Assembly: GCA_964390265.1 (NCBI GenBank)
Contig: CAYMHI010000005.1
Span: forward strand, 1-59,797
Length of the DNA stretch: 59,797 bases
Reading direction: 5' to 3'
Origin: an uncultured Candidatus Saccharibacteria bacterium
Lineage (GTDB): Bacteria > Patescibacteriota > Saccharimonadia > CAILAD01 > BJGX01
Below are positions 1-59,797 of the stretch, piece by piece; the stretch's first letter is position 1, and the number at the start of each line of letters is the position of its first letter. The translations under genes and the position numbers were made by a program. Below the pieces are notes generated by a model. That model saw nothing but the letters and a program-made list of their open reading frames with translations. It did no database searches and had not been told where the DNA came from.

Positions 1-2
1 CC

Positions 3-230
3 GAGGTGGGCAAAACCTATGATGGCAAAGTAATACGAGTGATGGACTTTGGAGCCTTTGTAGAGATATTGCCTGGCAAAGAAGGCCTAGTACATATTAG
101 TCAGTTTAGCGACGAGCACGTAAACAACATTCACGATGTAGTAAATGAAGGCGATGAGTTTAGGGTGAAACTTACTGAGATTGATGATAGAGGGCGTTTA
201 AACCTATCCAAGAAACTGGCTGATAAGTAA
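3..230 (+). CDS. pnp: C-terminal S1 domain of polyribonucleotide nucleotidyltransferase (PNPase), 5'-partial
   Basis: [24 protein letters not shown]...[19 protein letters not shown] is the typical PNPase S1 tail. The ORF is open at the window edge. Confidence 0.85.
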
Positions 231-236
231 AAAATG

Positions 237-344
237 ATTGGTATGGTACATTTCATCGTTACATCCTGCAATGCTCGTTCAACGTACTATTTTGTACGCC
301 TCACTCCGCGTTTTGGATGTGCCTTGAACTGCACTCATACCAAT
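237..344. repeat. Long imperfect palindrome (REP-like element) downstream of pnp
   Basis: Nested inverted repeats: ATTGGTATG 237-245 / CATACCAAT 336-344; ACATCC 261-266 / GGATGT 315-320; CGTAC 283-287 / GTACG 294-298. Confidence 0.6.
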
Positions 345-426
345 AATTTTTGAGGCCTAGTATACTGTTCCAGCCGCATCGATTTAACAAGTCGATGTCA
401 CTGGGGGAGTAAAGAGACAAGTCAAT

Positions 427-1011
427 ATGACAACCGAAGAAAAACAAGCCAAGCTAGATGAAATAGCAGCAACGATTATAGATAGAAGCTGCGGGCTTGA
501 GATTGCCAGAAGTTGCATTAATCCGGTGCCGGGCGATGGCGATCCTGACGCTCAACTGATGTTTATTGGTGAGGCTCCGGGTGCACAAGAAGACAAGCTG
601 GGACGGCCATTTGTGGGCGCTAGCGGAAAATTCCTGGATGAAATGTTGGGCTCAATAGATTTGCGACGCGACGATGTATTTGTAACCAATATTGTTAAGT
701 TTCGTCCGCCAGACAATCGCGACCCTAACAAAGAAGAGATTGACACTTGCTTGCCATACCTACTAGCACAAATAAAAGTTATTGAGCCTAAGCTGATAAT
801 TTTCTTGGGCCGACACAGTATGCAGGTGTTTTTGCCAGAGCTAAAGATTTCTGAAGCCCATGGCAAGGTGTATAAAAGATCTGAAATGGTTTTTTTGCCC
901 CTATATCACCCTGCAGCAGCGCTGTATAACGGCGGCATGCGCAGTACACTACTTGAAGACTTTGCAAAGATACCAGCGATATTAGATAAACTTACCGTTT
1001 CGCAATCTTGA
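427..1011 (+). CDS. udg: Uracil-DNA glycosylase, family 4
   Basis: FIGEAPGAQED..GRPFVGASG, TNIVKFRPPDNRDP and YHPAAALY motifs. Confidence 0.92.
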   Translation: MTTEEKQAKLDEIAATIIDRSCGLEIARSCINPVPGDGDPDAQLMFIGEAPGAQEDKLGRPFVGASGKFLDEMLGSIDLRRDDVFVTNIVKFRPPDNRDPNKEEIDTCLPYLLAQIKVIEPKLIIFLGRHSMQVFLPELKISEAHGKVYKRSEMVFLPLYHPAAALYNGGMRSTLLEDFAKIPAILDKLTVSQS

Positions 1012-1037
1012 ACCAAACTTAGATCAGATACATGTTC

Positions 1038-1099
1038 TTGTCATTTCGACCGGAGTGGAGAAATCCTATAAGATCTCTCGACTGTGCTCGAGATGACAA
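1038..1099. repeat. REP-like palindrome, copy 1 (GTCAT...ATGAC family)
   Basis: TTGTCATTTCGA...TCGAGATGACAA terminal stem. Its 3' half AGATCTCTCGACTGTGCTCGAGATGACAAAA resembles the 3' half of 12664-12726. Confidence 0.7.
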
Positions 1100-1164
1100 A
1101 AGTCATACTATAATTATTAAACATTACATCGACTCTGATGTAGAAAAGGAGAAAAATCCAAGAA

Positions 1165-3300
1165 ATGGATTCTAACAATAAAAAACAATTTAATAGCCGA
1201 CCATTAACGGCTCAAGATCTGGGTATGTCTAATGCTAAACCAGCACCCAAGACTACTCACAAACCAGCCGCAAAGGCCAAGCCGGTCACTCATAAGCCTA
1301 CTCCCAAATTGGTAGAGGCTGGCACAGCTGCTCGTCAGCGGGCCGAGGCTGAAGCCAACCAACAAAAAGGCGGCCAACATAATAACAACAACCAAAACAG
1401 ATCTAATAAGCCTTACAATAACAATCGCCAAAATCGTAATGGTCAGGGCAGAGGCAGAGATCCGCGCGGAGTAGGTAAGGGTGGCGATAACTTTGCTCAA
1501 CGTCGTAAATACGATCGTGGCCCAGCAGTGTTTTCTGAGGGTAGCTTTAACGAAAACGGCCAAAATAAGCCAGTTACAGCTACTAAGTCGGTAGGTATGA
1601 GTAAAATTGATGCCGGCAAGCTCAAGATTATTCCACTTGGGGGGCTCGATAAGATTGGTAAAAATATGATGGCGCTAGAGTACGAGAACGACATCATTGT
1701 AATGGATATGGGCTTTATGTTTCCGGGCCCCGATATGCCTGGTATAGACTATATAATTCCCGATACCAAGTACCTAGAGGAACGTAAACACAAGATTCGC
1801 GGGCACCTAATAACTCATGCACACGAAGACCATGTAGGGGGTATACCATTCATACTGCCCAAACTACCTGCTCCAATTTACGCAGCCAATTTTACGGTAA
1901 AATTTATTGAGCGTAAATTAGAAGAGTATAAACTACCTTTCAAACCAGAACTACGTACTATCAACCAAGACTCTGGCGAAAAACTGCAACTAGGTGTATT
2001 TAGTATTGAGTTTATACGCATTACTCACTCTATTCCAGACGCTTGTAGTATTGCTATTAAAACACCTGTTGGTACTATTATTAACACTGGCGACTGGCGA
2101 TTTGATGACGATCCAATTAGCGGCAAACCCGCCAACAAAGCTCGTCTAAAAGAACTTGGCGACGAAGGCGTATTAATGCTGATGTGTGATAGTACCAGCT
2201 GTGAATACGTAGGTAGTAGCCCTACCGAGCACGAGATAGTTAAAACGCTCGACGAAATATTTGTGCGCAATTATAATAAGCGCGTAATCATTAGCTCATT
2301 TGCCTCACAAGTAGATAGAATACAAGTATTTGTAAATGCTGCCGAAAAAGCCAAGCGTAAGTTAGCTTTGGCTGGTCGTAGCTTGCTAAGCAATATGGAG
2401 ATAGCTGTAAAATTAGGCTACGTCAAAGTGCCACCAGGCTTACTTATTAAAGCTGCTGATGTTAGTAAATACCAAGATGGTGAAGTGGCAGTACTTACTA
2501 CTGGTCACCAAGGTGAAGAAAACTCTGGCCTGGTACGTATGGGTAAAGGTGAACACAAAGACATTAAACTTAAAAGCTCTGATGTTGTGGTGCTATCTAG
2601 CTCAATTATTCCGGGTAACGAAAAATCGGTATGGGGAATGATAGACGACATATTCCGATGGGGACCGTACGTGTACCAACAAGCTACTAGAGACTTTGAT
2701 GATTTGGGTATAATGCACACCTCTGGTCACGCATACTATGAAGAAATAAAAGAAATGATTGAGTTGGTACGCCCCAAATATTACTTGCCGATTCACGGTG
2801 AGATTCACCACATGGTTCATAATGCCGAGATAGCCAAACGCGGTGGAGTAGTGAAGCCCGAAAATATATTTGTAATTGAAAATGGTCAAACTCTCGAGGC
2901 CACCAAAGATGGTGAAGTAAAACTAGGCGCTAAGGTACAGTCTGGCTCAGTGCTGATTGACGGAAGTGGTATTGGTGACGTGCAAGAGATTGTGCTAAAA
3001 GACCGCTTGGCTATGGCTAGCGATGGAATATTTACAGTTATTGCCACAGTAAATCGCAAGACTGGTAAGCTGGTAACTAGCCCAGATATTATTAGCCGCG
3101 GATTTATCTATGTAAAAGATAATGAAGAGCTAATGACTAAGAGCCGACAAATAGTTAAAAACATCTTTGCCAAACGTAATCCAAAAACTCCACCCAACTC
3201 GCCAATCGTGAAGGCTCGCATGCGCGATGAGTTGAGTAACTTACTCTATAAGGTAACTAAGAGAAGCCCAATTGTTCTGCCGGTTGTGATTGAAGTATAA
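1165..3300 (+). CDS. rnj: Ribonuclease J with an approx. 150-aa low-complexity N-terminal extension
   Basis: IIPLGG..IGKNM, THAHEDHVGG, THSIPD, TGDWRFD and HTSGH metallo-beta-lactamase/beta-CASP motifs. Confidence 0.95.
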   Translation: MDSNNKKQFNSRPLTAQDLGMSNAKPAPKTTHKPAAKAKPVTHKPTPKLVEAGTAARQRAEAEANQQKGGQHNNNNQNRSNKPYNNNRQNRNGQGRGRDPRGVGKGGDNFAQRRKYDRGPAVFSEGSFNENGQNKPVTATKSVGMSKIDAGKLKIIPLGGLDKIGKNMMALEYENDIIVMDMGFMFPGPDMPGIDYIIPDTKYLEERKHKIRGHLITHAHEDHVGGIPFILPKLPAPIYAANFTVKFIERKLEEYKLPFKPELRTINQDSGEKLQLGVFSIEFIRITHSIPDACSIAIKTPVGTIINTGDWRFDDDPISGKPANKARLKELGDEGVLMLMCDSTSCEYVGSSPTEHEIVKTLDEIFVRNYNKRVIISSFASQVDRIQVFVNAAEKAKRKLALAGRSLLSNMEIAVKLGYVKVPPGLLIKAADVSKYQDGEVAVLTTGHQGEENSGLVRMGKGEHKDIKLKSSDVVVLSSSIIPGNEKSVWGMIDDIFRWGPYVYQQATRDFDDLGIMHTSGHAYYEEIKEMIELVRPKYYLPIHGEIHHMVHNAEIAKRGGVVKPENIFVIENGQTLEATKDGEVKLGAKVQSGSVLIDGSGIGDVQEIVLKDRLAMASDGIFTVIATVNRKTGKLVTSPDIISRGFIYVKDNEELMTKSRQIVKNIFAKRNPKTPPNSPIVKARMRDELSNLLYKVTKRSPIVLPVVIEV

Positions 3301-3308
3301 TAGCTTAA

Positions 3309-3563
3309 ATGAACCTCACCTACGCTGTCGGCTTAATAGCCGCATCGCTAATATTGGCATCACAAGTACCACAAGTATATAAAAGCTTTAAATTAAAGCA
3401 AACTAAAGATTTGTCGCTTGCGATGATATGTCTTCTTATTGGTGGGACATTGCTTTGGCTGCTTTATGGATTTTTGAGGCCCGATATAATCATTGTGCTC
3501 GCGAACTTTGTGATGCTAGTTTTATTATTGATGCTTTTGGGACTCAAACTGCGTTATAAATAA
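3309..3563 (+). CDS. SemiSWEET / PQ-loop family transporter
   Basis: 84 aa, 3 TM helices, PQ.YKS.K...TKDLS and WLLYG...N motifs. Confidence 0.85.
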   Translation: MNLTYAVGLIAASLILASQVPQVYKSFKLKQTKDLSLAMICLLIGGTLLWLLYGFLRPDIIIVLANFVMLVLLLMLLGLKLRYK

Positions 3564-3566
3564 AAT

Positions 3567-3595
3567 TTGACAACTTTTGTCTACAGGAGTATTGT
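3567..3595 (+). promoter_or_regulatory. sigma70-type promoter of ORFan 3652
   Basis: TTGACA-17-TATTGT. Confidence 0.55.
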
Positions 3596-3651
3596 GGTAA
3601 ACCGGTATTACAAATCCAGCAAGCACCTTCTACAAATAGAGAGGACACAAC

Positions 3652-3894
3652 TTGCCACGATTCTCTGAGAGCTCACCACAGCTCTGTGAGTGCATCGCTA
3701 CTCTCAAAAGGATGAGCGATGAAGATCTGCAGGCAATGTATCAGCAAGTCTTTGGCGAAGAAGCCGGCAACCCCGACAAGGAATTCGAAAGATTCAAGCT
3801 CGAGGGCCTTGCAACTAATGAGGAGTTTCGCGAGGCGTTAATCGCCGAGTGTGATATTCGTCGCTGGAACGCCAGCATGAAGACGAGCAAGTAG
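3652..3894 (+). CDS. Hypothetical protein (ORFan cassette, 80 aa)
   Basis: Own promoter, GAGG SD before a TTG start, GC-richer than its flanks. No recognisable domain. Confidence 0.6.
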   Translation: MPRFSESSPQLCECIATLKRMSDEDLQAMYQQVFGEEAGNPDKEFERFKLEGLATNEEFREALIAECDIRRWNASMKTSK

Positions 3895-3985
3895 CCACCA
3901 AGCCATCTCTTAAAACAAAATAAAACTAATACTTGGGATCTTTGCAACTCAAGTGCACAGGCTTAAGTTTTTTTGAGCCTGTTTT

Positions 3986-5743
3986 TTATAGCTTAATTTT
4001 CCCGCTAGCTGATTGCATCTCAAAAAGTTTCTTATACAAGCCGTTATATCTAATGAGCTTGGCATGGTTGCCGCGCTCTACAATGGTGCCTTTTTGCAAC
4101 ACCAATATCTCGTCGGCGTGCATTACAGTGCTAAGCCTGTGAGCGATAATGAGTGCACTGCGGCCCTGCATAAGCTGTTGTAGGCCGTCTTGTACCAAAC
4201 GTTCGCTCTCTGAATCGAGTGCGCTGGTGGCCTCGTCGAGCACAATGAGTTGGGGGTTTTTGAGTATGGCTCGGGCAATTGCCACACGCTGTTTTTGGCC
4301 ACCACTTAGCTTAACTCCGCGTTCACCCACCAAAGTTTTGTAGCCTTTGGGTAGCTCGCGGATAAACTCGTGGGCATGAGCTTGGCGGGCGGCAGCAATT
4401 ATTTGACTCTCAGTAGCATTCGCATTGGCGATTTGCAGATTTTCTAAGATAGTTGCATTAAATAGTGCTACATCTTGCATTACCATACCAATATGTTGGC
4501 GAATAGACTCGGCGGTATAGGCCGAGGCATCTTGTTTGTTAATAGTAATATCGCCCTTAGTAGGCTCGTAAAAACGTAGCAACAACTTGGTAAGGGTAGA
4601 TTTGCCCACACCACTGGGCCCCACCAAGGCCACGGTTTTGCCGGCATCTAATGAAAAACTAATATTTTTGACCGCACCTCTTTTGCCGCCCTTGTAGTCA
4701 AAGGTAACTTTATCAAACTCGATGCTCTGGAGTTGCTCCAGCTCAGCCGCCTCAGGATTGTCATCAAAACCAGGTTTGGTTTCTAAGAATTGAACTAGTC
4801 TGGTTGCTCTAGATTCATTTTGGGCTGTGGCTGTAAGGTATCGGCTAAAAAACATTAAGTTTGACTGTATTTGTTGTAGGTATAGTATGACCAGCAAAAT
4901 TGTTCCGGTCGTCATCTTGCCAGTTGAAAGTGAATACAGCATTATACCAATACTTAAAAATACCACCGTTCTATTTAAGAGCACTCGCCGAGTGATAGAT
5001 TTTGCCCACACATCATTAATATTGTCATTGGCGACCCTACCTTTGTTGATAAGAGTAAAGAGTTTTTGTCGCATAGTTTGTTCAATCGACATCGTTTTGA
5101 TGGTAGCGAAATTAGAGAAACTCTCTGATATGCGACCATTGACTTTTTCATAAGTCTTGTTCGCCACTTTGTATAGTGGCTTTGATTTTTTGTTGGTAGT
5201 AACAAAATCGTATACATATATTATTTCGCTCAAAATAGTAATTACGCCTATTATTGGGCTGTTAATAAAAATAAGAATGGTTGCAAATGTCATAATTGCC
5301 AGAGGTTCGAGTAGATTTTGAGAGGTCATCATTATCCAGCTGGTAAAAGATGATATACCTTGAATTATCTTAGATTGCAATGCTCCGGCCGGCTGACCTT
5401 CAAAGAAGGGGAGTGATAGACCTTGGAGTTTTTTGTATGATTCTTTGTAGATCTCAGCTTCTACGTAGTTGTAAGTTTTGTTGGCGTAGAGCCAATTAGC
5501 CCAGTCTATTAGGCTTAGTAAGGCACCAAATACAATAAGCCCAACTGTTATCTCAACTACAAAAACCACGACTTCAGACGATGTTTTGTTGGCAAGCAGA
5601 GTGGGTGCATTATCTACAATCCATTTAATAAAGTACGGCCACACCGCATTGACTGCACCAAATAATACGCTCAATATTACAATGATGATTAACCGTCGCC
5701 TGGTGTGTGATACCATCGATGCTAGTTTGAGGAGATTTTTCAT
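3986..5743 (-). CDS. ABC exporter, fused TMD-NBD (MsbA/ABCB type)
   Basis: N-terminal TM helices; GPSGVGKS Walker A, LSGGQKQR signature, LDEATSALD Walker B, IAHRLST. Confidence 0.93.
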   Translation of the reverse strand: MKNLLKLASMVSHTRRRLIIIVILSVLFGAVNAVWPYFIKWIVDNAPTLLANKTSSEVVVFVVEITVGLIVFGALLSLIDWANWLYANKTYNYVEAEIYKESYKKLQGLSLPFFEGQPAGALQSKIIQGISSFTSWIMMTSQNLLEPLAIMTFATILIFINSPIIGVITILSEIIYVYDFVTTNKKSKPLYKVANKTYEKVNGRISESFSNFATIKTMSIEQTMRQKLFTLINKGRVANDNINDVWAKSITRRVLLNRTVVFLSIGIMLYSLSTGKMTTGTILLVILYLQQIQSNLMFFSRYLTATAQNESRATRLVQFLETKPGFDDNPEAAELEQLQSIEFDKVTFDYKGGKRGAVKNISFSLDAGKTVALVGPSGVGKSTLTKLLLRFYEPTKGDITINKQDASAYTAESIRQHIGMVMQDVALFNATILENLQIANANATESQIIAAARQAHAHEFIRELPKGYKTLVGERGVKLSGGQKQRVAIARAILKNPQLIVLDEATSALDSESERLVQDGLQQLMQGRSALIIAHRLSTVMHADEILVLQKGTIVERGNHAKLIRYNGLYKKLFEMQSASGKIKL

Positions 5744-5900
5744 TATCTATAATCATAAGCGAAATAAATATATTTGACAAGCCTTGAAATTATGTCTTGA
5801 CTGTGCTATAATGGTAAGCAAATGAGGGTAATAAATATAATTTTGAAATTTAATTATTTACTTCTGGCCAGGAGTAATCGGGGCAGGGTATAATACAGTA

Positions 5901-8012
5901 ATGGGACGCAAAAAGAAACGTAAGTACACCAAGAAAAAGCCTGAAAAGCAAAAGCGCTTGCAGCTGAGCAGTGGCGCAAATCGCGAAATTATTGCCATAC
6001 TGCTTATTATGATAGCGGTGTTTATTACCCTAGCACTACTAGGGTTTGCCGGTATATTGGGTCAATGGTTGCTAACAGGAACAAAATTTGTAATTGGCCA
6101 GGCGGTGTATGTGTTGCCCATTGCTTTGCTTGGCTCAGCTTACTTACTATTTCGCACTAATGAAGAAGAAAACCGTGGTTATAAGTTTAATAATTTTTTG
6201 GGTACATTATTATTTTTTATATTTTTGAGTACCTTGATAGCTACCATTACTACGCCCGAAGGAGTGGAGATATCTCAAATAGGCACCTACGGAGGCATAG
6301 TAGGCTATGCACTTTACTCGGTAATGTCGCCCATACTTAACAAGCCGGTATCAATATTTATACTAGTAATGCTATTGCTCATTAGTCTAGTAGTAACCGC
6401 CAATGCAAGTTTGCGCGAGATATTTAATTTTCTTATTGGTCGACGGGGTGGTGATGAAGAGTTGGGTGATGAAAAAGACAGCAAGTTTCATATTAATACC
6501 AAGCTACCCATAAAAGGTACAATTGGAGCTGGCGGCGGCGACAGCGACCCTAAGAGTAAACGTACCGAACCAATTATGTACTCAATAGATAAAGATTGGA
6601 AATACCCTCCAATTGATTTGCTTGAGGCCACCTCTACCCAGCCAGATCCGGGTGATGCCAAGGCCAACGCCAAGATTATATCTGACACCTTCTCTGACTT
6701 TGGTTTTGAGGTAAAAATGGATGGGGTAGATGTAGGTCCAACTGTAGCACAATACACTCTTAAACCCCCAACAGGTGTCAATCTAAGCAAGATTGCTGCC
6801 CTGGATAGAAACTTGGCCCTGGCCCTGGAGGCTACTCAGATACGTATAGAAGCACCTATTCCGGGTAAGAGTTTGGTAGGTATAGAAGTACCCAACAAAA
6901 AAGGTGCTATTGTACGCGTAAAAGATATATTTTTATCTAAAGAATACGACAGCGCTAAGTCTAAGCTTTCGTTTGTTCTGGGCCGTGATGTAGCCGGCGA
7001 TATTGTTACTTATGATCTCAATAAAGCACCTCACTTACTGGTAGCTGGTGCTACCGGAACTGGTAAGTCGGTAATGATCAATGCGCTTTTGCTAAGCTTG
7101 TTGTATCGTAACAGCCCCAGCGAGCTCAAGCTTATACTAGTAGACCCCAAGCATGTTGAAATGACCCTGTATAACGGTATTCCGCACTTACTTACACCAG
7201 TTATTACTGAGTCTGACAAAACAGTCTCGGCACTAAAGTGGGCGGTGGCCGAGATGGAGCGTCGTCTTAAGTTGTTATCTGAATATGGCAAACGCGATAT
7301 TGGTGAGTACAATACAATTAAAGACGTGGATAGAATGCCTTACATTGTAATTGTTATTGATGAGCTTTTTGATCTTATGATGCAAGCTGGTAAAGATGTA
7401 GAAAGCTTAATTCAACGAATATCGCAAATGGCTCGAGCGGTGGGTATTCACTTGGTATTGGCTACACAGCGACCGAGCGTAAATGTTATTACCGGTACAA
7501 TTAAGGCCAACGTGCCTACCCGTATTGCCTTGGCCACGGCTAGCAATGTAGATTCACGTACTATTTTAGATATTGGTGGTGCCGAGAAACTGCTGGGTAA
7601 GGGTGATATGTTGTTTTCTAGTGCTGAATTTATTAAGCCCAAACGTATACAGGGTGTACTAGTAAGTAATGAAGAGGTAAGTGCCGTTACTAAGTTCTTG
7701 CGCGAGCAGCGCTCACCAGAATTTAACGAAGAGGTGTTATCACAAACCGTCAACCTTAAAGGCGGCTCCGACCATCAGTACAACGCTATGGATGACGACC
7801 TGTGGGAGCAAGCAGCCGAGGTAGTAATAGCCGCCAACAAAGGTTCTAGTAGTCTGTTGCAACGACGTTTGGGTGTGGGTTATGCGCGAGCCGCTAAGCT
7901 AATAGATATTCTTGAGCAAAAAGGTGTAGTAGGCCCAGTCAATGGTAGTAAGCCAAGAGAAATATTGGTAAGTAGTGTAACAGAGTTGAGCGGTGGAGAG
8001 ACTGAGCAGTAG
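5901..8012 (+). CDS. ftsK: DNA translocase FtsK/SpoIIIE
   Basis: N-terminal TM region; PHLLVAGATGTGKS, IVIDEL.DLM, LATQRPS; C-terminal gamma domain SLLQRRLGVGYARAAKLID.LE. Confidence 0.95.
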   Translation: MGRKKKRKYTKKKPEKQKRLQLSSGANREIIAILLIMIAVFITLALLGFAGILGQWLLTGTKFVIGQAVYVLPIALLGSAYLLFRTNEEENRGYKFNNFLGTLLFFIFLSTLIATITTPEGVEISQIGTYGGIVGYALYSVMSPILNKPVSIFILVMLLLISLVVTANASLREIFNFLIGRRGGDEELGDEKDSKFHINTKLPIKGTIGAGGGDSDPKSKRTEPIMYSIDKDWKYPPIDLLEATSTQPDPGDAKANAKIISDTFSDFGFEVKMDGVDVGPTVAQYTLKPPTGVNLSKIAALDRNLALALEATQIRIEAPIPGKSLVGIEVPNKKGAIVRVKDIFLSKEYDSAKSKLSFVLGRDVAGDIVTYDLNKAPHLLVAGATGTGKSVMINALLLSLLYRNSPSELKLILVDPKHVEMTLYNGIPHLLTPVITESDKTVSALKWAVAEMERRLKLLSEYGKRDIGEYNTIKDVDRMPYIVIVIDELFDLMMQAGKDVESLIQRISQMARAVGIHLVLATQRPSVNVITGTIKANVPTRIALATASNVDSRTILDIGGAEKLLGKGDMLFSSAEFIKPKRIQGVLVSNEEVSAVTKFLREQRSPEFNEEVLSQTVNLKGGSDHQYNAMDDDLWEQAAEVVIAANKGSSSLLQRRLGVGYARAAKLIDILEQKGVVGPVNGSKPREILVSSVTELSGGETEQ

Positions 8013-9037
8013 TGAGTCCGCAACAAAGTACCAACAAAAAGTCTTTTTTGCATACACCATCGGCTTATGATCTCACAGTCGCTGAGTTGCTCAAAAAACG
8101 TCGTGAGGAGCTCAAAGAGAGCTTGCAAGATGTAGAGAAAGCCACCCAAATTCGTAAACGTTACCTCGAGCTTATAGAGGCCGGCGACTATGAGCATCTG
8201 CCCGACAATGTCTATGCCCTAGGTTACGTCAAAAGCTATGCAGATCACTTGGGTTTTGATACGGCTCCTATAGTTAATTTGTACAAAAAAGAACGCCAAG
8301 CTTATACTACCTCTAGAAACTCGGGTGAGCTATTAAAAGACGACAAACAAATGGGCTTGCGACCACTGGGTAGGCCAAGTTTTGTACTTAGCTCTAAATC
8401 GCTGATTGTGATTTTTAGTATTGTTTTGTTTGTGACGATTCTAGGCTATTTGGGCTGGCAGGTAGCAGTATTGGCCGCGCCACCCAAAATTAGTCTAAAC
8501 ACTATTCAAGATCAGGTAAGTACCAACTATGTAATAATCTCTGGTCAAACCAACGACGACGCCGATGTTTATATAGACAACTCACCTATACTCATAAACT
8601 CCGATGGTAGTTTTTCTGAAAGAATCGCGCTTTTAGATGGCCAAAATCAAATTACTATTACGGCGCGCAACCAGCTAGGTAAATCTACCACTATTACCAA
8701 AACTGTTACCGCCAAGTTGCCCGAAAGTGTCACTACGACCGGCAAAGTATCACCGGTACCTGTAGACGGAGTAGAGATGCTAGTAAAGATATCAAACCAA
8801 GCTACCTGGATAATTATTGTCGCCGATGGCCAGGATGTATTTAGAGGTACAATGTTGCCAGGCGCAACCCAGCTTTTTAAAGCCAAAAACAGCATTAAGC
8901 TCACTACCGGAAATGCCGGAAACACTCAGGTGTTTGTTAGTAACTCAGCGGTAGCCAATAAAGACTTAGGAATTATTGGTAGATCTGGCGAAGCCAAGAA
9001 CGACCTCGAGTTTAGCAAAGATACGCAGTTTAAATAA
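8012..9037 (+). CDS. rodZ: RodZ-like protein (HTH - TM - Ig-like domain - DUF4115)
   Basis: HTH with IR..YLE.IE.GDY..LP..VY..GYVKSYA..LG, one TM helix, an Ig-like segment and C-terminal TW..I.ADG...GNAG. Lies next to ftsK. Confidence 0.8.
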   Translation: MSPQQSTNKKSFLHTPSAYDLTVAELLKKRREELKESLQDVEKATQIRKRYLELIEAGDYEHLPDNVYALGYVKSYADHLGFDTAPIVNLYKKERQAYTTSRNSGELLKDDKQMGLRPLGRPSFVLSSKSLIVIFSIVLFVTILGYLGWQVAVLAAPPKISLNTIQDQVSTNYVIISGQTNDDADVYIDNSPILINSDGSFSERIALLDGQNQITITARNQLGKSTTITKTVTAKLPESVTTTGKVSPVPVDGVEMLVKISNQATWIIIVADGQDVFRGTMLPGATQLFKAKNSIKLTTGNAGNTQVFVSNSAVANKDLGIIGRSGEAKNDLEFSKDTQFK

Positions 9038-9042
9038 TAAGA

Positions 9043-9537
9043 CTAGTTTACTATTAAGTCTTTAATCCAGACGTTATTTCCCTTAACCTCTACGAACATT
9101 TTATTTTCCTCTGTAGTATTTAGGGCTTTGATGCAACCAAGCAATGTTGGTTGACTAGAGCCGTTAATTGGGAGATCGTAATTAGCAATATTTGTAATTG
9201 TACTGTCGTCTAGGGTTAGCTTAATTGTAGCACCAGTTCGATTGTAGCCACTTACGCAATATTGCATGCCCTTGGCCGTATCAAGTTCTATACTTGCAGA
9301 ATCACCCGATTGAAGGTTGAGATATTTTACTCCCTTTATAGTGGTAAATTCACGAGGACTGTCGGTAATATTGAATCTATCTAATGAATATGTGCCATTT
9401 TTTGTCGTGTTTACTCTTGTCATCGCATAACTTCGGAAAATAATTATGCTACCTATTACGCCAAAAACTGCTACCAGGATCAGTAACTTGTCGTAGCGAA
9501 TGCGCTTTTGTACAGTGTAGGGGGTTCTTTTAGACAT
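9043..9537 (-). CDS. Hypothetical secreted/membrane-anchored protein
   Basis: Basic N-region, hydrophobic helix ending IIIFRSYA, then a beta-rich domain. Confidence 0.65.
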   Translation of the reverse strand: MSKRTPYTVQKRIRYDKLLILVAVFGVIGSIIIFRSYAMTRVNTTKNGTYSLDRFNITDSPREFTTIKGVKYLNLQSGDSASIELDTAKGMQYCVSGYNRTGATIKLTLDDSTITNIANYDLPINGSSQPTLLGCIKALNTTEENKMFVEVKGNNVWIKDLIVN

Positions 9538-9958
9538 GTCTTTTCTTTTTTACATATAGCAAGTCATTAGCAAAAAGTGCCGCCGCGCTACTTAAAAATA
9601 TAAATCCTATACCTGCCATAGCCTTACCAATATTGTTGATTAACAGCAATTGGTCATAGCTTGAGCTACCAAAAGTTCCAAATCTTAATATCCCAACAAT
9701 CATTACTATGTCTATAACGGTCCATATAATATTAGTAAGTATAAGTGGTTTGATATTGTTACTAATGCCGTAAAACAAAGGTATGAGACCAAAAACTAAA
9801 TAAAGTACCCACGTCTGCAGTGATAGCCCGCTGGCTACGTGGGTTTGAAAAAGCTGAATTATCTGGGGAATATTTGTGAGCGGCATAATAAATGCAAACC
9901 CATACATAGCCCAGCCTAGTAGCCGATTGATTATACTATTTTTTGAACTATTATTCAT
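9530..9958 (-). CDS. PQ-loop / SemiSWEET-like membrane protein
   Basis: TNIPQII.LF.T..ASGLS..TW...YG...PL...N pattern plus an extra C-terminal TM helix. Confidence 0.7.
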   Translation of the reverse strand: MNNSSKNSIINRLLGWAMYGFAFIMPLTNIPQIIQLFQTHVASGLSLQTWVLYLVFGLIPLFYGISNNIKPLILTNIIWTVIDIVMIVGILRFGTFGSSSYDQLLLINNIGKAMAGIGFIFLSSAAALFANDLLYVKKKRHV

Positions 9959-9974
9959 AGTATAATTATAACCT

Positions 9975-10190
9975 ATGAAACATAATCATTTTAGCAAATT
10001 GCAAAAAAATGATCGTAAAATTGGTTTAATTTTATTAATTTTGGGTGGTAGTTTGCTTTTAATATCGTTAATATTAAATCTGGTTTTTATACAGGGGACT
10101 GACTTTCGAAAGGAATATAGATTGCGCCAATATCAAGATTGTCTGAATAAAAATTCTATTGCTGAGTGCAATAAAGATTTTGCTATCTAG
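9975..10190 (+). CDS. Small single-pass membrane protein with a Cys pair
   Basis: 71 aa; TM helix followed by YQDC.......EC. Fills the gap between flanking genes. Confidence 0.55.
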   Translation: MKHNHFSKLQKNDRKIGLILLILGGSLLLISLILNLVFIQGTDFRKEYRLRQYQDCLNKNSIAECNKDFAI

Positions 10191-10253
10191 ATTTTCATTG
10201 AGATAGGCATATCATGTACTAAGTTTGGTATACTATATGAAATAGGAGATTTT

Positions 10254-10751
10254 ATGGCTAAAGATTCAAGTTTTGATGTAGTAAGTGAATACGATGTGAG
10301 TGCAATGATAAACGCTTGTGAACAAGCGCAACGCGAAATATCTACACGATATGATTTTCAAGGAACAGGCGCCAAGCTAACATTTGATAGAGATGCGCAC
10401 AAGATAGATATTGAGGCCAATAGCGAGCTCAAGCTAGAAGCTATGGAGGGTGTAATAGAAAACAAATTTATAAAAGCTGGTCTTAGCTTGAAGTTTCTAG
10501 ATAAAACTGGCGAGGTACACGAGAACAATATGATTGCCAGCAAAACATTGCCCTTAGTTCAGGGCTTAGATCAAACCAAGGCCAAGCAAATTACTGCACT
10601 TATTCGCGAAAAGGGCTGGAAAGTTAAAACGCAAATTCAAGGTGAAGCTGTACGTGTAACTGCCCCCAAAAAGGATGATTTGCAGGCAGTGATGGATGCA
10701 CTACGCAGTGCCGATTTTGATTTTCCATTAAGTTTTAATAACTTTCGCTAG
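10254..10751 (+). CDS. yajQ: YajQ family nucleotide (c-di-GMP)-binding protein
   Basis: SFDVVSE, RYDF.G, VKTQIQGEAVRVT..KKDDLQ.V and NNFR motifs. Confidence 0.92.
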   Translation: MAKDSSFDVVSEYDVSAMINACEQAQREISTRYDFQGTGAKLTFDRDAHKIDIEANSELKLEAMEGVIENKFIKAGLSLKFLDKTGEVHENNMIASKTLPLVQGLDQTKAKQITALIREKGWKVKTQIQGEAVRVTAPKKDDLQAVMDALRSADFDFPLSFNNFR

Positions 10752-10824
10752 TCTCTACTTTACAAACTTAATCAAATTAATATATAATCTTGAAAGTTTG
10801 TACCTACCACCGAAAGGCTTAAAT

Positions 10825-11391
10825 GTGTCCAAGGCGAACGATGGGTATATTGCTCCTCAAGCAATGAAGCTACAAGTAGAGCACCTACTTATCAGGCTTG
10901 GTAAGCTTACACCCAATGAAATTGCAGAACTGTTTGATATTAGTCCAGATGAAGGCAAGATTCGGCGTGGTGAAGTCTTTAAAAGCTATATGACCGCCGA
11001 GCTAAATATGGGGTTTAGTTTTACAGCTCCAACTGCTGACTTCCCAACTATGAATGTTTGGCTCAAAACCACTAGTGGTGAGTTTGAGACCAAAATTCGA
11101 ATAGATGCGCCAATTAGTTTGGCAGACTTTCTCAAGCTAGAGGGAGCTCAGCGCAGGCGAGGGGTAATTGGCCTAACTACTCAGCAATCACAAGTATTTC
11201 GGGCTATATGTATTATGCAAAGTACCGAAGGCTCGGCTGAGGAGTTGTATAGAATTTTGTCTGATGATTGGTTGTTTACAATGATCGCCTCTGACGAAAT
11301 AGAGAGAAACAGAGCCAATCTCATGGTAGCTGGAATTTACCCAGACGAACTCAATGAGTGGTATAGAGCGCAAATTGAAGGACGCGACTAG
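10825..11391 (+). CDS. Hypothetical protein (ORFan cassette)
   Basis: ORF open from 10798; likely GTG start at 10825 after GAAAGG. Promoter TTTACA-18-TATAAT at 10759-10788; hairpin plus T-tract at about 11404-11428. Confidence 0.65.
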   Translation: MSKANDGYIAPQAMKLQVEHLLIRLGKLTPNEIAELFDISPDEGKIRRGEVFKSYMTAELNMGFSFTAPTADFPTMNVWLKTTSGEFETKIRIDAPISLADFLKLEGAQRRRGVIGLTTQQSQVFRAICIMQSTEGSAEELYRILSDDWLFTMIASDEIERNRANLMVAGIYPDELNEWYRAQIEGRD

Positions 11392-11484
11392 AAATAAACC
11401 TGGCTTCAGGATATCCCTGGGGCTTTTTACTTACGCTTTACTAAACTAGGGTATAATTGATTTAATAAAAGTATGTAATAGCTG

Positions 11485-11540
11485 TTGACATGTACGCACA
11501 GTGTTCGGTATAGTTAATTTATAAAGAATATAAACCGAAC
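11485..11540 (+). promoter_or_regulatory. recA promoter with candidate repressor boxes
   Basis: TTGACA-18-TATAGT (11485-11514); GTAC-N7-GTTC at 11492-11506; GAAT-N7-GAAC at 11526-11540. Confidence 0.55.
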
Positions 11541-11557
11541 AAAACAAGGAGGGCGAC

Positions 11558-12655
11558 ATGGCTACAGCAACATCAGCACAATCAACTAAAACTGGTAAGG
11601 AGCAATTGGTGAAAGAAACTAAAGATAGCGGAGCGCAAAAAGATAAAAAAAGCGGGCAGTTAAGCGCACAAGAGAAGACATCTCGCCTTAAAGCAGTTGA
11701 CTTGGCGGTAGAACAAATAGAGCGACAATTTGGTCAAGGCTCAATTATGAAATTAGGAGAAGGTATGCAAGTAGCCGTAGAAACTATACCTACCGGTAGC
11801 TTGTCGCTCGATCTTGCATTGGGTAGCGGTATTCCAAAGGGACGTATTGTAGAAATATATGGCCCAGAGTCTAGCGGTAAAACAACCCTTGCTCTTCACA
11901 CTGTAGCTGAGGTGCAAAAAAATGGCGGTCTTGCTGCATTTATAGATGCCGAGCACGCACTCGACCCAGAGTATGCATCTAAAATAGGTGTAAAACTAAA
12001 CGATCTTTTGATATCACAGCCCGACACTGGCGAGCAGGCCTTGGAAATTTGCGAAACCCTAGTACGCTCTAGTGCGGTAGATGTTGTGGTAGTAGACTCT
12101 GTAGCAGCATTGGTACCTCGAGCCGAAATAGAAGGCGAAATGGGTGATAGCCATATGGGCTTGCAAGCCAGACTAATGAGCCAGGCCTTGCGCAAGTTAG
12201 CTGGAGTAATTGCTAAATCTAATACTACTGTTATATTTATAAACCAGCTACGCATGAAGATAGGTGTGATGTTTGGCAACCCCGAGGTAACTGCTGGTGG
12301 TAACGCTCTCAAATATTATGCATCTGTACGGCTAGACATTCGTCGCACCGAACAAATAAAAGATGGCGACAATGTGATAGGCAACCACGTAAAAGTAAAG
12401 GTAGTAAAGAATAAAATTGCTGCACCGTTCAAAATTGCTGAGTTTGACATAATGTATAACGAAGGCATTTCTAAATCTGGTGATATGATAGATTTGGCGG
12501 TCAAGTACGACTTGGTGCAAAAAGCTGGCGCTTGGTATGCCTACAAAGACGAAAAGATTGGTCAGGGTCGCGAAGCTGCCAAGGTATTTTTGCAAGAACA
12601 TCCAAAAGTAATGGTAGAGCTTGAGAAAGCTATCAGAACTGCAGCTGCCGCGTAG
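11558..12655 (+). CDS. recA: Recombinase RecA
   Basis: [38 protein letters not shown] and [17 protein letters not shown] motifs. Confidence 0.99.
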
Positions 12656-12663
12656 TCCATTAC

Positions 12664-12726
12664 GTCATCCTGAACTAGCTTCAGGATCTCGCCAAGATCT
12701 CTCTACTAACGCTCAAGATTACAAAA
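12664..12726. repeat. REP-like palindrome, copy 2, after recA
   Basis: GTCATCCTGAACTAGCTTCAGGATCT...AGATCTCTCTACTAACGCTCAAGATTACAAAA; homologous to 1038-1099. Confidence 0.65.
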
Positions 12727-12797
12727 AAGCTGTTTACCCAAGATTACTAGATACATTTCGACTATTATTGAGGTAGTATAGGTATTCTAAAAACATC

Positions 12798-13418
12798 ATG
12801 AACCAAATAACCAAAATATCTCCGCAAACAAAACGCGATGGTTACTATAATATTTTTGTAAATGAAGCATTTTTTTGCTCTCTCAGCGATTTACAACTAG
12901 CTACGCTACATCTCAAAGTTGGCCAACAACTTTCTGACCAAGAACAAGCTAGTATTAAAAAAGCATCGGCTATTACTAAAACCTACAATAGAGCCTTGTA
13001 TTATTTGCAGTATGGGCCAAGAACTACCTGGCAAATGAATAAATACTTGATTAATAAAGGTTATGAACCAGAGTATATTGATGCAACAATTCAAACTCTT
13101 ATCACTGAGAAATATCTTAATGATGAGCTTTATGCCATGAGCTTCGTACGAGATAGACAGGCATTTAAACCCCGCTCTAAACGAATGCTCACAGCCGAGC
13201 TAAGGCGTAAGGGCATTGAAAACGATATTATTGATACTGTTTTGGGTGAGCTAGATGAAAATGATCAAGTTGAGTCGATAAAAAAAATAGTTGATAAAAA
13301 AATTAAACAAGCAAAATACCAAGATAAAAAGAAGCTAACCGAATACCTATTGCGCCAAGGATTTAGTTATTCGGATATTAAGTGTGCATTGAAAGACATA
13401 GAGGGCATTACAAATTAG
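12798..13418 (+). CDS. recX: Regulatory protein RecX
   Basis: Follows recA; RAL.YL..GPRT, YLND..YA..FV, L.AELRRKG and YLLRQGF motifs. Confidence 0.88.
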   Translation: MNQITKISPQTKRDGYYNIFVNEAFFCSLSDLQLATLHLKVGQQLSDQEQASIKKASAITKTYNRALYYLQYGPRTTWQMNKYLINKGYEPEYIDATIQTLITEKYLNDELYAMSFVRDRQAFKPRSKRMLTAELRRKGIENDIIDTVLGELDENDQVESIKKIVDKKIKQAKYQDKKKLTEYLLRQGFSYSDIKCALKDIEGITN

Positions 13419-13942
13419 CTATTTTGAGGCAAGGGCACAGTGGCAGTCTTTTTAATCATTGCAAAGTTATCTTTAACAATTATGACATTTTGCTTGGTTT
13501 CAACAATACTGCTTCTATCAATGAGTAAGCTACTTACAAAGATACCACTAAGTAGTCTGGGTCTTACCTTTAGTTTGGTTATGTAGTAGTGGGCAGGATC
13601 AAACATATAGTCAACAACCCTACCGAGTTTTTTGCCGCCGACAGTCTCAACTGGCTTATGTATTAGTGCGTAGTCGTTGGTGATGTCGTGTTGGTAACGT
13701 ACCAAATCGCTAAATTCACTAATGTTTTGCAATGAGTCAATCAAGACTTTTTGATTGTTAAAATGCCGAATATCGCGGGGTAGTAAGTAGTGTTTCTCTC
13801 TAGAGCTAAAGGTTTGTAAGCTAAATACTATTATCTTTAAATCCTCGGGCTTAAGTACAAAGCCGTTGATTACACCCAGCACCTCGGCGCTTTGCACGCT
13901 GACTACATTTAGCCCTATAAACTCGCTAGCTATTATTTGCAT
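13415..13942 (-). CDS. PRC-barrel domain protein
   Basis: Tandem IG..V......LG.I..F and V.T..GKKLG.V.DY.FD....I..L.V PRC-barrel patterns. Start moved to the ATG at 13942 (MQIIASE). Confidence 0.7.
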   Translation of the reverse strand: MQIIASEFIGLNVVSVQSAEVLGVINGFVLKPEDLKIIVFSLQTFSSREKHYLLPRDIRHFNNQKVLIDSLQNISEFSDLVRYQHDITNDYALIHKPVETVGGKKLGRVVDYMFDPAHYYITKLKVRPRLLSGIFVSSLLIDRSSIVETKQNVIIVKDNFAMIKKTATVPLPQNS

Positions 13943-14037
13943 AGACCAATTATACCTTGAACCACACAAATTTCGTTATATTAGCTTGCTAATTGCGAAC
14001 GGCAAAAGAAGGCATTTAGTTCAGAGGCTTTTATATC

Positions 14038-14066
14038 TTGACTAAGAGGGCCTGATAAGCTATACT
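14038..14066 (+). promoter_or_regulatory. sigma70 promoter of the rpsF operon
   Basis: TTGACT-17-TATACT. Confidence 0.65.
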
Positions 14067-14100
14067 CATCTAGAAGTTAATAAAGTAATAACACGCCTTT

Positions 14101-14153
14101 TTACTCCTCCGACGATACGTCGGGGCAGTAAAACTCCGACGTTTATGTCGGAG
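14101..14153 (+). promoter_or_regulatory. Structured rpsF 5' leader (two tandem CTCCGACG hairpins)
   Basis: TTACTCCTCCGACG-ATA-CGTCGGGGCAGTAA and CTCCGACG-TTTA-TGTCGGAG lie just upstream of the SD (AAAGGA). Confidence 0.5.
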
Positions 14154-14175
14154 GGTGCCAAAGAAAGGAAAGTGT

Positions 14176-14541
14176 ATGCGTCACTACGAAATAGCGGTAG
14201 TATTGCACCCTGATTTAGAGATAGATCTAGAAGCCAATACAAAAAAAATAGAAAAAATCATTGAGGAGCTTGGCGGTAAAATTACCAACCAAGATAACTG
14301 GGGAAAGAAAAAGCTTGCTTATAAAATCAACAAGCAAGACTGGGGTATTTACATATTTTATCAAATAGAAGCCGAGCCTAATAAAATACGTGGTATTAAC
14401 GACAGACTTAGAATCACCGAAGAGGTAATGCGATTTTTAATTGTTAGCTTAGAAGATATTCGTTATTTGAAAAAACCCAATCAAAAACCTGCTACTAAAG
14501 CCAAGGCGGATGCTAAAATTGAAAAAGAGGAGAAAGTATAA
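14176..14541 (+). CDS. rpsF: 30S ribosomal protein S6
   Basis: MRHYEIAVVLHP, WGKKKLAYKINK, EEVMRFLIV. Start set at the ATG at 14176. Confidence 0.95.
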   Translation: MRHYEIAVVLHPDLEIDLEANTKKIEKIIEELGGKITNQDNWGKKKLAYKINKQDWGIYIFYQIEAEPNKIRGINDRLRITEEVMRFLIVSLEDIRYLKKPNQKPATKAKADAKIEKEEKV

Positions 14542-15014
14542 TGGCAAAAGACTTTAATCAAGCAATAGTAATGGGTAACTTAACCCGCGACCCAGAACTT
14601 AGAACCACACCAAGTGGTCAATCTGTAGCATCATTTGCAGTGGCTACCAATCGTAGCTGGAACGACCCATCAGGTGAACGTAAAGACTCTGTAGAGTACC
14701 ACGATATTGTAGCTTGGGGCAAACTAGGTGAGTTGGTATCGAACTATCTGGCAAAAGGTCGTAAAGTATTGGTAGTAGGTCGTTTGCAGACTCGTAATTG
14801 GGAAGGCCAAGACGGCTCTAAAAGACAGCGTACCGAGATTGTGGCAACCGATATAAACTTTGTGGGTGGCGCTGGCGATACCCCCGAAGGTAATGGCAAT
14901 GTAACTAACAAGCCTAGTGAAGACAAGGCAACTAAAAAAACCGATAAGAAAGACGATGTGGTTATTGAGGATATGGGTGAAGGGGAGATTAATTTAGACG
15001 ATATCCCATTCTAA
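14541..15014 (+). CDS. ssb: Single-stranded DNA-binding protein
   Basis: N.AIVMGNLTRDPELR.T, VEGRL-like VVGRLQTRNW and an acidic tail ending DDIPF. Confidence 0.97.
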   Translation: MAKDFNQAIVMGNLTRDPELRTTPSGQSVASFAVATNRSWNDPSGERKDSVEYHDIVAWGKLGELVSNYLAKGRKVLVVGRLQTRNWEGQDGSKRQRTEIVATDINFVGGAGDTPEGNGNVTNKPSEDKATKKTDKKDDVVIEDMGEGEINLDDIPF

Positions 15015-15047
15015 AAAGTCCTATTGGCGAATTTCGTTGTCTACTGC

Positions 15048-15098
15048 TTCGAAACTCGCTGTTGCGTAGCAATATCTACGTTTCGCTGGAGTTTCTCA
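15048..15098. repeat. Nested palindrome between ssb and rpsR (REP-like)
   Basis: GAAACTC 15051-57 / GAGTTTC 15089-95 enclose CGTAG-CAATAT-CTACG. Same overall layout as the core of 237-344. Confidence 0.5.
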
Positions 15099-15176
15099 TT
15101 GTATCCTAGAAATCCACACAAAATACACTCTTTAGAATAATTCAATAAATTCGAATATTATTAAACAAGGAAAATT

Positions 15177-15395
15177 ATGGCAGAATATTATCAAAGCAAA
15201 CAAAATAAGTTCTATGCAGAAGACTTAGAATATATAGACTACAAAGATTTTAAAACTTTGCAGCGCTACATAAATGGCTCGGGCAAGATAGAGTCGCGCA
15301 AACGTACTGGTGCTAGTATGAAACACCAAAGAATGCTAGCCACTGCACTAAAAAGAGCTCGCCACATTGGCTTAATACCTTTCGTTGTTAAATAG
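15177..15395 (+). CDS. rpsR: 30S ribosomal protein S18
   Basis: IDYKD...L.RYI...GKI.SRK.TG...KHQR.LA.A.KRAR..GL.PF. This version lacks the Cys motif. Confidence 0.95.
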
Positions 15396-15403
15396 AGGTA
15401 TAA

Positions 15404-15964
15404 ATGTATAGCCCAACCGACTTACGAAAAGAAACTCTCATCGACTTGGATGGAGTGCCATACAAAGTAGTTGAATATGCCCAGAAACAAATGGGTAGGG
15501 GTGGAAGTATAGTAAATACCAAGCTTAAAAACCTTATTACCGGTAACGTTATAGATAAGACTTTTCGTAACGATGCGCGTATTACGCCGGCTAGCGTAGA
15601 GCGCCAATCAGTGCAATATTTGTATTCAACCAATGATAGTTATAATTTTATGGATCTCGAAACCTACGAGACTATTGAGGTGAGTACCAAGCTTGACCAA
15701 AACATCCCCAAATACATTCTAGAGGGTGGCAAAATAGACGCTCTAATTTACGACGAAAAAGTAATTGGTTTTGAGTGGCCCAAAAATGTAGTACTTAAAG
15801 TAACTTCTGCGCCAGGCGGAGATAAAGGTAACAGTGCTAGTAGTAATACCAAAGAGGTTACCCTAGAAACTGGTATAAAAGTTCAAGCCCCACAATTTAT
15901 TAAAGTGGGTGACAGCCTAAAAGTAGATACACGTTCTGGTGCTTATTTAGAACGTGCCAAATAG
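15404..15964 (+). CDS. efp: Elongation factor P
   Basis: DLRK...I.LDG.PY, MGRGG..V..KLKNL.TG, LETG..VQ.P.FI..GD..KVDTR.G.Y.ER. Confidence 0.93.
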   Translation: MYSPTDLRKETLIDLDGVPYKVVEYAQKQMGRGGSIVNTKLKNLITGNVIDKTFRNDARITPASVERQSVQYLYSTNDSYNFMDLETYETIEVSTKLDQNIPKYILEGGKIDALIYDEKVIGFEWPKNVVLKVTSAPGGDKGNSASSNTKEVTLETGIKVQAPQFIKVGDSLKVDTRSGAYLERAK

Positions 15965-16005
15965 TAAATTATTAATAAAATAGACTTAGTGATAAAATAA
16001 GGCTT

Positions 16006-16698
16006 ATGCTTTATTCTATGCCTAGCAATATAATATCGTTTTTTGTACTTGGAGTATCTATTACGCTTTTTGGGTTAAGAGGTCTATATTTGTATAGTAA
16101 GCAAAAAACACCACTCATTTTTTACTTTGGTTTAGGCGCTCTACTAGGTGGTTTATCGGCCTTGTCTTATTCAGTGCCATTTGTATTTACACATACCGAG
16201 TCGGTTCTGAAAATGACTACGTTGGTGGGTGATGTGTTATATTACGGCTCTATTATAGTAATGACTAGAATTATTTGGTATCTGGGGTTCAATAAAGGCA
16301 TAGCTTACGGTTGGGTGTTGGCACCTTACTTGGCAATGATTGCGGGAGCAATGATAGCTAGCTTGATATATATGCCCACAATACACTATGTATTTACTGG
16401 TGGTCACGTAGAATATCCGGTTCCACTTGTAGCTAGCTGGTTTTTTGCAGCTATGTCATCGGCTTTTGTGTTTGTAGGACTACTTACTATTTTTTCTGCC
16501 AGACATATCACTGTAGCAACGCAAAGAGTGAGGTTATATCTAATTGGTAGCGCATTTTTGGTGGGTGGAGTACTAGCAATAATAAATTTCTTATTTTCGC
16601 ATGGTAGTAATACCAGTCTGTTTGGCATCGCGGGTTACGTAATTGTAGCCCTCACGTTATTTGTAGGAATTTTTATAATAAGTCGCAACAAATCTTAA
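16006..16698 (+). CDS. Polytopic (about 7 TM) membrane protein of unknown function
   Basis: Hydrophobic throughout, with no soluble catalytic domain. Confidence 0.65.
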   Translation: MLYSMPSNIISFFVLGVSITLFGLRGLYLYSKQKTPLIFYFGLGALLGGLSALSYSVPFVFTHTESVLKMTTLVGDVLYYGSIIVMTRIIWYLGFNKGIAYGWVLAPYLAMIAGAMIASLIYMPTIHYVFTGGHVEYPVPLVASWFFAAMSSAFVFVGLLTIFSARHITVATQRVRLYLIGSAFLVGGVLAIINFLFSHGSNTSLFGIAGYVIVALTLFVGIFIISRNKS

Positions 16699-16706
16699 CA
16701 GAGTAT

Positions 16707-17783
16707 CTAATTGTTAAATCTAAATACAATTACATCGCCGTCTTTTACAATATAATCTTTGCCTTCTAATCGAACTTTGCCGGCATCTTTGGCACCCAGC
16801 CATCCATTGCATTCTACAAAGTCAGCAAAACTTACTACTTCGGCTTTGATAAAACCATGCTCAAAATCAGTATGAATAACGCCTGCGGCTTGAGGTGCAG
16901 TAGCGCCAATTTTAATAGTCCAAGCACGAGTTTCGGTTGGTCCGCTAGTGAAAAAGCTTTGTAGGCCAAGTATTTTATAGCCTTTTATTATTAACTCTTC
17001 TAGGCCAGAGTTGTCTTGCCCGAGTTCTTTTAGTAACTCTTTGGCTTCGTTCTCGGGCATATCTTGCAGTTCGGCCTCTAGCTTAGCGCACAAGAATATG
17101 GCCGATTCATTTGCTACCAACTTTTGTAGCTCGTCTTTTTTGGCCTTATCACTTAAGTGGTGTTCGTCGAGGTTAAAGACGTACAAAAATGGCTTAGTAG
17201 TAATTAGTTGTAGTTCTTTAATTTCTGGCGGAATCTCGTCTAATTCAGTTGACAAAACCTTGCCATCATTGAGTAGAGCTTGAGCTTTTTGCAAAGTTTG
17301 AATTTGGCCACTGACCTTTGGGTTAGATTTGAGTTCTTTTTGCAAAGTCTCTAGTCGTTTGGTAACAGTACTAAGATCGGCCAAGCATAGCTCGGTGGTT
17401 ATGGTATCGATATCGTTTTTGGCATCGAGGTTGTTTTCTACATGAATAACATCGGGGTCTTCAAAAACTCTTACTACTTGCACAATAGCATCGCATTCTC
17501 TAATGTTTTGCAAAAACTTGTTACCCAAACCTTCGCCGGTAGAGGCGCCTCGCACTAGGCCAGCAATATCTACAAAACTACAAGCCGCAGCAATAGTCTT
17601 AGCTGAGCTTGAGATACTAGCCAATTTATCTAATCGAGTATCTGGAACATTTACAATACCTACGTTGGGGTCGATAGTGGCAAAAGGGTAGTTGGCGGCT
17701 AGTACATTGTTTTTGGTTAGTGAATTAAAAAGAGTTGATTTACCCACATTTGGCAAACCAACTATTCCAAGTGATAAACTCAT
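16707..17783 (-). CDS. ychF: Redox-regulated ATPase YchF
   Basis: GIVGLPNVGKSTLFN, ANYPFATIDPN, DIAGLV.GAS.GEGLGNKFL, APQAAGVIHTDFE, Y.VKDGD. Confidence 0.97.
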   Translation of the reverse strand: MSLSLGIVGLPNVGKSTLFNSLTKNNVLAANYPFATIDPNVGIVNVPDTRLDKLASISSSAKTIAAACSFVDIAGLVRGASTGEGLGNKFLQNIRECDAIVQVVRVFEDPDVIHVENNLDAKNDIDTITTELCLADLSTVTKRLETLQKELKSNPKVSGQIQTLQKAQALLNDGKVLSTELDEIPPEIKELQLITTKPFLYVFNLDEHHLSDKAKKDELQKLVANESAIFLCAKLEAELQDMPENEAKELLKELGQDNSGLEELIIKGYKILGLQSFFTSGPTETRAWTIKIGATAPQAAGVIHTDFEHGFIKAEVVSFADFVECNGWLGAKDAGKVRLEGKDYIVKDGDVIVFRFNN

Positions 17784-17877
17784 ATCTATATTATACCAAT
17801 TATATTCTAACTAATAAAACTTGACTCATTAGCATAAGTACAATTATGATAAAGCCATATTAAATTGGCATCAATAC

Positions 17878-18918
17878 ATGGCCACTAAATCTAAAACTAA
17901 AAATAAGCAAAGAACTTACAAAAAAAATAATACCTCTAAAGTTCCTAAATGGTTGGCTCCAATACTTATTGTAGTAATTGGTATGGTAGGTATTTTTTTG
18001 GTTTACTCTAGTTTAGCCGCCACCAAACCCAATTTACGATTTCAAATTATGAAGGGTAGTGCGTGTGTAAACAGCGTAGAAAGTAATGATAGTACGGTGC
18101 ATATTCGAATAAGTCGCACGCAAGGCAATGAGGCTATTGGTAGCATACAAGTAAAAGTTGATGGGCAAGTAGTGTCTACCAACCCCAACTCTATTAGCGA
18201 ACCAACTACAAATCTTTTAGTAGCATCGCCAACTCTTTCTGCTAATCCTACTACACATAACATTTCTGTTACAGGTGTTAAGAGTGGATTGGGCGTAACG
18301 TTTTCGCCATATTGCGAGACTAGCGGTAGCAGTAATAATACGGTGTCGGTAGTTAGCCCTGATGGTACAGGTACTACAACCCCAGTAGGACAAAGACTTA
18401 CCGACTATCTTACTCCAGCCGAACTATCTGCTGGCTCAGCTTCTAGCGGTAACGCCGAAGCTGGAACGCCTGGGGGCAATATATATGGGGCAAGAAACTC
18501 AACTATTTATTGTAATCAAGGCCGATGCAGTATTGGCTATAATTATGGCAATGCTGTACAGACTATGATTAAGCCAAATTGGGGATGCACCAATGGTTCG
18601 GGGTGGTCGTATAAAGTGGTAAGTGGAACCAAAAAAGATCGCTGGCTTTGCACTCAGGATTATAGTGTAGAAAACGACCCAGTAGTGAGACCTTGGTTGA
18701 GAGTAGTAGCTTGCGAGAGTGGTGGCAACTGGGCAATAAATACTGGCAATGGTTTTTATGGAGGTTTGCAGTTTGACTTACAAACCTGGCAATCGGTGGG
18801 AGGACAGGGCTATCCTCACCAGAATTCGGCTCATGAGCAAGCCTATAGAGCAAGTCTACTACGCTCTCAGCGTGGCACTCAGCCATGGCCAATATGTGGA
18901 AAATATTATAATGGTTAG
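17878..18918 (+). CDS. Secreted protein with a C-terminal Rpf-like (resuscitation-promoting factor) transglycosylase domain
   Basis: W.RVVACESGGNWAINTGNGFYGGLQFDLQTW..VGG...P...S..EQ...A..L...RG..PWPICG at about 18691-18900; N-terminal signal/anchor helix. Confidence 0.88.
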   Translation: MATKSKTKNKQRTYKKNNTSKVPKWLAPILIVVIGMVGIFLVYSSLAATKPNLRFQIMKGSACVNSVESNDSTVHIRISRTQGNEAIGSIQVKVDGQVVSTNPNSISEPTTNLLVASPTLSANPTTHNISVTGVKSGLGVTFSPYCETSGSSNNTVSVVSPDGTGTTTPVGQRLTDYLTPAELSAGSASSGNAEAGTPGGNIYGARNSTIYCNQGRCSIGYNYGNAVQTMIKPNWGCTNGSGWSYKVVSGTKKDRWLCTQDYSVENDPVVRPWLRVVACESGGNWAINTGNGFYGGLQFDLQTWQSVGGQGYPHQNSAHEQAYRASLLRSQRGTQPWPICGKYYNG

Positions 18919-18980
18919 TTGACTTTTTTATAGCGCTTATGCTAAATTAGATATAAATTATAAAAACAAGGATTAAATAA

Positions 18981-20390
18981 ATGGCCACCAAAAAACCTCG
19001 AGTTTACAAAAAAGCATCTAGCAACAAACGCAAAATACCGCGTTGGGGCATAGTACTTATTATTGGCGTAATAGCAGCAGTTGGTATATTTGTAATATAT
19101 CGGTCTTTTGCTGCGACTGGGCTTGTACCTCAAGTTAATACTAAAAAAATAATAGAGGCTGGCGGTAAACAACCGCTTGATGATAGAGGGGTAGCACACC
19201 GATCGCCAATTACTCTCGAAGCCTGTCGTATGTCAGACACTCCTGGTGATGGACCAGAAAACAGAATATATGTAGGCGCCAAGCCAATTGTAACCAAAGC
19301 ACTTGCCGATAAACTTAATAAAGTTTGGGACCAGTACTATCCTCAATACCATATAGATGGCCAAGATGTACCTTGGGCCGCAGACTATACTCGTCCCTAT
19401 CAGGTGGGACTCACAGCATTTTATATAGTAGACAACAGAAATAAAACTGAAACCACCCGTAAATACACCTCATTATATAAACCATCTGAAGCCTTCAGTG
19501 GCCTTACTAGAGGTGGATGGTGGGCAAATGAACAAACATTGAATAGTGGCTTTATGCCTTATGCTCTAGCGCGACAAGGTAGGTTAATGGAGGGTGGTTT
19601 ACAAAAAGGTAAATATCCTTTTACAATGTACAAAGAGAGCTCTGACCCCAATGTTAATATGGATTGGAACCAAGCAATATATCGAGCTACTCCAGAATTA
19701 ACTACTGCTTTTTATCAAGATAAACCATATAATAACGAAGATCTAGCTAAATCAACAGGTACTATTTTAAGATCAAGATTTAATGACCCTAAATATACAG
19801 GCACTGCAAGCGGAGCTGCTGACTCGCCTGAAAAAATTAATCAGCTTACGCCCCCAGGTACCTTGCCGGGCAGAACCACTTGGAGCTATCTTACTGGTAA
19901 AGTAATGACTTATAACGATCAACGTTGTCCTGGAGGAGATGGTATTGCGCGACCTGAATGTTACGATATTATCAATAATCCAAACCCAATGATCTATTTT
20001 GATGTGCGTTGGCAATCAAGTTTTGGCAACGTTGGTCAAGGGATTGCATCCGGTGGCTCCGCTGGACCTCAAGACAATCATTATAGCGTTGGTGTGAGAT
20101 TCAAAGACTTACCTAAGTGTGGCCAAACACCTATCCCAACTAACACCCAAGCTCAAGTAGACGAATACTTCAAGATATCTCAAATTAGTAAACAACTTAG
20201 AGACAAAGCTGAAGCCGAAATGGCTAGCAAAGGCTTGGTAAGGACTGCCTCCGGAATACCAATAGAAAAACAGTGGCAAATGTCAGACATCGAAGTCAAT
20301 AATGGCATCTCACCTTTACCATCCTATGGCTTCTGGACACCTCGATCGGATGGTACATGGCGCGTTTTGGGCGGTTATAATTACTGGTAG
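18981..20390 (+). CDS. Hypothetical secreted protein (469 aa)
   Basis: Basic N-region, then a TM helix ending YRSFAA. No recognised domain. Confidence 0.75.
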   Translation: MATKKPRVYKKASSNKRKIPRWGIVLIIGVIAAVGIFVIYRSFAATGLVPQVNTKKIIEAGGKQPLDDRGVAHRSPITLEACRMSDTPGDGPENRIYVGAKPIVTKALADKLNKVWDQYYPQYHIDGQDVPWAADYTRPYQVGLTAFYIVDNRNKTETTRKYTSLYKPSEAFSGLTRGGWWANEQTLNSGFMPYALARQGRLMEGGLQKGKYPFTMYKESSDPNVNMDWNQAIYRATPELTTAFYQDKPYNNEDLAKSTGTILRSRFNDPKYTGTASGAADSPEKINQLTPPGTLPGRTTWSYLTGKVMTYNDQRCPGGDGIARPECYDIINNPNPMIYFDVRWQSSFGNVGQGIASGGSAGPQDNHYSVGVRFKDLPKCGQTPIPTNTQAQVDEYFKISQISKQLRDKAEAEMASKGLVRTASGIPIEKQWQMSDIEVNNGISPLPSYGFWTPRSDGTWRVLGGYNYW

Positions 20391-20492
20391 TAAATAATTA
20401 ATCTTGATTATTCTTTTAATAATCGTTCATTAATGTTTTTCATGGCTAGTTGGGCTAAGCAAGAATATAGTCTATAATAAATCATAACTATT

Positions 20493-21251
20493 ATGGATAA
20501 GTTGAGTAAAAAACCAGCAGACAATCACTCTACGCAGTATAATGCGCCTTCAAGTACAAACCATGCCAACGTAATGCAAAAACCTGAGCACAAAAAATCT
20601 CACAAAAAAATATGGATATTTGTCGGTATTGTGGCATTTGCCATTATTTTAGCGGCTGCTACTGGTGCATATTTTGTAGCCAAAAAAATCAACAATAAAC
20701 CTCAGCAATCTCAATCTATCAAAATAGGTAATATAGAATATACTCAAGCCGATATTAATAGATACAAAGCGGGTATAGAAGAGTATCAAACTCAAAACCC
20801 CAATGCTGTTAAATACCAAGATATTGCCAAGGGCACAAATGAAGAGCTAGTATTAAACGCTGCTCTCAAAAAAGAAGCTCAAGACCGCAATGTAAAAGTG
20901 TCCGACGAAGAAATGAAAAATGCTTTGGGGTTAGATTACACGCCAGACAATATGTCTAGCTATTTGACCCAAGCCAAGCAATTTTCTAATTTGAGTTTTG
21001 TGCAAACAATTAGAGCCGAGAACAATGCCTACCGCAAAAAGTTGCAAGATCAGCTAATCGCTAAGCGAGAGTTGTTGGTTTCTTCGGTGAGTTTTGATAC
21101 GCCGTTTCATTATCGTCAGCCAAACAAATCTGATATAGAAAAGCTACACCAGCAAGATATAGATAGGCAAATTCATTCGCTTGCTATACAAAATTGGCGC
21201 TACAATCTATTTCATTTATTAGTGGTTATGCTATATAATACAAACAAATAA
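20493..21251 (+). pseudogene. Truncated paralogue of the SurA-like N-terminus of the downstream giant protein
   Basis: Aligns with the N-terminus of 21259 up to LHQQDID, then reads into the AT-rich promoter region of the next gene. It could still be expressed. Confidence 0.5.
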
Positions 21252-21258
21252 TATTTTT

Positions 21259-24200
21259 ATGGATATCAAGAAACCTCAGTCAAATAAATCTGCCACCACA
21301 AAACCTGCATTAGGCGATGCTCAGCCCGCTGTATCACCTCAAAAAACAAACAAGTTTGGTAAAAATCACGCATTAATTATTATTGGCGTAGTTTTTGGCG
21401 TTGTGCTTGTAGCCTTGCTATCGTTTATGTTCTATAGGTACTACACTAGCAAGACATCTCAGGGCGAAGTATCGTCGCAAGAAATAGATAGATATGCCAA
21501 AGGAGTGGTTGAATACAAAGCCCAAAATCCCGACGAAGTAATAGTGGGCGACCCCAAACAAGTTGCTATTGACGATTTGGTTCTCAACAAAGCTCTAAAG
21601 GCCGAGGCTAAAGCTAGCAACAAAGAACTTACCACGGACGAAATTAATACGGTTCTGAAAATACCTAGTGACGTAATTAATACTCAAGCTTATATTGACG
21701 GTGTAGTATCAACTAACGATGCTGGCTTTGTAACTATTACCCGCAAGCTCAATCAAGAATACAGAAGAAAGTTACAAGACACCATTATTGCCAAAAGAAA
21801 GCTACTGTTTTCTACAGTAAGTTTTGATACACCATACAACTACTCGCAAAAGACCGAGGCCGATATAGCCAGAGTGCACCAAGAAGGGCTTGATATTTTA
21901 AAGTCGAAATTTTTACCGCTATATGATAGCAAGGCCAGTATAGAACAAATTGCCAAAGCCTCTGATGTGAATAACATCGATGGTAGTGCTGGAACCCCAC
22001 AGGCGCTACAATTATATTTCACCCAGCTCGTCACCAATGCTCAATTAGTAGATAATTATTCTCTCGAGCAAACACAGGTAGATAATGCTATACCTAATGA
22101 TCTTGTAAAACAGCTTCAGGAGGTTTCGGCTAGCACCAACGATCCAGCCAAAAAAGTAATAACTACGCCCACTGCTTTCTCACAAATAAGAAGCACCAAT
22201 AAAAAAGACTTAGAAGGTGTAGACTACGGCGCACCTGTAAAAGACCTACGCAATACCAACGAGCTAATTGCTAAACTAACCAACCCTGGTGACTACACAC
22301 AGCCATTTGCATCAAAAAGTGGTGCGCATATGATTGTAAGGCTTGAGTCGAAATCTGGTGGCAGCTACAACACCTGGGAAGAATACTTAGCAAAGAGCCG
22401 AGACAAATACTATAAGAACAATCAGATTGTTGCTTCTGATATCAGTAAAATAATACTTTCTAAATTAGGTGTTACAGATTACAAAAAAGTAGCTATGGGG
22501 CTGGTGCATTCCACTGCTGGAGTAGCACATGCCACTCAAACGTGCTCTGGCCATGACTATGCTCTAAATGTTGATGCTTATAAAATCGACAATGCAGGCG
22601 CTTTAACCCAAATATATTCAGTTACCGCAAATATCGCACAAAGCGGTCCTTGCCCCAATACTTTTAACTATAACGGATCTTTACCATTCAACAGGACAGG
22701 TAATTGTATGAATTACCAACCAACATACTCAAACCCACCCTCTAACTCAAATAGTAATCATCGATACATTGGGGCTATTGTGCAGCCTTGGGATCCAGAA
22801 AACGTAAATCAAGATAGTCAATGGGGGCTTAGATACTTCTACCAAAGAACAGATGATACCAATAGAAGCGTAGTTGCAACCTCTACCTTAAGACGTGACG
22901 GTCCTGACGGCAGGCCATTTAGTACCAATGCAACCCTTAACGGAACCCATAGGCTGTACGCTAGTGGTTACAACGACACCGGAGCCGCACCATTTTTGTC
23001 TAAGACATATAGATTATCGGCGAACGTCAATAGCCTGGTAGTGAACGCCCAATCACCACCTGCAGTTACGGATGGCCAGGGCAGGCGCTGGACGCGAGTC
23101 GGCGGTGTTCCAGAAGTTAAAAGCGCTACCATATCTACTAGTTACGATTTTGAATTTAGATATGAGCTGCTGCCTACTTGCCAAATATCAGCTAGCCCAA
23201 GTACTTTACCCAACAACAACAGCTATGCTTCAACCATTACTTGGTCGAGTACCAACGCCGATACCGCTACATCTGCCGATCTAAGTGGTACACTTGCGGT
23301 GAGCGGTAGTCAAGCAGTGACTCTACCCGTAAATAACTCTGGTAGTGCCACCACTAAGACATATAATATGACCGTTACTAGCGTTAGTGGCGATACGTAT
23401 AACTGCTCTACTACTGTAACGGTTAATCCTACAACTACAACTAATCCTCCCGTACCATCGGTAGATATAAAAGCTAATGGTGATGACGGTCCAATTACCC
23501 TAAACCCTGGCGATCCACTTACTCTTAGCTGGACGAGCGGGAATATTAGAACAACGCCAGAGCCAATATGTACGGCACTTGCTTCACCCAGTACCATAAC
23601 CTCGTGGACTGGCAACAAGGCCTCAAGCTCTGGTGGTGAAACCCACACCAATGACCTCTCCGCATCTACTAATAGTATTACCTATTCAATTACCTGTAAT
23701 GGTGTGTCGGGCAGCAACCCAACCACCGCATCAGACTCTGTTACTGTGAGCGTTAATCAGGTGGCATATTACCCATGGCTACAAACCCTTAATGGCGATG
23801 TAGGGAGTTACGGCAAAATACAAGGGCAGAACACCGGCTTAGCTACTAATTTATTGGAAAACCCCGGAGGCAGAAGGTATAACAATGCAGCTGATCGTGG
23901 TGCTGGTTTGGCCGAAGCAACCTATGTAGTAGCAGGTAATGGTGCGGCGGGTACAAACTTCTGTTCTTCTGCACCCAAATACTACACCTTGGGGCAGACA
24001 ATCGCAAACATCAGAAATAGCTGTGCAACCGGAGGTTATGGCCGAGACGGTATTAGTGTAGAAGACCCAATTTCTGCTACAGAGAGTGCGTATAACAACA
24101 ATGGATCCGGGGTCGCAGGAGCTAATACTGCATGTAAACCTTACAATACTAAATCTGTTGCTCCTACAGCTACAATAGACCGAGTAGTCAATCTTAACTG

Positions 24201-24816
24201 TACAAGTGCTCCGTCTACTAGTGTCAACCCTAACGCCGGTGGCGGTATACAGAAGGTCACTACAGATGTATCTAATACATATAATCTGACTATCCAGGCC
24301 GGCCAAACTATTTCGGGTAAAGGCACTCTCTTTGTTAAGGCCTCACCGTCAGCTCCTGCCGGGCAAAAAGCCAGACTAAACATTAACAGCAATATTCTTT
24401 ATCCTGCAACCGCAACTGGCGTAACCACGCCGGCACAGCTGCCTAACTTCTCTATAGTGGTAGATGGTGATGTATATATATCTAATTCTGTGACAGAAAT
24501 AGATGCTGCAATAATTGCCAGCGGTAAGATATATACTTGCGCCGAAGCGATACAGAACGTATCACCAACTTTAGACTTTAATAGAGGTATAGCTTGTGGC
24601 AACAAACTGACTGTTTATGGTCAATTGGTTGGTAGTGGAATAGACTTTGGTAGACGAGCATACAATGCTCAAGACCCCAACAACAACCCGGCCGAGAAGA
24701 TTATTCTTACTTATCAGTCTGTAATGTTCCCACCACCAGGTTTGAGTAAAAGTGATGGCAATACTAGCTCTCAACTTGAGATTGACTATCAAGAGTATCC
24801 TCCAATCTTGCAGTAA
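21259..24816 (+). CDS. Giant surface protein: N-anchored SurA/PrsA-like region fused to Ig/PKD-like repeats and a CPR pilus-adhesin-like C-terminal domain
   Basis: TM helix near the N-terminus; degenerate parvulin motifs; Thr/Ser-rich beta repeats; PWLQTLNGDV and DGDVYI...V.EIDAAIIA.G.IYTC...C..KLTVYG...PAEKI...PPG...EYPP. Directly upstream of pilM. Confidence 0.7.
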   Translation: MDIKKPQSNKSATTKPALGDAQPAVSPQKTNKFGKNHALIIIGVVFGVVLVALLSFMFYRYYTSKTSQGEVSSQEIDRYAKGVVEYKAQNPDEVIVGDPKQVAIDDLVLNKALKAEAKASNKELTTDEINTVLKIPSDVINTQAYIDGVVSTNDAGFVTITRKLNQEYRRKLQDTIIAKRKLLFSTVSFDTPYNYSQKTEADIARVHQEGLDILKSKFLPLYDSKASIEQIAKASDVNNIDGSAGTPQALQLYFTQLVTNAQLVDNYSLEQTQVDNAIPNDLVKQLQEVSASTNDPAKKVITTPTAFSQIRSTNKKDLEGVDYGAPVKDLRNTNELIAKLTNPGDYTQPFASKSGAHMIVRLESKSGGSYNTWEEYLAKSRDKYYKNNQIVASDISKIILSKLGVTDYKKVAMGLVHSTAGVAHATQTCSGHDYALNVDAYKIDNAGALTQIYSVTANIAQSGPCPNTFNYNGSLPFNRTGNCMNYQPTYSNPPSNSNSNHRYIGAIVQPWDPENVNQDSQWGLRYFYQRTDDTNRSVVATSTLRRDGPDGRPFSTNATLNGTHRLYASGYNDTGAAPFLSKTYRLSANVNSLVVNAQSPPAVTDGQGRRWTRVGGVPEVKSATISTSYDFEFRYELLPTCQISASPSTLPNNNSYASTITWSSTNADTATSADLSGTLAVSGSQAVTLPVNNSGSATTKTYNMTVTSVSGDTYNCSTTVTVNPTTTTNPPVPSVDIKANGDDGPITLNPGDPLTLSWTSGNIRTTPEPICTALASPSTITSWTGNKASSSGGETHTNDLSASTNSITYSITCNGVSGSNPTTASDSVTVSVNQVAYYPWLQTLNGDVGSYGKIQGQNTGLATNLLENPGGRRYNNAADRGAGLAEATYVVAGNGAAGTNFCSSAPKYYTLGQTIANIRNSCATGGYGRDGISVEDPISATESAYNNNGSGVAGANTACKPYNTKSVAPTATIDRVVNLNCTSAPSTSVNPNAGGGIQKVTTDVSNTYNLTIQAGQTISGKGTLFVKASPSAPAGQKARLNINSNILYPATATGVTTPAQLPNFSIVVDGDVYISNSVTEIDAAIIASGKIYTCAEAIQNVSPTLDFNRGIACGNKLTVYGQLVGSGIDFGRRAYNAQDPNNNPAEKIILTYQSVMFPPPGLSKSDGNTSSQLEIDYQEYPPILQ

Positions 24817-25012
24817 TGCGCTATAACGTACAGACATAAGTGTAAACTAGTAGATTAAATATAACTAAAATAAGATAGGCTTAACATAATTCTTATGCTA
24901 AAATAATAAGCATATAAAGAATTCTATATATGCCAATCAAATCTATAAATCACCCCACAAAACAAATATTTTGTATTTCTAATTATTTAGATTGCAATAA
25001 GGTAAGGGCTGT

Positions 25013-26059
25013 ATGAAAATATTCCCTCAAGAAGATAATTTCTTTGGTCTAGATCTTGGTACGAGCAGTATCAAGCTTACACAACTACGCCAATTGCATG
25101 GCCGACCCAATCTTGTTACCTATGGTGATATTGAAATACCAGAAAATTTGGTTTCCAGCAGCTCTGATATAGACCAAACCAAGTTAGCCGGGTTGATCAA
25201 TCAGCTAGCGGCCGATGCCAAGGTTACCTCTAAAAACGTGGTAGCTAGTCTTAATGCGGCGCAGTCGTATACAGCGATAATTCAAACCCCTAAGCTTAGT
25301 CACGAGGAGTTGAGTGAGAGTATTCACTTTCAAGCCGAGAAAGTTATTCCAATGGCTATAGATCAAATTAAGCTCGACTGGGCTGTAGTGGGTGAAGATG
25401 TGGAGGCCGAGGAGTTAGATGTACTTTTGGTAGCTACCCCCAATGTTGTGGCTAACAGATATTTGGCACTGGTACAAAAAGCTGGTTTTGAGCTATTAGC
25501 ACTAGAGATTAATTCTATTGCCCAGGCGCGTTCTTTGGTGCGACCAACTGACCGCGAGAAGTGCCTAATATTAATAGATATGGGTATGCAAAGTTGTGAT
25601 ATTGCCATCATAGAAGATATGGTTCCGCATTTGGTGCGCTCTACCACAGTAGGTAGCAGGGTATTTATGCGTTCTATTATGCAAAACTTAAGTATCGACG
25701 AAGAGCAGGCCGATCAGTTTATGCGTAAATTTGGTATGGATCAATCAAAAGTAGAAGGCCAGGTATACAAAACGCTCAAGCCCAACGTTGATCAGCTAAT
25801 TGATGAGATAAACAAATCTATTGAATTCTTTCAAGACAAAAACAAAGATGTAAAGGTAGAAAAAATAATTCTGACCGGCGGTACCACGGCTATGCCAGGC
25901 TTGCCGTTGTATATTGCTAACAGCACCGGGCTTACTGTAGAGATTGGCAATGCTTGGCAAAATATTAGTTATCCAGCCGAGCTAGAGTCTAATTTGGCGG
26001 CACTGAGCTTGAGCTATGGAACGGCAATTGGTTTGTCGCTAAGAGGTTTTAAGCTATGA
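25013..26059 (+). CDS. pilM: Type IV pilus assembly protein PilM
   Basis: GLDLGTSSIKL, IDMG...CDI and ILTGGT..MPGL actin-like motifs; first gene of pilMNO. Confidence 0.92.
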   Translation: MKIFPQEDNFFGLDLGTSSIKLTQLRQLHGRPNLVTYGDIEIPENLVSSSSDIDQTKLAGLINQLAADAKVTSKNVVASLNAAQSYTAIIQTPKLSHEELSESIHFQAEKVIPMAIDQIKLDWAVVGEDVEAEELDVLLVATPNVVANRYLALVQKAGFELLALEINSIAQARSLVRPTDREKCLILIDMGMQSCDIAIIEDMVPHLVRSTTVGSRVFMRSIMQNLSIDEEQADQFMRKFGMDQSKVEGQVYKTLKPNVDQLIDEINKSIEFFQDKNKDVKVEKIILTGGTTAMPGLPLYIANSTGLTVEIGNAWQNISYPAELESNLAALSLSYGTAIGLSLRGFKL

Positions 26060-26679
26060 TGCTGCAAATAAATCTTTTGCCCGAGGCGAGGATACTCAAG
26101 CTCAAAGATATGACGCGCAAGCGTACAGTTACCACCGTAACAGTGATAGTAATATTGGTTTTTGCAACCATTATTATTACCTTAGTATTGCTGCTAGGCT
26201 ACGAGTACTCGCTCAATCAAGCTAATCTTGCTAGAGTAAATACACTCAAAAAAGATATTGCCAACAAACACGACTTAGAACAAAAATCAGCTACTTTACA
26301 AGAAAACTTGGCAGCCTTTGCGACATTGCAAAAAAATAGACTATACGTAAGTGAAATATTTAGAAGCCTAGGTAGTGTTATACCGGCCAATGTAAAAATT
26401 AATAGTTTTCAAATAAGCAGTGATTATGTGGTGACTGTTTCTGGTACGGCACCTAGCTTCGCTGCCGTGAGTACCTTCTCTGAGGCCCTGCAACAATACA
26501 ATGTAAACTTTAAGCCCCAGGCCAACCTTGAGAGAAAACAGCTATTTTCAGACGTCAAGATTACCTCTGTGAGTCGTGATAGTAATAGTACCTCGGTAGC
26601 ATTTACTATGACGTTCAAGGTAGACCCGGCCGTATTTAGCCAAGCGCAGTCGCAAACAACAACCCCAACCCAAAATTAA
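26056..26679 (+). CDS. pilN: PilN family protein
   Basis: QINLLPE motif, one TM helix, coiled coil, and L...IP..V.I....I....V.VSG.A. Confidence 0.85.
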   Translation: MMLQINLLPEARILKLKDMTRKRTVTTVTVIVILVFATIIITLVLLLGYEYSLNQANLARVNTLKKDIANKHDLEQKSATLQENLAAFATLQKNRLYVSEIFRSLGSVIPANVKINSFQISSDYVVTVSGTAPSFAAVSTFSEALQQYNVNFKPQANLERKQLFSDVKITSVSRDSNSTSVAFTMTFKVDPAVFSQAQSQTTTPTQN

Positions 26680-26688
26680 CTTTTTATT

Positions 26689-27384
26689 ATGGAAAACCCT
26701 ACTACTACCAAAAAACCAGTCTCTAAAAAACCTGTTCAGGTACCCAATACGCCAACTAGTCAGTCGGCCAGTGCCTCAACACGCCGCTATATGCAAATAG
26801 CTGGTATTATTATTGCTGTGGTGGTTTTGGTGGGCGGTTATCTTATATATTATTTAGCCAACAAATACACCCAAATTTCTAACGTTAACAAGGCTCAAGA
26901 CAAGCTGTTGACGGCACTACAGGCCAACCAAAAGAGCCTCAAAGAACTTGCACCTAATTATGAGGCCATAACCACCAAGAACGAAACTGGCATTTCTGAT
27001 GCCGATCTAATATTGAGGGCTGTTCCTACTACCCAAAATTACGAGAGCTTGCTGGCGATGTTAGAGAAAATGGGATTGGAGAGTGGTGTAAAAGTGTCGA
27101 GTATCTCGCAAACCGGCACGACTGCTACAGGCACCGATGCAACTAGCGGAGCTACTGCAAGCTCTAGCACCGAGGCTACGCCATTTACGTTTACCGTCAA
27201 TGTAGAAGGCAGTTACGCTGCCATTATAGAGTTTTTAAAAAAGACCGAAAGTTCGGCGCGGGTAATTAATTTTAATAGTATGAGCCTAAATGGTAAAAGC
27301 TCTAGTATTAACGCCAACCTCACAATGACCACATTTTTTAAGCCCAATGCCGATATTGAAAGTAAACAGGAGCCACTAAGGTAA
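26689..27384 (+). CDS. pilO: PilO family protein
   Basis: TM helix, coiled coil, AVPT and V.GSY..I..FL...E...RVI motifs; position after pilN. Confidence 0.8.
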   Translation: MENPTTTKKPVSKKPVQVPNTPTSQSASASTRRYMQIAGIIIAVVVLVGGYLIYYLANKYTQISNVNKAQDKLLTALQANQKSLKELAPNYEAITTKNETGISDADLILRAVPTTQNYESLLAMLEKMGLESGVKVSSISQTGTTATGTDATSGATASSSTEATPFTFTVNVEGSYAAIIEFLKKTESSARVINFNSMSLNGKSSSINANLTMTTFFKPNADIESKQEPLR

Positions 27385-27388
27385 AGCT

Positions 27389-27631
27389 ATGCAGAAAAAG
27401 AACATCATCACCATAGTAATATCGGTAGTAATATTTATAGTTGCACTGGCCTTTATCTATCGCTATCTTGTACCAGCCCCCAAGAACTCGGGCATAATGG
27501 TAGAGGTACCGTATACCGTGGTGCCTACTTTCAATCAAGAGCAACTAGATACCCTTAAGCGGGATGTTAAAGACTACAGCCAAAACCTAACTCCTGTTGA
27601 CAATGGTGGTAATCAGCCGGTTTTGAGGTGA
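27389..27631 (+). CDS. Small single-pass membrane protein of the pil operon (PilP position)
   Basis: 80 aa, N-terminal TM helix, located between pilO and pilB. Confidence 0.6.
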   Translation: MQKKNIITIVISVVIFIVALAFIYRYLVPAPKNSGIMVEVPYTVVPTFNQEQLDTLKRDVKDYSQNLTPVDNGGNQPVLR

Positions 27632-27643
27632 TAGGAGGTGGCT

Positions 27644-29434
27644 TTGGCAACAAAAATATCTGACACCGACATAGATAAATTTATTGCTCAAAATGGCTTG
27701 GTAGACTCTGCCAAGCTTGAGGTGGCTAAGCACGACTCTATTCAGACTGGTAAATCACTAATTGATATTTTGGTTGCCCAAAAAATACTTAGTGAAGATG
27801 ATGGTGTGAAAATCATCGCCCTAATTAAGGGTATACCTTTTATAGAGCTGGGCAATATGCAGATAAGCAATGATATTTTGAGTATTATACCCAAAGAAGA
27901 TGCTTTACAATACACCGCGGTGGCTTTTGGAGTTAGCCAGGGTAGGCTCAATGTGGCCATGCAAGATCCAAGCAATCTTCAAGCCATAGACTTTTTGGCT
28001 CGTAAAACTGGCTATCCTATTAGAGCCTATATGTCCACCAAGAGCCAAATAATGGCCTGGATAAACAACTACCAAGCCAATTTAGATACTGAGGTAGAGC
28101 AGGCGCTGGGGCAAAATCAAAAAGATGATAACAAAGAGGCCGAGACGGTAAAGCATTTTGATGCCAAAGACTCTAAAAAACTAGAGACAATTGTGCAAGA
28201 CGCACCAATTACCCGAGCTCTCAACTCAATTATAGAATACGCAATCAACGCTCACGCCTCAGATATTCACATAGAACCACGCGAGAATGAACTCAAAATA
28301 CGCTTTAGAATTGACGGTATATTGCAAGAGGTAATGACTCTGCCCAAAACAACTGAGCCAGCCCTAATATCGCGTATAAAAATATTATCCAAACTCAAAA
28401 TTGATGAACATAGGGTGCCTCAAGACGGTGAGGCGGTGTATAGAATTGGCGACAAAGAGATTGATTTACGTATTGCAATTGCACCAATTAGTTTTGGTGA
28501 GCAGGTAGTGATAAGACTACTAGATAAGTCTGACTCGCTATTCAAACTAAATAGTTTGGGTATTTTTGGCCGTAGCTACGAGTTAATTAAAAAAGGTATG
28601 AATAAGCCCCATGGTATGATTTTGTCTACCGGGCCAACTGGCTCTGGCAAATCAACTACGCTCTATGCCGTTATTCAAGAAATATTGAGCCCCAAAATAA
28701 ACATTATTACTCTTGAAGATCCGGTAGAGTATAAGATGTCGGGCGTAAATCAAATACAAGTTAATACCGATGTGGGCCTTACCTTCGCGTCGGGTTTGCG
28801 GGCAATCTTGCGACAAGACCCCAATGTTATTATGGTAGGTGAAATTCGTGACCGTATTACTGCCGATTTGGCAGTGCAATCGGCCCTAACTGGTCACTTA
28901 GTGTTATCTACGCTACACACCAACGGCGCTGCCGGCGTGCTGCCGCGACTGTTAGATATGAAAATTGAGCCATATCTAATAGCTAGTACAGTCAATACCT
29001 GTATAGGTCAGCGCCTGGTGCGTAAGGTGTGCGACAACTGCAAGGCTGGTTACTCAGCCAGTCCCGCGGCGGTTACTATGATAAATAAGTTTGTTGGTAG
29101 TTTGCTACCCAAAGACAACGCCACCAAAAAAGAAACCGAGTATACGCTTGGCTACAATAATTTGCCAATTTACTCTCAAACCGCTTATACTTTATACAAG
29201 GGGAGAGGCTGCCCGCAGTGCCAAGATGGTTACAAGGGCAGAACCGGCCTATATGAGGTGTTTGAAATGAACCCTACCATAGAGCAACTTCTTCTCAAGC
29301 ACGCTACCACCAGCAGTATTCAAAAACAAGCCCAAGCCGATGGTATGATTACTATGCTTCAAGATGGCATACTAAAGGCACTATGCGGAATCTCTACCTT
29401 AGAAGAGGTAGCCAGGGTAGCCTCAGAAGCTTAA
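27644..29434 (+). CDS. pilB: Type IV pilus extension ATPase PilB (GspE family)
   Basis: ASDIHIEP, GPTGSGKSTTLY, EDPVEY, LRQDP.VIMVGEIRD, LSTLHTN, CxxC...CxxC. Probable TTG start at 27644 after GGAGG; the ORF is open from 27638. Confidence 0.95.
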   Translation: MATKISDTDIDKFIAQNGLVDSAKLEVAKHDSIQTGKSLIDILVAQKILSEDDGVKIIALIKGIPFIELGNMQISNDILSIIPKEDALQYTAVAFGVSQGRLNVAMQDPSNLQAIDFLARKTGYPIRAYMSTKSQIMAWINNYQANLDTEVEQALGQNQKDDNKEAETVKHFDAKDSKKLETIVQDAPITRALNSIIEYAINAHASDIHIEPRENELKIRFRIDGILQEVMTLPKTTEPALISRIKILSKLKIDEHRVPQDGEAVYRIGDKEIDLRIAIAPISFGEQVVIRLLDKSDSLFKLNSLGIFGRSYELIKKGMNKPHGMILSTGPTGSGKSTTLYAVIQEILSPKINIITLEDPVEYKMSGVNQIQVNTDVGLTFASGLRAILRQDPNVIMVGEIRDRITADLAVQSALTGHLVLSTLHTNGAAGVLPRLLDMKIEPYLIASTVNTCIGQRLVRKVCDNCKAGYSASPAAVTMINKFVGSLLPKDNATKKETEYTLGYNNLPIYSQTAYTLYKGRGCPQCQDGYKGRTGLYEVFEMNPTIEQLLLKHATTSSIQKQAQADGMITMLQDGILKALCGISTLEEVARVASEA

Positions 29435-29451
29435 TAAACAATAGGAAAACC

Positions 29452-30522
29452 ATGCAACCATCTACCACTCATATTGAAAAGTATTTAGAAGAAGTCATCA
29501 AAAAAGATGCTTCAGATTTGCATTTGCAAGTAGGCTTGCCGGCAATGTTGCGGGTAGACGGACGACTGGTAAAGTCAGACAACCCAATGGTACTTGGCGA
29601 GCAAGCTATAGAAGAGTTGGTATTTACACTTATTGACGACAAACAAAAAGCTCTTTTGACCAATCAGCTAGAGCTAGACTTTTCGTTTGCTTTTGGCGAT
29701 TTGGGCCGGTTTCGTGTAAACGCTTTTCACGAAAAAGGCTCGCTAGCAGCAGCCATGCGTCTTATACCTACCAAGATTCGTACCATCACAGAGCTAGGCC
29801 TACCTAAGGTGGTAGAGCAATTTAGTAACTTGCCACGTGGCTTGGTGCTTTCAACTGGCCCAACTGGCTCGGGTAAATCTACTACTCAGGCGGCTATGGT
29901 AGATCTTATAAATACCAACAAATCAATGCATATTATTACCATTGAAGACCCTATTGAATATCAATTTCACCACAAGAACTCTATTATTGTTCAGCGCGAG
30001 GTGCACTTTGATACCACAAGCTTTGCATCGGCTTTGCGCTCGAGCTTGCGTGAAGACCCCGATGTAGTACTTATTGGCGAAATGCGTGATTTAGAGACAA
30101 TAGCTACGGCTATTACTGTGGCAGAAACCGGTCACTTAGTACTAGCTACCCTACATACCAATGGTGCTGCTCAGTCTATTGATAGAATGATAGACGTTTT
30201 TCCGGCTCACCAACAGCAGCAAATAAGAACCCAGCTGGCTGGCGTGCTGCAAGGCATTATCAATCAGCGGCTTATACCAATGATAGGGGGTGGACGAATG
30301 GCAGCAGCCGAGATATTGGTTGCCAATTCAGCGGTGCGCAATTTAATTCGCGAGGGCAAAACTCACCAGATAGGTGCGGTCATTCAAACTAGCGCCGACG
30401 AAGGCATGCAATCTATGGACAAAGAGCTAGTAGAGCTAGCCAAATCTGGCAAAGTAAGCCTAGAAGAGGCTCAGATGTACGCGGTTGATCCAAAAGAGTT
30501 TGAAAGGCTAATGAGCAAATAA
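29452..30522 (+). CDS. pilT: Retraction ATPase PilT
   Basis: ASDLHL.VG.P, GPTGSGKSTT, TIEDPIEY, SLREDPDV.LIGEMRD, AETGHLVLATLHT, AIRNLIRE-like box. Start at the ATG at 29452. Confidence 0.95.
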   Translation: MQPSTTHIEKYLEEVIKKDASDLHLQVGLPAMLRVDGRLVKSDNPMVLGEQAIEELVFTLIDDKQKALLTNQLELDFSFAFGDLGRFRVNAFHEKGSLAAAMRLIPTKIRTITELGLPKVVEQFSNLPRGLVLSTGPTGSGKSTTQAAMVDLINTNKSMHIITIEDPIEYQFHHKNSIIVQREVHFDTTSFASALRSSLREDPDVVLIGEMRDLETIATAITVAETGHLVLATLHTNGAAQSIDRMIDVFPAHQQQQIRTQLAGVLQGIINQRLIPMIGGGRMAAAEILVANSAVRNLIREGKTHQIGAVIQTSADEGMQSMDKELVELAKSGKVSLEEAQMYAVDPKEFERLMSK

Positions 30523-30526
30523 GCTT

Positions 30527-31780
30527 ATGATTGAGTATCACTATACTGCCAAAGACAAAGACAGCGACAAAAAGGTAGAGGGCAAGATATCGGCCGAAAA
30601 CGAGCAAACCGCTGCCGATATTTTGATTTCAAAAGATCTTTATCCTATCAAGATTACACCACTTGATGAGCAGAATGTGTTAAGTAGGGTAAAATTTTTT
30701 AATAGAGTTAAGCCAAAGAGTGTAGTTGTATTTACTCGCCAGTTGGCTACTTTGGTAAAAGCTAGCCTGCCCATCACCCAATCACTTACCTCGGCAGTAG
30801 AGCAGGTAAGTGACAAAAATTTTAAAAGCGTACTAGAAAAAGTACTGGCCTCAGTAGAGGGTGGTCAGACTTTGGCGTCGTCGTTTGCTCAATACCCCGA
30901 TGTGTTTAATAGTGTTTATATCAATCTAGTACATGCCGGCGAAGAGTCGGGCACACTCGAGGAGACGCTAGGCCGCCTGGCCGATCAGCAAGAAAAACAA
31001 TTACAAATTACCTCTAAGGTGCGCGGGGCGCTTATTTACCCTGGGTTGGTACTATTAGTTATTGTTGGTGTAATGCTTTATATGATGGCCACAGTAATGC
31101 CGCAAATAGAGTCGCTCTATAAAGAGCTCAAAAAGCCACTGCCATTTATATCTCAAGCCACGGTGCAGATATCTAATATAACTTTTCGTTTTTGGCCAGT
31201 CACTATACTAGCTATTGTAGCTGTAATATTTGGCACCAGAGCTTATATTAATACCAAAAACGGGCGAACAAACTGGGATACGCTCAAGCTAAATATCCCA
31301 GCTATTGGCACACTGCTACGCAAAATGTATATGGCGCGCTTTAGTCGTACACTAAGTAGCCTTACCAACTCTGGTTTGCCGCTGCTAGAGTCTCTCAATA
31401 TTAGCGCCGAGGCTATCAACAATGTGGTACTGGCAAGTGCAGTTATTAAAGCCTCTGAGGAGGTCAAAAACGGTAAGTCGCTGGCGGCATCGATAGGCAA
31501 AAACAAGTATTTTCTTAAGCTTGTACCACAAATGATCAAGATAGGTGAAGACTCTGGCACTCTAAGCGACATGCTTAGCAAGGTAGCCGATTTTTACGAA
31601 GACGAGGTAGACCAGTCGGTCAAAAATATCAGTGCCATTATTGAGCCGGTACTAATGATAGTGCTGGGGCTGATGGTGGGCTTTATCATTATTGCCATAC
31701 TGTTCCCAGTCTATAGCCTGGTGGGTGGGGGAATAGATTCTACGGGTGGTAGCCAAACCGTACCTACAACCACAAAGTAG
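30527..31780 (+). CDS. pilC: Type IV pilus platform protein PilC (GspF family)
   Basis: FTRQLATLVKA.LP, AGEESG.LE..L.RLA, ALIYP, IGEDSG.L..ML and IIEPVL motifs. Confidence 0.95.
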   Translation: MIEYHYTAKDKDSDKKVEGKISAENEQTAADILISKDLYPIKITPLDEQNVLSRVKFFNRVKPKSVVVFTRQLATLVKASLPITQSLTSAVEQVSDKNFKSVLEKVLASVEGGQTLASSFAQYPDVFNSVYINLVHAGEESGTLEETLGRLADQQEKQLQITSKVRGALIYPGLVLLVIVGVMLYMMATVMPQIESLYKELKKPLPFISQATVQISNITFRFWPVTILAIVAVIFGTRAYINTKNGRTNWDTLKLNIPAIGTLLRKMYMARFSRTLSSLTNSGLPLLESLNISAEAINNVVLASAVIKASEEVKNGKSLAASIGKNKYFLKLVPQMIKIGEDSGTLSDMLSKVADFYEDEVDQSVKNISAIIEPVLMIVLGLMVGFIIIAILFPVYSLVGGGIDSTGGSQTVPTTTK

Positions 31781-31925
31781 CGCAGTAGAACACCCACGCT
31801 TTTATCTAATAAAAAGCGGTTATGCCCATTGACAGCATTCTGCTTATGCTACAAAATAGATACTAACCACACATAAGTGTGTTAAATAAATTAAATCATA
31901 CGTATTGAAAGGATAATACAAACTA

Positions 31926-32375
31926 ATGAAGCTTTCCCCCAAAAAAGGATTCACCCTAATAGAAGTAGTAATTGTGCTAGCCATAGCGGCACTTATTATG
32001 GTAATAGTGTTCTTGGCGGTACAAGGCGCACAGAGAGCACAAAGAGATAACAACTTGAAGAGCTTAGCCGGCAGAACATTAGCAGCTGCAGAACAATATT
32101 CTTCAAATAACAGCAATACTTACCCAACTAATGCTACAACTCCAGCTAATTTTGTAACATATATTAATGCAGCCGCAGGATTCAACCCTGTCCCACTATC
32201 GGCTACAAACGGTCAAGTACTTACAAATGCTGATACCGGCAAATACTATTTTGGTGGCGGTCTCAAATGCACAACGGGCACTGGTGTGCCAACAACTACT
32301 GGTGCGGCTAGTACAAATGGCGTTGTTATATGGTGGAGTGAAGTTGCTAGCGCACAACAGTGCCAAAGCAATTAG
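31926..32375 (+). CDS. pilA: Type IV major pilin
   Basis: KKG|FTLIEVVIVLAIAALIM class III signal; own promoter (TTGACA at 31829); C-terminal Cys pair; strong terminator downstream. Confidence 0.85.
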   Translation: MKLSPKKGFTLIEVVIVLAIAALIMVIVFLAVQGAQRAQRDNNLKSLAGRTLAAAEQYSSNNSNTYPTNATTPANFVTYINAAAGFNPVPLSATNGQVLTNADTGKYYFGGGLKCTTGTGVPTTTGAASTNGVVIWWSEVASAQQCQSN

Positions 32376-32392
32376 TGCATTGTCTTAGTTTT

Positions 32393-32427
32393 AACTAAAA
32401 AAAGACCCATAAGGGTCTTTTTTAGTT
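32393..32427. terminator. Intrinsic (bidirectional) terminator after the major pilin
   Basis: AACTAAAAAAAGACCC-ATAA-GGGTCTTTTTTAGTT. Confidence 0.85.
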
Positions 32428-32460
32428 GTGATTAGTTAATAATTACTACATAATAAGTTT

Positions 32461-33243
32461 ATGTTTATTATTACTGTTGCCACATTATTTTTACTAGGTC
32501 TGTGCCTGGGTAGTTTTGTAAACGCTTGGGTGTGGCGTACCAAAGTAGGCCGTAGCATTGCCACAGGCCGCTCTATGTGCCCCCATTGCAAGCATCAGCT
32601 CGCTTGGTACGAAAACCTGCCAATTATTAGCTACATTATATTACGAGGTAAATGCCGAAATTGTAGTAAACCTATTTCTATTCAGTACCCGCTAGTAGAG
32701 CTATCTACTGCACTTTTATATGTGGCGCTGTATCTACACTTTTTACCAGCTGGTAAGTTTGACTGGGCAGTGATGTTGGGTTGGTGTATTGTATCGGTAT
32801 TATTGATTGCCGCCTTTGTATACGACTTGCGCTATATGATGTTGCCCGATCAATTTATGCTGCCAGCCATTGTAGTAGCAACGCTAATGCTAGGCTTAAA
32901 TGCTTATACATACGGCTTGTCGTCTGTAGTGCCGCAGCTAGTAGCAACCGCTGTATTTGGCGGGGCATACTTTGCTCTGTGGTTTTTGAGTGGCGGTAAG
33001 TACCTGGGAGATGGCGATATACGCTTAGCAGTGGTGATGGGCCTACTTTTAACCGTACCACAGTTGCTAGTGGCAGTTTTTGTGGCCTATTTGGTAGGTG
33101 CACTGTTGGGTGTAGGGTTAATAGCCACCAAGCAAAAAAAGCGTACCGACCCTGTCGCTTTTGGGCCTTTCTTAATATTGGGGCTATACGTAGGCTTATT
33201 TTTTGGCACCCAAGTGAGTAATTGGTATCTAAGCCTTTTTTAA
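32461..33243 (+). CDS. pilD: Prepilin peptidase
   Basis: GSFVN, RSMCPHC..QL.WYENLP..SY..LRGKCRNC, YDL and G.GD..L aspartate motifs, AFGPFL. Confidence 0.95.
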   Translation: MFIITVATLFLLGLCLGSFVNAWVWRTKVGRSIATGRSMCPHCKHQLAWYENLPIISYIILRGKCRNCSKPISIQYPLVELSTALLYVALYLHFLPAGKFDWAVMLGWCIVSVLLIAAFVYDLRYMMLPDQFMLPAIVVATLMLGLNAYTYGLSSVVPQLVATAVFGGAYFALWFLSGGKYLGDGDIRLAVVMGLLLTVPQLLVAVFVAYLVGALLGVGLIATKQKKRTDPVAFGPFLILGLYVGLFFGTQVSNWYLSLF

Positions 33244-33314
33244 CTCTTACGAAGTATACAAATTATAAAGTAGCAAATAAACGTTTTGTAACATAAGTGC
33301 TATAATATATCTTA

Positions 33315-34112
33315 ATGAAATTAATTAAACGTAACACTGGTTTTACGCTTGTTGAGCTAGTAATAGTAATAGCTATATCATTACTACTAATTGGTATTGT
33401 AAGCGGGGTATACGTACTTCGTCGTCAAACCGCCTACGATGATGCTGCTCAGCAAGTGGCCTCGAGTATACAAACTATCCGCAATGAGGCCCAGCAGGGT
33501 TCTGGCGTATCGGTGAAGGGTGCTAATGGAAATGTAGCTGGAGTAACTATACAGTCTGGTGATAAAATTTATGGCCAGACTATCAAGTTTAAGCAGGATT
33601 GTGGCGGTGGTGTATCTTGTATGGAGGTAAATAAATTGTTAAGCAGGGATGTGGGTGGGGGAACGATAAAACTTTTTCCATACGATATCTACCAAGTTGC
33701 AGTACCAGAGGGGCTTAAGTTTTTTAATGTCTTATATACTAACGCTTCTTTCTCAACTGGATACACACCTACTGGTGACCCAACCAATAACGGATTACTT
33801 ACGCCCCCTACAAGCTATACAGGTGCTTGCCCAAGCAGCGGTGCTAGAGAATTGAATTGTATGCCATTGGATAATGGCCCCTATGGAGCATTTATTACTA
33901 TACCAAACTTGCAAAATAACAAAATGTTGTTAGTAAAACACCCAACTTCTTACCCATTTTCTACTCTGGGTTTCGATGAGTCGGTTGTTACTACAAAAGC
34001 ACAGTCTGGAGTTTTGTACTTGGCCTTAGCCAACTCAGATAACTCCGCACAATACTACATTGCCATAGATCTCAGTAGTAGCGGTACTATAAAGGTGATA
34101 AAAGTAAAATGA
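33315..34112 (+). CDS. Minor pilin (N-methylation motif)
   Basis: TG|FTLVELVIVIAI. Confidence 0.85.
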   Translation: MKLIKRNTGFTLVELVIVIAISLLLIGIVSGVYVLRRQTAYDDAAQQVASSIQTIRNEAQQGSGVSVKGANGNVAGVTIQSGDKIYGQTIKFKQDCGGGVSCMEVNKLLSRDVGGGTIKLFPYDIYQVAVPEGLKFFNVLYTNASFSTGYTPTGDPTNNGLLTPPTSYTGACPSSGARELNCMPLDNGPYGAFITIPNLQNNKMLLVKHPTSYPFSTLGFDESVVTTKAQSGVLYLALANSDNSAQYYIAIDLSSSGTIKVIKVK

Positions 34113-34714
34113 GACTTAGAAACCTCAAACCACACCGTGGCGACACTCTCATAGAAGTAATATTTGCTTTTGCCATCCTCGGTACTATTATCGGCTTTGC
34201 TTATACAGGCGTAATACAAGGGCGTAAAACCGCCGTGGCTGCTCGTCAGCGTACCCAAGCGCTACTCATTGCGCAATATCAAGCCAGAGCGCTGGGTGCG
34301 TATCGTGCTAGCCTGCCGTGGGATAGCAGTGGTGGCACCCCTAATGTTATAGGCGGGGGAAGTCCGCAAAACGCAGCCATAGTCTTAGTAACCAGCGCGG
34401 GTGATGTTACTAACTTTTGTCTCAGGCCTGTAGGTCAAAAATGGAGCTTAATCAATATCGCATCTGGTGGCACCAACTGCGATGCCGGATTGGCAGATGA
34501 GTTACCTGCACCAAATGCTGGCAGTGTTAATCAAACTGTAAAAATTAGAACTTCTTTTACTGGCTTTGCATCTACCAATTTGGGCTCAGGGCCAAATTGT
34601 TACACTATTACTACCTGTCCGCTCATAAGAGCAGAGGTGGGAGTGTACTGGACAGATCCATTTGGTGTGCAATCGAGTGTAAAAGACTTTGTTATCTTAA
34701 ATAGGGGCCAATGA
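34109..34714 (+). CDS. Minor pilin (PilV-like)
   Basis: RG|DTLIEVIFAFAILG, followed by R..AL..AQ.Q. Confidence 0.8.
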   Translation: MRLRNLKPHRGDTLIEVIFAFAILGTIIGFAYTGVIQGRKTAVAARQRTQALLIAQYQARALGAYRASLPWDSSGGTPNVIGGGSPQNAAIVLVTSAGDVTNFCLRPVGQKWSLINIASGGTNCDAGLADELPAPNAGSVNQTVKIRTSFTGFASTNLGSGPNCYTITTCPLIRAEVGVYWTDPFGVQSSVKDFVILNRGQ

Positions 34715-35328
34715 ACAAATATATAGCTCACATAAAAAATAGACACTGCGGCTTTACTCTAATTGAACTTATTTTTGCCATCACGCTATTATCGGTAATG
34801 CTAGTAATAATCATAACGGCATTTATTGGGGTGTTGCGTTTTTCTGTATGGTCGCGCACCACTCGTACCAATCAGGCTGCAGCTCGTGAGACTCTAGATT
34901 CTCTAACGCGCTTAATAGAAGCCAACGATATCGTATCGGTCGCTTCAGGTACAATTTGTCTCAAAAAACCTCTCGAGAACGAAAGTTATAAGATCTTTGT
35001 TTCGCCAGTTACACCGAAAGTGGTAGTTAAACAAACGTTTCTAAACAATGCAAACTGTAGTGGCCTCCTCAATTTTACATACGAAGCTATATCTAATACC
35101 ACTCTTGCCGTACAGTCACTAACATTCAGCAATAAAATAATTGGCGCGGTGGGCAGCGACTCATACTTAGCCACTCACCCGCAGTCTGTAGATAGTAGTA
35201 CAAGCATAATTATTGATATGATAATAGTGAACGGCAATGCAACTAGCCCTGGCGGAGTATGGCAATGTTCACCGTCTGATAATTTTTGCGATGTGGCCAA
35301 GTTTACTACGGCGGTATCAGGCAATTAA
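34711..35328 (+). CDS. Minor pilin (PilW-like)
   Basis: CG|FTLIELIFAITLLSVM; Cys pairs. Confidence 0.83.
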   Translation: MNKYIAHIKNRHCGFTLIELIFAITLLSVMLVIIITAFIGVLRFSVWSRTTRTNQAAARETLDSLTRLIEANDIVSVASGTICLKKPLENESYKIFVSPVTPKVVVKQTFLNNANCSGLLNFTYEAISNTTLAVQSLTFSNKIIGAVGSDSYLATHPQSVDSSTSIIIDMIIVNGNATSPGGVWQCSPSDNFCDVAKFTTAVSGN

Positions 35329-35382
35329 GGTGGGGCATTGCATTGCCATTCAAATATTATTGGTGTAATATAAGCATAAGCA

Positions 35383-36417
35383 ATGAAGTCAATAAATTCA
35401 TCAAAGCATAGATTTCCAACAGGTGTAACCTCGCTACTTGTAGTAGTAGGTATTTCGCTAGTCTTTGTGGTTATGGTTACCGGCCTTACAGCTTTGTCTA
35501 TTAGAGAGTCGCGCCAAGCAACCAATACCGATCTATCTAATAGAGCCTTGGCTGCAGCTGTAGCTGCCAACAATGTAGGTTCAGAAATACTCAATACCTA
35601 CCCAACTATTCAGGTTCCTAACTGTCAAGATAGTACACAGGTTGTGAATGGCCCATCTCCACTAACCCCAGATAATTTTAATTCTTTGACAAAACCAGTA
35701 GAAAGCTCTACCACCGACAACAAGGTAGAAATAGTTTGCCGTACCATCACCAGCCAGGGTGATGCCATTGAAGAATCATTAAAACAAAATGAACTATCAC
35801 AAATTTATACCTATGTTCCCAATATCAATATGCCTGAAACAGTCGATCTTAAGTGGGGCAGCTTGTCGAGCAGCCCTTTGCCTGCTGGGTACCAACCATA
35901 TGCAGATAGCGGTTTTACCGACGGTACACCCTCAGCCCTAGAGTTGACGGTATTGTCGTGGAACAGCGGGGTGCTTACTACCCCCAAGAGTCCAACAGAT
36001 GTAGCTAGCGGTCTTACTAGTAGAACTAAGCTATTGGTGCCAGACTCGACTCTTTGTAATGGCACACCTGCCGACGGCTATAAGTGTAAGGTCTCACTAA
36101 CGCTCAACTCTCCAACCGAACCTTTAATTGGCTTAAACACAAACAGAGTAGTTGTACAGCTCAAACCTCGTTACAACAATACAGGTTTTAAAATATCATT
36201 TAAAAACAATTTGGGTAGTACTTTTAAGGTGCAATCATCACGAGCTACCATTGATACAACAGCCAAGGTAGGTAGCCAATACAGAAGAGTAAAAGCCTAC
36301 AAAAACTTGTTTGGTCAGAGCTTTGTAGGAGACGTAGTCTACTCCAACGATAGTATTTGTAAGAATTTAAAAGTTGAAGCAAGTACAGCGCTTATAAGCG
36401 CAAATAATTGTCCTTAA
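35383..36417 (+). CDS. PilX-like minor pilin
   Basis: TG|VTSLLVVV (no Glu5), RESRQATN.DLS.RA.AAA, and C-terminal A.IDTTA..G...RRV.A. Confidence 0.7.
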   Translation: MKSINSSKHRFPTGVTSLLVVVGISLVFVVMVTGLTALSIRESRQATNTDLSNRALAAAVAANNVGSEILNTYPTIQVPNCQDSTQVVNGPSPLTPDNFNSLTKPVESSTTDNKVEIVCRTITSQGDAIEESLKQNELSQIYTYVPNINMPETVDLKWGSLSSSPLPAGYQPYADSGFTDGTPSALELTVLSWNSGVLTTPKSPTDVASGLTSRTKLLVPDSTLCNGTPADGYKCKVSLTLNSPTEPLIGLNTNRVVVQLKPRYNNTGFKISFKNNLGSTFKVQSSRATIDTTAKVGSQYRRVKAYKNLFGQSFVGDVVYSNDSICKNLKVEASTALISANNCP

Positions 36418-37331
36418 TTGGCTTTATTGCCGGAGTGATATTTGAGGTGTGCTTTGTGTAGCTGCGGATCGGTTACGTGTGTGTATACCTGAGTAGTAGC
36501 TATATTAGTATGTCCCAACAAACTCTGCACACTACGTAGGTCGGCGCCATTGGTGAGAAGATCGGTCGCAAAACTATGGCGCAGAGTGTGGGGCGTAACA
36601 TGCTTGGCAATACCGGCTTTTTTGGCGTAGCGCTCTACAATACGCTGTATTGAACGTACTGTAAGTCGAGTATACTCACCGCCGTTAAAGTCGGATTGTG
36701 TGCCACGGTAATGCACAAATAGAGGAGTATAGTCGTCTTGGCGGGCCTCAATGTATTGGGCTAGCACATTGGCAGCCGATTCGCTTACGTACACAGGCCG
36801 GTCTTTTTGTCCCTTACCTCGCACCGAGAACTCGCCAGTTTTAAAATTGAGATCTTTAATATTAAGTGCAGCCAGCTCAGATACCCGCAGGCCAGTAGAG
36901 AAGAGTAGCTCTACTATCGCCCTGTCGCGTAGGCCAATGACGTTGTCGGTATTAATAGCCTCAAATAACCTCACAACTTCATCTTGAGTCAAAAAGCTCA
37001 CTTGCGGGCGCTTGCTAGTGGCTAGTTCTATTTTTTCTGGTGCTAGTGATTCAATATCGCGCCTAGCCAAGTACTTGAGAAAACTACGCATAGCTATGAG
37101 GTGATAATTCTGAGTGGCTTTACCCATAGTGCGGCCATCGTCACCAGTGTAGCGGTTGAGCCACTGGCGCCATTTTGATATTGTTTGGGCATTTATTTTA
37201 GATACTTTTATGTCGTCGCTAAACTCTACAAATCTGTTTAGGTATAGACTATAGTTTTCAATAGTCTTAAGGCTACGGCCTTTTTCTACCTCTAAGTATT
37301 CTAAAAAATCACTCATGTATTCGCTAAACAT
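36414..37331 (-). CDS. Tyrosine recombinase, XerC/XerD family
   Basis: RD.AI.ELLFSTGLRVSEL, GKGQKDR, HTLRHSFAT.LL..GADLRSVQ.LLGH..IATTQVYTH. Start set at the ATG at 37331. Confidence 0.93.
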   Translation of the reverse strand: MFSEYMSDFLEYLEVEKGRSLKTIENYSLYLNRFVEFSDDIKVSKINAQTISKWRQWLNRYTGDDGRTMGKATQNYHLIAMRSFLKYLARRDIESLAPEKIELATSKRPQVSFLTQDEVVRLFEAINTDNVIGLRDRAIVELLFSTGLRVSELAALNIKDLNFKTGEFSVRGKGQKDRPVYVSESAANVLAQYIEARQDDYTPLFVHYRGTQSDFNGGEYTRLTVRSIQRIVERYAKKAGIAKHVTPHTLRHSFATDLLTNGADLRSVQSLLGHTNIATTQVYTHVTDPQLHKAHLKYHSGNKAN

Positions 37332-37390
37332 AACTATATTGTACACGCCGCGTCGCACAATGAGCAAATAATTATTGTTATAATGTAAGG

Positions 37391-38038
37391 ATGAAAATAA
37401 CCATGCCAAATATTTCAAAAGAACTCAATAAAGTCACCGACCTGGCCGCGTGTATTACAGCAGATGCAAAACTTAGTGGAATTTTGGCTCGTAAACAAAC
37501 CCTAAGCGGTGTCGTAGCCAAGTCGCTAACTATTAAAGACACTAGGTTTGAGCAGATCGCTATGACTGGCTGTGAGCTGCGCGACTGCTGGCTAGATGAT
37601 GTTGTTTTTAGTAATTGCGACATTTCTGCCAATAAACTACCCAAGCTGTCTGTAGACCGTGCAGTCTTCAAGTCAACTAGGCTTAGTGGCATACAATTGC
37701 ATGAATCGTTACTCAAAGATGTGAGTTTTGTAGATTGTAAGCTCGATTTGGCAAACTTTCGCTTTGCCAAGCTAAAAAACGTTCTCTTTGATAGCTGTGT
37801 GCTGACAGAGGCCGTCTTTGCTGGTGCGTTATTCAATTATGTATCATTTGATAATTGCGAGCTAGATAAAGTCGACTTTTCAAATACTAAGTGTACCAAA
37901 TTAGATTTGCGAGGTAGTAGTATTGTCGATGTTATTGGTATTTCTTCACTCAAAGGAGCGATTGTATCGCCTGAGCAATTAATAAGTTTAGCACCACAGC
38001 TAGCGGCCGAGATTGGCCTTGTGGTAGAGCAAGATTAG
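37391..38038 (+). CDS. Pentapeptide repeat protein
   Basis: Repeated [AC][DN][FL]xx units (CKLDLANFRFAKLKNVLFDSCVLTEAVFAGA...VDFSNT...DLRGS). Confidence 0.88.
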   Translation: MKITMPNISKELNKVTDLAACITADAKLSGILARKQTLSGVVAKSLTIKDTRFEQIAMTGCELRDCWLDDVVFSNCDISANKLPKLSVDRAVFKSTRLSGIQLHESLLKDVSFVDCKLDLANFRFAKLKNVLFDSCVLTEAVFAGALFNYVSFDNCELDKVDFSNTKCTKLDLRGSSIVDVIGISSLKGAIVSPEQLISLAPQLAAEIGLVVEQD

Positions 38039-38060
38039 TAAATATTCTATAAAGAAAAAC

Positions 38061-38082
38061 GACACCACTAATGGTGTCGTGC
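38061..38082 (-). terminator. Terminator of the 38099-38407 gene
   Basis: On the minus strand ACGACACC-ATTAGT-GGTGTCGT, followed by TTTTC. Confidence 0.65.
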
Positions 38083-38098
38083 AGATGAAGTCTATGGT

Positions 38099-38407
38099 TC
38101 AGACCTCACCTTCAGTTGGGACAATCTTGACTGCCGTACCCACGGCCATAAGACCATTCGACCCATTTTCTAGGGTAAAGCTAGTAACGACTAGGCCTAC
38201 TACGGCATTGGCGCCGCGTTCAAGCGCACACCCCCGCATCATATATAGTAGGGTTGTATAGCCATCAAGTGTATTTTTGTCTCTACCTTGCATGGGCCCC
38301 GTGCAACAAATGGGGTATTCACCAACAACTTCTACAACTGAATACTCAGGGTATGTGTCGGTAGTGACGACGGGAATGTGCGCAACTTCTTCTGGGCTGG
38401 GAAACAT
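38099..38407 (-). CDS. YbjQ/UPF0145-like (heavy-metal-binding family) protein
   Basis: IPVVTTD..P.Y.V.EVVG...M...A.ERGANAVVGL......MAVGTAVKI; SD AAAGGA. Confidence 0.75.
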   Translation of the reverse strand: MFPSPEEVAHIPVVTTDTYPEYSVVEVVGEYPICCTGPMQGRDKNTLDGYTTLLYMMRGCALERGANAVVGLVVTSFTLENGSNGLMAVGTAVKIVPTEGEV

Positions 38408-38517
38408 TTTGTTCCTTTCTAGGGTGCTACAGAGAGGGCTATCCTCTCACCACAAACTTCAATACTCTTTGTTATCCTAAATTTATTTCAGGATCTCAAG
38501 TTGAAATCTCTGGTGAG

Positions 38518-38550
38518 CCCCACACCACCGTGTATTGAGGTGGTGTGGGG
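38518..38550 (-). terminator. GC-rich 3' hairpin of the ORFan pair 38557-39187
   Basis: CCCCACACCACC / GGTGGTGTGGGG, a perfect 12-bp stem with no T-tract. Confidence 0.6.
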
Positions 38551-38556
38551 TAGAAC

Positions 38557-38871
38557 TCATGGCGCAATCGGCGCTGTGTCGGCATCATATACCTGGTTGC
38601 CGTCAAGGTCGTACGCGTCTGCTTCTTGGTAGGTGCCAAATCGACGTTCTTGCACGATGAAACCGGGCAAGTAGTACCTTTTGCTAGTCGATTCGCTGGC
38701 CTTTTTGGCCCACTGCCCCATGGCTTCTTGCACCTCGGGCTGATTGACGGCATGGTGCTTGTCTGGCACGTCGCCACGCCAGATGGTGTGAAGCTTGCGG
38801 CTGTACTTTGGTGTCAGCGGCCAAAGCCAAGAACGCCTGAACGAAATGCCTCGCACTCTTACTTTGGACAC
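38557..38871 (-). CDS. Hypothetical protein (104 aa, ORFan)
   Basis: GTG start at 38871 after a purine-rich GAAAGAAG. This is the distal, protein-like part of the 157-aa ORF in the track. Confidence 0.55.
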   Translation of the reverse strand: MSKVRVRGISFRRSWLWPLTPKYSRKLHTIWRGDVPDKHHAVNQPEVQEAMGQWAKKASESTSKRYYLPGFIVQERRFGTYQEADAYDLDGNQVYDADTAPIAP

Positions 38872-38890
38872 GGTTGATCTTCTTTCTTTC

Positions 38891-39187
38891 TCAGAACATC
38901 TGCCAAAGCTGGTTGCGGGTGTAGCGTCCACCCGAGAAGCTGAGGCCTCGTTCTTCGATGAATTTGCGGAGAGCCTCGAAGCGATCGAGCGCTTCGTTGA
39001 TAGTCTGGTCGCGGCTTGCGGTGCCAGCATCGTAGTCGCTGTAGTCTGCGAGCGCCCAAACTACCTGTCGCTCAATCTTGGTGAGCAACTCCTCTAGGGT
39101 GAGGATGTTGTGACTACCTAATTGCTCGTGCGTCTTGGGGTCGATATTTAATGTGCACAGCATGGTTTCGCTGACTTGGGTGGGCAT
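38891..39187 (-). CDS. Hypothetical protein (98 aa, ORFan)
   Basis: AGGAG SD, ATG start, promoter TTGACT-17-TATAAT at 39270-39242. Confidence 0.65.
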   Translation of the reverse strand: MPTQVSETMLCTLNIDPKTHEQLGSHNILTLEELLTKIERQVVWALADYSDYDAGTASRDQTINEALDRFEALRKFIEERGLSFSGGRYTRNQLWQMF

Positions 39188-39241
39188 ACTTCCATCTCCT
39201 GAGTGTTTGACTGAATCGACGTAGTTACGTCGAACGTGTGT

Positions 39242-39270
39242 ATTATAACTTAATATATAATAATAGTCAA
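39242..39270 (-). promoter_or_regulatory. Consensus sigma70 promoter of the ORFan pair
   Basis: TTGACT-17-TATAAT; leader hairpin TCGACGT-AACT-ACGTCGA. Confidence 0.7.
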
Positions 39271-39328
39271 TATTTATCTGGTTTTGACAGGTTGAATAAA
39301 TAGCCTTTTTGGGCTATACTTACCAGAT

Positions 39329-41176
39329 ATGAAAAGGCTAAAAGAACAATATGACGTAGTAGTAGTGGGTGCTGGCCACGCTGGCTGTGAGGCAGCAATT
39401 GCCAGTGCCAAGTTGGGGGCCAATACGTTACTTATTACCGGCGATCTTACCAAGGTGGCTTCTTTGCCTTGCAACCCATCGGTAGGTGGACCAGGCAAAG
39501 GACATTTGGTTCGCGAGATAGATGCTTTAGGTGGGGTAATGGGTAAAGTCGTAGATGAAGCGGCTATTCAGCTCAAAGAGCTCAATACTGGCAAAGGGCC
39601 GGCCGTACGAGCTTACAGAGCTCAGCTTGATCGCACCGAGTACAATCGTCAGATGATACAACAACTTAAAAACACCAAAAACTTAAGTATGCTGCAAGAC
39701 GAAGTGATAGGTGTAGAAGCAAGTAAAAAAGTCATTACCGGTGTAACCACCAAGGCAAATGGAGCTATCAATACAAAAACAGTCATTATCTGCTCAGGTA
39801 CTTTTTTAAACGGTGAGATAGTGCTAGGCCCTAAGGTTATTAAAAAAGGCGGCAGAATGGATGCTCCGGCTAGTCATGGATTGTCTGAATCACTTACGGC
39901 TTTGGGGCTCAAGCGCGGAAGGCTTAAAACCGGTACGCCACCACGTATAGAGCGAAGCAGTATAGATTACTCCAGGCTTCAAGAAGCGCCAGGCACTGCC
40001 GGCAAAATTAGTTTTACACACCCCGATAGAGAGGTTGTGCCATTAGACAAGCAAGAGCTCTGCTGGCTTACCTATACTAACGACAAAACTCATCAGATGA
40101 TACTAAATAACTATCATTTGTCGGGTAATACATCGGGTTTAATAACCGAGACTGGCCCGCGCAGCTGTCCTAGCTTAGATCTTAAAGTGAGTAATTTTCC
40201 CAACCAACTTCGTCACCCCATATTTATTGAGCCAGTTGGAAAACAGGGTACACCGGATGGTGAACGCATGTACTTGCAAGGCTGCAGTACTGCTTTCTCA
40301 CCCGAGTGGCAAGAGAAGATTTTTCGTACCATTGAAGGCTTAGAAAACGCCAAATTCTTAGAGTACGGCTATGCAGTACGGTATGACTACTTTTTGCCAC
40401 ACCAATTGTCCACTAGTCTAGAGGCAAAGAATATCAAGGGTCTATTTTTAGCTGGTCAACTCAATGGCACCACCGGTTACGAAGAAGCCGCTGCCCAAGG
40501 GCTAATAGCTGGTATTAATGCAGCCCGAAGCGTGGCCGGTAAGAGTGCATTTGTACTCGGTAGAGCCGAAGCCTATATAGGAGTTCTCATTGAAGATTTA
40601 GTAACAAAAACCCATGTGGAGCCCTACAGAATGTTTACTAGTCGGGCTGAATATCGTTTATTGTTGCGCAACGACAATGCCGACGAGAGACTAACCTATA
40701 AGGGTTACAAGATAGGGTTGCAACCCAAAACAGCGCTAGATAGAGTGAACAATAAAATAGCCAATATCGAGCAAGAAATTAACCAACTTAAAAAACTAAA
40801 AATAAGTGAAGATGGTAAGCAGAGTATTTCGGCCTACGATTGGCTCAAACGGCCCAATAACAATATGCATCGCTTAGCTAAATTTACCAAATACCAAGTA
40901 AACTCAGATGTATCTTACAACGTAGAGATACTTATTAAATACTCCGGCTACTTTAAGCGTCAAGCCAACGATGCCAATAAGCTAATTGAAAAACAACATC
41001 ATATTATACCCAAATCTCTTGATTATCAAAAAATAACTGGTCTACGCAATGAGGCCAAGAAACGTCTTAGTGAAATTCAACCTGAGTCTTTGGCTCAAGC
41101 GTCTTTGGTGCAGGGTGTTACTCCGGCCGATCTCTCTATTATTATGGTACACGCTTTTACTGGCAAAATAACTTAA
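39329..41176 (+). CDS. mnmG: tRNA uridine 5-carboxymethylaminomethyl modification enzyme MnmG (GidA)
   Basis: [58 protein letters not shown] and [20 protein letters not shown]. Confidence 0.97.
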
Positions 41177-41224
41177 TGACAAAAACTGACATACAATTTA
41201 GTTTATTTTGGTATAATATTCTCT

Positions 41225-41881
41225 ATGTTTGATCTCGATAGCCTATTAAGAACAGTTGGTTACTTAGGAATATTTGTTATTATATTTGCTGAATCCGGCC
41301 TGCTTATTGGATTCTTCCTTCCTGGTGACAGCTTATTGTTTACCGCGGGCTTCTTAGCCTCTCAGGGCATTTTCAATATTGCTTTGCTTTGCCTTACTAC
41401 CTTTTTAGCTGCGGTCTTGGGTGACAATGTAGGTTACCAGTTTGGTAAAAAGGCTGGCCCGAGGTTGTTTAAAAAACCCAACTCTATATTATTTTCTCAA
41501 GAGAACATTGTTCGTTCTGAGAAATTCTATAATAAGCACGGCGGTAAAGCCATTATTCTATCAAGGTTTGTACCAGTGGTTCGTACTTTTGCACCAATAA
41601 TAGCTGGGGTGGGCAAAATGCGTTACAAAATGTTTTTTATCTACAACGTCATTGGTGCTTTTATTTGGGCCGTAGGCATCACCTTGCTCGGGTATTACTT
41701 AGGTAAATCTATACCAGATATAGATAAATACCTTGTACCGGTTCTGTTTGTAATTATTTTTCTATCTGTTATACCATCAATGTTTCATCTACTTAAAGAC
41801 CAAGAGAGTCGCGCAAAAATTGTTGGTCAAATAAAAAGCCTTAAAAGAAACAAAGTAAAGACAAAAAAGAGCCGTAAGTAA
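41225..41881 (+). CDS. dedA: DedA/VTT family membrane protein
   Basis: IIFAESGL..GFFLPGDSLLFTAG, GD..GY..G and RFVPVVRTFAP..AG motifs. Confidence 0.92.
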   Translation: MFDLDSLLRTVGYLGIFVIIFAESGLLIGFFLPGDSLLFTAGFLASQGIFNIALLCLTTFLAAVLGDNVGYQFGKKAGPRLFKKPNSILFSQENIVRSEKFYNKHGGKAIILSRFVPVVRTFAPIIAGVGKMRYKMFFIYNVIGAFIWAVGITLLGYYLGKSIPDIDKYLVPVLFVIIFLSVIPSMFHLLKDQESRAKIVGQIKSLKRNKVKTKKSRK

Positions 41882-43155
41882 TGCACGAGATAACACAATT
41901 ACCTAACGGATTGCGTATAGTTACGCACACCATGAAAGAGACCGAGAGCGTTACGGTCAATATTTTTGTAGGAGCTGGTGGTCGATATGAAAATATGAAG
42001 ACCGAGTACGGTGCCTCGCACTTTTTGGAGCACCTATTGTTTAAAGGCACCCACAAAAGACCAAGTGCCAAGCAGATTTCTGAAGAGATAGACTCGGTTG
42101 GCGGGTACTTAAATGCCTTTACCGCCGAAGACCACACAAGCTACTACATTAAACTGCCCAAGAACTATTTTGGTTTGGCTTTCAATATTTTGGCCGATAT
42201 TATTACCGACCCACTATTCGAGCAGGTAGAGATTGATCGTGAGCGCAATGTAATATTGGAAGAGATGAAAGTCTACAAAGACGACCCAGCACGCTATGTG
42301 TATGACTTAGTTGGTGATTTATTGTGGCCCAACGATACTCTTAGAACAAACGTAATTGGCAATGAGCACATTATTAGTACAATGCAGCGCCAAACCATAG
42401 TAGACTACTTTAAAGATCTGTATACTATGGGCAACATAATAGTGTCAGTTGCGGGTAATGTAACCCACCAGATGGTGTTAGATATGGCTCAAAAGCTGTT
42501 GTCGCAAGTACCACCAAAAAGCCACAGAACATGGCAACCGGTACGTGGAGGCCTTTCAAAACAGCGCTATAGCATAGAGAGACAAGATACCAACCAAACA
42601 CACCTCGTGGTAGTTGGTAGAGCGCCCCGCATAGATGCTGACGACGAGGCAGCAATGAAGCTACTAAGTACTATTTTGGGCTCAGGCATGAGCTCGCGAT
42701 TGTTTTTAAATGTCCGAGAAAACAAGGGTCTGGCCTATACAGTTTGTATGAGTTACTCAAACTTTGTAGATAGTGGTAAATTTGAGATTTATGCTGGGGT
42801 AAATAATGACAAAGTTGGCGAAGCGCTAAAGGCTATTCATGAAGAGTTGCAAAAAATACAACGAGAAAAGGTAAGTTTGCGCGAACTTAACAAAGCCAAA
42901 GAGCAAGTTAGGGGGCGTTATATAATGGGTCAAGAGGGTAATGCAGCGGTTGCCGACATGCAAGGCACCCAAATGGTACTTAGCGACAAAGTTGATAGCC
43001 TTACACAAATATTAGCCAAATTAGACTCTGTAAATGAGGAAGACATTTTAGAGGCTGCAAAAAAATATTTGTATAAAGATTTAGTTCGACTTGCAGTCAT
43101 TGGGCCGTTTGACGATATTGAAGTTGAAAAATTTAGTAAATTATTGGAGGAATAA
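41881..43155 (+). CDS. M16 family (pitrilysin-like) zinc peptidase
   Basis: GASHFLEHLLFKGT (HxxEH), NAFT..DHT.YY, and SRLF..VRE.KGLAY. Confidence 0.93.
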   Translation: MHEITQLPNGLRIVTHTMKETESVTVNIFVGAGGRYENMKTEYGASHFLEHLLFKGTHKRPSAKQISEEIDSVGGYLNAFTAEDHTSYYIKLPKNYFGLAFNILADIITDPLFEQVEIDRERNVILEEMKVYKDDPARYVYDLVGDLLWPNDTLRTNVIGNEHIISTMQRQTIVDYFKDLYTMGNIIVSVAGNVTHQMVLDMAQKLLSQVPPKSHRTWQPVRGGLSKQRYSIERQDTNQTHLVVVGRAPRIDADDEAAMKLLSTILGSGMSSRLFLNVRENKGLAYTVCMSYSNFVDSGKFEIYAGVNNDKVGEALKAIHEELQKIQREKVSLRELNKAKEQVRGRYIMGQEGNAAVADMQGTQMVLSDKVDSLTQILAKLDSVNEEDILEAAKKYLYKDLVRLAVIGPFDDIEVEKFSKLLEE

Positions 43156-43157
43156 AA

Positions 43158-43742
43158 ATGATAGAAAAGACATTAGTAATTATTAAGCCAGATGCTCTAC
43201 AAAGAGGTTTGTTGGGGGAGATTATCTCGCGCTTTGAAAAAGTTGGTCTAAAAATGATTGGAGCCAAAATGTTGGTGGTGCCAGAAGAGTTAGCCAATAA
43301 ACACTACCCAATTGATAGAGAAGAGTTTATTAATGGTATGGGCAATAAAACCTTACAAAACTACAAAGACCAGGGCCTTGACCCCATAAAAGAAATTGGT
43401 ACCGACAACCCCAAAGAAATTGGGCAAAAGGTACAGGGTTGGTTGGTAGAATTTATTACCTCTGCACCAGTATTTGTGTGTGTGCTTGAGGGGCCACACG
43501 CAGTAGAAGTAGTGCGCAAACTATCTGGATTTACGCTACCAGCCAAGGCTGATCCTGGTACTATAAGAGGCGACTTCTCATTTGACTCATCTACATATGC
43601 TAACACCAAGAATCGACCAATTCGCAACCTCATACATGCCTCTGGCGACATTAAAGAAGCCGAGTTTGAGGTAAATCTTTGGTTTAACAAAGATGAACTA
43701 TATGACTACAGCACCATACACAATCAACACATGACCCAATAG
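43158..43742 (+). CDS. ndk: Nucleoside-diphosphate kinase
   Basis: EKTLVIIKPDALQRGL.GEIISRFE, PGTIRGDF and NLIHAS motifs. Confidence 0.95.
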   Translation: MIEKTLVIIKPDALQRGLLGEIISRFEKVGLKMIGAKMLVVPEELANKHYPIDREEFINGMGNKTLQNYKDQGLDPIKEIGTDNPKEIGQKVQGWLVEFITSAPVFVCVLEGPHAVEVVRKLSGFTLPAKADPGTIRGDFSFDSSTYANTKNRPIRNLIHASGDIKEAEFEVNLWFNKDELYDYSTIHNQHMTQ

Positions 43743-43807
43743 TAAATAAAAAAACCACCTTAAAAACCATTAAGGTGGCGATGCTCAATTAAGTTTTAAC
43801 TTAGAGC

Positions 43808-43975
43808 TCAGCTAGCGCAGTAGCCATCTTTGCGAGCTGGCTTTTTCTTCTTGCGTTCAATTGGGATGGGGTAGCCGCGGTGGCCACTGTTTTTACGACG
43901 CGTTCTTTGAAGCTTTGGATTGTGAATTTCGGGTGGTGGTTGATGGGTGAAGTGGGGCGGTTCAACACAGGCCAA
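43808..43975 (-). CDS. Small basic Pro/His-rich hypothetical protein (55 aa, ORFan cassette)
   Basis: AAGGAG SD then an in-frame TTG at 43975; extended -10 promoter TTGAGT-18-TATGCT at 44058-44029; hairpin at 43755-43779. Confidence 0.45.
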   Translation of the reverse strand: MACVEPPHFTHQPPPEIHNPKLQRTRRKNSGHRGYPIPIERKKKKPARKDGYCAS

Positions 43976-44172
43976 AATTCGTCTCCTTATGAGTTGGTGG
44001 TTATGCAGGTGCAAGCTACTTGTGGCCTAGCATAGCACAGTAGTTTAAATTAACTCAACTTGTATCTCTTAGAATTTCGCATTTTATGTGTAACTAACTC
44101 ATGGCGGGGATATAATGGCCATAGTAATATTTCAATATTCAAATAACAATCTATAGGTGTTAAGATTTAAGT

Positions 44173-44601
44173 ATGAAGACAAAAATATTTAAGGTGGGCA
44201 CAGGCGCAATAATTGTAAAAGACCAAAAAATACTTTTAGGTCTGCGCGGACCAAAGGCTCGCGACCAACATTATAAGTGGGAACTATTAGGTGGCTTGGT
44301 GCAGTTTGAAGAAACCCCCGAGGAGGCAATAAGGCGCGAAGTTCTAGAAGAGGCCGGTATCACTATTGATCCGATAGATATTATTGGCACCAATGTGCGT
44401 TATAGCGACGACAAAACTGAAGAGTGGGTGGGGCTTACTTACCTTTGTAAATATATTGATGGGCAACCCAAAGTGACCGAATTTGAAAGGGTAATAGACC
44501 ACAAATGGCTGAGCCTAGATGAGTGTTTTGAAAAGAAACTTACACCAATGACTAAGTATCAATTAGAGCAGTACCGGGATTGGCTTAAGAGGAATAATTA
44601 A
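44173..44601 (+). CDS. NUDIX hydrolase
   Basis: Nudix box GG.V.FEETPEEAIRREVLEEAG. Confidence 0.9.
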   Translation: MKTKIFKVGTGAIIVKDQKILLGLRGPKARDQHYKWELLGGLVQFEETPEEAIRREVLEEAGITIDPIDIIGTNVRYSDDKTEEWVGLTYLCKYIDGQPKVTEFERVIDHKWLSLDECFEKKLTPMTKYQLEQYRDWLKRNN

Positions 44602-45398
44602 ACTTCATTGTTAAGTAGTGGTTCTATTCTATCAACCTGCTCCAATAGCTGTTTATTGGAGTACCTATTACGTTCTATTTTTTTCCAGCCTGTATCAAGG
44701 TTTTTCCAGGAGCAAACACTACGTACCCAGCCAAGATAATGGCTGTTATCGCCACCACTAGGATTATTTTTTGTGTAGTGCAATACTTGAGTGTTGAATA
44801 TTTTCATTTTAGGGTCTTTATCGGCAGCTATCCATTGTTCATCATTTAAATATTCCAGCTCTGCTCTCATTGCCCACATAAATTCGCCGTGAGTTACCAC
44901 CACAACTCTTTTGTCGGCGCATTCACGGTGTAGAGTATCAAAAAAACTTCTAACCCTCAATCGTACATCGGCAATAGACTCACCGCTAGGTGGTCGCCAA
45001 TATAGCGCATCAATTTCTTTGCGCAATGCGTTATGAGGAAAAATATTCTTAAATTCTTCTAATGGTATGGCGTCTATGTCGCCCCAATCACGCTCTCTTA
45101 AGCGCTGGGATATTCGCCATTCGGTGTTTGGTAGGTTAAGCAGGCCGGCAGTTTCTCTTGTTCGAATATATGGAGATACATAATATCTGTCAAAATCAAT
45201 ATCTATATTTTTTTGTAGCCACTCACCAGTAGCAACCGCTTGGGCTTGGCCCTCCTTGGTTAGTCGCCATTGGTGGCCCGGGCGTTCTCTAAACTCTGGG
45301 GTATAAAAACTATTATCTCCTAGCTTGGCGGTTTCTACGGCAAGATTACCCTCGGAGTGACCGTGTCGAATTATTATAAGATCATTAGGCATTGGCAT
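44598..45398 (-). CDS. Histidine phosphatase / phosphoglycerate mutase family protein
   Basis: RHGHSEGN, SPY.RT.ETA, LRERDWG, GESIADV..R and VVTHG motifs. Confidence 0.9.
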   Translation of the reverse strand: MPMPNDLIIIRHGHSEGNLAVETAKLGDNSFYTPEFRERPGHQWRLTKEGQAQAVATGEWLQKNIDIDFDRYYVSPYIRTRETAGLLNLPNTEWRISQRLRERDWGDIDAIPLEEFKNIFPHNALRKEIDALYWRPPSGESIADVRLRVRSFFDTLHRECADKRVVVVTHGEFMWAMRAELEYLNDEQWIAADKDPKMKIFNTQVLHYTKNNPSGGDNSHYLGWVRSVCSWKNLDTGWKKIERNRYSNKQLLEQVDRIEPLLNNEV

Positions 45399-45423
45399 AG
45401 TGTTATTATAACAAACATATTAT

Positions 45424-45499
45424 TGGTACCCGGGGAGGGAATCGAACCCCCGACGCTCTCCTTAGGACGGAGACGCTCTATCCACTGAGCTACCAGGGC
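45424..45499 (-). tRNA. tRNA-Arg(CCT)
   Basis: GCCCTGGTAGCTCAGTGGATAGAGCG-TCTCC-GTCCTAA-GGAGA...GGGGGTTCGATTCCCTC...ACCA; 76 nt with encoded CCA. Confidence 0.88.
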
Positions 45500-45644
45500 T
45501 CGTTAGTATTATACCCCTAAATGGCAATAATTAGACATGCTCGTATAAATACTTGTAATAAATGATAAACTATGACATAATGCACAAAGCACCTACAACA
45601 AAAAAAGCATCGATTGATGCTCTGGGCCTTCGAAGGGGGCACAC

Positions 45645-46325
45645 ATGAGTAACACCAAACAAAAGACATTTCCTGACATGATCGGCACAGAATTCTTACT
45701 GTGGCGTAGAGAGTGGCGTTCGGTAGCTACCACAGCATCCAGAGTTGGCCGGGCAGATGGATGGGTGGTGCTCGAAGAAGTACCCGTGGTTGTCATCGAG
45801 CAGCGCAATGATGTACCCGGGATGTTTGGCAGAAGCGTATTTACGGGGCTCAAGGCGCATTCCAAAGACGGCCGAGAGTTCACTCGCAACTGGGATGTGT
45901 ACCCCGACGATGCAATGACCGGCGCAACCCTTTACTGGAGGCACGCAAACGCCGTGCGTAGCGCCCCACATACCGACATGGTAGATGCTATTCAGGCATC
46001 TTCAGTTTTCTACAGAGCGATTGGCGGTCAGTATTACGATGAGGCAGGAGAATTTAAGGTACCCACTGGTGCCGATATATGTCTTCTGCATGGCGACACG
46101 TTCTTGACAGGGCAGCAGTGTAGTGACTGTCACTTCGAAGAGCGGCTAGTCCGCAATCATGGTCAAATCACTTACATCGATTGCCCATTCTGCAACTCCC
46201 AACGGCGGGCAGGCGAACTAGGCAAGGACTTACGAAGTATGCATATTCGGTGGGACCACCCCAAGCAATACCTTGCCTGGACAAACATGGGGCACGACCC
46301 CAGCGATTGGGATAACATCCCTTGA
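45645..46325 (+). CDS. Hypothetical protein with C-terminal CxxC pairs (ORFan cassette)
   Basis: 226 aa; CSDC and CPFC; own promoter, and a long 3' hairpin plus T-tract at about 46340-46392. Confidence 0.7.
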   Translation: MSNTKQKTFPDMIGTEFLLWRREWRSVATTASRVGRADGWVVLEEVPVVVIEQRNDVPGMFGRSVFTGLKAHSKDGREFTRNWDVYPDDAMTGATLYWRHANAVRSAPHTDMVDAIQASSVFYRAIGGQYYDEAGEFKVPTGADICLLHGDTFLTGQQCSDCHFEERLVRNHGQITYIDCPFCNSQRRAGELGKDLRSMHIRWDHPKQYLAWTNMGHDPSDWDNIP

Positions 46326-46491
46326 CAGCTATGCTGTCTAGCTCTCTAGTGTTTCGCAATCAACACCTGCGAAATTCCGGAGGGTTTTTTTAATTACAAC
46401 TTAATCAACACCAAAGTACAAAACCTATTATAGGTAATATAATGTTACGTGTAGAATTTATAGCCTTAACTGGTATACAATAGTATACAAG

Positions 46492-47031
46492 ATGACACGA
46501 AGCACAAAACAATCTAGAGCACGCAAGCACAGTTTTGCCGGCCAACACGACGACGAAGTAGTAATACTAGTTGAACACCAGCACCCCATAGTAATGCGCC
46601 GGGCGTTGATTTGGGGGATGTTGATACTACTAGGCGTAACCATACCTTGGGCCATTGCCATGGTGAATTTTAATGATTGGGTAGTCTATACCAATTGGTT
46701 TATCTTGGTAGGTCTGCTAGTACTAGGATTTTACTGGCTGCGCACCTGGGTGGGCTGGTACTACAGTATATATGTGCTTACCAGCTATAGGGTAATGATA
46801 GTGCACCAACGCGGATTTTTTACTCGCGAGGTAAAAGAGTTGGCTCTCAATAACATTCAAAATGTTAACTATAAAATTACTGGTGTACAAGGTTCACTTT
46901 TGGGTTTTGGCACCGTTACTATAGAGACGCTTTCTGGTAGTAAGCCATTTAGACTAAGAAATGTTACTAAGCCGGTGCGCATGCAAAAAGCCATTGTTGA
47001 GACTCACCGTCGCAGTGGTTTGGACAAATAA
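46492..47031 (+). CDS. Membrane protein with a bacterial PH domain
   Basis: 2 TM helices, then Y.LT..RV....Q.GFF.R.V.E..L..IQNV.Y...G....L.GFGTV.IET. Confidence 0.8.
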   Translation: MTRSTKQSRARKHSFAGQHDDEVVILVEHQHPIVMRRALIWGMLILLGVTIPWAIAMVNFNDWVVYTNWFILVGLLVLGFYWLRTWVGWYYSIYVLTSYRVMIVHQRGFFTREVKELALNNIQNVNYKITGVQGSLLGFGTVTIETLSGSKPFRLRNVTKPVRMQKAIVETHRRSGLDK

Positions 47032-47099
47032 TGTCAAAAAGTGTATTATTAAGCCACAGTCTAATTCAGTAGAAAACTAAAGGAGTTTAAATAACTATT

Positions 47100-48164
47100 A
47101 TGCCAAAAGATCCAGATATTAAATCGTCTAGTAAGTCCAAACCGTCAAAAAGCACTAGGCCACCAGCCAAAAAGGGCGCAAAGCGAACAGCCGCCAAGAA
47201 AGCCTTGGCTCAAAAAAGTATGTCTTTTAAAGAAAAGCTCAACAAGCTAGGTGTAGACCCCGAAAAAAACAAAAAAAACGTCCGCAACGTTGGTATAATT
47301 GCGCTAGTAGCTCTATTTATTACTATCACTGTTTTTGGAGTGCTTATATACAAGTACAAAGTCGCTAATAGAGCAGTAAAAATTGCTAGCAAAGTGGTAC
47401 CTTACCCTGTTGCTAGTGTTAACGGCAATGTTATATGGAACACCGCTAGTTATAACGACTATCTTTTTGAACTAGCCTCGGCGCAAAAGTATTTTCAAAC
47501 TCAAAACCAAGATTTTAGCTCAGAAGAAGGTAAAAAGCAGCTGCTACAGTTCAAACAAGATCTTATAAAGCAGCTCGAGGACAACATTATTGTTGCTCAA
47601 CAAGCTAACAAGTATGGTATAAAAGTAAGTGGTAAAGAGGTAGATGAAAAATTTGATCAGCTGGTAAAAGATGCCGGTGGAATTGATCAAGTAAAACGTA
47701 CACTCGATAAACTCTATGGCTGGTCTACAGGCGACTTTAAAGATAAAATTCGTCAACAACTAGTTCGTCAAAAACTTTCTGACAAAGTGTTGAGTGATCC
47801 TGCTCTCACTGCGCCAGCTCAAAAACAAGCCGAAGATATTTTGGCGCAAGTAAATGCTGGTGGTGATTTTGCTGCTTTGGCCAAACAGTACAGTAGCGAT
47901 GGAAGTGCAGCTAATGGTGGCGATTTAGGATTGTTTAGTAAAGGTCAGCTAGTTCCAGAATTTGAGGCTGCAGCCTTTGCTCTCGAGCCAGGGCAAGTAA
48001 GCAAAGTTGTCAAAACTCAATATGGTTATCACATCATTAAAGTTACCGAGAAAACTGGCGACCAAGTACGAGCTAGCCATATACTCATTAAAGGCCCAGA
48101 CTTTGATAGCTGGTTACGTGATCAACGCAATAACGCCAAGATTGTACAGTACTTCCAGCCCTAG
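47100..48164 (+). CDS. prsA: PrsA/SurA-type peptidyl-prolyl isomerase (foldase)
   Basis: TM anchor, SurA-N region and parvulin motif [53 protein letters not shown]. Confidence 0.9.
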
Positions 48165-48218
48165 ATAGCTAACATCTTAAGCAAAAAAGCTCACTCATAT
48201 ATAAAATGTAGTGAGTTT

Positions 48219-48397
48219 TTGCTTTTTGAGCAGTTATTTGCTACAGTATAAGCATAAGAGAAATATTATGATTTTGAACAAAAAACTCACCACATGGTCG
48301 TCATTTGCAAGAACTCCTCAAGCTGCACAAGAAGGTAGTTTTTGAGCATTTATATTAATTAGTACTTTTTGAAAGCTGCCTTCTCGGGCAGCTTTTT
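48219..48397 (+). promoter_or_regulatory. Promoter, 25-codon uORF and alternative hairpins (candidate attenuator)
   Basis: TTGCTT-17-TACAGT; uORF 48268-48345; terminator AAAGCTGCC-TTCTC-GGGCAGCTTTTT at 48372-48397. Confidence 0.5.
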
Positions 48398-48446
48398 GAT
48401 TTGCACGAGAGAATGCACATTGACAACCAAAGAAAGGATCAAGCCG

Positions 48447-48935
48447 ATGACTTTGCCTTACGGAGGTAAATGCCCATACGACAACACCGTAGTAGATTAT
48501 ACTTTTGGCTATAGCGACTCTATTTGGTATTGCCAAAATGGCCATGAGTGGGGCAATGTTGAAGACATTGAGGTAGGTGACAGGTGCGAAGGGTCATTTA
48601 AATATGGCACCAAACTGAGTGAGTACACATCTATGTGTGTATGGTGTGGTCAGATAGTTGAGCATACACCCTTCTTCAATCGCGCCAACGGCAATAAGCT
48701 TGTTTATCACTTGCGGCCACAAACCACTAAGGCAGTATTAGAGCCAGGTGATACTTTATACTTCTCGGAGGCTAAATATTTTGGCGTGATAACAGATATG
48801 TGCGATGGCTGTCAAAAACAGCTCGACGTATTAGAAATAGCCCAGATAGTGACCGATAGATTGAGTAAGAGACAATACGTTATTCACTTGGGCTGCTGGA
48901 GCAAATTGGTCGAAATACTAGAAAGGGGAGTGTGA
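48447..48935 (+). CDS. Cys-rich hypothetical protein (putative zinc-binding)
   Basis: Start at ATG 48447 after GAAAGGA; CPYD...CQNGH, CVWC and CDGC...H.GC motifs. Confidence 0.65.
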   Translation: MTLPYGGKCPYDNTVVDYTFGYSDSIWYCQNGHEWGNVEDIEVGDRCEGSFKYGTKLSEYTSMCVWCGQIVEHTPFFNRANGNKLVYHLRPQTTKAVLEPGDTLYFSEAKYFGVITDMCDGCQKQLDVLEIAQIVTDRLSKRQYVIHLGCWSKLVEILERGV

Positions 48936-49576
48936 TGGAGATGTTTTGTGCCGATGTAGACTTTGAGAGCTTGCTAAGAGGCGTGGTAACCCACGGAGGA
49001 GCGTTTGCGCCTCGAGCATTTAGCGACGAATATTTAGACTATTTGTTAAGTGAGGTAAATAGCTTAGATTACGGCGAGTATTGTTCACAAAGTGACGACC
49101 CTGTCTACGAAAAACATCGTGACTTTCGGGCTAGAGTATATGCCACAGAGGCTAAGATACCGCGTCTTACGCATCTGGTAGAACAAATTGGCTGGCAAAT
49201 ACGTACAGCTAGTCTTGTAGGGGTAAACAACCATCTTTTTTACCCCGACGACATCAATGTGTGGCGGTACAACGATAAGGCCTGCGCCATTGGTAAGCAC
49301 CGCGATTACAGCCACGATTTGTTTTTAATTGTGGGCGTTACGCTTACAGGTTATTGCACCCTAGAGTTTTATGGTGACAACAAAGAAAACACCAGGCCCA
49401 GGCTATGGCAGGCTGGCCCAGGTAGTTTGATGTTTTTGCGGGGTCCAGGGCTTTGCAAAAATGATACTCGTCCATACCACGCCGTCAACCCACCGGTGCA
49501 TGGTGAGAGAATATCTATTATTATTCGCCAAGATATTCGCAACTCCCAGCCAGACTGTACTGGTAAAGAGTACTGA
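48932..49576 (+). CDS. 2OG-Fe(II) oxygenase superfamily protein (AlkB-like)
   Basis: INVWRY....IGKHRD (HxD) ... PGSLMFLRG ... PYHAV ... RISIIIR. Confidence 0.78.
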   Translation: MMEMFCADVDFESLLRGVVTHGGAFAPRAFSDEYLDYLLSEVNSLDYGEYCSQSDDPVYEKHRDFRARVYATEAKIPRLTHLVEQIGWQIRTASLVGVNNHLFYPDDINVWRYNDKACAIGKHRDYSHDLFLIVGVTLTGYCTLEFYGDNKENTRPRLWQAGPGSLMFLRGPGLCKNDTRPYHAVNPPVHGERISIIIRQDIRNSQPDCTGKEY

Positions 49577-49597
49577 GGATGGTAGGGTGGGCTTTAT

Positions 49598-49630
49598 GCT
49601 CCAAGGGTATCACCTTTGGAGCGTTTTTTT
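49598..49630 (+). terminator. Intrinsic terminator
   Basis: GCTCCAAGGG-TATCA-CCTTTGGAGC-GTTTTTTT. Confidence 0.75.
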
Positions 49631-49702
49631 GTTGTAATATTTAGCATGTTAGTATATAAATACTTGTAGTACCTTCAGCCTATCTTCAAAGGAGAATCTG
49701 TT

Positions 49703-50014
49703 ATGTCGGTAATGCAACTCACCATATTTGCATTCGGTGACGTGGCTATGGCTTGTATGGCCATTGCGGCGTATGCCGCGGTTGGCCAATACCGTGCCAA
49801 CAAAAACGAAACAGCAAGATTGATGGTAATTTATCACCTAATATTCTTGGCCATCGTATTTGTAGCATTTGGCTACCTTCAGGCCGTCAACACTCACTGG
49901 TATTGGCTGGTGATTTTGCTTCTGAGTTTTGCCTTTGCTGTAAGGGTTCAGGTGGATATGTACCAAGCAAGGCGCCACCAGGAGCCATTTCAGCATCTCT
50001 GGCCAATCAAGTAG
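49703..50014 (+). CDS. Small 3-TM membrane protein (ORFan cassette)
   Basis: AAAGGAG SD, hydrophobic helices, terminator at 50024-50053. Confidence 0.65.
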   Translation: MSVMQLTIFAFGDVAMACMAIAAYAAVGQYRANKNETARLMVIYHLIFLAIVFVAFGYLQAVNTHWYWLVILLLSFAFAVRVQVDMYQARRHQEPFQHLWPIK

Positions 50015-50023
50015 TGCGCACTC

Positions 50024-50053
50024 ATCCTATCAACTGTAGTTGATAGGATTTTT
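50024..50053 (+). terminator. Intrinsic terminator
   Basis: ATCCTATCAAC-TGTA-GTTGATAGGAT-TTTT. Confidence 0.8.
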
Positions 50054-50110
50054 CTTGATAAAATGATGTAAATTTGGTAAAATTATCAGGTTAGCCAATA
50101 TTCATTTCAC

Positions 50111-50187
50111 GGGCTCGTGGTGTAGAGGCCTAACACGCCTCCCTGTCACGGAGGAGATCGCCGGTTCAAATCCGGTCGGGCCCGCCA
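50111..50187 (+). tRNA. tRNA-Asp(GTC)
   Basis: GGGCTCG acceptor stem, CCTCC-CTGTCAC-GGAGG anticodon arm, GGTTCAAATCC T-arm, G73-CCA. Confidence 0.95.
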
Positions 50188-50228
50188 AAGAAAGTGCCTC
50201 AGCAAAGCTGGGGTATTTTCTTTGGCGA
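50183..50228 (+). terminator. Long hairpin overlapping the tRNA-Asp 3' end
   Basis: CGCCAAAGAAAGTGCCTCAGC-AAA-GCTGGGGTATTTTCTTTGGCG. Confidence 0.6.
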
Positions 50229-50387
50229 AGTTTGTTTTGATTTTGACCTTGCTAAGCCGATTAGACAGATGCATAGCATTCTGTCGCTATCCAGTTCGAG
50301 CCTGTATTTTAACTGTTGCAGGGGGAAGGTAGGCGAACAGCAGGTTGGGCTGAATATATTTAAGCTATCTAATAGGGCTTACAATTA

Positions 50388-50416
50388 TTGACTAATTTTA
50401 ATATATACTTTATCAT
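50388..50416 (+). promoter_or_regulatory. sigma70 promoter of ORFan 50451
   Basis: TTGACT-17-TATCAT. Confidence 0.65.
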
Positions 50417-50421
50417 ATTTA

Positions 50422-50463
50422 CGTCCACAGTACCTACTTAAGGAGAACTTTTGCCTACCATCA
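50422..50463 (+). repeat. Shared 42-nt leader/start module, copy 1
   Basis: 37/42 identical to 51528-51569. Confidence 0.85.
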
Positions 50464-50891
50464 TAACGTTGTGTCAGCGAAGCTGGCAACCACCAGACGA
50501 AGGTGTTGTGACTGGCCAAGCAACGACAACTGTCGCGATGACAGAGTGGGTGATGGAACTCACCCCGGGCATCATCAATAGCTACGATGCACGAGATGGT
50601 GTTGATGAGATTGCGCATGATCAGGTATGGGCTTACTATCCACTCATGCACAGACCCACCAACGGTGCCGATGTACTCATTGTGGCTAGGGTTCCAGATG
50701 TTGATCTGAGCTTTGCTGATAGAGAATGTCGCCGCAAGTACTTCAGAGACGCTTACCGCCACGAGCTCAGGTATCAGCTACGGAGCAATAATGATCACCT
50801 AATCATGCCCCATTGGGAGATCGAAGTAATTCCCGAGCTCTCTAGCGGATACGGGCACAACTTCTACCTAGGTGTAGAATACAGCTGGTAA
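50451..50891 (+). CDS. Hypothetical protein (146 aa, ORFan cassette)
   Basis: AAGGAG SD, TTG start, own promoter and 3' hairpin. Confidence 0.7.
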   Translation: MPTIITLCQRSWQPPDEGVVTGQATTTVAMTEWVMELTPGIINSYDARDGVDEIAHDQVWAYYPLMHRPTNGADVLIVARVPDVDLSFADRECRRKYFRDAYRHELRYQLRSNNDHLIMPHWEIEVIPELSSGYGHNFYLGVEYSW

Positions 50892-50898
50892 TTATCAA

Positions 50899-50956
50899 GC
50901 CCCTCCGGGCTCTTCACTCATAGGAGTGGGGAGGTTCCCGCGAGGGGCCTCTTCAT
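50899..50956 (+). repeat. Conserved 3' hairpin element, copy 1
   Basis: GCCCCT..GGGCTC..CACTC-loop-GAGTG..GAG....AGGGGC-CTCTTCAT; homologous to 51382-51440. Confidence 0.8.
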
Positions 50957-51091
50957 ATCTGAAAACATAATGATTGTAACTGTAAGTTGTTAAATATTGA
51001 TTTTAATATAAATTTATGCTAATATAGTGTGCGTTCTCAAAAAGAGAACACTCCTGCCCAACAGACCAACTAGTTAAAGGAGGTTAGCGCA

Positions 51092-51376
51092 GTGAAGCTA
51101 ATCCGACTTCCAGACCCCACGCCCGATATGTGGATTGGTGATTTCACACAGATCATGAGAGCCACTTCAGGCGGTATTTGTGCCACTCCCAAAAACCCTC
51201 AGTTCGGGAACTTCTGGGCCGATCGCCCATGCTCGGTCTTTCAGCACAAATGGCGAACTCTTGCTGTAACTGAAACCGACACTCAGTGGCCCCGTCGAAT
51301 CAACCGGTGCCAGCGTTGCGGGTCACAGGTTCATCAGGACATTACGGTTTCGCCCCCACGGCGAGGCAGTATCTAA
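51092..51376 (+). CDS. Hypothetical protein with a CxxC motif (94 aa, ORFan cassette)
   Basis: AAAGGAGG SD, GTG start, promoter TTGATT-17-TAATAT at 50997-51025. Confidence 0.65.
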   Translation: MKLIRLPDPTPDMWIGDFTQIMRATSGGICATPKNPQFGNFWADRPCSVFQHKWRTLAVTETDTQWPRRINRCQRCGSQVHQDITVSPPRRGSI

Positions 51377-51381
51377 CAACT

Positions 51382-51440
51382 GCCCCTGCGGGCTCAACAC
51401 TCAATTCAAGTGAGTGAAGAGCTCAAAGGGGCTTCTTCAT
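51382..51440 (+). repeat. Conserved 3' hairpin element, copy 2
   Basis: GCCCCTGCGGGCTCAACACTCA-ATTCAAG-TGAGTGAAGAGCTCAAAGGGGC-TTCTTCAT. Confidence 0.8.
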
Positions 51441-51493
51441 GTTTATATTATTTTAAGATAGTTCAGCAATCCGTCTCGATAGCCCGCCCATTA

Positions 51494-51522
51494 TTGACAT
51501 ATATTTGTAATTGCTCTACTAT
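51494..51522 (+). promoter_or_regulatory. sigma70 promoter of ORFan 51557
   Basis: TTGACA-17-TACTAT. Confidence 0.7.
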
Positions 51523-51527
51523 ATGGT

Positions 51528-51569
51528 CGTCCATAGAACCTACTTAGGGAGAACCATTGCCTACCATCA
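51528..51569 (+). repeat. Shared 42-nt leader/start module, copy 2
   Basis: 37/42 identical to 50422-50463. Confidence 0.85.
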
Positions 51570-51913
51570 ACTACGGTAAAATAATCGATAAAGTTCATTT
51601 TCTCGAACCCAACGAAACTGTGTTTTATACTGTATTGAAAAGTGGGCGTCGAGTATTTATTACCTACAACGGTTTCAACAGCAATCCTCTAGATCCCTAT
51701 GAGTCTGATGGAGAACGTATATACTACACCAAGCTGTATGAAGTTTTCGCTCCAGCCAACCTAGAAGACAGCGAGCGGGAGGAAGTGGAGGCACTATTGG
51801 ATCGTTACAAGAAACTCGAGGTTTTTGTTGCTGCGGTTGAGACTAGAGAGCTCAGGCTTGTCGCTCTCGATGCACCTGTTCCGTGGTTGGCAAACTCTCC
51901 GGCCTGTCGCTAG
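51557..51913 (+). CDS. Hypothetical protein (118 aa, ORFan cassette)
   Basis: GGGAG SD, TTG start, 3' hairpin CCCGAGGCTCTA...TAGAGAGCCTCGGG plus T-tract at about 51927-51980. Confidence 0.7.
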   Translation: MPTINYGKIIDKVHFLEPNETVFYTVLKSGRRVFITYNGFNSNPLDPYESDGERIYYTKLYEVFAPANLEDSEREEVEALLDRYKKLEVFVAAVETRELRLVALDAPVPWLANSPACR

Positions 51914-52103
51914 CCCCACAACTGCTCCCGAGGCTCTATATTTGCTTTTAATGCATCTAGAGAGCCTCGGGGGATTTTTTATAACCGCATAGATTGTTTA
52001 TTAGTTGACAATACTATAATAATAGTATAATATCATGTAGTTCTGAGTTTCTCAGAAGATCTTCACATCCAAATACAACCACTCCTAAAGGACGGTGCAT
52101 CAA

Positions 52104-52814
52104 ATGATTGCGTCAACCGAACCTCAATTTCTATACCCGAAGTCCCGCCAGTATCCATTCGATGAGGTATGCGAGCAGATTGTTCGCGCTCTCGAAGAGC
52201 GCGGCTGGGATGTTCCTGGCCTCACCATCAACTTTGGTGTGTATGGTGGTGAAGCAGAGAAATACCGTCTGGTTCGCTCAATTGTTGGCGACGACTTCGT
52301 TTTGCACTTTGGCCGCCCGCAAGGACGACTAGGGCGCTACAACGATACGGCTGCAATCAGCGATATCAAAATTCCTCGTAAAGAGATCCATGTTTACGAG
52401 GATAACTCTGGCCCAAGCCTCTACGTTTACGTTGGCCGAAACTGGGCTAAGGACAAGCAGCGCTTCTTCGGTAGCCTAAAGGTTAACAGCAAGCTTCATG
52501 GCGAGCCTCGTCTGTACCTCTGGTACAAAGGTGGCTGCAACTGCCAGAGCGCCCGAGGTGCGAGCTTTGAGGCCACCGGTTTTTTGACGGCTACCTTAGC
52601 GGGTGACGCAAAGGCTTTGGCAGCAATGAGCCATACCCATCCCGGGCGCCTTGCCCCATTGCTCATCGCCAATAGCGATCTTGGTAGGGAATACTCACCA
52701 AAGGGCAAAGAGCCTGTTAGCTATACAACTGAAGAGGTATTTGCCGAGTTCACTCAGTACCTCAGAGATGCAGTACTGAGGATGATCTTGGCGGCACCTT
52801 TGTTTAGCTCGTAA
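52104..52814 (+). CDS. Hypothetical protein (about 236 aa, ORFan cassette)
   Basis: Promoter TTGACA at 52005; leader hairpin TTCTGAG-TTT-CTCAGAA. ORF open from GTG 52095; ATG 52104 is the likelier start. Confidence 0.75.
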   Translation: MIASTEPQFLYPKSRQYPFDEVCEQIVRALEERGWDVPGLTINFGVYGGEAEKYRLVRSIVGDDFVLHFGRPQGRLGRYNDTAAISDIKIPRKEIHVYEDNSGPSLYVYVGRNWAKDKQRFFGSLKVNSKLHGEPRLYLWYKGGCNCQSARGASFEATGFLTATLAGDAKALAAMSHTHPGRLAPLLIANSDLGREYSPKGKEPVSYTTEEVFAEFTQYLRDAVLRMILAAPLFSS

Positions 52815-52849
52815 GATAGTCACTAGAGGCTGTTTTGAAGGATGTGGCA

Positions 52850-52894
52850 CCGCCCCGTGTTATTAGCACGGGGTGGCCCACCCCAAGATTTCAA
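52850..52894 (+). repeat. GC-rich 3' hairpin with a tail shared with the 38501-38550 element
   Basis: CCGCCCCGTG/CACGGGGTGG stem, then GGCCCACCCCAAGATTTCAA. Confidence 0.55.
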
Positions 52895-53088
52895 ATTATT
52901 TGAAGTTTTAGGTTGGGAGATGATTTTGACTATAGACTACCTGCAGTGCCTTTGTGGGGTCCGTTTATTGCATCTTATTCTTATTAATAATCATAAATAT
53001 TTAACTATTCATATTATATTATTGTATATTTATAAAAAAAGTGATATTATATGTTTCGACCCAATTGTTCCTACCAAGAGAGGCAAAC

Positions 53089-53850
53089 ATGTATATATTG
53101 CTTACAGCTTTTTTGATAACAGTGTGTATAGTAATGCACGAAGCTGGCCATGCATATTGCATGAAGATCCATGGGATACAAATCAAGAGAGCGGGCCTGG
53201 GTTTTGGTCCAGGCATTAAGGTATTCTCAAAAAGGCTAGGTTACCCCATAAAATTTGGGATTATTTTGCTAGGTGCATTCGTAGAACCACAAGATGGAGA
53301 AATGAATCGCCTCAAAACTATGCCATACAGAGTGCAGGCCGAGATTTATGGCGCTGGTGTAATTGCCAATATCGTATTTAGTATGGCTATTGCAGTATCT
53401 CTAAATACGCTAGCCGTTTTACAAGGAGATCTGTCTGGCGGCATTTTCTTAAGTATTGCAATATTTGCAGCACTAGCAGCTTTAGCTTGGTTTAAACGTT
53501 GTTTTTTTTCTATGTACTTGACGCCAGTTATAGGTATGTTATTCCTGGCTTTTCTAGTATATATTCTGTTTTTTAACAGCACGCCAAACAGCTCAGAAGT
53601 GTCAGGTCCTGGCGGTATTGTAGAAATTGTTGGTATGGCCAATTCTTTTGAGTACGGCATGATTATTGCAATGGTCATATCTATCAATATAGCACTCTTC
53701 AATATGTTGCCGTTTGTGCCTCTTGATGGTGGTAGAATATGCTCGGCTCTAGTTCGGCAATACAGCAATAGTATTGCTATTATTTTTGAGGGGGTAAGCC
53801 TGGCAAGCTTCATCGGGCTAATTGCCTACATCTTTATCGTTAATTTCTAA
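53089..53850 (+). CDS. Site-2 protease (M50 family) zinc metalloprotease, no PDZ domain
   Basis: HEAGH (HExxH), GAFVE, AG...N and FNMLPFVPLDGG motifs. Start at ATG 53089 after GAGAGG. Confidence 0.88.
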   Translation: MYILLTAFLITVCIVMHEAGHAYCMKIHGIQIKRAGLGFGPGIKVFSKRLGYPIKFGIILLGAFVEPQDGEMNRLKTMPYRVQAEIYGAGVIANIVFSMAIAVSLNTLAVLQGDLSGGIFLSIAIFAALAALAWFKRCFFSMYLTPVIGMLFLAFLVYILFFNSTPNSSEVSGPGGIVEIVGMANSFEYGMIIAMVISINIALFNMLPFVPLDGGRICSALVRQYSNSIAIIFEGVSLASFIGLIAYIFIVNF

Positions 53851-54021
53851 AATTACAACCGCTAGTAAAATAGCGGTTTTTTTAATATAAAAAAGCATAA
53901 GAATCTTATTGACTTTTGAATAACTATTTGATACGATAAGGGTAACTTCAGAGGTGAAGCCAGATAAGATTTTAATAAATCAAAACAAAAAATAATATAA
54001 AAACAAAAAGGAGGGCAACTA

Positions 54022-54267
54022 ATGCAAGTTGCAATGCTAACATATTATCAAGTCACCAGACCACGCAAGGTAAAGGTGAGGGTGGTTAAGGCACACGATC
54101 AAGTGCCTTATTTGGGTAGCGAAAACGTACTAGATATTCGCTCAATCTCGCAAAAAGGCAAGACTAAGTTTGGTAGATCGTTTTTCTTAAGCCCTAATGA
54201 ACGTAAAATAACCGAGTATGAAGCTTGGCAAAAGCTTTCTAAACGGCTTCAAAAGCGTATTCCTTAA
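54022..54267 (+). CDS. Small basic hypothetical protein (81 aa, ORFan cassette)
   Basis: AAGGAGG SD; promoter TTGACT-17-TACGAT at 53909-53937; terminator at about 54308-54350. Confidence 0.6.
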   Translation: MQVAMLTYYQVTRPRKVKVRVVKAHDQVPYLGSENVLDIRSISQKGKTKFGRSFFLSPNERKITEYEAWQKLSKRLQKRIP

Positions 54268-54368
54268 ATACACACCATACAATCAATCTAACCTGAAATA
54301 TGGTAAAATATGAGTTGCTTTACAAAGATAGTGAGTAGCTCATATTTTTTTGTGTAAATATTTAGTAC

Positions 54369-54444
54369 GCCACCTTAGCTCAGTTGGTAGAGCGATGCTT
54401 TCGTAAAGCATAGGTCGCCGGTTCAATCCCGGCAGGTGGCTCCA
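54369..54444 (+). tRNA. tRNA-Thr(CGT)
   Basis: GCCACCT/AGGTGGC acceptor stem, ATGCT-TTCGTAA-AGCAT anticodon arm, GGTTCAATCCC T-arm, T73-CCA. Confidence 0.95.
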
Positions 54445-54499
54445 TACTACCCTAAATAGCGGTATTTTAAGTAACAAACCAGGGCTACCTAGAGCGTTA

Positions 54500-54913
54500 A
54501 TGAGGTATAATAACAACTATATTGGCATGCAGACACTAAAAAAAATTAAATCTGAATTATCTGGTCACAATTTCTTCAAGGATGGGTGGCTACTTGGCTT
54601 TGTAGTGCTTATTGTGGTTGCCGATAGCTTCTTAATGATCTGGTCGGTTAGTCATATACATCGCTCTAGCATTGAATTGCCGGTTAGATTTACATCACTG
54701 TCCAATTTCGACCAGCTGGGCCCCTGGTACCAAATCTACCAGATACCTGCAATTGCTATTATGGTGACTATAATTAATGTATTTTTAGCTATCTTGTTAC
54801 ACAGAAAAAACCGCATACTTAGCATTTTCTTGTTAATTTCTGCACTGATGGTGTCAATTTTAGCTATTGCAATTTTACTTGGCTTTACGGTTATAAAATA
54901 TGGCACAAACTAA
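54500..54913 (+). CDS. Membrane protein (3 TM), first gene of the glycosyltransferase operon
   Basis: TM - LPVRFT.....D.LG.WY..Y - TM - TM; overlaps the next gene. Confidence 0.65.
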   Translation: MRYNNNYIGMQTLKKIKSELSGHNFFKDGWLLGFVVLIVVADSFLMIWSVSHIHRSSIELPVRFTSLSNFDQLGPWYQIYQIPAIAIMVTIINVFLAILLHRKNRILSIFLLISALMVSILAIAILLGFTVIKYGTN

Positions 54914-56564
54914 GACTATAAATATCTCAAAACCTGAGCGATTTGCAGACACGCATACTTTTTATCGTATTTTTGAAATATTACCAGGTTTAGTTACCTG
55001 GATATTTTTACTAAGCCCTATTTACTTGAGTTTTTTGTGGCCAATTGCTGTGGCTTATTTTATAATCGCCTTCGATCTGTTCTGGCTACTCAAATCTGTA
55101 CGTATGAGCTATTCACTAGTATTGGGCTATAGAAAAATGCGCGAAACCGAGGTGATTGATTGGAGCGCTCGCTTGCTTCAGCTTGACAATCTAGAACCTA
55201 CTCTAGCGCACGCTCAAGATAGATTAGCTCACTCATTGACAAGAAACGCCTCAAAGACCCACATAAAAAGCTTAAAGAGTGAAGTTGAACGTCTCAAATT
55301 ATTGCTTGAACACAAGTCTACTAATATATCGCCCAAAGAAATCTATCATCTGGTGATAATGCCGCTATACAACGAGCCGATCGAGATTATTCGTCCGGCT
55401 ATGAAGGCCTTAATAGACTCTGAGTACGACAACAAAAAAATTATTTTTGTATTTAGTTATGAAGAAAGAGGGGGTGCTACAACCAAACAAACAGCTCTTA
55501 ATCTAGAAAAGGAATATAGCAAACACTTTGGGCAGTATATTACTTACTGCCACCCCGATAATGTTGTTGGTGAGCTTAAAGGTAAAGGCGCAAATATATC
55601 ATTTGCAGCCAAAAAAGTGCTTAAACAAATTAAGAAAAACAAAATAGATCCAAGTAATGTAATAATTACTACAATTGATTGCGACCATCGAGTGCACCAC
55701 CAGTATTTTAGCCGTTTAACCTACGCTTATTGTATTAATCCCAATAGAAAACACAGCTCTTTTCAGCCGCTGGCACTATTTAACAACAACATTTGGGATG
55801 TGCCAGCCCCAATGCGCGTGATAGCCACCAGCAATTCTTTTTGGGTCATGATAGAAAGTGTGCGCCAAGGTCGACTGCGTAATTTTGCCTCGCACGCTCA
55901 GAGCTTAGATGCCCTTATAGACACTGATTTTTGGTCTGTTACTAGCCCAGTTGAGGACGGCCACCAGTTTTATCGCAGTTATTTTGCCTTTAACGGAGAC
56001 TATATGGTAGAACCGCTATTTCTGCCTATCTACCAAGATGCTGTATTGGCGCGCAATTATCGCCGCACTTTTATAGCTCAATTCAAGCAATTGCAAAGAT
56101 GGGCTTACGGAGTAAGCGATTTCCCATATGTTGTAAAAAACTCTGTAATAAATACCAATATTCCCTGGAGCAACAAACTACTGCAAATTGGCCGATTGTT
56201 TGAAGGGCACTTTAGTTGGGCCACAGCACCACTAATCCTTACCTTTGCAGCATGGACACCACTTTTTCTTAATGCTTCATTTAATAGGCAGGCTATAGCA
56301 CACCAGCTACCTATTGTGGCCTCTAATATTCTCACTATAGCCATGGTGGGCCTTATAGTGACTATCTGGATAAGTTTTATCATGCTACCCAAACGCCCCG
56401 AACATATTAAGCGTCATAGAATAATTTATATGGTGTTACAGTGGGTACTGGTGCCAATTACTGCGATAGTATTTGGTGCATTTGCCGCCATAAGTGCACA
56501 GACTAGATTGATGTTTGGGCGCTACTTAGGCTTTGTAGTGACCGAAAAGGCGGTAAAAAAGTGA
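54900..56564 (+). CDS. Membrane-bound family 2 glycosyltransferase (processive, cellulose-synthase-like)
   Basis: MP.YNE, KGKG.N, IDCD (DxD), EDG and Q..RW (FKQLQRWAYG) motifs; flanking TM helices. Confidence 0.88.
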   Translation: MAQTKTINISKPERFADTHTFYRIFEILPGLVTWIFLLSPIYLSFLWPIAVAYFIIAFDLFWLLKSVRMSYSLVLGYRKMRETEVIDWSARLLQLDNLEPTLAHAQDRLAHSLTRNASKTHIKSLKSEVERLKLLLEHKSTNISPKEIYHLVIMPLYNEPIEIIRPAMKALIDSEYDNKKIIFVFSYEERGGATTKQTALNLEKEYSKHFGQYITYCHPDNVVGELKGKGANISFAAKKVLKQIKKNKIDPSNVIITTIDCDHRVHHQYFSRLTYAYCINPNRKHSSFQPLALFNNNIWDVPAPMRVIATSNSFWVMIESVRQGRLRNFASHAQSLDALIDTDFWSVTSPVEDGHQFYRSYFAFNGDYMVEPLFLPIYQDAVLARNYRRTFIAQFKQLQRWAYGVSDFPYVVKNSVINTNIPWSNKLLQIGRLFEGHFSWATAPLILTFAAWTPLFLNASFNRQAIAHQLPIVASNILTIAMVGLIVTIWISFIMLPKRPEHIKRHRIIYMVLQWVLVPITAIVFGAFAAISAQTRLMFGRYLGFVVTEKAVKK

Positions 56565-57625
56565 GATATTTAATCGCTCTTATTGCGAGTTTTGGCCTTG
56601 CGGTATTGTTTGTACCGCTGGCCAAAAAAGTTGCATTTAAGGTGGGTGCGGTAGATATGCCGCAAGAAAATAGCCGCAAAATCCACACCAAGACAATGGC
56701 CAGAGGCGGCGGCGTGGCAATTTACTTAGCCTTTTTAGTCACCACCTTTATTATGATTAGTCAGCACAATTTGCAGTATTGGGGGCTTATTGTGGCTAGC
56801 ACAATCGTGCTGGTACTAGGCTATGTAGACGATATCAAGAGCCAAAAACCTTGGTTAAAACTATCTTTTCAGGTGCTGGCAGCTATTATTGCCTTTAGCA
56901 TTTTTGGTATACGAATTGAAGCCGTTACCAATCCTATTGGTGGCCAAAGTTTTGTGTTTACCGATCCAACACTAAGCATTAGCGTATTGAGCCACATAGT
57001 TAGTATTAACTTGATTGCGTTGTTTTTCACCACGCTTTGGCTAGTAGGTATGACCAACACAATGAATTTTGTTGATGGCATAGATGGTTTATCTGGTGGA
57101 ATAGCTGCCATTGCTGCGGTGGTAATGTTTTTCTTAGCTCTTAGTCCAGAAGTCAATCAAAACCAAACGGCACTAATATCTATTGCTTTGGCTGGTGGCT
57201 GTATGGGTTATTTGGTGTACAATTTTCACCCCGCCAAAATATTTAATGGCGATTCAGGAGCGTATTTTTTGGGAATGAGTCTGGGTATAATAGCTATTTT
57301 CTCTGGTGGTAAACTGGCTACCGCTGCATTGGTACTAGGGGTACCTATTATCGATGCGGTATGGGCAGCATTAAGACGTATTTTAAGCGGCCGATCACCA
57401 TTTACGGCCGACAGAGGCCACCTACACTTTTTATTACTAGATGTAGGCTTCTCACAGCGTCAAGCCGCACTTATTATTTACGCTCTTTGTATTACCTTTG
57501 GAGTTATAGCTCTTATCGCATCACCAACTCAAAAAATAGTTGCTATTTTTTCGTTAGTGGTGCTATTAATGTTAATATTTTTGTTGTTATCTTTGGTTAT
57601 CAAGCGCAAGCGCAGCCTTTCTTGA
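56561..57625 (+). CDS. Undecaprenyl-phosphate alpha-GlcNAc-1-phosphate transferase (WecA/TagO/MraY family)
   Basis: RKIH, GG.AIY, LGYVDD, NTMNFVDGIDGL, NFHPAKIF.GD.G and DRGHLH motifs. Confidence 0.9.
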   Translation: MRYLIALIASFGLAVLFVPLAKKVAFKVGAVDMPQENSRKIHTKTMARGGGVAIYLAFLVTTFIMISQHNLQYWGLIVASTIVLVLGYVDDIKSQKPWLKLSFQVLAAIIAFSIFGIRIEAVTNPIGGQSFVFTDPTLSISVLSHIVSINLIALFFTTLWLVGMTNTMNFVDGIDGLSGGIAAIAAVVMFFLALSPEVNQNQTALISIALAGGCMGYLVYNFHPAKIFNGDSGAYFLGMSLGIIAIFSGGKLATAALVLGVPIIDAVWAALRRILSGRSPFTADRGHLHFLLLDVGFSQRQAALIIYALCITFGVIALIASPTQKIVAIFSLVVLLMLIFLLLSLVIKRKRSLS

Positions 57626-57678
57626 TTGACATCCGCTGGCCAGCTATGGTACACTATTTTTCAAGAGGGTAGTAAATT

Positions 57679-58044
57679 ATGAATGGTAAGAACCTTCAAG
57701 AATTGATAAAAAATTTGCAAGTCTTTTACAAGTGTCCTTCATGCGGTTCACAATATAAGCATGAAGATATTACTTTTTTGGGGCGAATAGATGAACATTG
57801 CTTTATGCAACTCAGTTGCACCACATGTTCGTTGCCAATACTGGCAACAGTGCTGCTAAGTGGTCAGCTCAAGCCCAAATCAACAAAAACCCAGAAGTAT
57901 TATGGCAGTAATGTTCGTAAAAACGATTTGGCTAGGGGCGAAAGGCAGAGATTTTCTACATATTCTGCCATAAGCTCCAAAGAAGTAGCTGAGCTACACC
58001 TTTATCTTACCAGTCACAAAACTGACCTCAACACTCATTTTTAA
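57679..58044 (+). CDS. Hypothetical zinc-ribbon protein
   Basis: CPSC...CTTC; compactly placed upstream of rplY. Confidence 0.7.
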   Translation: MNGKNLQELIKNLQVFYKCPSCGSQYKHEDITFLGRIDEHCFMQLSCTTCSLPILATVLLSGQLKPKSTKTQKYYGSNVRKNDLARGERQRFSTYSAISSKEVAELHLYLTSHKTDLNTHF

Positions 58045-58063
58045 TAGGCAATTCTAAAATATT

Positions 58064-58780
58064 ATGGATAAAACAACCCTTATTGGCCAGACACGTGATG
58101 TGTTTGGTAAAAAATTATCTGCTCAGCGCAAATCTGGTAATCTACCAGCTATTGTGTATGGTCAAGACAAAGAAAACGAACCAATCTTCTTAAACGCTCA
58201 CGAGTTTGGTCGAATTTTTGCCGCTGCTGGTCACAATACCATACTTGATCTAAAGATAGATCAAGACAAATCTGCCAATGTACTTATACAGGATGTTGAG
58301 CACAACCCAGTAACCGGCGATCTTACTCATGCCGATCTTTATAGAGTTAATATGAGCCAATCTATTCGCACCACCGTACCTCTAAGCTTTACGGGCGATG
58401 CTCCTGCCGTTTATCAGCTTGAGGGCACATTACTAACCAATATAGAAGAAGTAGAGGTAGAAACGCTCCCAGCTAAGCTCCCGGCTAGTATAGAGGTAGA
58501 TATTAGCGGGCTTGATGACTTTGAAAAATCTATTCACGTTCGCGACTTGGTTATACCAGAAGGCGTAGAAATATTTATAGATGGCGAAGAGCTTGTCGCC
58601 AAGGTAGAGGCACCACGCTCACAAGAAGAAATAGATGCACTCGATGAAGATATCGTAGAAGAAATACCTGCCGAAGAAGGTGAGGAGGGGGCTGAAGGCG
58701 CCGAGGGCGAAGCTACCGAAGGTGGCGAAACTAAGCCTGCTGACGACGAGGCATCAAAAGAAGCTGGCAAAAAAGACTAG
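58064..58780 (+). CDS. rplY: 50S ribosomal protein L25 (Ctc-type, with C-terminal domain)
   Basis: R..G.LPAIVYG, LIQDV..NPVTG...HAD.YRV, VP..F.G.APAV, LP..IEVDIS.L, plus an acidic tail. Confidence 0.95.
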   Translation: MDKTTLIGQTRDVFGKKLSAQRKSGNLPAIVYGQDKENEPIFLNAHEFGRIFAAAGHNTILDLKIDQDKSANVLIQDVEHNPVTGDLTHADLYRVNMSQSIRTTVPLSFTGDAPAVYQLEGTLLTNIEEVEVETLPAKLPASIEVDISGLDDFEKSIHVRDLVIPEGVEIFIDGEELVAKVEAPRSQEEIDALDEDIVEEIPAEEGEEGAEGAEGEATEGGETKPADDEASKEAGKKD

Positions 58781-58802
58781 TAATAAAGCTAATACCAAAA
58801 TT

Positions 58803-58835
58803 AAACACCCTCCTAGAACAATCGAGGGTGTTTTT
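58803..58835. terminator. Bidirectional terminator between rplY and the convergent ORFan
   Basis: AAACACCCTC-CTAGAACAATC-GAGGGTGTTTTT. Confidence 0.75.
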
Positions 58836-58866
58836 GTATATATACAAAATAAAAACTCCTAAATTC

Positions 58867-59421
58867 TTAGGAGTTGAGCAATTCTATAGTTGCTTGGGGC
58901 ATTGGGTATAGAGGAAGGCCGTGCGATCCGGTATTACCTAGCCACAGGCTGTTGGCATAGACGATGCAGTTTCCTTTTTCGTCTCGCTCTTGAATCAAAT
59001 GGGCGTTTCTTACCACCTTATTGGGTGGGCAGGCTATTACATACCACAGGTCAGATTCTTGGCCAATTTCGTCTACGGCGTTTTCACCAGTTACCTCGCC
59101 AATCACGAGCACCCTATCTGCATAATCCAACTTATGAAATGCAGATATGTATCCGCCAGGATATCTTGCGAAACGCTTAGGATCTAACTCGAGCGGCCAG
59201 CCATCAGTAACGGCCCAATCCTTACCGCCACGCTTGGGGGCGGGGTTGAGCGGTAGGTAACATGGTCTACCGCAACCCTCAAAGTAGTAAAAATTCGGCG
59301 TTGCATAGAATGGTTCACCGCGTATCATACTAGATATATCGAAGAATCCAGGTCTAGTTCCATGTCGTCTTCGACATCTCTGATAGAAACGCCCAAGTTT
59401 GCGTTTTAGGAGCCTCAACAT
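58867..59421 (-). CDS. Hypothetical protein (about 184 aa, ORFan cassette)
   Basis: ATG at 59421 after AAGGAAG; promoter TTGATT-17-TATAAT at 59493-59465. Confidence 0.65.
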   Translation of the reverse strand: MLRLLKRKLGRFYQRCRRRHGTRPGFFDISSMIRGEPFYATPNFYYFEGCGRPCYLPLNPAPKRGGKDWAVTDGWPLELDPKRFARYPGGYISAFHKLDYADRVLVIGEVTGENAVDEIGQESDLWYVIACPPNKVVRNAHLIQERDEKGNCIVYANSLWLGNTGSHGLPLYPMPQATIELLNS

Positions 59422-59797
59422 TTTCACCACTTCCTTGTAGTTTTGGGTGGTAGTTGACGAACAAATTATACATTTATTAGTAACATTAATCAACATAATC
59501 TTATGTAATAGCTAATGAATTAACAAAATACACTACTAAGGGTAAAATAATAATTAGCCTAATAGTAGGCATAATATGCATATTGAACAAATATACATAA
59601 TGAATAAATAATTAGAACTAATAGAAATGTTTATAGCCTCTCAATAAAAGCAAACCTAGTTAGTTTTTAGTCTTCATGCCATTTTAATACACACAGATTC
59701 AATATAAGACTCTTCGCGCTATGAGTCCTATACTATGATCTTTTAGTTCTACTTAGTTAGTCCTTACTTCTACTTAGTATTAATCTAAAAAATATCA

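Follow-up and report, generated by a model that had tools for sequence, protein, structure and literature searches.

How does a tiny (0.9 Mb), Saccharibacteria-like genome come to carry a row of short genes between tRNA-Asp and tRNA-Thr, and what marks the borders of these genes? In the window, i.e. the whole stretch of 59,797 nucleotides analysed here, the initial annotation had listed about 15 ORFan units of one architecture and proposed that they are moron-like or integron-like cassettes, exchanged by recombination at conserved boundary modules. Because the units differ between sister species and some boundary elements are common to unrelated genes in other genomes, a gene-capture hotspot is suggested, and on balance the interval is probably such a tRNA-anchored hotspot. 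Features given below lie on the plus strand unless stated otherwise.

Variable slots and the row between tRNA-Asp and tRNA-Thr

Compared with 10 relatives, the backbone of the window is syntenic and is interrupted by four variable slots, at which gene content and order vary from relative to relative. About nine of the roughly 15 ORFs first listed are lineage-specific, and all of these lie within the four slots. Their GC (0.46-0.56) and GC3 (0.54-0.70) are raised over the genome means of 0.42 and 0.383 (GC3 standard deviation 0.073), with GC3 in the genome's top 5%. No paralogues of the candidate ORFs were found in the genome. Purifying selection acts on the cassette genes (dN/dS 0.12-0.28), which are therefore real; they are compositionally foreign and patchily distributed. 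The remainder of the list is of another kind. Gene 54022 is a core gene, 57-97% identical in 10/10 relatives, and 48369/48932 is a conserved backbone operon of two genes (188 aa and 214 aa; 48369..49576); both were rejected as cassettes. Gene 53089 is an M50 peptidase instead of an ORFan, 43808 looks non-coding and is doubtful, and the raised GC reported earlier does not extend to 10825 and 53089, whose composition is native. The remaining genes have a generic promoter, SD and terminator layout in place of the single architecture proposed. Homologous modules are confined to three adjacent genes (o50451, o51092 and o51557), and most of the 15 share none.

The array is anchored by tRNA-Asp(GUC) (50111..50187), the position of which is conserved in all relatives, and the conserved tRNA-Thr(CGU) (54369..54444) forms the right-hand landmark. 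Among relatives, the slot between them measures about 0.3 to 5.8 kb. In this interval, self-contained single-gene units follow one another, and every unit has a sigma70-type promoter, an SD and a hairpin of its own; the number, identity and order of the units vary among species of the genus, as had been anticipated. Near-consensus sigma70-like promoters are present at 50388-50416 (TTGACT-17-TATCAT), 51494-51522 (TTGACA-17-TACTAT), 52005-52033 and 53909-53937, in agreement with the annotation. Six ORFan units had been counted here. The two tRNAs do flank the row, but 54022 is core, 48369/48932 belongs to the backbone and the M50 gene has native GC; the row thus consists of four variable cassettes and the M50 gene. 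Content and order of the slot are stable among strains that are 96-99% identical. These close strains are colinear across 50190-53024, and ongoing shuffling is therefore not visible.

The first cassette gene, o50451 (50451..50891), encodes 146 aa of unknown function and evolves with a dN/dS of 0.12-0.28. Its orthologues, 71-77% identical, occupy the same slot in sister species among differing neighbours, and a 38% homologue sits in the tRNA-His array of another family. The second, o51092 (51092..51376), encodes 94 aa with a Cys-rich C-terminus. A 52% homologue occupies the corresponding slot in a sister species, in a gene order that differs from the window: it lies upstream of the o50451 homologue, with two other genes between them. 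The third, o51557 (51557..51913), encodes 118 aa, is followed by an ordinary U-tract terminator (51924-51981) and is a near-ORFan. Besides a copy with 98% identity in a closely related strain (dN/dS 0.18), it has one remote homologue (38%) among 1.8 billion representatives. The fourth cassette, o52095 (52005..52878), comprises a promoter (52005-52033), the CDS (52095/52104-52814) and a hairpin (52848-52878). Its family is widespread and uncharacterised; the predicted structure is confident (pLDDT 90.6), and no matching fold was found in the PDB. The M50-family peptidase (53089..53850; GC 0.40) follows, which is present in this slot in only 1/10 relatives. The variable slot is bounded on its right side by the gene of a conserved 81-aa protein, 54022 (54022..54267), which has its own promoter at 53909-53937.

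Since the row follows a tRNA and contains partial repeats of the tRNA end, it could also be read as what is left, after decay, of a prophage or integrative element that inserted at tRNA-Asp and lost its integrase and structural genes, leaving morons or cargo. Like phage morons, the units are single genes of atypical GC with their own promoter and terminator; furthermore, o51092 has a weak PHROG match (phrog_4480, E = 1.4e-4), and three large IMG/VR contigs carry members of the o52095 family. This origin is nevertheless improbable. PHROGs yielded no match for the other 9/10 ORFs, PADLOC none for 10/10, and o50451 lacks a phage match. Remnants of integrase, capsid and replication genes are absent from more than 15 related slots, the blocks measure only 1-2 kb, and from species to species the same slot has been refilled with different contents. 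The moron label is thus not retained: there is no prophage here, and the neighbours are core cellular genes.

Promoter modules and 3' hairpins

Three kinds of element recur at the junctions, namely tRNA-3'-end tails, promoter modules and a family of 3' hairpins. The promoter module is present in two copies. Copy A (50384..50463) spans TTGACT-17-TATCAT, the 5' UTR, the SD and codons 1-4 (MPTI) of o50451. Copy B (51490..51569), with TTGACA-17-TACTAT, the UTR and MPTI, precedes o51557. Aligned over 80 nt, the copies agree at 76% of positions; in the final 42 nt, which take in the first four codons, identity rises to 88%. As first described, o50451 thus shares its leader with o51557 and its 3' hairpin with o51092. 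Even at 38% identity, members of the o50451 family retain MPTI, whereas the N-terminus of the remote o51557 homologue differs and lacks MPTI. Copy A belongs natively to the 5' end of o50451-family genes and was grafted once onto o51557. Among 32 genomes of the family, the leader was found only twice, both times in this genome, and scans of public data revealed no further copy. By the criterion of the annotation itself, the leader is therefore a local duplication, as it reflects one local event.

Tandem duplication of whole genes followed by divergence would make the module-sharing genes diverged paralogues, in line with a leader that covers the first four codons and with the adjacency of the three genes. 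This explanation is very unlikely. BLASTP detects no similarity between o50451 and o51557, and the paralogue search and the N-terminus evidence contradict it as well. The earlier view that these ORFs are unrelated stands.

The hairpin HP-1 (GCCCCTCCGGGCTC...GAGGGGCCTCTTCAT; 50899..50956) follows o50451, and HP-2 (51382..51440), the only other member of the family in the genome, follows o51092. Both are 72% identical over 60 nt and alike in stem layout, and a full-sensitivity scan of the window returned these two copies. Using a covariance model, the hairpin was detected in 10/60 genomes of the order, where the genes preceding it belong to at least 10 unrelated ORF families. The proposed reuse of modules beyond local pairs thus applies to the hairpin but not to the leader. 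HP-1 is 88-93% conserved at orthologous loci with a CDS identity of 72-83%; pS at the loci compared is 0.35-0.65, mostly 0.54-0.65, which is near saturation. The hairpin of the o51092 homologue in the sister genome L024 is closer to o50451-type hairpins (0.82-0.84) than to the hairpin of its orthologue (0.70). In a small sample of two comparisons (L020/L024 and L016/L018), homology of the sister loci stops right after the hairpin. Hairpins are rare, at 2-6 per genome, yet they are grouped in arrays with matching promoter modules. In G048, a genome of a sister family, a tRNA-His array of four cassettes has near-identical promoter modules and hairpins in every cassette, the hairpin being the one described here, with hairpin followed by promoter at each of the four junctions. 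The 58-nt hairpin is a genuine reusable element. Most likely, it moves together with the cassettes and serves to terminate transcription or to control RNA stability; a role as recombination site is possible.

tRNA-3'-end tails and the proposed entry of blocks

Directly at tRNA-Asp, the window contains decayed tRNA-linked fold-back (TL) units (50183..50384): a hairpin incorporating the CCA end of the tRNA (50183-50227), then a scaffold bearing the decayed tail GCTATCCAGTTCGAGCC (50228-50305) and, in a more advanced state of decay, a second unit (50331-50384). TL elements occur after many tRNAs of the genome, and the tails at the junctions derive from them. In the window, one tail remnant survives besides the two hairpins. 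This remnant, AATCCGTCTCGATAGCCCGCC (51468..51488), is a decayed copy of the tRNA-Asp/TL 3' end and abuts the next promoter. It is identical at 20-21 of 21 positions to junction copies between other cassettes of the sister species (L024), with a chance expectation for such matches in the slot of about 0.015. The junctions 50960-51090, 51985-52090 and 52880-53088 contain no recognisable shared module.

Three comparisons of sister genomes revealed blocks of 1.0-2.3 kb that are present or absent exactly at "...CCCGCCA" tails. Between L024 and L020, which are 99.4% identical, a one-gene block of 1008 nt (L024 474-1481) lies exactly between two ...CCCGCC tails. Between G002 and G006, the block of 2.2 kb (G002 11641-13882) extends from the tRNA-Asp end to a ...CCCCCGCCA tail, followed by a TL unit. 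The annotation missed these tRNA-3'-end copies. Its proposal of exchange at conserved boundary modules is borne out insofar as the hairpin recurs behind unrelated genes, but the borders of presence and absence are tRNA-end copies. Loss of a block between direct repeats can also produce such tail-bounded differences. Since insertions that disrupt genes are removed by selection, any mechanism of insertion should leave breakpoints that fall just beyond a gene and its terminator.

The main alternative to the hotspot reading, regarded as possible though less probable, is that the units are ordinary genomic islets and require no dedicated cassette mechanism. Single genes would then have arrived by natural transformation and by recombination, homologous or illegitimate, between the conserved flanks (tRNA-Asp, the 54022 gene and tRNA-Thr): promoters and terminators would arrive with the gene, the likeness of hairpins would reflect a common donor lineage, and the tails would be debris of the unrelated tRNA-linked fold-back elements. 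The colinearity of close strains, the lack of anything in common at most window junctions and the single local event behind the leader agree with islets. In two of the differences between strains, one sequence replaces another with no repeats at the flanks, and across the genome high-GC3 genes do not lie nearer to tRNAs than the rest (p = 0.36). Hairpin-bearing loci of other genomes have a GC of 0.50-0.56, which fits a donor pool of higher GC. Against islets stand the three independent blocks with tRNA-end tails on both sides and the clustering of rare hairpins in arrays with matching promoters. Moreover, the hairpin sequence is far better conserved than synonymous sites, and hairpin and ORF are not always inherited together.

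Under the gene-capture reading, blocks of one to three genes would enter at the '...CCCGCCA' tRNA-end site. Entry would proceed via trans-acting site- or structure-specific recombination, with duplication of the tail in the process, and recombination between repeated junction modules may later reshape the array. Such reshaping would account both for the transfer of the o50451 5' module to o51557 and for the homogenised hairpins within a genome. The genome encodes one Xer-type tyrosine recombinase and two serine recombinases, and no recombinase gene was found within any slot examined. The Xer-type gene (36414..37418, minus strand; position conserved in relatives) is the sole PF00589 gene and lies 13 kb from the array. 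It is a candidate for the trans-acting enzyme. It is located just to the left of the span given by the annotation, which had reported neither an integron integrase nor a transposase in the window.

Related systems and smaller slots

In the best reading, the array is PeSL-like and integron-like in its logic and a member of neither group. PeSL cassettes are known from T4-type phages (Arbiol et al. 2010, PMC2839356; Comeau et al. 2014, PMC4122927). They comprise small ORFan genes in hyperplastic regions, flanked by a repeated motif in which a strong sigma70-like promoter is combined with a stem-loop terminator. It is at these motifs that close relatives differ by indels and replacements, and recombination between the motifs forms mini-circles (PMC2839356, PMC4122927). 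The G048 array and the leader/hairpin pairs of the window share this layout, clearly in G048 (four junctions) and partially in the window (two 5' modules, two hairpins). Unlike PeSL cassettes, the array resides in a cellular chromosome instead of a phage genome, is tRNA-anchored with copies of the tRNA 3' end at its junctions, and has few motif copies in the window.

Integrons and CALINs likewise contain tandem single-gene cassettes of unknown function that vary between relatives and often end in an imperfect palindrome, and CALIN arrays have no recombinase of their own. In the window, the HP-type hairpin, an imperfect palindrome 3' of the ORF, is found in only 2 of 4-5 units. Integron cassettes are promoterless and depend on a common Pc, whereas every unit here is preceded by a near-consensus promoter of its own. 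IntI, attI and Pc are absent, and the docking site resembles a tRNA 3' end. An attC site has R''/L''-L'/R' cores (RYYYAAC...GTTRRRY); the hairpin ends GCCCC...GGGGCYTCTTCAT lack the R''/R' (GTTRRRY) cores. The integron comparison is therefore not upheld as a class assignment.

In tRNA-anchored islands, insertion also takes place at a tRNA 3' end, tRNA-end direct repeats bound the block, and successive insertions produce arrays. Such flanks are present at L024 474-1481 and G002 11641-13882, with the remnant at 51468-51488 in the window. Islands are tyrosine-integrase elements, whereas the blocks here measure only 1-2.3 kb and have no integrase, and their repeats belong to a small fold-back family that follows many different tRNAs. 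The dif (pdif) modules of Acinetobacter plasmids are small accessory-gene modules without their own recombinase, which are shuffled between replicons by the housekeeping recombinases XerC/XerD of the host (PMC6449649, PMC13141974). The array resembles them in its small modules without a recombinase and in the Xer-type nature of the only tyrosine recombinase; it differs in its chromosomal context next to a tRNA, and the 28-bp XerC/XerD binding sites that bound dif modules were not noticed at its junctions. An involvement of Xer in the array is a guess.

Three smaller slots may well be of the same kind as the tRNA-Asp-tRNA-Thr slot. Gene comparison with relatives delimits a lineage-specific insert (37391..39187) between xerC and mnmG, which abut at the syntenic loci of 10 relatives, where all genes of the insert are missing. 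It encodes a pentapeptide-repeat protein (37391-38038), a YbjQ-like protein (38099-38407, minus strand) and a high-GC two-gene unit (38557-39187, minus strand; GC3 of o38891 0.70). In the tRNA-Arg|bPH slot, which is bordered by tRNA-Arg(CCU) (45424..45499, minus strand), o45645 (45645..46325; GC3 0.56) encodes a Cys-rich protein of 226 aa. It was found in 2/60 genomes of the order and is missing from syntenic loci. The gap between the 48369/48932 operon and tRNA-Asp holds o49703 (49703..50014; GC3 0.55), a small membrane protein gene with its own terminator (50024-50049) that is missing from the syntenic loci of relatives.

Variable slots in a conserved backbone

The genomes of Saccharibacteria and other CPR bacteria are tiny and streamlined; the cells live on host bacteria, and many of their genes have no assigned function. 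How accessory genes are gained and turned over in CPR bacteria is poorly understood. The genome hosting the window comprises 0.90 Mb in 27 contigs with 42% GC, and the window is contig C5. Its size and the genes it encodes suggest a Saccharibacteria-like (CPR) organism. Syntenic loci from ten relatives of the same genus, family and order were compared, and a conserved backbone runs through all of them. Its left half consists of g35383, xerC, mnmG, dedA, an M16 peptidase gene, ndk and (nudix – His-phosphatase), followed by tRNA-Arg, bPH, ppiC, o48369, o48932 and tRNA-Asp (ORFs are named by their start in the window). To the right of the variable part, o54022, tRNA-Thr, o54500 and a glycosyltransferase gene follow.

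Among the relatives, the slot behind tRNA-Asp can be empty (about 0.3 kb) or reach 5.8 kb, and what it holds in one relative is unrelated to what it holds in another. Four metagenomic strains are colinear with the window over 50190-53024, with 96-99% identity. Turnover is therefore visible between species and between some sister-species strains, not within the species of the window. A further variable slot is the gap between ppiC and the o48369 operon: the window has no insert there, whereas in both of the closest species 6 kb with large ORFs (679-812 aa) are inserted (L001 5628-11684 in G006, L002 10016-15900 in G002). The tRNA-Arg(CCU) gene is on the opposite strand in one relative (G004, L004 11986-12061) compared with the window (45424-45499) and the other relatives, which points to a small local inversion beside a variable slot.

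The initial annotation listed about 15 short genes as cassettes of one architecture. The sigma70-like promoters it named were located in the sequence, and the raised GC content is confirmed, with GC of 0.46-0.56 and GC3 of 0.54-0.70 against a proxy baseline of 884 genes (mean GC3 0.383, sd 0.073, 95th percentile 0.522). The list itself is mixed. About nine genes are truly lineage-specific, namely the pentapeptide/YbjQ/o38891 block, o45645 (present in 2/60 genomes of the order), o49703, o50451, o51092, o51557 and o52095. By contrast, 54022 is a core gene, since it occurs in all ten relatives with 57-97% identity, 48369/48932 form a conserved operon, and both 10825 and the M50 peptidase gene 53089 have native GC. 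The translation of 43808 is rich in His, Arg and Pro, and this ORF looks non-coding. For 58867, a 49% homologue occupies the same position in a sister species, and 3652 shows raised GC3 (0.62). A common architecture does not extend across the list: a covariance scan of the window with filters off returned just two copies of the 3' hairpin, the additional hits being generic hairpins below 13 bits. The layout common to the remaining genes is therefore a generic arrangement of promoter, SD and terminator and not a shared sequence. In the slot between xerC and mnmG, the high-GC minus-strand unit 38557-39187 resembles a two-gene operon, with o38891 (98 aa) and a second ORF of ~100 aa in the same frame as a 157-aa ORF. 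A 5' hairpin and, at 38510-38545, a strong GC hairpin accompany the unit, and the gene pair may be toxin-antitoxin-like.

A grafted leader and a family of 3' hairpins

Two sharing events had been described in the slot, a 42-nt leader in front of both o50451 and o51557 and a 58-nt hairpin behind both o50451 and o51092. The leader pair is real: identity is 76% over 80 nt and rises to 88% in the last 42 nt, with the similarity extending into codons 1-4. As a dispersed module the leader did not hold up, as all collections searched contain only the two window copies. No further copy was found in the own genome by blastn-short, in 32 family genomes with a 31-nt pattern allowing up to 3 mismatches, or in public genome, metagenome and viral collections by exact degenerate scans.

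The genes behind the leader are unrelated, as had been stated: BLASTP detects no similarity between o50451 and o51557. Local paralogy, in which the genes sharing a module would be diverged duplicates, is therefore poorly supported and was rejected; tblastn of 15 candidates against the own genome likewise yielded no second copies. In sister species, o50451 orthologues likewise begin with MPTI behind a related 5' UTR, and a 38% homologue from another family also starts with MPTI. For o51557, the sole match in a word-indexed search of 5.8 billion clusters is its counterpart in a close strain (98% identical), while HMMER, run in full over 1.8 billion representatives, found one remote homologue (38% identity), which starts with MTPREK and not with MPTI. 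As MPTI is kept in the o50451 family and absent from the remote o51557 homologue, the 5' module of o50451 (tail remnant, promoter, UTR and four codons) was copied in front of the unrelated o51557 in one recombination event. The leader graft is real module reuse, yet single and local.

The hairpin pair is also real (72% identical, same stem plan), and this element is far more widespread. A covariance model built from seven copies located the hairpin in 10/60 genomes of the order, two other families among them. Each of these genomes holds 2-6 copies, often clustered. With the strand assigned by the TCTTCAT tail, the ORFs upstream belong to at least 10 unrelated families. The hairpin is present 3' of every o50451 orthologue and, in a sister species, also 3' of the o51092 homologue. 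The latter gene is located downstream of o50451 in the window, but in that species two genes upstream of its homologue. At orthologous o50451 loci, hairpin identity is 88-93%, against 72-83% for the CDS, where synonymous divergence mostly approaches saturation (pS 0.35-0.65). The hairpin sequence itself is therefore under constraint. Hairpin and ORF are not always inherited together, since the hairpin of the o51092 homologue at locus L024 is closer to the o50451 type (0.82-0.84) than to the hairpin of its orthologue in the window (0.70).

tRNA-end tails as block boundaries

A boundary overlooked in the initial annotation is formed by copies of tRNA 3' ends, here called tails. For at least eight tRNA genes of the own genome, the last 18 nt of the gene are repeated 150-175 nt further downstream. 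Each repeat forms the end of a conserved fold-back unit of ~165 nt, which consists of a long hairpin that takes in the CCA end of the tRNA, a conserved scaffold (GGTTCGGYG..GCGCAG-hairpin-CGAGCAC..GAAGGCG..AGCCGCT, in two subtypes) and the exact last-18-nt copy. Outside the window, such units are located at C1:671-905, C1:17132-17374, C2:28303-28560, C2:59798-60039, C8:48756-49005, C13:26319-26547, C16:38-457 (two tandem units) and C27:2131-2350 (L026-L033). Rfam 15 matched only tRNAs in the slot and in eight intact tRNA-linked elements, and the fold-back unit itself gave no match. Behind tRNA-Asp, two decayed units occupy 50183-50384, and a third tail remnant at 51468-51488 abuts the o51557 promoter. 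The window copy of the tail is identical to junction copies in a sister species at 20-21 of 21 positions. With a loose tail pattern, the own genome yields 9 matches in 1.8 Mb of two-strand sequence, so ~0.015 would be expected in the slot.

In three comparisons, tails stand where loci differ in the presence or absence of sequence. Between the strains of L024 and L020 (99.4% identical), the difference is a block of 1008 nt that holds a single 232-aa gene and is delimited exactly by a ...CCCGCC tail on either side. Between G002 and G006, a 2.2-kb block extends from the tRNA-Asp end to a ...CCCCCGCCA tail, which is followed by a fold-back unit. The third case is the window itself with its remnant at 51468. 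Other strain differences are replacements that start directly after the hairpin and show no repeats. At L020 3751-4260, a 510-nt segment of 58% GC with an apparent small minus-strand gene, equipped with its own promoter and terminator, stands right after the hairpin in place of 22 nt at L024 5082-5103.

The main rival explanation sees ordinary islets here, formed through transformation and homologous recombination. This reading accounts for the colinear close strains and for the replacements without repeats, as well as for the missing genome-wide association between atypical (high-GC3) genes and tRNA proximity, which is not significant (p = 0.36). The tail-bounded blocks and the clustered, conserved hairpins are not easily explained in this way.

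Cassette genes, known systems and possible capture

The cassette genes are under purifying-type dN/dS ratios of 0.12-0.28 (o50451), 0.18 (o51557) and 0.22 (o52095). Pfam, PHROGs, NCBIfam and PADLOC are silent on their function except for YbjQ and one weak PHROG match. A decayed prophage as the source of the genes is poorly supported, given this near silence of the phage library and the lack of any phage match for o50451. The o52095 family (window copy 52104-52814; L064-L066) comprises >100 clusters, whose members occur in scattered genomic contexts in CPR bacteria, Clostridia and archaea and in many cases carry an additional domain of about 160 aa. Three IMG/VR contigs of 206-394 kb encode members as well. 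The AF2 model of o52095 is confident (pLDDT 90.6), and neither Foldseek against the PDB (best E 0.45) nor a PDB profile search with the family returned a match.

The arrangement imagined in the initial annotation is clearer in another family than in the window. In G048 (contig C14, 9020-11850; L054), tRNA-His is followed by four single-gene cassettes on the minus strand, each with a near-identical promoter module (TTGACTTTTT[GA]CT...TA[AT]AT) and a 3' hairpin of the same family. The first of these cassettes is an o50451 homologue. Pseudo-tail-like GTTCG...CCCA stretches occur between hairpin and next promoter. Overall, the initial observation is partly confirmed and its interpretation partly supported. 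What the sequences show is a row of self-contained cassettes anchored at a tRNA gene, junction elements that recur, tail-bounded blocks and one 5' module graft.

In layout, the nearest counterpart is the promoter/stem-loop cassette (PeSL) found in T4-type phages (PMC2839356, PMC4122927). Integron and CALIN arrays are alike in logic, but the array here differs from integrons in having no IntI, no promoterless cassettes and no attC cores. Tail repeats also resemble those of tRNA-targeting islands, whereas the blocks here are tiny and come with no integrase. Xer-moved dif modules (PMC6449649) offer a mechanistic analogy only. No description of cassette arrays or hypervariable tRNA regions in Saccharibacteria was found in the searchable literature.

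Blocks may enter at a tRNA-end site by a trans-acting recombination that duplicates the tail, and the array would later be reshaped through recombination between repeated modules. It is possible, albeit unlikely, that Saccharibacteria possess a dedicated, integron-independent cassette capture. The docking sites would then be tRNA 3' ends and the tails of the fold-back elements behind them, the conserved folded hairpin ending each cassette would be the cassette-side recombination site, and a trans-acting enzyme would insert, excise and reorder cassettes. Candidates for this enzyme would be the single tyrosine recombinase of the genome (Xer-type, 36414-37418 in the window, conserved in relatives), one of two large serine recombinases on other contigs (C16:15952, C23:479), or another protein. 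None of these recombinases is linked to the array.

A tRNA-anchored array of self-expressing cassettes would provide a defined place and a candidate mechanism for accessory-gene turnover, and dedicated capture, if true, would allow a minimal, host-dependent genome a compact sampling of accessory genes. The tails, the conserved 3' hairpin and the promoter modules are concrete sequences to test, for which cultured, naturally transformable Saccharibacteria would be suitable systems. Even under plain homologous recombination, the conserved hairpins are a new family of candidate regulatory elements or terminators in the group, and the slots are natural neutral sites for engineering.

Elsewhere in the genome, ARAGORN called two odd tRNA-like genes to which it could assign no proper anticodon, only calls of 2 nt and 4 nt (C10:41176-41248 and C10:41361-41437). 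Other clusters of very high GC3 (up to 0.85) lie on C17 (15.4 kb, GC 0.463), at C2:42900-56100 and at C6:17800-48500, and are probably further foreign islands.

Follow-up and report, generated by a model that had tools for sequence, protein, structure and literature searches.

Introduction

Chromosomal hotspots of gene gain and loss are reportedly flanked by tRNA or core genes. The described systems that come closest to the repeat analyzed here are promoter reuse and putative mobile promoters (Matus-Garcia, Nijveen & van Passel 2012, NAR 40:10032; Nijveen et al. 2012, PMC3575422), in which highly similar upstream regulatory DNA precedes non-homologous genes of one genome; the screen of Matus-Garcia et al. 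2012 covered positions -150 to -50, excluded similarity running into the coding region, and required upstream regions of the same genome to be 80% identical or more across a stretch of 50 nt or longer. A further precedent is the Cit+ event of the E. coli long-term experiment (Blount et al. 2012, as cited in PMC3575422), which the citing article gives as promoter capture by local duplication; in that account citT is joined to a downstream promoter through a tandem duplication, with no start codon in common. Cluster K mycobacteriophages have start-associated sequences (SAS/ESAS; Pope et al. 2011, PMC3203893), of which SAS is a 13-bp motif, GGGATAGGAGCCC, ending 3-7 bp before the start codon; there are many SAS per phage genome (93 sites identified across Cluster K phages), and a role in translation initiation is suspected (PMC3203893).

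Here we analyze a repeat in a window of 59,797 nucleotides (the whole stretch of DNA under study, from an uncultured Candidatus Saccharibacteria bacterium), in which two neighboring genes, A1 and A2, have a promoter, a leader and four codons in common (Table 1). The A2 unit is probably a mosaic, formed when a segment of the A1 transcription unit was copied once, in this lineage, onto an unrelated gene of a rare family. The event is a single, ordinary capture of a promoter and translation start, of a kind already known, and not a general plug-in system.

Comparison with described systems

As with putative mobile promoters, highly similar regulatory DNA stands before non-homologous genes in one genome, it does so as a pair (like most of their families) and with no mobile element, and the proposed effect is a rewiring of expression. 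The best ungapped 50-nt window between the two copies is identical at 41/50 positions, a value (82%) barely above the published identity threshold, and the coding sequences that flank the repeat are not paralogous. The position of the repeat, however, departs from that of the published screen, with similarity spanning -67 to +13 relative to the start codon and only a weak, non-significant resemblance upstream of -67. Unlike a mobile promoter, moreover, the A1/A2 block includes the Shine-Dalgarno sequence (SD), the start codon and four codons, so that a translational fusion accompanies the promoter copy; screens confined to the region upstream of -50, or that drop similarity running into coding sequence, would miss a capture of this type.

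The resemblance to Cit+, as that event is summarized in the citing article, is that a local rearrangement would set an existing promoter before another gene and so give expression. Set against the same summary, the A1/A2 duplication differs in being only ~80 nt long, in having its junction inside the reading frame, and in being old enough for fixation in the species and for ~20% divergence.

A sequence-only reading of this DNA had been reminded of phage start-associated sequences. The block does, like SAS, present a conserved sequence with an SD core just ahead of the start codons of different gene families, but its leaders read CCTACTTAAGGAGAACTT and CCTACTTAGGGAGAACCA, with only the AGGAG/GGAG core in common with the phage motif, and it consists of two copies of an 80-nt unit, promoter and four codons included, in a cellular genome; it differs from SAS in sequence, extent and copy number.

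Integron cassettes, which are promoterless and each end in an attC site with R''/L''-L'/R' boxes, offer a different likeness: here too, small and mostly unknown single genes form an array whose content varies between relatives, and a long imperfect hairpin stands behind each gene. Unlike in integrons, each unit here has its own near-consensus predicted promoter, the genome contains just two of the hairpins, the repeat is an expression signal positioned at the 5' end, and no IntI lies by the array. The only tyrosine recombinase of the genome (36414-37418, 13 kb from the locus) is Xer-like, with XerC/XerD as best models, and scores 159 bits against an integron-integrase model whose cut-off is 265; no recombinase was found at the locus itself. 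The locus as a whole resembles a tRNA-flanked hotspot in its conserved tRNA-Asp/tRNA-Thr flanks, species-specific gene content, lack of an integrase and foreign base composition inside; this concept covers the locus, but not the copying of a promoter/start block between two units within it.

Extent and identity of the repeat

Direct comparison of the two window segments 50422-50463 and 51528-51569 gives an identity of 37/42, in agreement with the sequence-only reading. Both 42-mers begin 6 nt after a predicted -10 hexamer (TATCAT ending at 50416 for A1, TACTAT ending at 51522 for A2) and both copies terminate after TTG CCT ACC ATC A, and hence after the MPTI codons, again as had been noticed. 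The +1 position is a prediction, and the description of the repeat as an entire 5'UTR is therefore predicted likewise.

The earlier view that the promoter spacers lack similarity needs correction, however: the spacers of the two copies align given three small indels, and the repeat reaches upstream across the promoter as far as the -35 box. The unit is thus one of 80 nt (50384-50463 versus 51490-51569; 61/80 identical ungapped, 65/83 gapped), opening with ATTATTGAC (3 nt plus the -35 box), which is 9/9 identical in both copies. This match lies far above chance; the gapped local alignment of the two copies reaches a score of 70, where 300 shuffles average 19.2 (sd 2.2, maximum 29), and a blastn-short search of the 0.9 Mb genome with the repeat returns E = 3e-6. 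Between the two units the 80-nt block is the only blastn match, and its downstream limit is sharp: homology stops at 50463/51569, one base past codon 4, where a single base separates DNA identity of 88% from background. The repeat is no assembly artefact, since the same layout is seen in independent contigs of three further samples in Logan (97-99% identical), one of the contigs spanning A1, B1 and A2.

Table 1. Features of the interval between tRNA-Asp and tRNA-Thr, in window coordinates.
Feature	Position	Strand	Details	Basis
tRNA-Asp(GTC)	50111..50187	+	left border of hypervariable interval	ARAGORN, Rfam
A1 promoter part of repeat	50384..50421	+	ATTATTGAC; -35 TTGACT 50388-50393; 17-nt spacer; -10 TATCAT 50411-50416	promoter scan 10/12
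Predicted A1 5'UTR	50422..50450	+	SD AAGGAG 50440-50445, 5 nt ahead of TTG	sequence reading
Gene A1	50451..50891	+	146 aa; TTG start; native owner of block	
Long imperfect hairpin after A1	50899..50948	+	followed by CUCUUCAU	-37.9 kcal/mol, z = -4.7
Gene B1	51092..51376	+	94 aa; independent unit between repeat copies	ORF list
Hairpin after B1	51382-51432		related to post-A1 hairpin	-30.7 kcal/mol
Inter-cassette element	51448..51488	+	directly upstream of A2 block copy; 21-nt core AATCCGTCTCGATAGCCCGCC	
A2 promoter part of repeat	51490..51527	+	ATTATTGAC; -35 TTGACA 51494-51499; 17-nt spacer; -10 TACTAT 51517-51522	promoter scan 10/12
Predicted A2 5'UTR	51528..51556	+	A1-derived; SD AGGGAG 51546-51551	37/42 including four codons
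Gene A2	51557..51913	+	118 aa; probable mosaic; codons 1-4 (TTG CCT ACC ATC) from A1, body of another rare family	
A2 intrinsic terminator (predicted)	51925..51980	+	long hairpin, then T-run	-31.2 kcal/mol, z = -7.3; T-run read from sequence
tRNA-Thr(CGT)	54369..54444	+	right border of hypervariable interval	ARAGORN, Rfam

Origin of the A2 expression signals

The block is native to A1, since A1 orthologues of three other lineages (L007, L009 and L011 types) start MPTI behind a related promoter and leader, with the codons CCT ACC/ACT ATC; the orthologous proteins P0002-P0004 are 71-77% identical to A1, and in each of them the MPTI start, here ATG or GTG, falls at the same place. In related loci, the block is present solely with A1-family genes. 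The two window copies are nevertheless each other's closest relatives (65/83, versus 55-58/85 to the orthologue blocks), and derived states common to both (the TTG start, TACTTA and GAGAAC) set them apart; the direction of copying was from A1 to A2.

The body of A2 has a different ancestry. Its sole relative among 1.84 billion representative proteins is P0006 (E = 1.9e-11, 36-38% identity, query residues 12-116), whose N-terminus reads MTPREK, without MPTI, and whose upstream region bears no relation to the block (z = -0.4 against the A2 copy, -0.3 against the A1 copy). Because P0006 differs from A2 both in N-terminus and in upstream DNA, we read A2 as a mosaic that carries A1's promoter, 5'UTR, SD, TTG and first four codons; with the family known by this one distant relative (36%), the differing N-terminus could in part be divergence. 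No pre-capture state was found, neither an A2 preceded by a 5' end of its own nor a strain without the copy. Four codons ahead of the A2 TTG stands an in-frame TAG, and codon 22, the next possible start, falls within the part conserved with P0006 (whose alignment begins at residue 11-12), so that A2 has no other usable start codon and depends wholly on the copied block.

We propose that the copied segment comprised 80 nt, perhaps up to ~110 nt, of the neighboring A1 unit, and that it contained the -35 and -10 boxes, an unstructured leader of ~29 nt with its SD, and four codons beginning with the TTG start, thereby supplying all expression signals of A2. RNA polymerase with the housekeeping sigma factor would initiate ~6 nt downstream of the -10 box, ribosomes would enter the open leader at (A)GGGAG and initiate at TTG, and the A2 product would bear A1's MPTI as a four-residue translational fusion. 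As A2 carries all of the A1 expression signals, the two genes are expected to be expressed alike. The setting is a hotspot that gains, loses and recombines single-gene units, each self-contained with a promoter, an ORF and a strong hairpin, and the copying itself probably took place by illegitimate or short-homology recombination, or by duplication followed by in-frame deletion. Among conspecific strains, both genes are under purifying selection, with a pN/pS of 0.14 for A1 and 0.20 for A2.

On this reading, the locus would show base by base how an orphan or horizontally acquired gene of a minimal genome gets all of its expression signals from a neighbor in one step: promoter, leader, SD and start codon, plus a four-residue N-terminal tag. 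The case is of value because it is clean and dated, and because it marks how actively the hotspot recombines.

Conservation of the leader

Conservation within the block is uneven. Ungapped identity is 9/9 in the -35 block, 15/29 across spacer, -10 and discriminator, and 37/42 in the leader with its four codons; taken together, -35 box and leader (46/51) are better conserved than the spacer (15/29; Fisher p = 0.0002). A comparison of conspecific strains points the same way, with differences at 7/38 positions in the spacer/promoter part of A2 versus 0/42 in the leader, and both copies are kept in three conspecific metagenomic strains, with 0 changes at 84 leader positions. The low spacer identity could reflect fast turnover of the spacer (the 7/38 strain differences) or selection that goes beyond general expression signals.

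One form of such selection would be exerted by a specific trans-acting regulator, a protein or small RNA at the translation-initiation region, which would hold the leaders alike and make A1 and A2 a small post-transcriptional regulon. This explanation, which we consider unlikely, concerns the maintenance of the block and is compatible with its origin by copying. It would accommodate the contrast between leader and spacer and the absence of changes at the 84 leader positions, where ~2.5 were expected, together with the presence of CCUAC on either side of the SD and the conservation of the leader and of synonymous sites in codons 2-4 among A1 orthologues as well. The departure from 2.5 expected changes is not significant, however; the two leaders differ at 5 positions and are strongly unlike the orthologue leaders, and general constraints on the SD, its spacing and the early codons account for most of the pattern.

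That the leader RNA is unstructured also counts against this explanation. Its fold is no more structured than that of shuffled sequences (z = +0.45 for A1, +1.03 for A2), the fold of the leader alignment (-3.7 kcal/mol) has no compensatory pairs, and Rfam returned tRNAs alone, even at E <= 5, with no family match for the leader; on these positive z-scores, lack of covariation and lack of a match, we rejected a structured leader (riboswitch, ribozyme or thermometer). Genomic 12-mers complementary to the leader occur at chance level, and an antisense or small-RNA partner was rejected on that basis.

Further copies and the surrounding hotspot

Pattern searches with up to 3 mismatches and nhmmer with a two-copy profile both give two copies of the block in its own genome. 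The genome-wide leader search that the sequence-only reading had envisaged, with the following ORFs tabulated, therefore yields only the copies before A1 and A2; a third nhmmer match (C3:21831-21917, E = 0.0018) is confined to the promoter bases TATCATATTTACGT and differs in leader and ORF. No copy was found in 31 family genomes (pattern search, up to 3 mismatches) or in two scans of JGI metagenomes, and one scan of GTDB species representatives gave chance matches only, in unrelated phyla. With two copies as the sole yield of these collections, a genome- or clade-wide portable module was rejected. MPTI as a common N-terminus was likewise dismissed: ten ORFs of the genome begin M/V/L-P-T-I, one of them with a ribosomal protein S12-like N-terminus (MPTINQLIRK), and none of the ten ORFs so counted shares the leader.

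Conserved flanks and varying gene content mark the locus as a gene-turnover hotspot. The tRNA-Asp gene also borders a variable interval in four genomes of the same genus and in A1-bearing contigs; across five genomes of the genus, this interval from tRNA-Asp to tRNA-Thr is 1.4, 1.9, 2.6, 4.2 and 6.2 kb long and contains different ORFs in each, and A1 orthologues of other lineages sit in the same tRNA-bordered interval. GC3 is 46-56% in the cassette genes versus 33-39% in core genes. A homologue of B1 (53% identical) occurs at a different position in L011-L014. The inter-cassette element is 83% identical over 41 nt to L013 1448-1488, upstream of a 212-aa gene, and its 21-nt core is also found upstream of a 236-aa gene in L011, L012 and L013, occurring once in the window's genome. 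In L011, three unrelated genes have a common upstream block of 45-50 nt (z = 9-14), the two largest having no BLASTP match to each other, and L020 contains repeated intergenic blocks.

These observations bear on two suggestions of the sequence-only reading. Of the portable expression module, what stands is a complete module before two unrelated ORFs, while the count of two copies gives no sign of its recurrence; of the recombination boundary, a hotspot with intergenic pieces common to unrelated genes remains, but no sign of a dedicated in-frame boundary. The fuller proposal takes the block for a portable module that recurs, or for a recombination boundary, with conserved 5', inter-cassette and 3' pieces as anchors for exchanging ORFs (in frame at the 5' end); we regard it as distinctly unlikely. 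It would make the A1/A2 repeat one footprint of a hotspot-wide system, and we are equally disinclined to believe that the tRNA-Asp/tRNA-Thr interval is a recombinase-less cassette-shuffling locus in these very small genomes. Self-contained units of one gene each would be put together there from interchangeable pieces (the promoter/start block, the 21-41-nt inter-cassette element and the conserved long 3' hairpin), which would anchor recombination within and between species; if so, the A1/A2 repeat would be the first in-frame 5' swap to be caught.

Several features speak for shuffling: the long hairpin recurs behind A1, B1 and the B1 homologue (after A1, where it probably terminates the unit, it shows 88-95% conservation with the hairpins of the A1 orthologues in other species), the 41-nt element recurs ahead of other genes in L011 and L013, the upstream block of the three L011 genes and the intergenic blocks of L020 show further repeated pieces, and the gene content of the interval differs in every species. 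Against it, the block accompanies A1-family genes only, plus A2 once, the genome having two copies and the searched collections none; the locus has no recombinase, the sole tyrosine recombinase being the distant Xer-like one; and common terminators or promoters are expected wherever ordinary homologous recombination duplicates or exchanges segments.

Relationship of the A1 and A2 proteins

BLASTP aligns nothing between A1 and A2 at E <= 100, and hhalign of their family profiles returns a probability of 0.4%. The earlier impression that the remaining proteins lack similarity is thus upheld, and the profile-profile comparison it had called for, with full-length homology as the outcome that would point to ordinary paralogy, detected no homology; judged by these comparisons, the two proteins are unrelated. 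That A1 and A2 should be tandem-duplication paralogues, with coding bodies diverged past recognition behind a conserved 5' end, is extremely improbable and close to refuted already: the genes are adjacent, co-oriented and similarly small, and have promoter, leader and four codons in common, but neither sequence nor profile similarity links them (on which ground we reject paralogy, the structure comparison having models of pLDDT 40 for A1 and 64 for A2 only), DNA identity falls to background from one base to the next, a homologue with another 5' end exists for the A2 body, the two proteins differ in the predicted order of secondary-structure elements (the A1 model being poor), and the block's derived states are younger than the split from lineages whose A1 proteins stay 71-77% identical, which leaves too little time for the bodies to diverge fully.

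Beyond their own families, the proteins have few counterparts. A1 has no match in Pfam, PHROG, PADLOC, NCBIfam or PDB (PDB profile search included), and its predicted structure model reaches a pLDDT of 40; the AlphaFold model of A2 (pLDDT 64) has no PDB fold match at E <= 0.001, and a PDB profile search with A2 gave no match either. IMG/VR contains no relative of A2, tblastn of A1 and A2 found no match in 50,697 phage records, and PHROG, PADLOC, Pfam and NCBIfam returned nothing for either A1 or A2, B1 having two weak PHROG matches; with these searches negative but for the two B1 matches, a phage or defence origin of the genes was rejected.

In principle, A2 could also receive transcriptional read-through from B1; a hairpin of -30.7 kcal/mol lies in between.

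A promoter-to-start block precedes two unrelated genes

The window, contig C5, comes from a genome of 900,648 bp (27 contigs; rated completeness 98.8%) whose size and gene content point to the candidate phyla radiation and probably to Saccharibacteria. Between tRNA-Asp and tRNA-Thr it has four small same-strand ORFs, then a gene for an M50 peptidase, then a conserved gene of 81 aa. Two of these ORFs, A1 and A2, open with copies of an 80-nt block spanning promoter, predicted 5' UTR, Shine–Dalgarno sequence (SD), TTG start and first four codons (MPTI). The sequence-only reading had described a shared 5' UTR and four codons; its two 42-mers lie where it placed them, at 37/42 identity, and its spacing from the -10 hexamers is correct (+1 itself being a prediction), but the homology reaches further upstream than its limits, across the promoter to ATTATTGAC, i.e. 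the -35 box plus three bases. The copies agree at 61/80 positions ungapped, or 65/83 allowing three small spacer indels; their local alignment scores 70 against 19.2 ± 2.2 for shuffles (maximum 29) and stops one base past codon 4. The repeat is not an assembly artefact, because independent assemblies from three other samples share the A1/A2 layout at 97–99% identity.

Features of the inter-tRNA interval and of related contigs (window positions unless a contig is named)
Feature	Location	Remark
Tyrosine recombinase	36414-37418 (-)	Xer-like, sole one of the genome; 13 kb from locus
tRNA-Asp	50111-50187	just upstream of repeat-bearing genes
Inter-tRNA interval	50188-54368
Block, A1 copy	50384-50463	80 nt
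A1	50451-50891	146 aa
Hairpin 3' of A1	50899-50948
B1	51092-51376	94 aa
Hairpin 3' of B1	51382-51432
Inter-cassette element	51448-51488	41 nt, directly 5' of A2 promoter copy
Block, A2 copy	51490-51569	80 nt
A2	51557-51913	118 aa
B2	52095-52814	239 aa
81-aa gene	54022-54267	adjoins tRNA-Thr
tRNA-Thr	54369-54444	downstream border of interval
Hairpin copies outside window	L007 694-751; L009 1910-1968; L011 3682-3739 and 2140-2195
Inter-cassette element, further sites	L013 1448-1488; L013 2288-2308; L011 957-977	L013 1448-1488 ahead of 212-aa gene
L020 spacers	175-330; 807-945

As that reading had noticed, the proteins behind the block are unrelated: BLASTP of A1 against A2 returns nothing at E ≤ 100, and the profile–profile comparison it had proposed (A1 family, five sequences; A2 family, two) gives a probability of 0.4%, no homology. 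Predicted models are too weak to bear on the question (pLDDT 40 for A1, 64 for A2), that of A2 having no PDB fold match.

Identity within the block is uneven, the -35 box and leader matching at 46/51 positions versus 15/29 in the spacer (Fisher p = 0.0002); between strains, 7 of 38 positions of the A2-copy spacer have changed, and 0/42 in each leader. In our reading, the -35 box, the SD, its spacing and the early codons are under ordinary constraint, and the AT-rich spacer turns over quickly; that the leader similarity also reflects a site for a specific regulator seems unlikely. A structured leader or ribozyme was rejected, as neither leader folds better than shuffles (z = +0.45 and +1.03), the five-sequence leader alignment yields just weak SD-to-codon-2/3 pairing lacking covariation, and Rfam, even at E ≤ 5, matches tRNAs alone. 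An unstructured, open translation-initiation region is how a good expression signal should look.

The block is native to the A1 family

Orthologues of A1 (P0002–P0004; 77, 73 and 71% identity) were found on Logan and ENA contigs. All begin with MPTI, and the DNA of each carries a related promoter and leader, ...TAGTACCCAAYCAAAGGAGGCnnn-ATG/GTG-CCT-ACY-ATC; the block is therefore native to the A1 family, and at the orthologue loci it stands ahead of no gene other than A1. A word search of 5.8 billion proteins matched A2 only to itself, and HMMER, run in full against 1.84 billion representatives, recovered a single distant homologue, P0006 (111 aa; E = 1.9e-11; 36–38% identity across residues 12–116), with the N-terminus MTPREK. 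The DNA upstream of P0006, on contig L020, resembles neither the A1 copy of the block (z = -0.3) nor the A2 copy (z = -0.4).

The window copies agree with each other at 65/83 positions, versus 55–58/85 with the orthologue blocks, and have in common derived states missing in all orthologues (the TTG start, TACTTA and GAGAAC). This is most simply read as one copying event from A1 to A2, later than this lineage's separation from the other lineages with A1 and earlier than the divergence of the sampled strains; no pre-capture state of A2 was seen.

A2 is predicted to be translated from the copied start behind the copied SD, since an in-frame TAG lies four codons 5' of its TTG and the next candidate start is codon 22, within the P0006-conserved part. 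Strains of the species differ in A2 by 12 synonymous and 8 non-synonymous changes (pN/pS 0.20), and in A1 by 6 and 3 (pN/pS 0.14). The promoter scan places a sigma-70-like predicted promoter (10/12) ahead of each of A1, A2 and B2; upstream of B1 a TTGATT / TAATAT pair, absent from the scan list, is seen by eye. Very stable long hairpins follow A1, B1 and A2 (-38, -31 and -31 kcal/mol; z = -4.7 to -7.3), and the cassette ORFs are predicted to be single-gene transcription units.

The inter-tRNA interval is hypervariable

Across genus genomes the interval measures 1.4, 1.9, 2.6, 4.2 or 6.2 kb, with differing genes in each; the 81-aa gene is the sole one retained in every genus genome compared, and four other genus genomes have neither A1 nor A2. 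The A1-bearing contigs represent the same interval in other lineages. GC3 of the four cassette genes is 46–56%, versus 33–39% in neighbouring core genes (M50 peptidase, 554-aa protein, PrsA-like protein), which suggests a foreign, horizontal origin. The locus has no recombinase; the best matches of the genome's tyrosine recombinase are XerC/XerD/XerA models, all near or under cut-offs. One conspecific strain has a single inserted base close to the 3' end of B1 (window 51352; L017 902-1228), which shifts the frame and gives a called product of 108 aa versus 94 aa; B1 is otherwise near-invariant (1 difference in 285 nt).

Several non-coding pieces recur beside unrelated genes. A long imperfect hairpin ending in ...GGGGCYTCTTCAT lies 3' of the unrelated A1 and B1, its only two occurrences in this genome. 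Behind A1 orthologues it is 88–95% identical across species, despite an A1 synonymous divergence of ~0.58 (window versus L007); a related hairpin follows B1 and the B1 homologue too, and in L011, a contig from another lineage, 83% identity separates the copy behind A1 from that behind the B1 homologue. The hairpin may serve as a terminator, or possibly as a recombination anchor. The inter-cassette element, present once in this genome, is 83% identical to its counterpart ahead of a 212-aa gene in L013, and its 21-nt core AATCCGWCTCGATAGCYCGCC also lies 5' of a 236-aa gene in L011, L012 and L013; in related species it precedes unrelated genes. The L011 genes at 263, 1027 and 2291 (212, 236 and 165 aa) have a common 45–50-nt upstream block (z = 9–14), a small hairpin AAAAGACnnnnnnGAGTCTTTTT leading into a TATAAT/TATACT box. 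BLASTP finds no match between the 236-aa and 165-aa proteins, and start codons ~6 nt past the box suggest that both may be expressed from leaderless mRNAs. In L020, AT-rich spacers lie between GC-rich ORFs, and each spacer repeats a ~60-nt block (...ACTTACCA...TGGTTCCATRAGAATCCAATGAGGCCCACCA...) behind a long hairpin that ends in GGGGGCWTCTTC; this is the window's cassette build in a different organism.

Such sharing of pieces thus makes the A2 unit a mosaic with three or more sources, and all these features together describe the interval as an actively recombining hotspot. They might also be read as a cassette-shuffling system, which we consider improbable; duplication, deletion and recombination, whether homologous or illegitimate, already suffice.

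The repeat resembles promoter reuse

No third block copy was found in the genome itself (pattern with 3 mismatches, blastn-short, nhmmer), in 31 genomes of the family, or in JGI metagenomes queried with both window-type and orthologue-type leaders; 33 matches among GTDB species representatives all fall in unrelated phyla, at chance expectation. A weak nhmmer match at C3:21831-21917 has TATTGAC...TATCATATTTACGT in common with the A1 promoter; its likeness is limited to promoter bases, leader and ORF being different. Of the portable expression module proposed earlier, what stands is that an expression module did move; it is not a recurrent plug-in system, no search having given a third copy, and the suggested genome-wide tabulation of ORFs behind the leader ended with A1 and A2.

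An integron array was rejected, IntI being absent and every unit having a predicted promoter of its own. The suggested likeness to the start-associated sequences of Cluster K phages also fails: those consist of another motif, 13 bp long, which occurs many times in each genome and ends ahead of the start codon (PMC3203893). The A1/A2 repeat is a fresh case of an event type already described, the closest phenomenon being promoter reuse, which Matus-Garcia, Nijveen and van Passel described as putative mobile promoters and in which similar upstream regions precede non-homologous genes, mostly as pairs and mostly without a link to mobile elements (PMC3575422). The block barely passes their identity rule (41/50), but lies nearer the gene than their search window, and its similarity enters coding sequence, a case that their filter would drop. 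Like the Cit+ event cited in the same paper, the A1/A2 case is one of promoter capture.

Follow-up and report, generated by a model that had tools for sequence, protein, structure and literature searches.

In the hyperplastic regions of T4-type phages, promoter-early stem-loop (PeSL) cassettes carry conserved modules in which a G/C-rich terminator stem-loop is combined with a sigma70-type promoter (Arbiol et al. 2010, PMC2839356; Comeau et al. 2014, PMC4122927). These modules flank unrelated orphan genes in variable regions, indels and replacements map beside the modules, and each gene obtains its own expression and insulation; we take these properties from PMC2839356. Orphan genes, a variable region and conserved modules beside the genes are likewise present in the chromosome of an uncultured Candidatus Saccharibacteria bacterium, at a locus where two orphan genes are followed by hairpins that we call e1 and e2. 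The composite of a conserved terminator stem-loop and a sigma70 promoter is found here too, except at e1. The two systems differ in their setting (a Saccharibacteria chromosome here, a T4-type phage there) and in their build: at our locus the modules are separable, e1 precedes a different promoter, and the hairpin is longer, has three helices and ends in a conserved tail. Mini-circles formed by PeSL-PeSL recombination belong to the phage system; recombination between copies at our locus is a proposal.

The element also invites comparison with the NusA- or NusG-dependent terminators that have interrupted U-tracts (B. subtilis, PMC8060035; mycobacteria, PMC3993855), which it resembles in its GC-rich hairpin, its imperfect U-rich tract and its sense orientation, with no detectable Rho. 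It differs from these suboptimal terminators in that its sequence, and not merely its shape, is conserved across families and behind unrelated genes, in its unusually long stem of 44-56 nt and in its fixed YUCUUCAU tail; its function is a predicted one. Integron attC sites are likewise folded imperfect palindromes that stand right after cassette ORFs in same-strand arrays within a variable region, and they too combine a pair of conserved helices with a tip that varies. Our locus, in contrast, has neither an integron integrase (IntI) nor R''/R' boxes, its cassettes come with promoters of their own, some cassettes are without the element, and the wobble bias is of the RNA type. Phage morons share the self-contained arrangement of promoter, gene and terminator and a G+C content above that of the backbone (here 0.51 for ORF 50451-50891 and 0.55 for ORF 51092-51376, against 0.42), but morons have no conserved flanks in common, whereas here the flanks are the conserved part; neither a phage context nor phage homologues were found for the units. 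Finally, successive early genes of phage T7 are followed by homologous, irregular hairpins of about 20 bp that RNase III processes to leave a protective 3' stem. The T7 sites lie in one long transcript, whereas each gene here has its own promoter and cleavage is hypothetical.

Results

Two hairpins in an array of orphan genes

The window, by which we mean the whole stretch of 59,797 nt that was analysed, comes from a genome of about 0.9 Mb (900 kb) that is 98.8% complete. The surroundings are those of a chromosome: tRNAs, a PPIase, an M50 peptidase and ribosomal protein L25 are encoded close by. The features of the array that contains e1 and e2 are as follows.

50111..50187, + strand: tRNA-Asp(gtc), found by ARAGORN and Rfam; the variable orphan-gene array begins directly downstream
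50384..50463, + strand: 5' module copy 1, comprising promoter, 5'UTR, SD and codons 1-4 of ORF 50451
50388-50416, + strand: promoter in 5' module copy 1, TTGACT-17-TATCAT, from the promoter scan
50451..50891, + strand: orphan gene F1, 146 aa, GC 0.51, TAA stop
50899-50956, + strand: e1 including its tail, GCCCCTCCGGGCTCTTCACTCA...AGGGGCCTCTTCAT
50899..50948, + strand: hairpin e1, 'type A', loop ATAG, from the fold and pair list
50899-50905:50942-50948 (P1), 50906-50909:50937-50940 (P2) and 50910-50919:50924-50933 (P3), + strand: helices of e1
50949..50956, + strand: tail of e1, CTCTTCAT, a pyrimidine-rich degenerate U-tract
50997..51025, + strand: promoter of ORF 51092, TTGATT-17-TAATAT, read from the sequence
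51092..51376, + strand: orphan gene F2, 94 aa, CxxC motif, GC 0.55, TAA stop
51382-51440, + strand: e2 including its tail, GCCCCTGCGGGCTCAACACTCA...AGGGGCTTCTTCAT
51382..51432, + strand: hairpin e2, 'type B' base, loop ATTCAAG, from the fold and pair list
51382-51387:51427-51432 (P1), 51390-51395:51419-51424 (P2) and 51398-51403:51411-51416 (P3), + strand: helices of e2
51433..51440, + strand: tail of e2, TTCTTCAT
51441..51530, + strand: spacer box and promoter after e2, from alignment A6 with G124, G035 and G134 and from the promoter scan
51494-51499 (-35, TTGACA) and 51517-51522 (-10, TACTAT), + strand: promoter boxes after e2, from the promoter scan
51490..51569, + strand: 5' module copy 2, preceding ORF 51557
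51557..51913, + strand: orphan gene ORF 51557, 118 aa, with the shared 5' module and an ordinary terminator
51927..51977, + strand: canonical intrinsic terminator of ORF 51557, a 22-bp stem followed by GGATTTTTT (inverted repeat I4)

The two copies of the 5' module (50384-50463 and 51490-51569) are 76% identical over 80 nt, and the promoter of ORF 51092 is near-identical to one in another genome (G042, L179). Searches of Pfam, PHROG and NCBIfam with F1 gave no match. Homologues of F1 at 71-98% identity are present in metagenome contigs, but the gene occurs in just 3 of 401 genomes of the class Saccharimonadia; an AlphaFold2 model of the family, built from 5 sequences, had a pLDDT of 33 and was unusable. 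F2 produced no more than weak PHROG matches and the homologue search with it returned none; a relative in L043, with 53% protein identity and a family hairpin behind it, surfaced through DNA comparison instead. No phage homologue of either ORF was found by tblastn among 50,697 phage records, and no duplicated tRNA 3' end was detected as an island-flanking att site. A tRNA-Asp gene also heads hairpin-bearing arrays in genomes G056, G124 and G079.

According to the original prediction, a conserved structured element begins within 8 nt of the stop codon of two unrelated ORFs. The element is real, with the coordinates and motifs proposed for it, and BLASTP agrees that the ORFs are unrelated. The stem starts 7 nt (e1) or 5 nt (e2) past the stop, and the blocks shared by the two copies are identical at 19 of 22 positions on the 5' side and at 13 of 14 on the 3' side. 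The added claim that stem and internal-loop positions are kept holds only loosely, since the 3' arms are built differently, with a GUU bulge and a 1-nt bulge in e1 and two symmetric 2x2 internal loops in e2. Each element folds into a single long hairpin, e1 at -37.9 kcal/mol (z = -4.7) and e2 at -30.7 kcal/mol (z = -5.2), and 0 of 200 shuffles were as stable in either case; among the 3' regions of 926 ORFs, e1 and e2 rank 2nd and 11th in hairpin stability. A 21-nt pattern from the 5' side, allowing up to 3 mismatches, matched the window 3 times and 100 shuffles of the window 0 times, the matches being e1, e2 and the reverse strand of the near-palindromic e2. The genome has no copies besides e1 and e2, and the longest exact identity of these two is only 6-7 nt, which is too short for RecA-type recombination between the two. 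In the window the Rfam gathering score is reached by three tRNAs and nothing else, and a search of 50850-51600 with E allowed up to 10 matched no Rfam family.

A family of hairpins in Saccharimonadia

The hairpins e1 and e2 belong to a class-wide family of structured RNA elements, each of about 50 nt with an 8-nt tail, that has a covarying structure, a sense bias, a constant placement, a patchy range and a history of turnover in hotspots. The original prediction had looked to a covariance model for further copies, and such a model, which scores e1 at 83.7 and 76.1 bits and e2 at 66.7 and 64.9 bits, recovers them in 34 of the 151 Saccharimonadia genomes that were sampled, with at most 7 per genome. 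The distribution is class-wide yet patchy. The stem, 44-56 nt long, has a conserved base, GCCCC/GGGGC (P1), a conserved middle, GGGCTC/GAGCCC (P2), and a freely covarying tip (P3), and the order P1, internal loop, P2, internal loop, variable P3 and unpaired tail is seen in 21 of 21 first-round members. In the alignment 86% of cells are paired, compared with 78% in shuffles, and 0 of 500 shuffles reach the observed values; both sides have changed at 14 of 19 pairs, and slid registers are only 43-63% paired. The sense strand has 65 G-U pairs and 4 A-C mismatches, the antisense strand 34 and 29, and the sense strand is the more stable of the two in 31 of 43 members (Wilcoxon p = 5e-4). Enrichment of G-U pairs on the sense strand is what is expected of an RNA rather than of DNA.

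The anticipated position at the 3' ends of variable orphan genes was also borne out. In all 23 of 23 first-round members a same-strand ORF ends from -3 to +30 nt before the start of the model, and in 39 of the 43 members a same-strand open frame stops from -2 to +30 nt (median 8) ahead of the stem. The proteins encoded in front of the hairpin fall into at least 14 unrelated families. The stop codons before the stem are TAG (16), TGA (13) and TAA (10), and a SECIS or recoding role was rejected because all three are used. The sites are strain-variable arrays, often 3' of tRNA-Asp, with up to 7 hairpins on the same strand in 7 kb. A short minus-strand ORF that starts from the ATG complementary to the tail was considered and set aside, its length and sequence not being conserved.

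In 185,579 reference genomes an exact pattern found 20 matches, which is the chance number, and none of them forms the hairpin; a family-level pattern with 3 mismatches gave chance-level matches only, and the metagenome scan returned one true extra copy (L053) and two chance matches. No viral contig carries the element. Two patterns had no match in viral contigs, and looser ones gave 3 and 78 loci; 50 places among these loci score 20-33 bits in the covariance model, below all confident family members bar two weak ones. For the most part they are short GC hairpins from contigs of high G+C, and they were selected by the pattern itself.

Conservation and turnover of the modules

The hairpin is conserved above the coding sequence that it follows. 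Among F1 orthologues the ORF is 72-77% identical, the hairpin with its tail 88-95% and the next 60 nt 42-52%, and third positions of F1, where lengths allow the comparison (L039, L043), are 38-60% identical. The hairpins are also homogenised within genomes: those behind unrelated ORFs of the same genome are 85-92% identical, while those of orthologous F1 genes from two families are 66% identical. The hairpin behind F2 has a type-B base in our genome but is of type A in L043.

In G124 (4 copies), G035 and G134, which represent other families of the class, conservation extends jointly over the hairpin, its tail, a spacer box and the -35 and -10 boxes; the copy behind e2 has diverged. The spacer-plus-promoter module is absent behind e1, where the downstream promoter comes from another family. 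Hairpin and promoter modules are separable, as is seen at ORF 51557 with its shared 5' module and ordinary terminator; ORF 52095 ends in a hairpin that does not belong to the e1/e2 family, and the F1 homologue in G158 is without the hairpin.

Synteny reveals the cassette turnover that had been suspected. No genome of the genus has the same length and content as another in the interval from tRNA-Asp to the M50 peptidase, L043 has a rearranged gene order, and the tRNA-Asp and these modules are the only parts of the array that align between genera. Three comparisons place the end of F1-unit homology 0-19 nt past the tail, and the upstream edge of the unit shifts between 50378 and 50452 from one comparison to another. 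Strains that are 99.4% identical differ by a 510-bp cassette with a family-like hairpin of its own; in this one strain-level indel examined, the inserted segment abuts the resident tail, starting 5 nt after it, and is not a hairpin-to-hairpin exchange.

Tails and termination

Across the 43 members the tail has the profile Y-T-Y-T-T-C-R-T, with G almost absent at positions 1-6 and a mean of 4.3 U per 8 positions. The tails of e1 (CUCUUCAU) and e2 (UUCUUCAU) have 4-5 U in 8 and no run above 2, and 25 of the 43 members have at most 2 consecutive U in the tail; true U-tracts occur in distant members, for example CTTTTTTATTTC and CATTTTCATTTT. It had been predicted that e1 and e2, having no T-tract, would be poor intrinsic terminators. 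T runs are indeed missing, but the 8-nt tail is pyrimidine-rich and free of G at positions 1-6, and the word 'poor' is too strong for a C-interrupted U-tract that grades into true U-tracts elsewhere in the family. No Rho RNA-binding domain was found in the 98.8% complete genome, and between the e1 and e2 genes and the next promoters there is nothing else that looks like a terminator, which also tells against that verdict. The next genes carry their own promoters. A stable, sense-oriented, GC-rich hairpin just past the gene, as expected of an intrinsic terminator, is present in both cases. T-tract terminators are used within the same array, as the terminator of ORF 51557 shows, and TTTTCATTT ends 8 canonical terminators of this genome; the word TCAT is not enriched as a general mark of terminator tails in the genome (13 occurrences versus 16-36 for permuted words).

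Some observations do not sit easily with termination. Mycobacterial RNA polymerase did not terminate in vitro at hairpins without U-tracts (PMC3993855). In E. coli the terminating ribosome represses a terminator near the stop codon, and the median start of the hairpin, 8 nt past the stop, is at a distance that is repressed there (PMC4824070). The sequences of P1, P2 and the tail are conserved beyond what a stem and a U-tract need, and the 3' arm keeps TGAAGAG, which is complementary to the tail, even where the main hairpin leaves it unpaired. The retention of TGAAGAG is not accounted for by plain termination.

Discussion

We favour, with a probability of about 0.6, the reading that e1 and e2 are the intrinsic-terminator and 3'-protecting hairpins of self-contained orphan-gene cassettes and that they may double as homology patches for cassette shuffling. 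Termination, RNA protection and a role in recombination are functions that we infer for the hairpin. The kind of element is ordinary; the hairpin family itself has no Rfam entry. No Rho, IntI or Y1 transposase was found in the genome. Each unit would consist of its own sigma70-type promoter, an SD, an ORF and then the hairpin as its 3' end. The sense transcript would fold into the three-helix hairpin, in which conserved G-C helices P1 and P2 would carry the freely varying P3, and the hairpin and the C-interrupted U-tract YUCUUCAU would stop RNA polymerase without Rho, perhaps with assistance from NusA or NusG as at other suboptimal terminators. The hairpin may then shield the 3' end of the mRNA from exonucleases and insulate the unit from its neighbours, and of the three functions offered in the original prediction an RNA processing or stability element is the closest to this predicted one. 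The finding of the same ~60 nt behind many unrelated genes suggests that the copies exchange sequence among themselves. The copies, which in some genomes are joined to a conserved spacer-plus-promoter module, are probably homology patches at which hotspots beside tRNA genes gain, lose, swap and reorder their units, as happens with the PeSL promoter/stem-loop cassettes of T4-type phages.

It is unlikely that the element is a three-strand device by which the ribosome senses translation of the upstream gene. The strands would be the 5' arm (A), the 3' arm (B) and the tail (A'): a ribosome 0-15 nt upstream would cover A, B would re-pair with the tail to form the alternative hairpin H2, and termination, read-through or decay would be altered. 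Such a switch could add to the terminator instead of replacing it. Its predicted hairpins are these.

50921..50961, + strand: alternative hairpin H2 of e1, -21.4 kcal/mol with the 5' arm blocked, exclusive of the main hairpin
51414..51440, + strand: alternative hairpin H2 of e2, GUGAAGAGCUC/GGGGCUUCUUCAU, -12.4 kcal/mol

The whole constrained fold of H2 in e2 has -14.1 kcal/mol, with a remnant of P3 kept, and its core was flagged by the terminator scan. Blocking the first 17 nt (3 flanking, then the first 14 of the 5' arm) makes most of the 21 members adopt a B:tail hairpin, which in L041 rivals the main fold; the constrained folds have -12 to -27 kcal/mol. The pairing of B with its own tail has a mean of -15.7 kcal/mol, as against -7.9 +/- 2.8 for shuffled tails, and own pairings are better than swapped ones (permutation test, p = 0.0012), although the test overstates the support because the members are related. 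In L081 the tail has CGT opposite ACG in B, replacing CAT/ATG, and in type B members the TGAA of B is conserved and can pair with the tail, although the main hairpin leaves part of it unpaired. The short median gap between stop and stem is also in keeping with such a device, as is the repression by ribosomes of terminators close to stop codons (PMC4824070). However, the main hairpin is the first to form and has a stability advantage of 10-20 kcal/mol, and if G-U pairs count, any pyrimidine-rich tail will readily find a partner in a purine-rich strand. Changes in two members (L075 10370 and L075 9890) are left uncompensated, H2 has no U-tract downstream, and gaps of 20-30 nt in about one fifth of members put A beyond the reach of a terminating ribosome.

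The stem, irregular, about 20-22 bp long and interrupted by internal loops, is similar to the early RNase III sites of T7, and RNase III is encoded in the genome. The element is nevertheless improbable as an RNase III processing or protection hairpin, or as the binding site of a dedicated RNA-binding regulator of the orphan-gene set, that is not a terminator. P1, P2 and the tail are conserved in sequence beyond the need of the structure, as a recognised site would be, but the bases of the internal loops vary and no candidate partner protein co-occurs with the family. With a promoter in every unit there is no polycistronic precursor to be cleaved, and the family grades into hairpins with ordinary U-tracts.

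We are more doubtful still that the element goes beyond a terminator to form the joint of a dedicated Saccharibacteria cassette system. In one version of this idea, exclusive formation of the main hairpin (H1) and of the 3'-arm:tail hairpin H2 would let a ribosome that stops a few nt upstream decide what becomes of the transcript and of the cassette after it; in the other, the folded element would be the substrate of a recombinase such as the lone Xer, giving a promoter-bearing analogue of the integron at tRNA-Asp.

An attC-like site of folded DNA, one of the functions first suggested, at which a recombinase such as the single Xer would insert and excise cassettes, is very unlikely. The two conserved helices and the variable tip recall the R box, L box and variable terminal structure of attC, the same-strand arrays show strong turnover, the strain-level indel begins close past a tail, and four of the five genomes checked have their Xer gene at a distance of 9-14 kb. 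That proximity is ordinary synteny, however. Each of the five genomes has a single tyrosine recombinase (one PF00589 protein). There is no integron integrase in this genome; its one tyrosine recombinase is of the Xer type, scoring 158.9 bits against a TIGR02249 cut-off of 265 and fitting XerC, XerD and XerA. The element has no RYYYAAC/GTTRRRY boxes, its ends being GCCCC(T) and (A)GGGGC followed by YTCTTCAT, and e2 is without asymmetric extrahelical bases. Cassettes contain near-consensus promoters, neighbouring cassettes lack the hairpin and have ordinary T-tract terminators in its place, the upstream edge of the F1 unit varies, and the sense-strand excess of G-U pairs fits RNA, not DNA.

A selfish mobile repeat (REP/RAYT-, MITE- or IS200-end-like) that lands behind genes by chance, akin to the HUH/REP substrate also suggested at first, can be set aside as extremely improbable: the element is a dispersed palindromic repeat that is patchy among genomes, but there are 2 copies in 900 kb here and at most 7 elsewhere where a REP/RAYT system would have tens to hundreds and a Y1 (HUH) transposase, PF01797 is unmatched and no RAYT was found, there are no terminal inverted repeats, target duplications or GTAG head, no copies inside genes, antisense copies or co-occurring transposase were seen, and random insertion would not give a strict sense orientation together with a position no more than 30 nt from a stop, as found in 39 of 43 members.

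Saccharibacteria live as ultra-small epibionts and have reduced genomes, and the means by which they acquire and express strain-specific genes, which probably serve interaction with the host, are poorly understood. The hairpin family is a defined RNA motif, absent from Rfam, that marks the 3' ends of orphan cassettes across the class and is usable as a cassette finder. The constant parts of the tRNA-adjacent arrays are the putative terminator and promoter modules and not the genes, a gene-shuffling architecture that has so far been documented for T4-type phages. The family is also a natural test case for intrinsic termination at a C-interrupted U-tract in a lineage with no detectable Rho. If the pairing of the 3' arm with the tail is functional, translation of the full-length gene would be linked to the fate of the end of its own transcript.

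The hairpin elements and their family

Two hairpin elements, e1 and e2, stand directly behind the orphan genes F1 and F2 in the window, which is the entire contig C5 (59.8 kb) of a genome of 0.90 Mb (27 contigs, 42% G+C, 98.8% completeness) that its size, genes and relatives assign to Saccharibacteria.

50451-50891, +, F1, ORF of 146 aa; stop codon 7 nt before e1
50899-50948, +, hairpin e1; tail CTCTTCAT to 50956
50997-51025, +, near-consensus promoter downstream of e1, TTGATT-17-TAATAT
51092-51376, +, F2, ORF of 94 aa; stop codon 5 nt before e2
51382-51432, +, hairpin e2; tail TTCTTCAT to 51440
51494-51522, +, near-consensus promoter downstream of e2, TTGACA-17-TACTAT

The blocks common to e1 and e2 are identical at 19 of 22 and 13 of 14 positions, the figures of the original prediction, and its description of the preceding ORFs as unrelated is borne out by F1 and F2 proteins that lack mutual similarity. 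Neither protein has a Pfam, PHROG or NCBIfam match, except for two weak PHROG matches for F2. No instance of the elements' 5' pattern arose when the window was shuffled 100 times, and their single-hairpin folds (-37.9 kcal/mol for e1 and -30.7 kcal/mol for e2; z ~ -5) rank second and eleventh in stability among the 3' regions of the 926 ORFs of the genome, where they are the only two copies.

Further copies, which a covariance-model scan had been proposed to seek, were found in many genomes of the class Saccharimonadia. Relatives of F1 in metagenome contigs (L039-L050; 71-77% amino-acid identity) all have the hairpin directly after the stop codon, with similarity ending 0-19 nt past the tail; the relative of F2 in L043 likewise bears a hairpin, and in another metagenome contig, L053, the element follows a third, unrelated ORF and has an entirely different tip helix. 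A first covariance model, made from eight sequences (window and metagenome copies), found copies in eight further genomes of the order, while a second, made from 21 members and run on 151 sampled genomes of the class, had matches in 34 of them, representing 26 of 98 genera and many families. Within its own family only the window's genome has the element, in agreement with the distribution of F1 itself (three of 401 class genomes, each in a different family). Copies are grouped on a single strand: genome G035 has three within 1.4 kb after tRNA-His, G055 has two, and G124 has seven within 6.7 kb on the downstream side of tRNA-Asp. Rfam holds no match even at E up to 10, no relevant account was found in the literature searched, and the family appears to be undescribed. 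The repeat GAAGTCGGCTTYGCYGCCCCTKCGGGCTCCGCACTCCAAGG, common to four contigs of Victivallis vadensis DSM 14823 (L019, L020, L030 and L035), is a chance match to the 5'-arm pattern and belongs to an unrelated repeat family of that genome.

A conserved fold tuned for sense RNA

All members have one fold in common: a base helix P1, GCCCC(Y)/(R)GGGGC; a small internal loop; a middle helix P2, GGGCTC/GAGCCC; a second loop or bulge; a tip helix P3; and an unpaired 8-nt tail. The sequence of P3 changes freely (CACTC/GAGTG, CGTAC/GTACG, TCGC/GCGA, TTTACG/CGTAAA and others). The 3' arm has two designs, type A (...GAGGAGGTTCCCGCGAGGGGCC..., as in e1) and type B (...TGAAGAGCCCAAGGGGGCT..., as in e2). Cells of the alignment are paired in 86% of cases versus 78% in shuffles, with double changes in 14 of 19 pairs, values that none of 500 shuffles equalled and beside which slid registers reach only 43-63%; this outcome is helped by an alignment fitted to the model, although the wholesale replacement of P3 is still evident by eye.

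The structure is tuned for sense RNA. G-U pairs number 65 in the sense and 34 in the antisense strand, A-C mismatches 4 and 29, and the sense strand folds more stably in 31 of 43 members (p = 5e-4, a generous value because the members are related).

A terminator-like end for orphan-gene units

The expectation that copies lie at the 3' ends of ORFs held throughout the first-round members, where a same-strand ORF ends -3 to +30 nt before the start of the model (23/23), and in 39 of the 43 members overall, where a same-strand open frame ends -2 to +30 nt (median 8) before the stem. The element follows members of at least 14 unrelated protein families, among them Cys-rich small proteins, membrane-anchored proteins and proteins without a recognisable feature. 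All three kinds of stop codon are used, which rules out a SECIS-like reading.

Across the 43 members the tail has the consensus Y-T-Y-T-T-C-R-T, with G virtually absent at positions 1-6 and a mean U content of 4.3 in the first 8 positions. Remoter members have real U-tracts (e.g. CTTTTTTATTTC, CATTTTCATTTT and CCTATTTATTTT), and eight canonical terminators of the window's genome end in TTTTCATTT. Judged by its composition, the tail of the element is a degenerate U-tract. The window's genome, 98.8% complete, gave no sign of a Rho RNA-binding domain (PF07497), and no other terminator candidate lies between the genes of e1 and e2 and the promoters of the next genes. Since neighbouring units end in ordinary T-tract terminators (e.g. 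51927-51977) and these hairpins in degenerate tails, the array uses two classes of terminator-like element, of which this family is the second and non-canonical one. The best-supported reading from sequence is that of a Rho-independent terminator and 3'-protecting hairpin of self-contained orphan-gene units: hairpin and degenerate U-tract would terminate transcription without Rho and shield the RNA 3' end of each unit. Suboptimal U-tracts are known to function with the help of NusG or NusA (PMC3993855; PMC8060035).

Other hairpins and a processing enzyme were seen as well. A 20-bp hairpin at 50183-50227, with a T-rich stretch behind it, takes in the final bases of tRNA-Asp and may be a terminator or processing signal of the tRNA gene; the genome encodes RNase III at C1:91249-91641. 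Many high-GC (61-70%) viral contigs of IMG/VR (L094, L096, L117, L119, L150, L152 and others) have short GC hairpins that end in this tail, CTTCTTCATG(T/C)C, and lie immediately before a Shine-Dalgarno sequence and start codon; these hairpins were selected by pattern, but 12 of 13 have a further G after CAT that the pattern did not demand. This may be a common form of terminator tail in actinophage-like genomes, which could be relevant because Saccharibacteria live on Actinobacteria.

The 3' arm and the tail are also complementary: type B has a conserved ATGAAGAGCC that pairs with GGCTTCTTCAT, drawing on 3'-arm bases left partly unpaired by the main hairpin. When the first 17 nt (3 flanking and the first 14 of the 5' arm) are blocked, most members refold into a second hairpin, the constrained folds reaching -12 to -27 kcal/mol. 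Pairing with the 3' arm is stronger for own tails (-15.7 kcal/mol) than for shuffled ones (-7.9 +/- 2.8 kcal/mol) or swapped ones (p = 0.0012). Locus L081 has a matched change in tail and arm (CGT with ACG); two members have uncompensated changes. With the 5' arm starting a median 8 nt past the stop codon, a terminating ribosome would cover it, and in E. coli the ribosome represses terminators lying this near to a stop codon (PMC4824070). This suggests that the pairing could be a translation-sensitive switch.

Hairpins and promoters as exchangeable modules

Synteny gave the cassette turnover that had been anticipated. In each of the other six genomes of the genus, the interval from tRNA-Asp (50111-50187) to the M50 peptidase gene (53041-53850) has a different length and different content. 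Its orphan genes in the window have a G+C content of 0.46-0.55 versus 0.42 for the genome. At least three families of the class have a variable orphan-gene hotspot downstream of tRNA-Asp(gtc) (window 50111-53040; L080 (G056) 7476-8212; L188 (G124) 3137-11906; L199 (G079) 2006-4700), and the equivalent array of G035 follows tRNA-His. No integrase gene or duplicated tRNA end was seen at the window's tRNA-Asp. In L043 the F1 and F2 cassettes are reordered, with other genes in between. The strains L043 and L045, whose flanks are 99.4% identical, differ by a 510-bp unit (L043 3751-4260 versus L045 5082-5103) that is inverted and has its own promoter (TTGACT-17-TATCAT), one or two small ORFs (38 and 67 aa) and a separate family-like hairpin of three helices, with the tail UUUGCACGUCUG. 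The unit lies tail-to-tail, 5 nt beyond the resident tail, and replaces 22-28 nt with no target duplication; this is cassette turnover, not hairpin-to-hairpin exchange.

Among F1 orthologues, identity is 72-77% in the ORF (third codon positions 38-60%, L039 and L043), 88-95% in hairpin plus tail and 42-52% in the next 60 nt. Within one genome, hairpins after unrelated ORFs are 85-92% identical (G035 a/c, G124 8217/9583, L043 a/b) and have genome-specific variants in common, such as GCCCCC/GGGGGC in G035, whereas identity is only 66% between those of orthologous F1 genes from two families. The base behind F2 is of type B in the window, and the hairpin behind F2 in L043 is of type A; e2 joins its type-B base to the tip helix of e1 (CACTCA/TGAGTG); and the F1 homologue in G158 lacks a hairpin. 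Together these comparisons indicate concerted evolution of the hairpins and an exchange that is independent of the genes.

Promoters behave similarly as modules. A conserved box of ~45 nt, AAGTAAGTTCTAACCTCATCCGCTACGGCCCGCC, follows the hairpin in G124 (four copies), G035 and G134, and directly after it comes a -35/-10 promoter, ATTGCAATTATT...; 51441-51530, behind e2, is a diverged copy. Between the arrays of G124 and G079, from different genera, only tRNA-Asp and the intergenic modules (box-promoter and hairpins) align; the ORFs do not. The box-plus-promoter module occurs six or more times in a single array, the first copy directly behind tRNA-Asp (L188, G124:C22: 3195-3241, 4478-4537, 6319-6372, 7274-7337, 8290-8331, 8906-8968); it is also present in L199 (G079:C2: 2751-2816, 4615-4650). 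A separate 80-nt module, comprising promoter, 5'UTR, Shine-Dalgarno sequence and first four codons (MPTI), is found with 76% identity before F1 (50384-50463) and before the unrelated ORF 51557 (51490-51569). The MPTI start recurs in F1 relatives from other genomes, G035 among them, so it is ORF 51557 that seems to have acquired the F1 5' end. At C3:21829-22330 of the window's genome, a small gene (21908-22267; 119 aa) shares 81% identity over 42 nt with the F1 5' module in its promoter, has a strong terminator ending in CTTTCATTTATG, and is probably a further cassette of this style. The otherwise unrelated ORFs 5329-5841 and 9043-9579 of L188 share their last ~25 residues (GQxSRPxxAPHAxDPDGETFGxTL, 76% identity), so module exchange may also extend into 3' coding ends.

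Recombination and the biology of the array

The hairpin had been proposed as a folded recombination site of the attC kind, a reading rejected because there is no integron integrase, no R''/R' boxes are present, the cassettes carry promoters and neighbouring cassettes lack the element. The recombinases were checked, as suggested: each of five genomes has a single tyrosine recombinase, which in the window's genome is of Xer type (36414-37418, -), fits XerD, XerC and XerA, and scores under the cut-off for integron integrases; its 9-14 kb distance from the element reflects shared synteny. An HUH/REP-type substrate, whether REP/RAYT-like or IS200-like, is dismissed by the two copies, the lack of a Y1 transposase and the strict sense placement. 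Protein, pattern and homologue searches found no phage link.

The closest parallel is with the promoter-early stem-loop (PeSL) cassettes of T4-type phages, which join a G/C stem-loop terminator to a sigma70 promoter, border the orphan genes of hyperplastic regions and undergo recombination among themselves (PMC2839356). Here too a terminator-like stem-loop, with or without a promoter module, follows variable orphan genes. Being repeated, the hairpin, alone or fused to the promoter module, may also provide homology for gene conversion and cassette shuffling. The element would thus resemble PeSLs in its working, but we do not class it as a member because its host is a cellular chromosome, its hairpin and promoter modules are separable and recombination between copies is putative. 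The element family is real and of an ordinary functional kind; what makes it interesting is its role as the unchanging link between shuffled orphan-gene cassettes.
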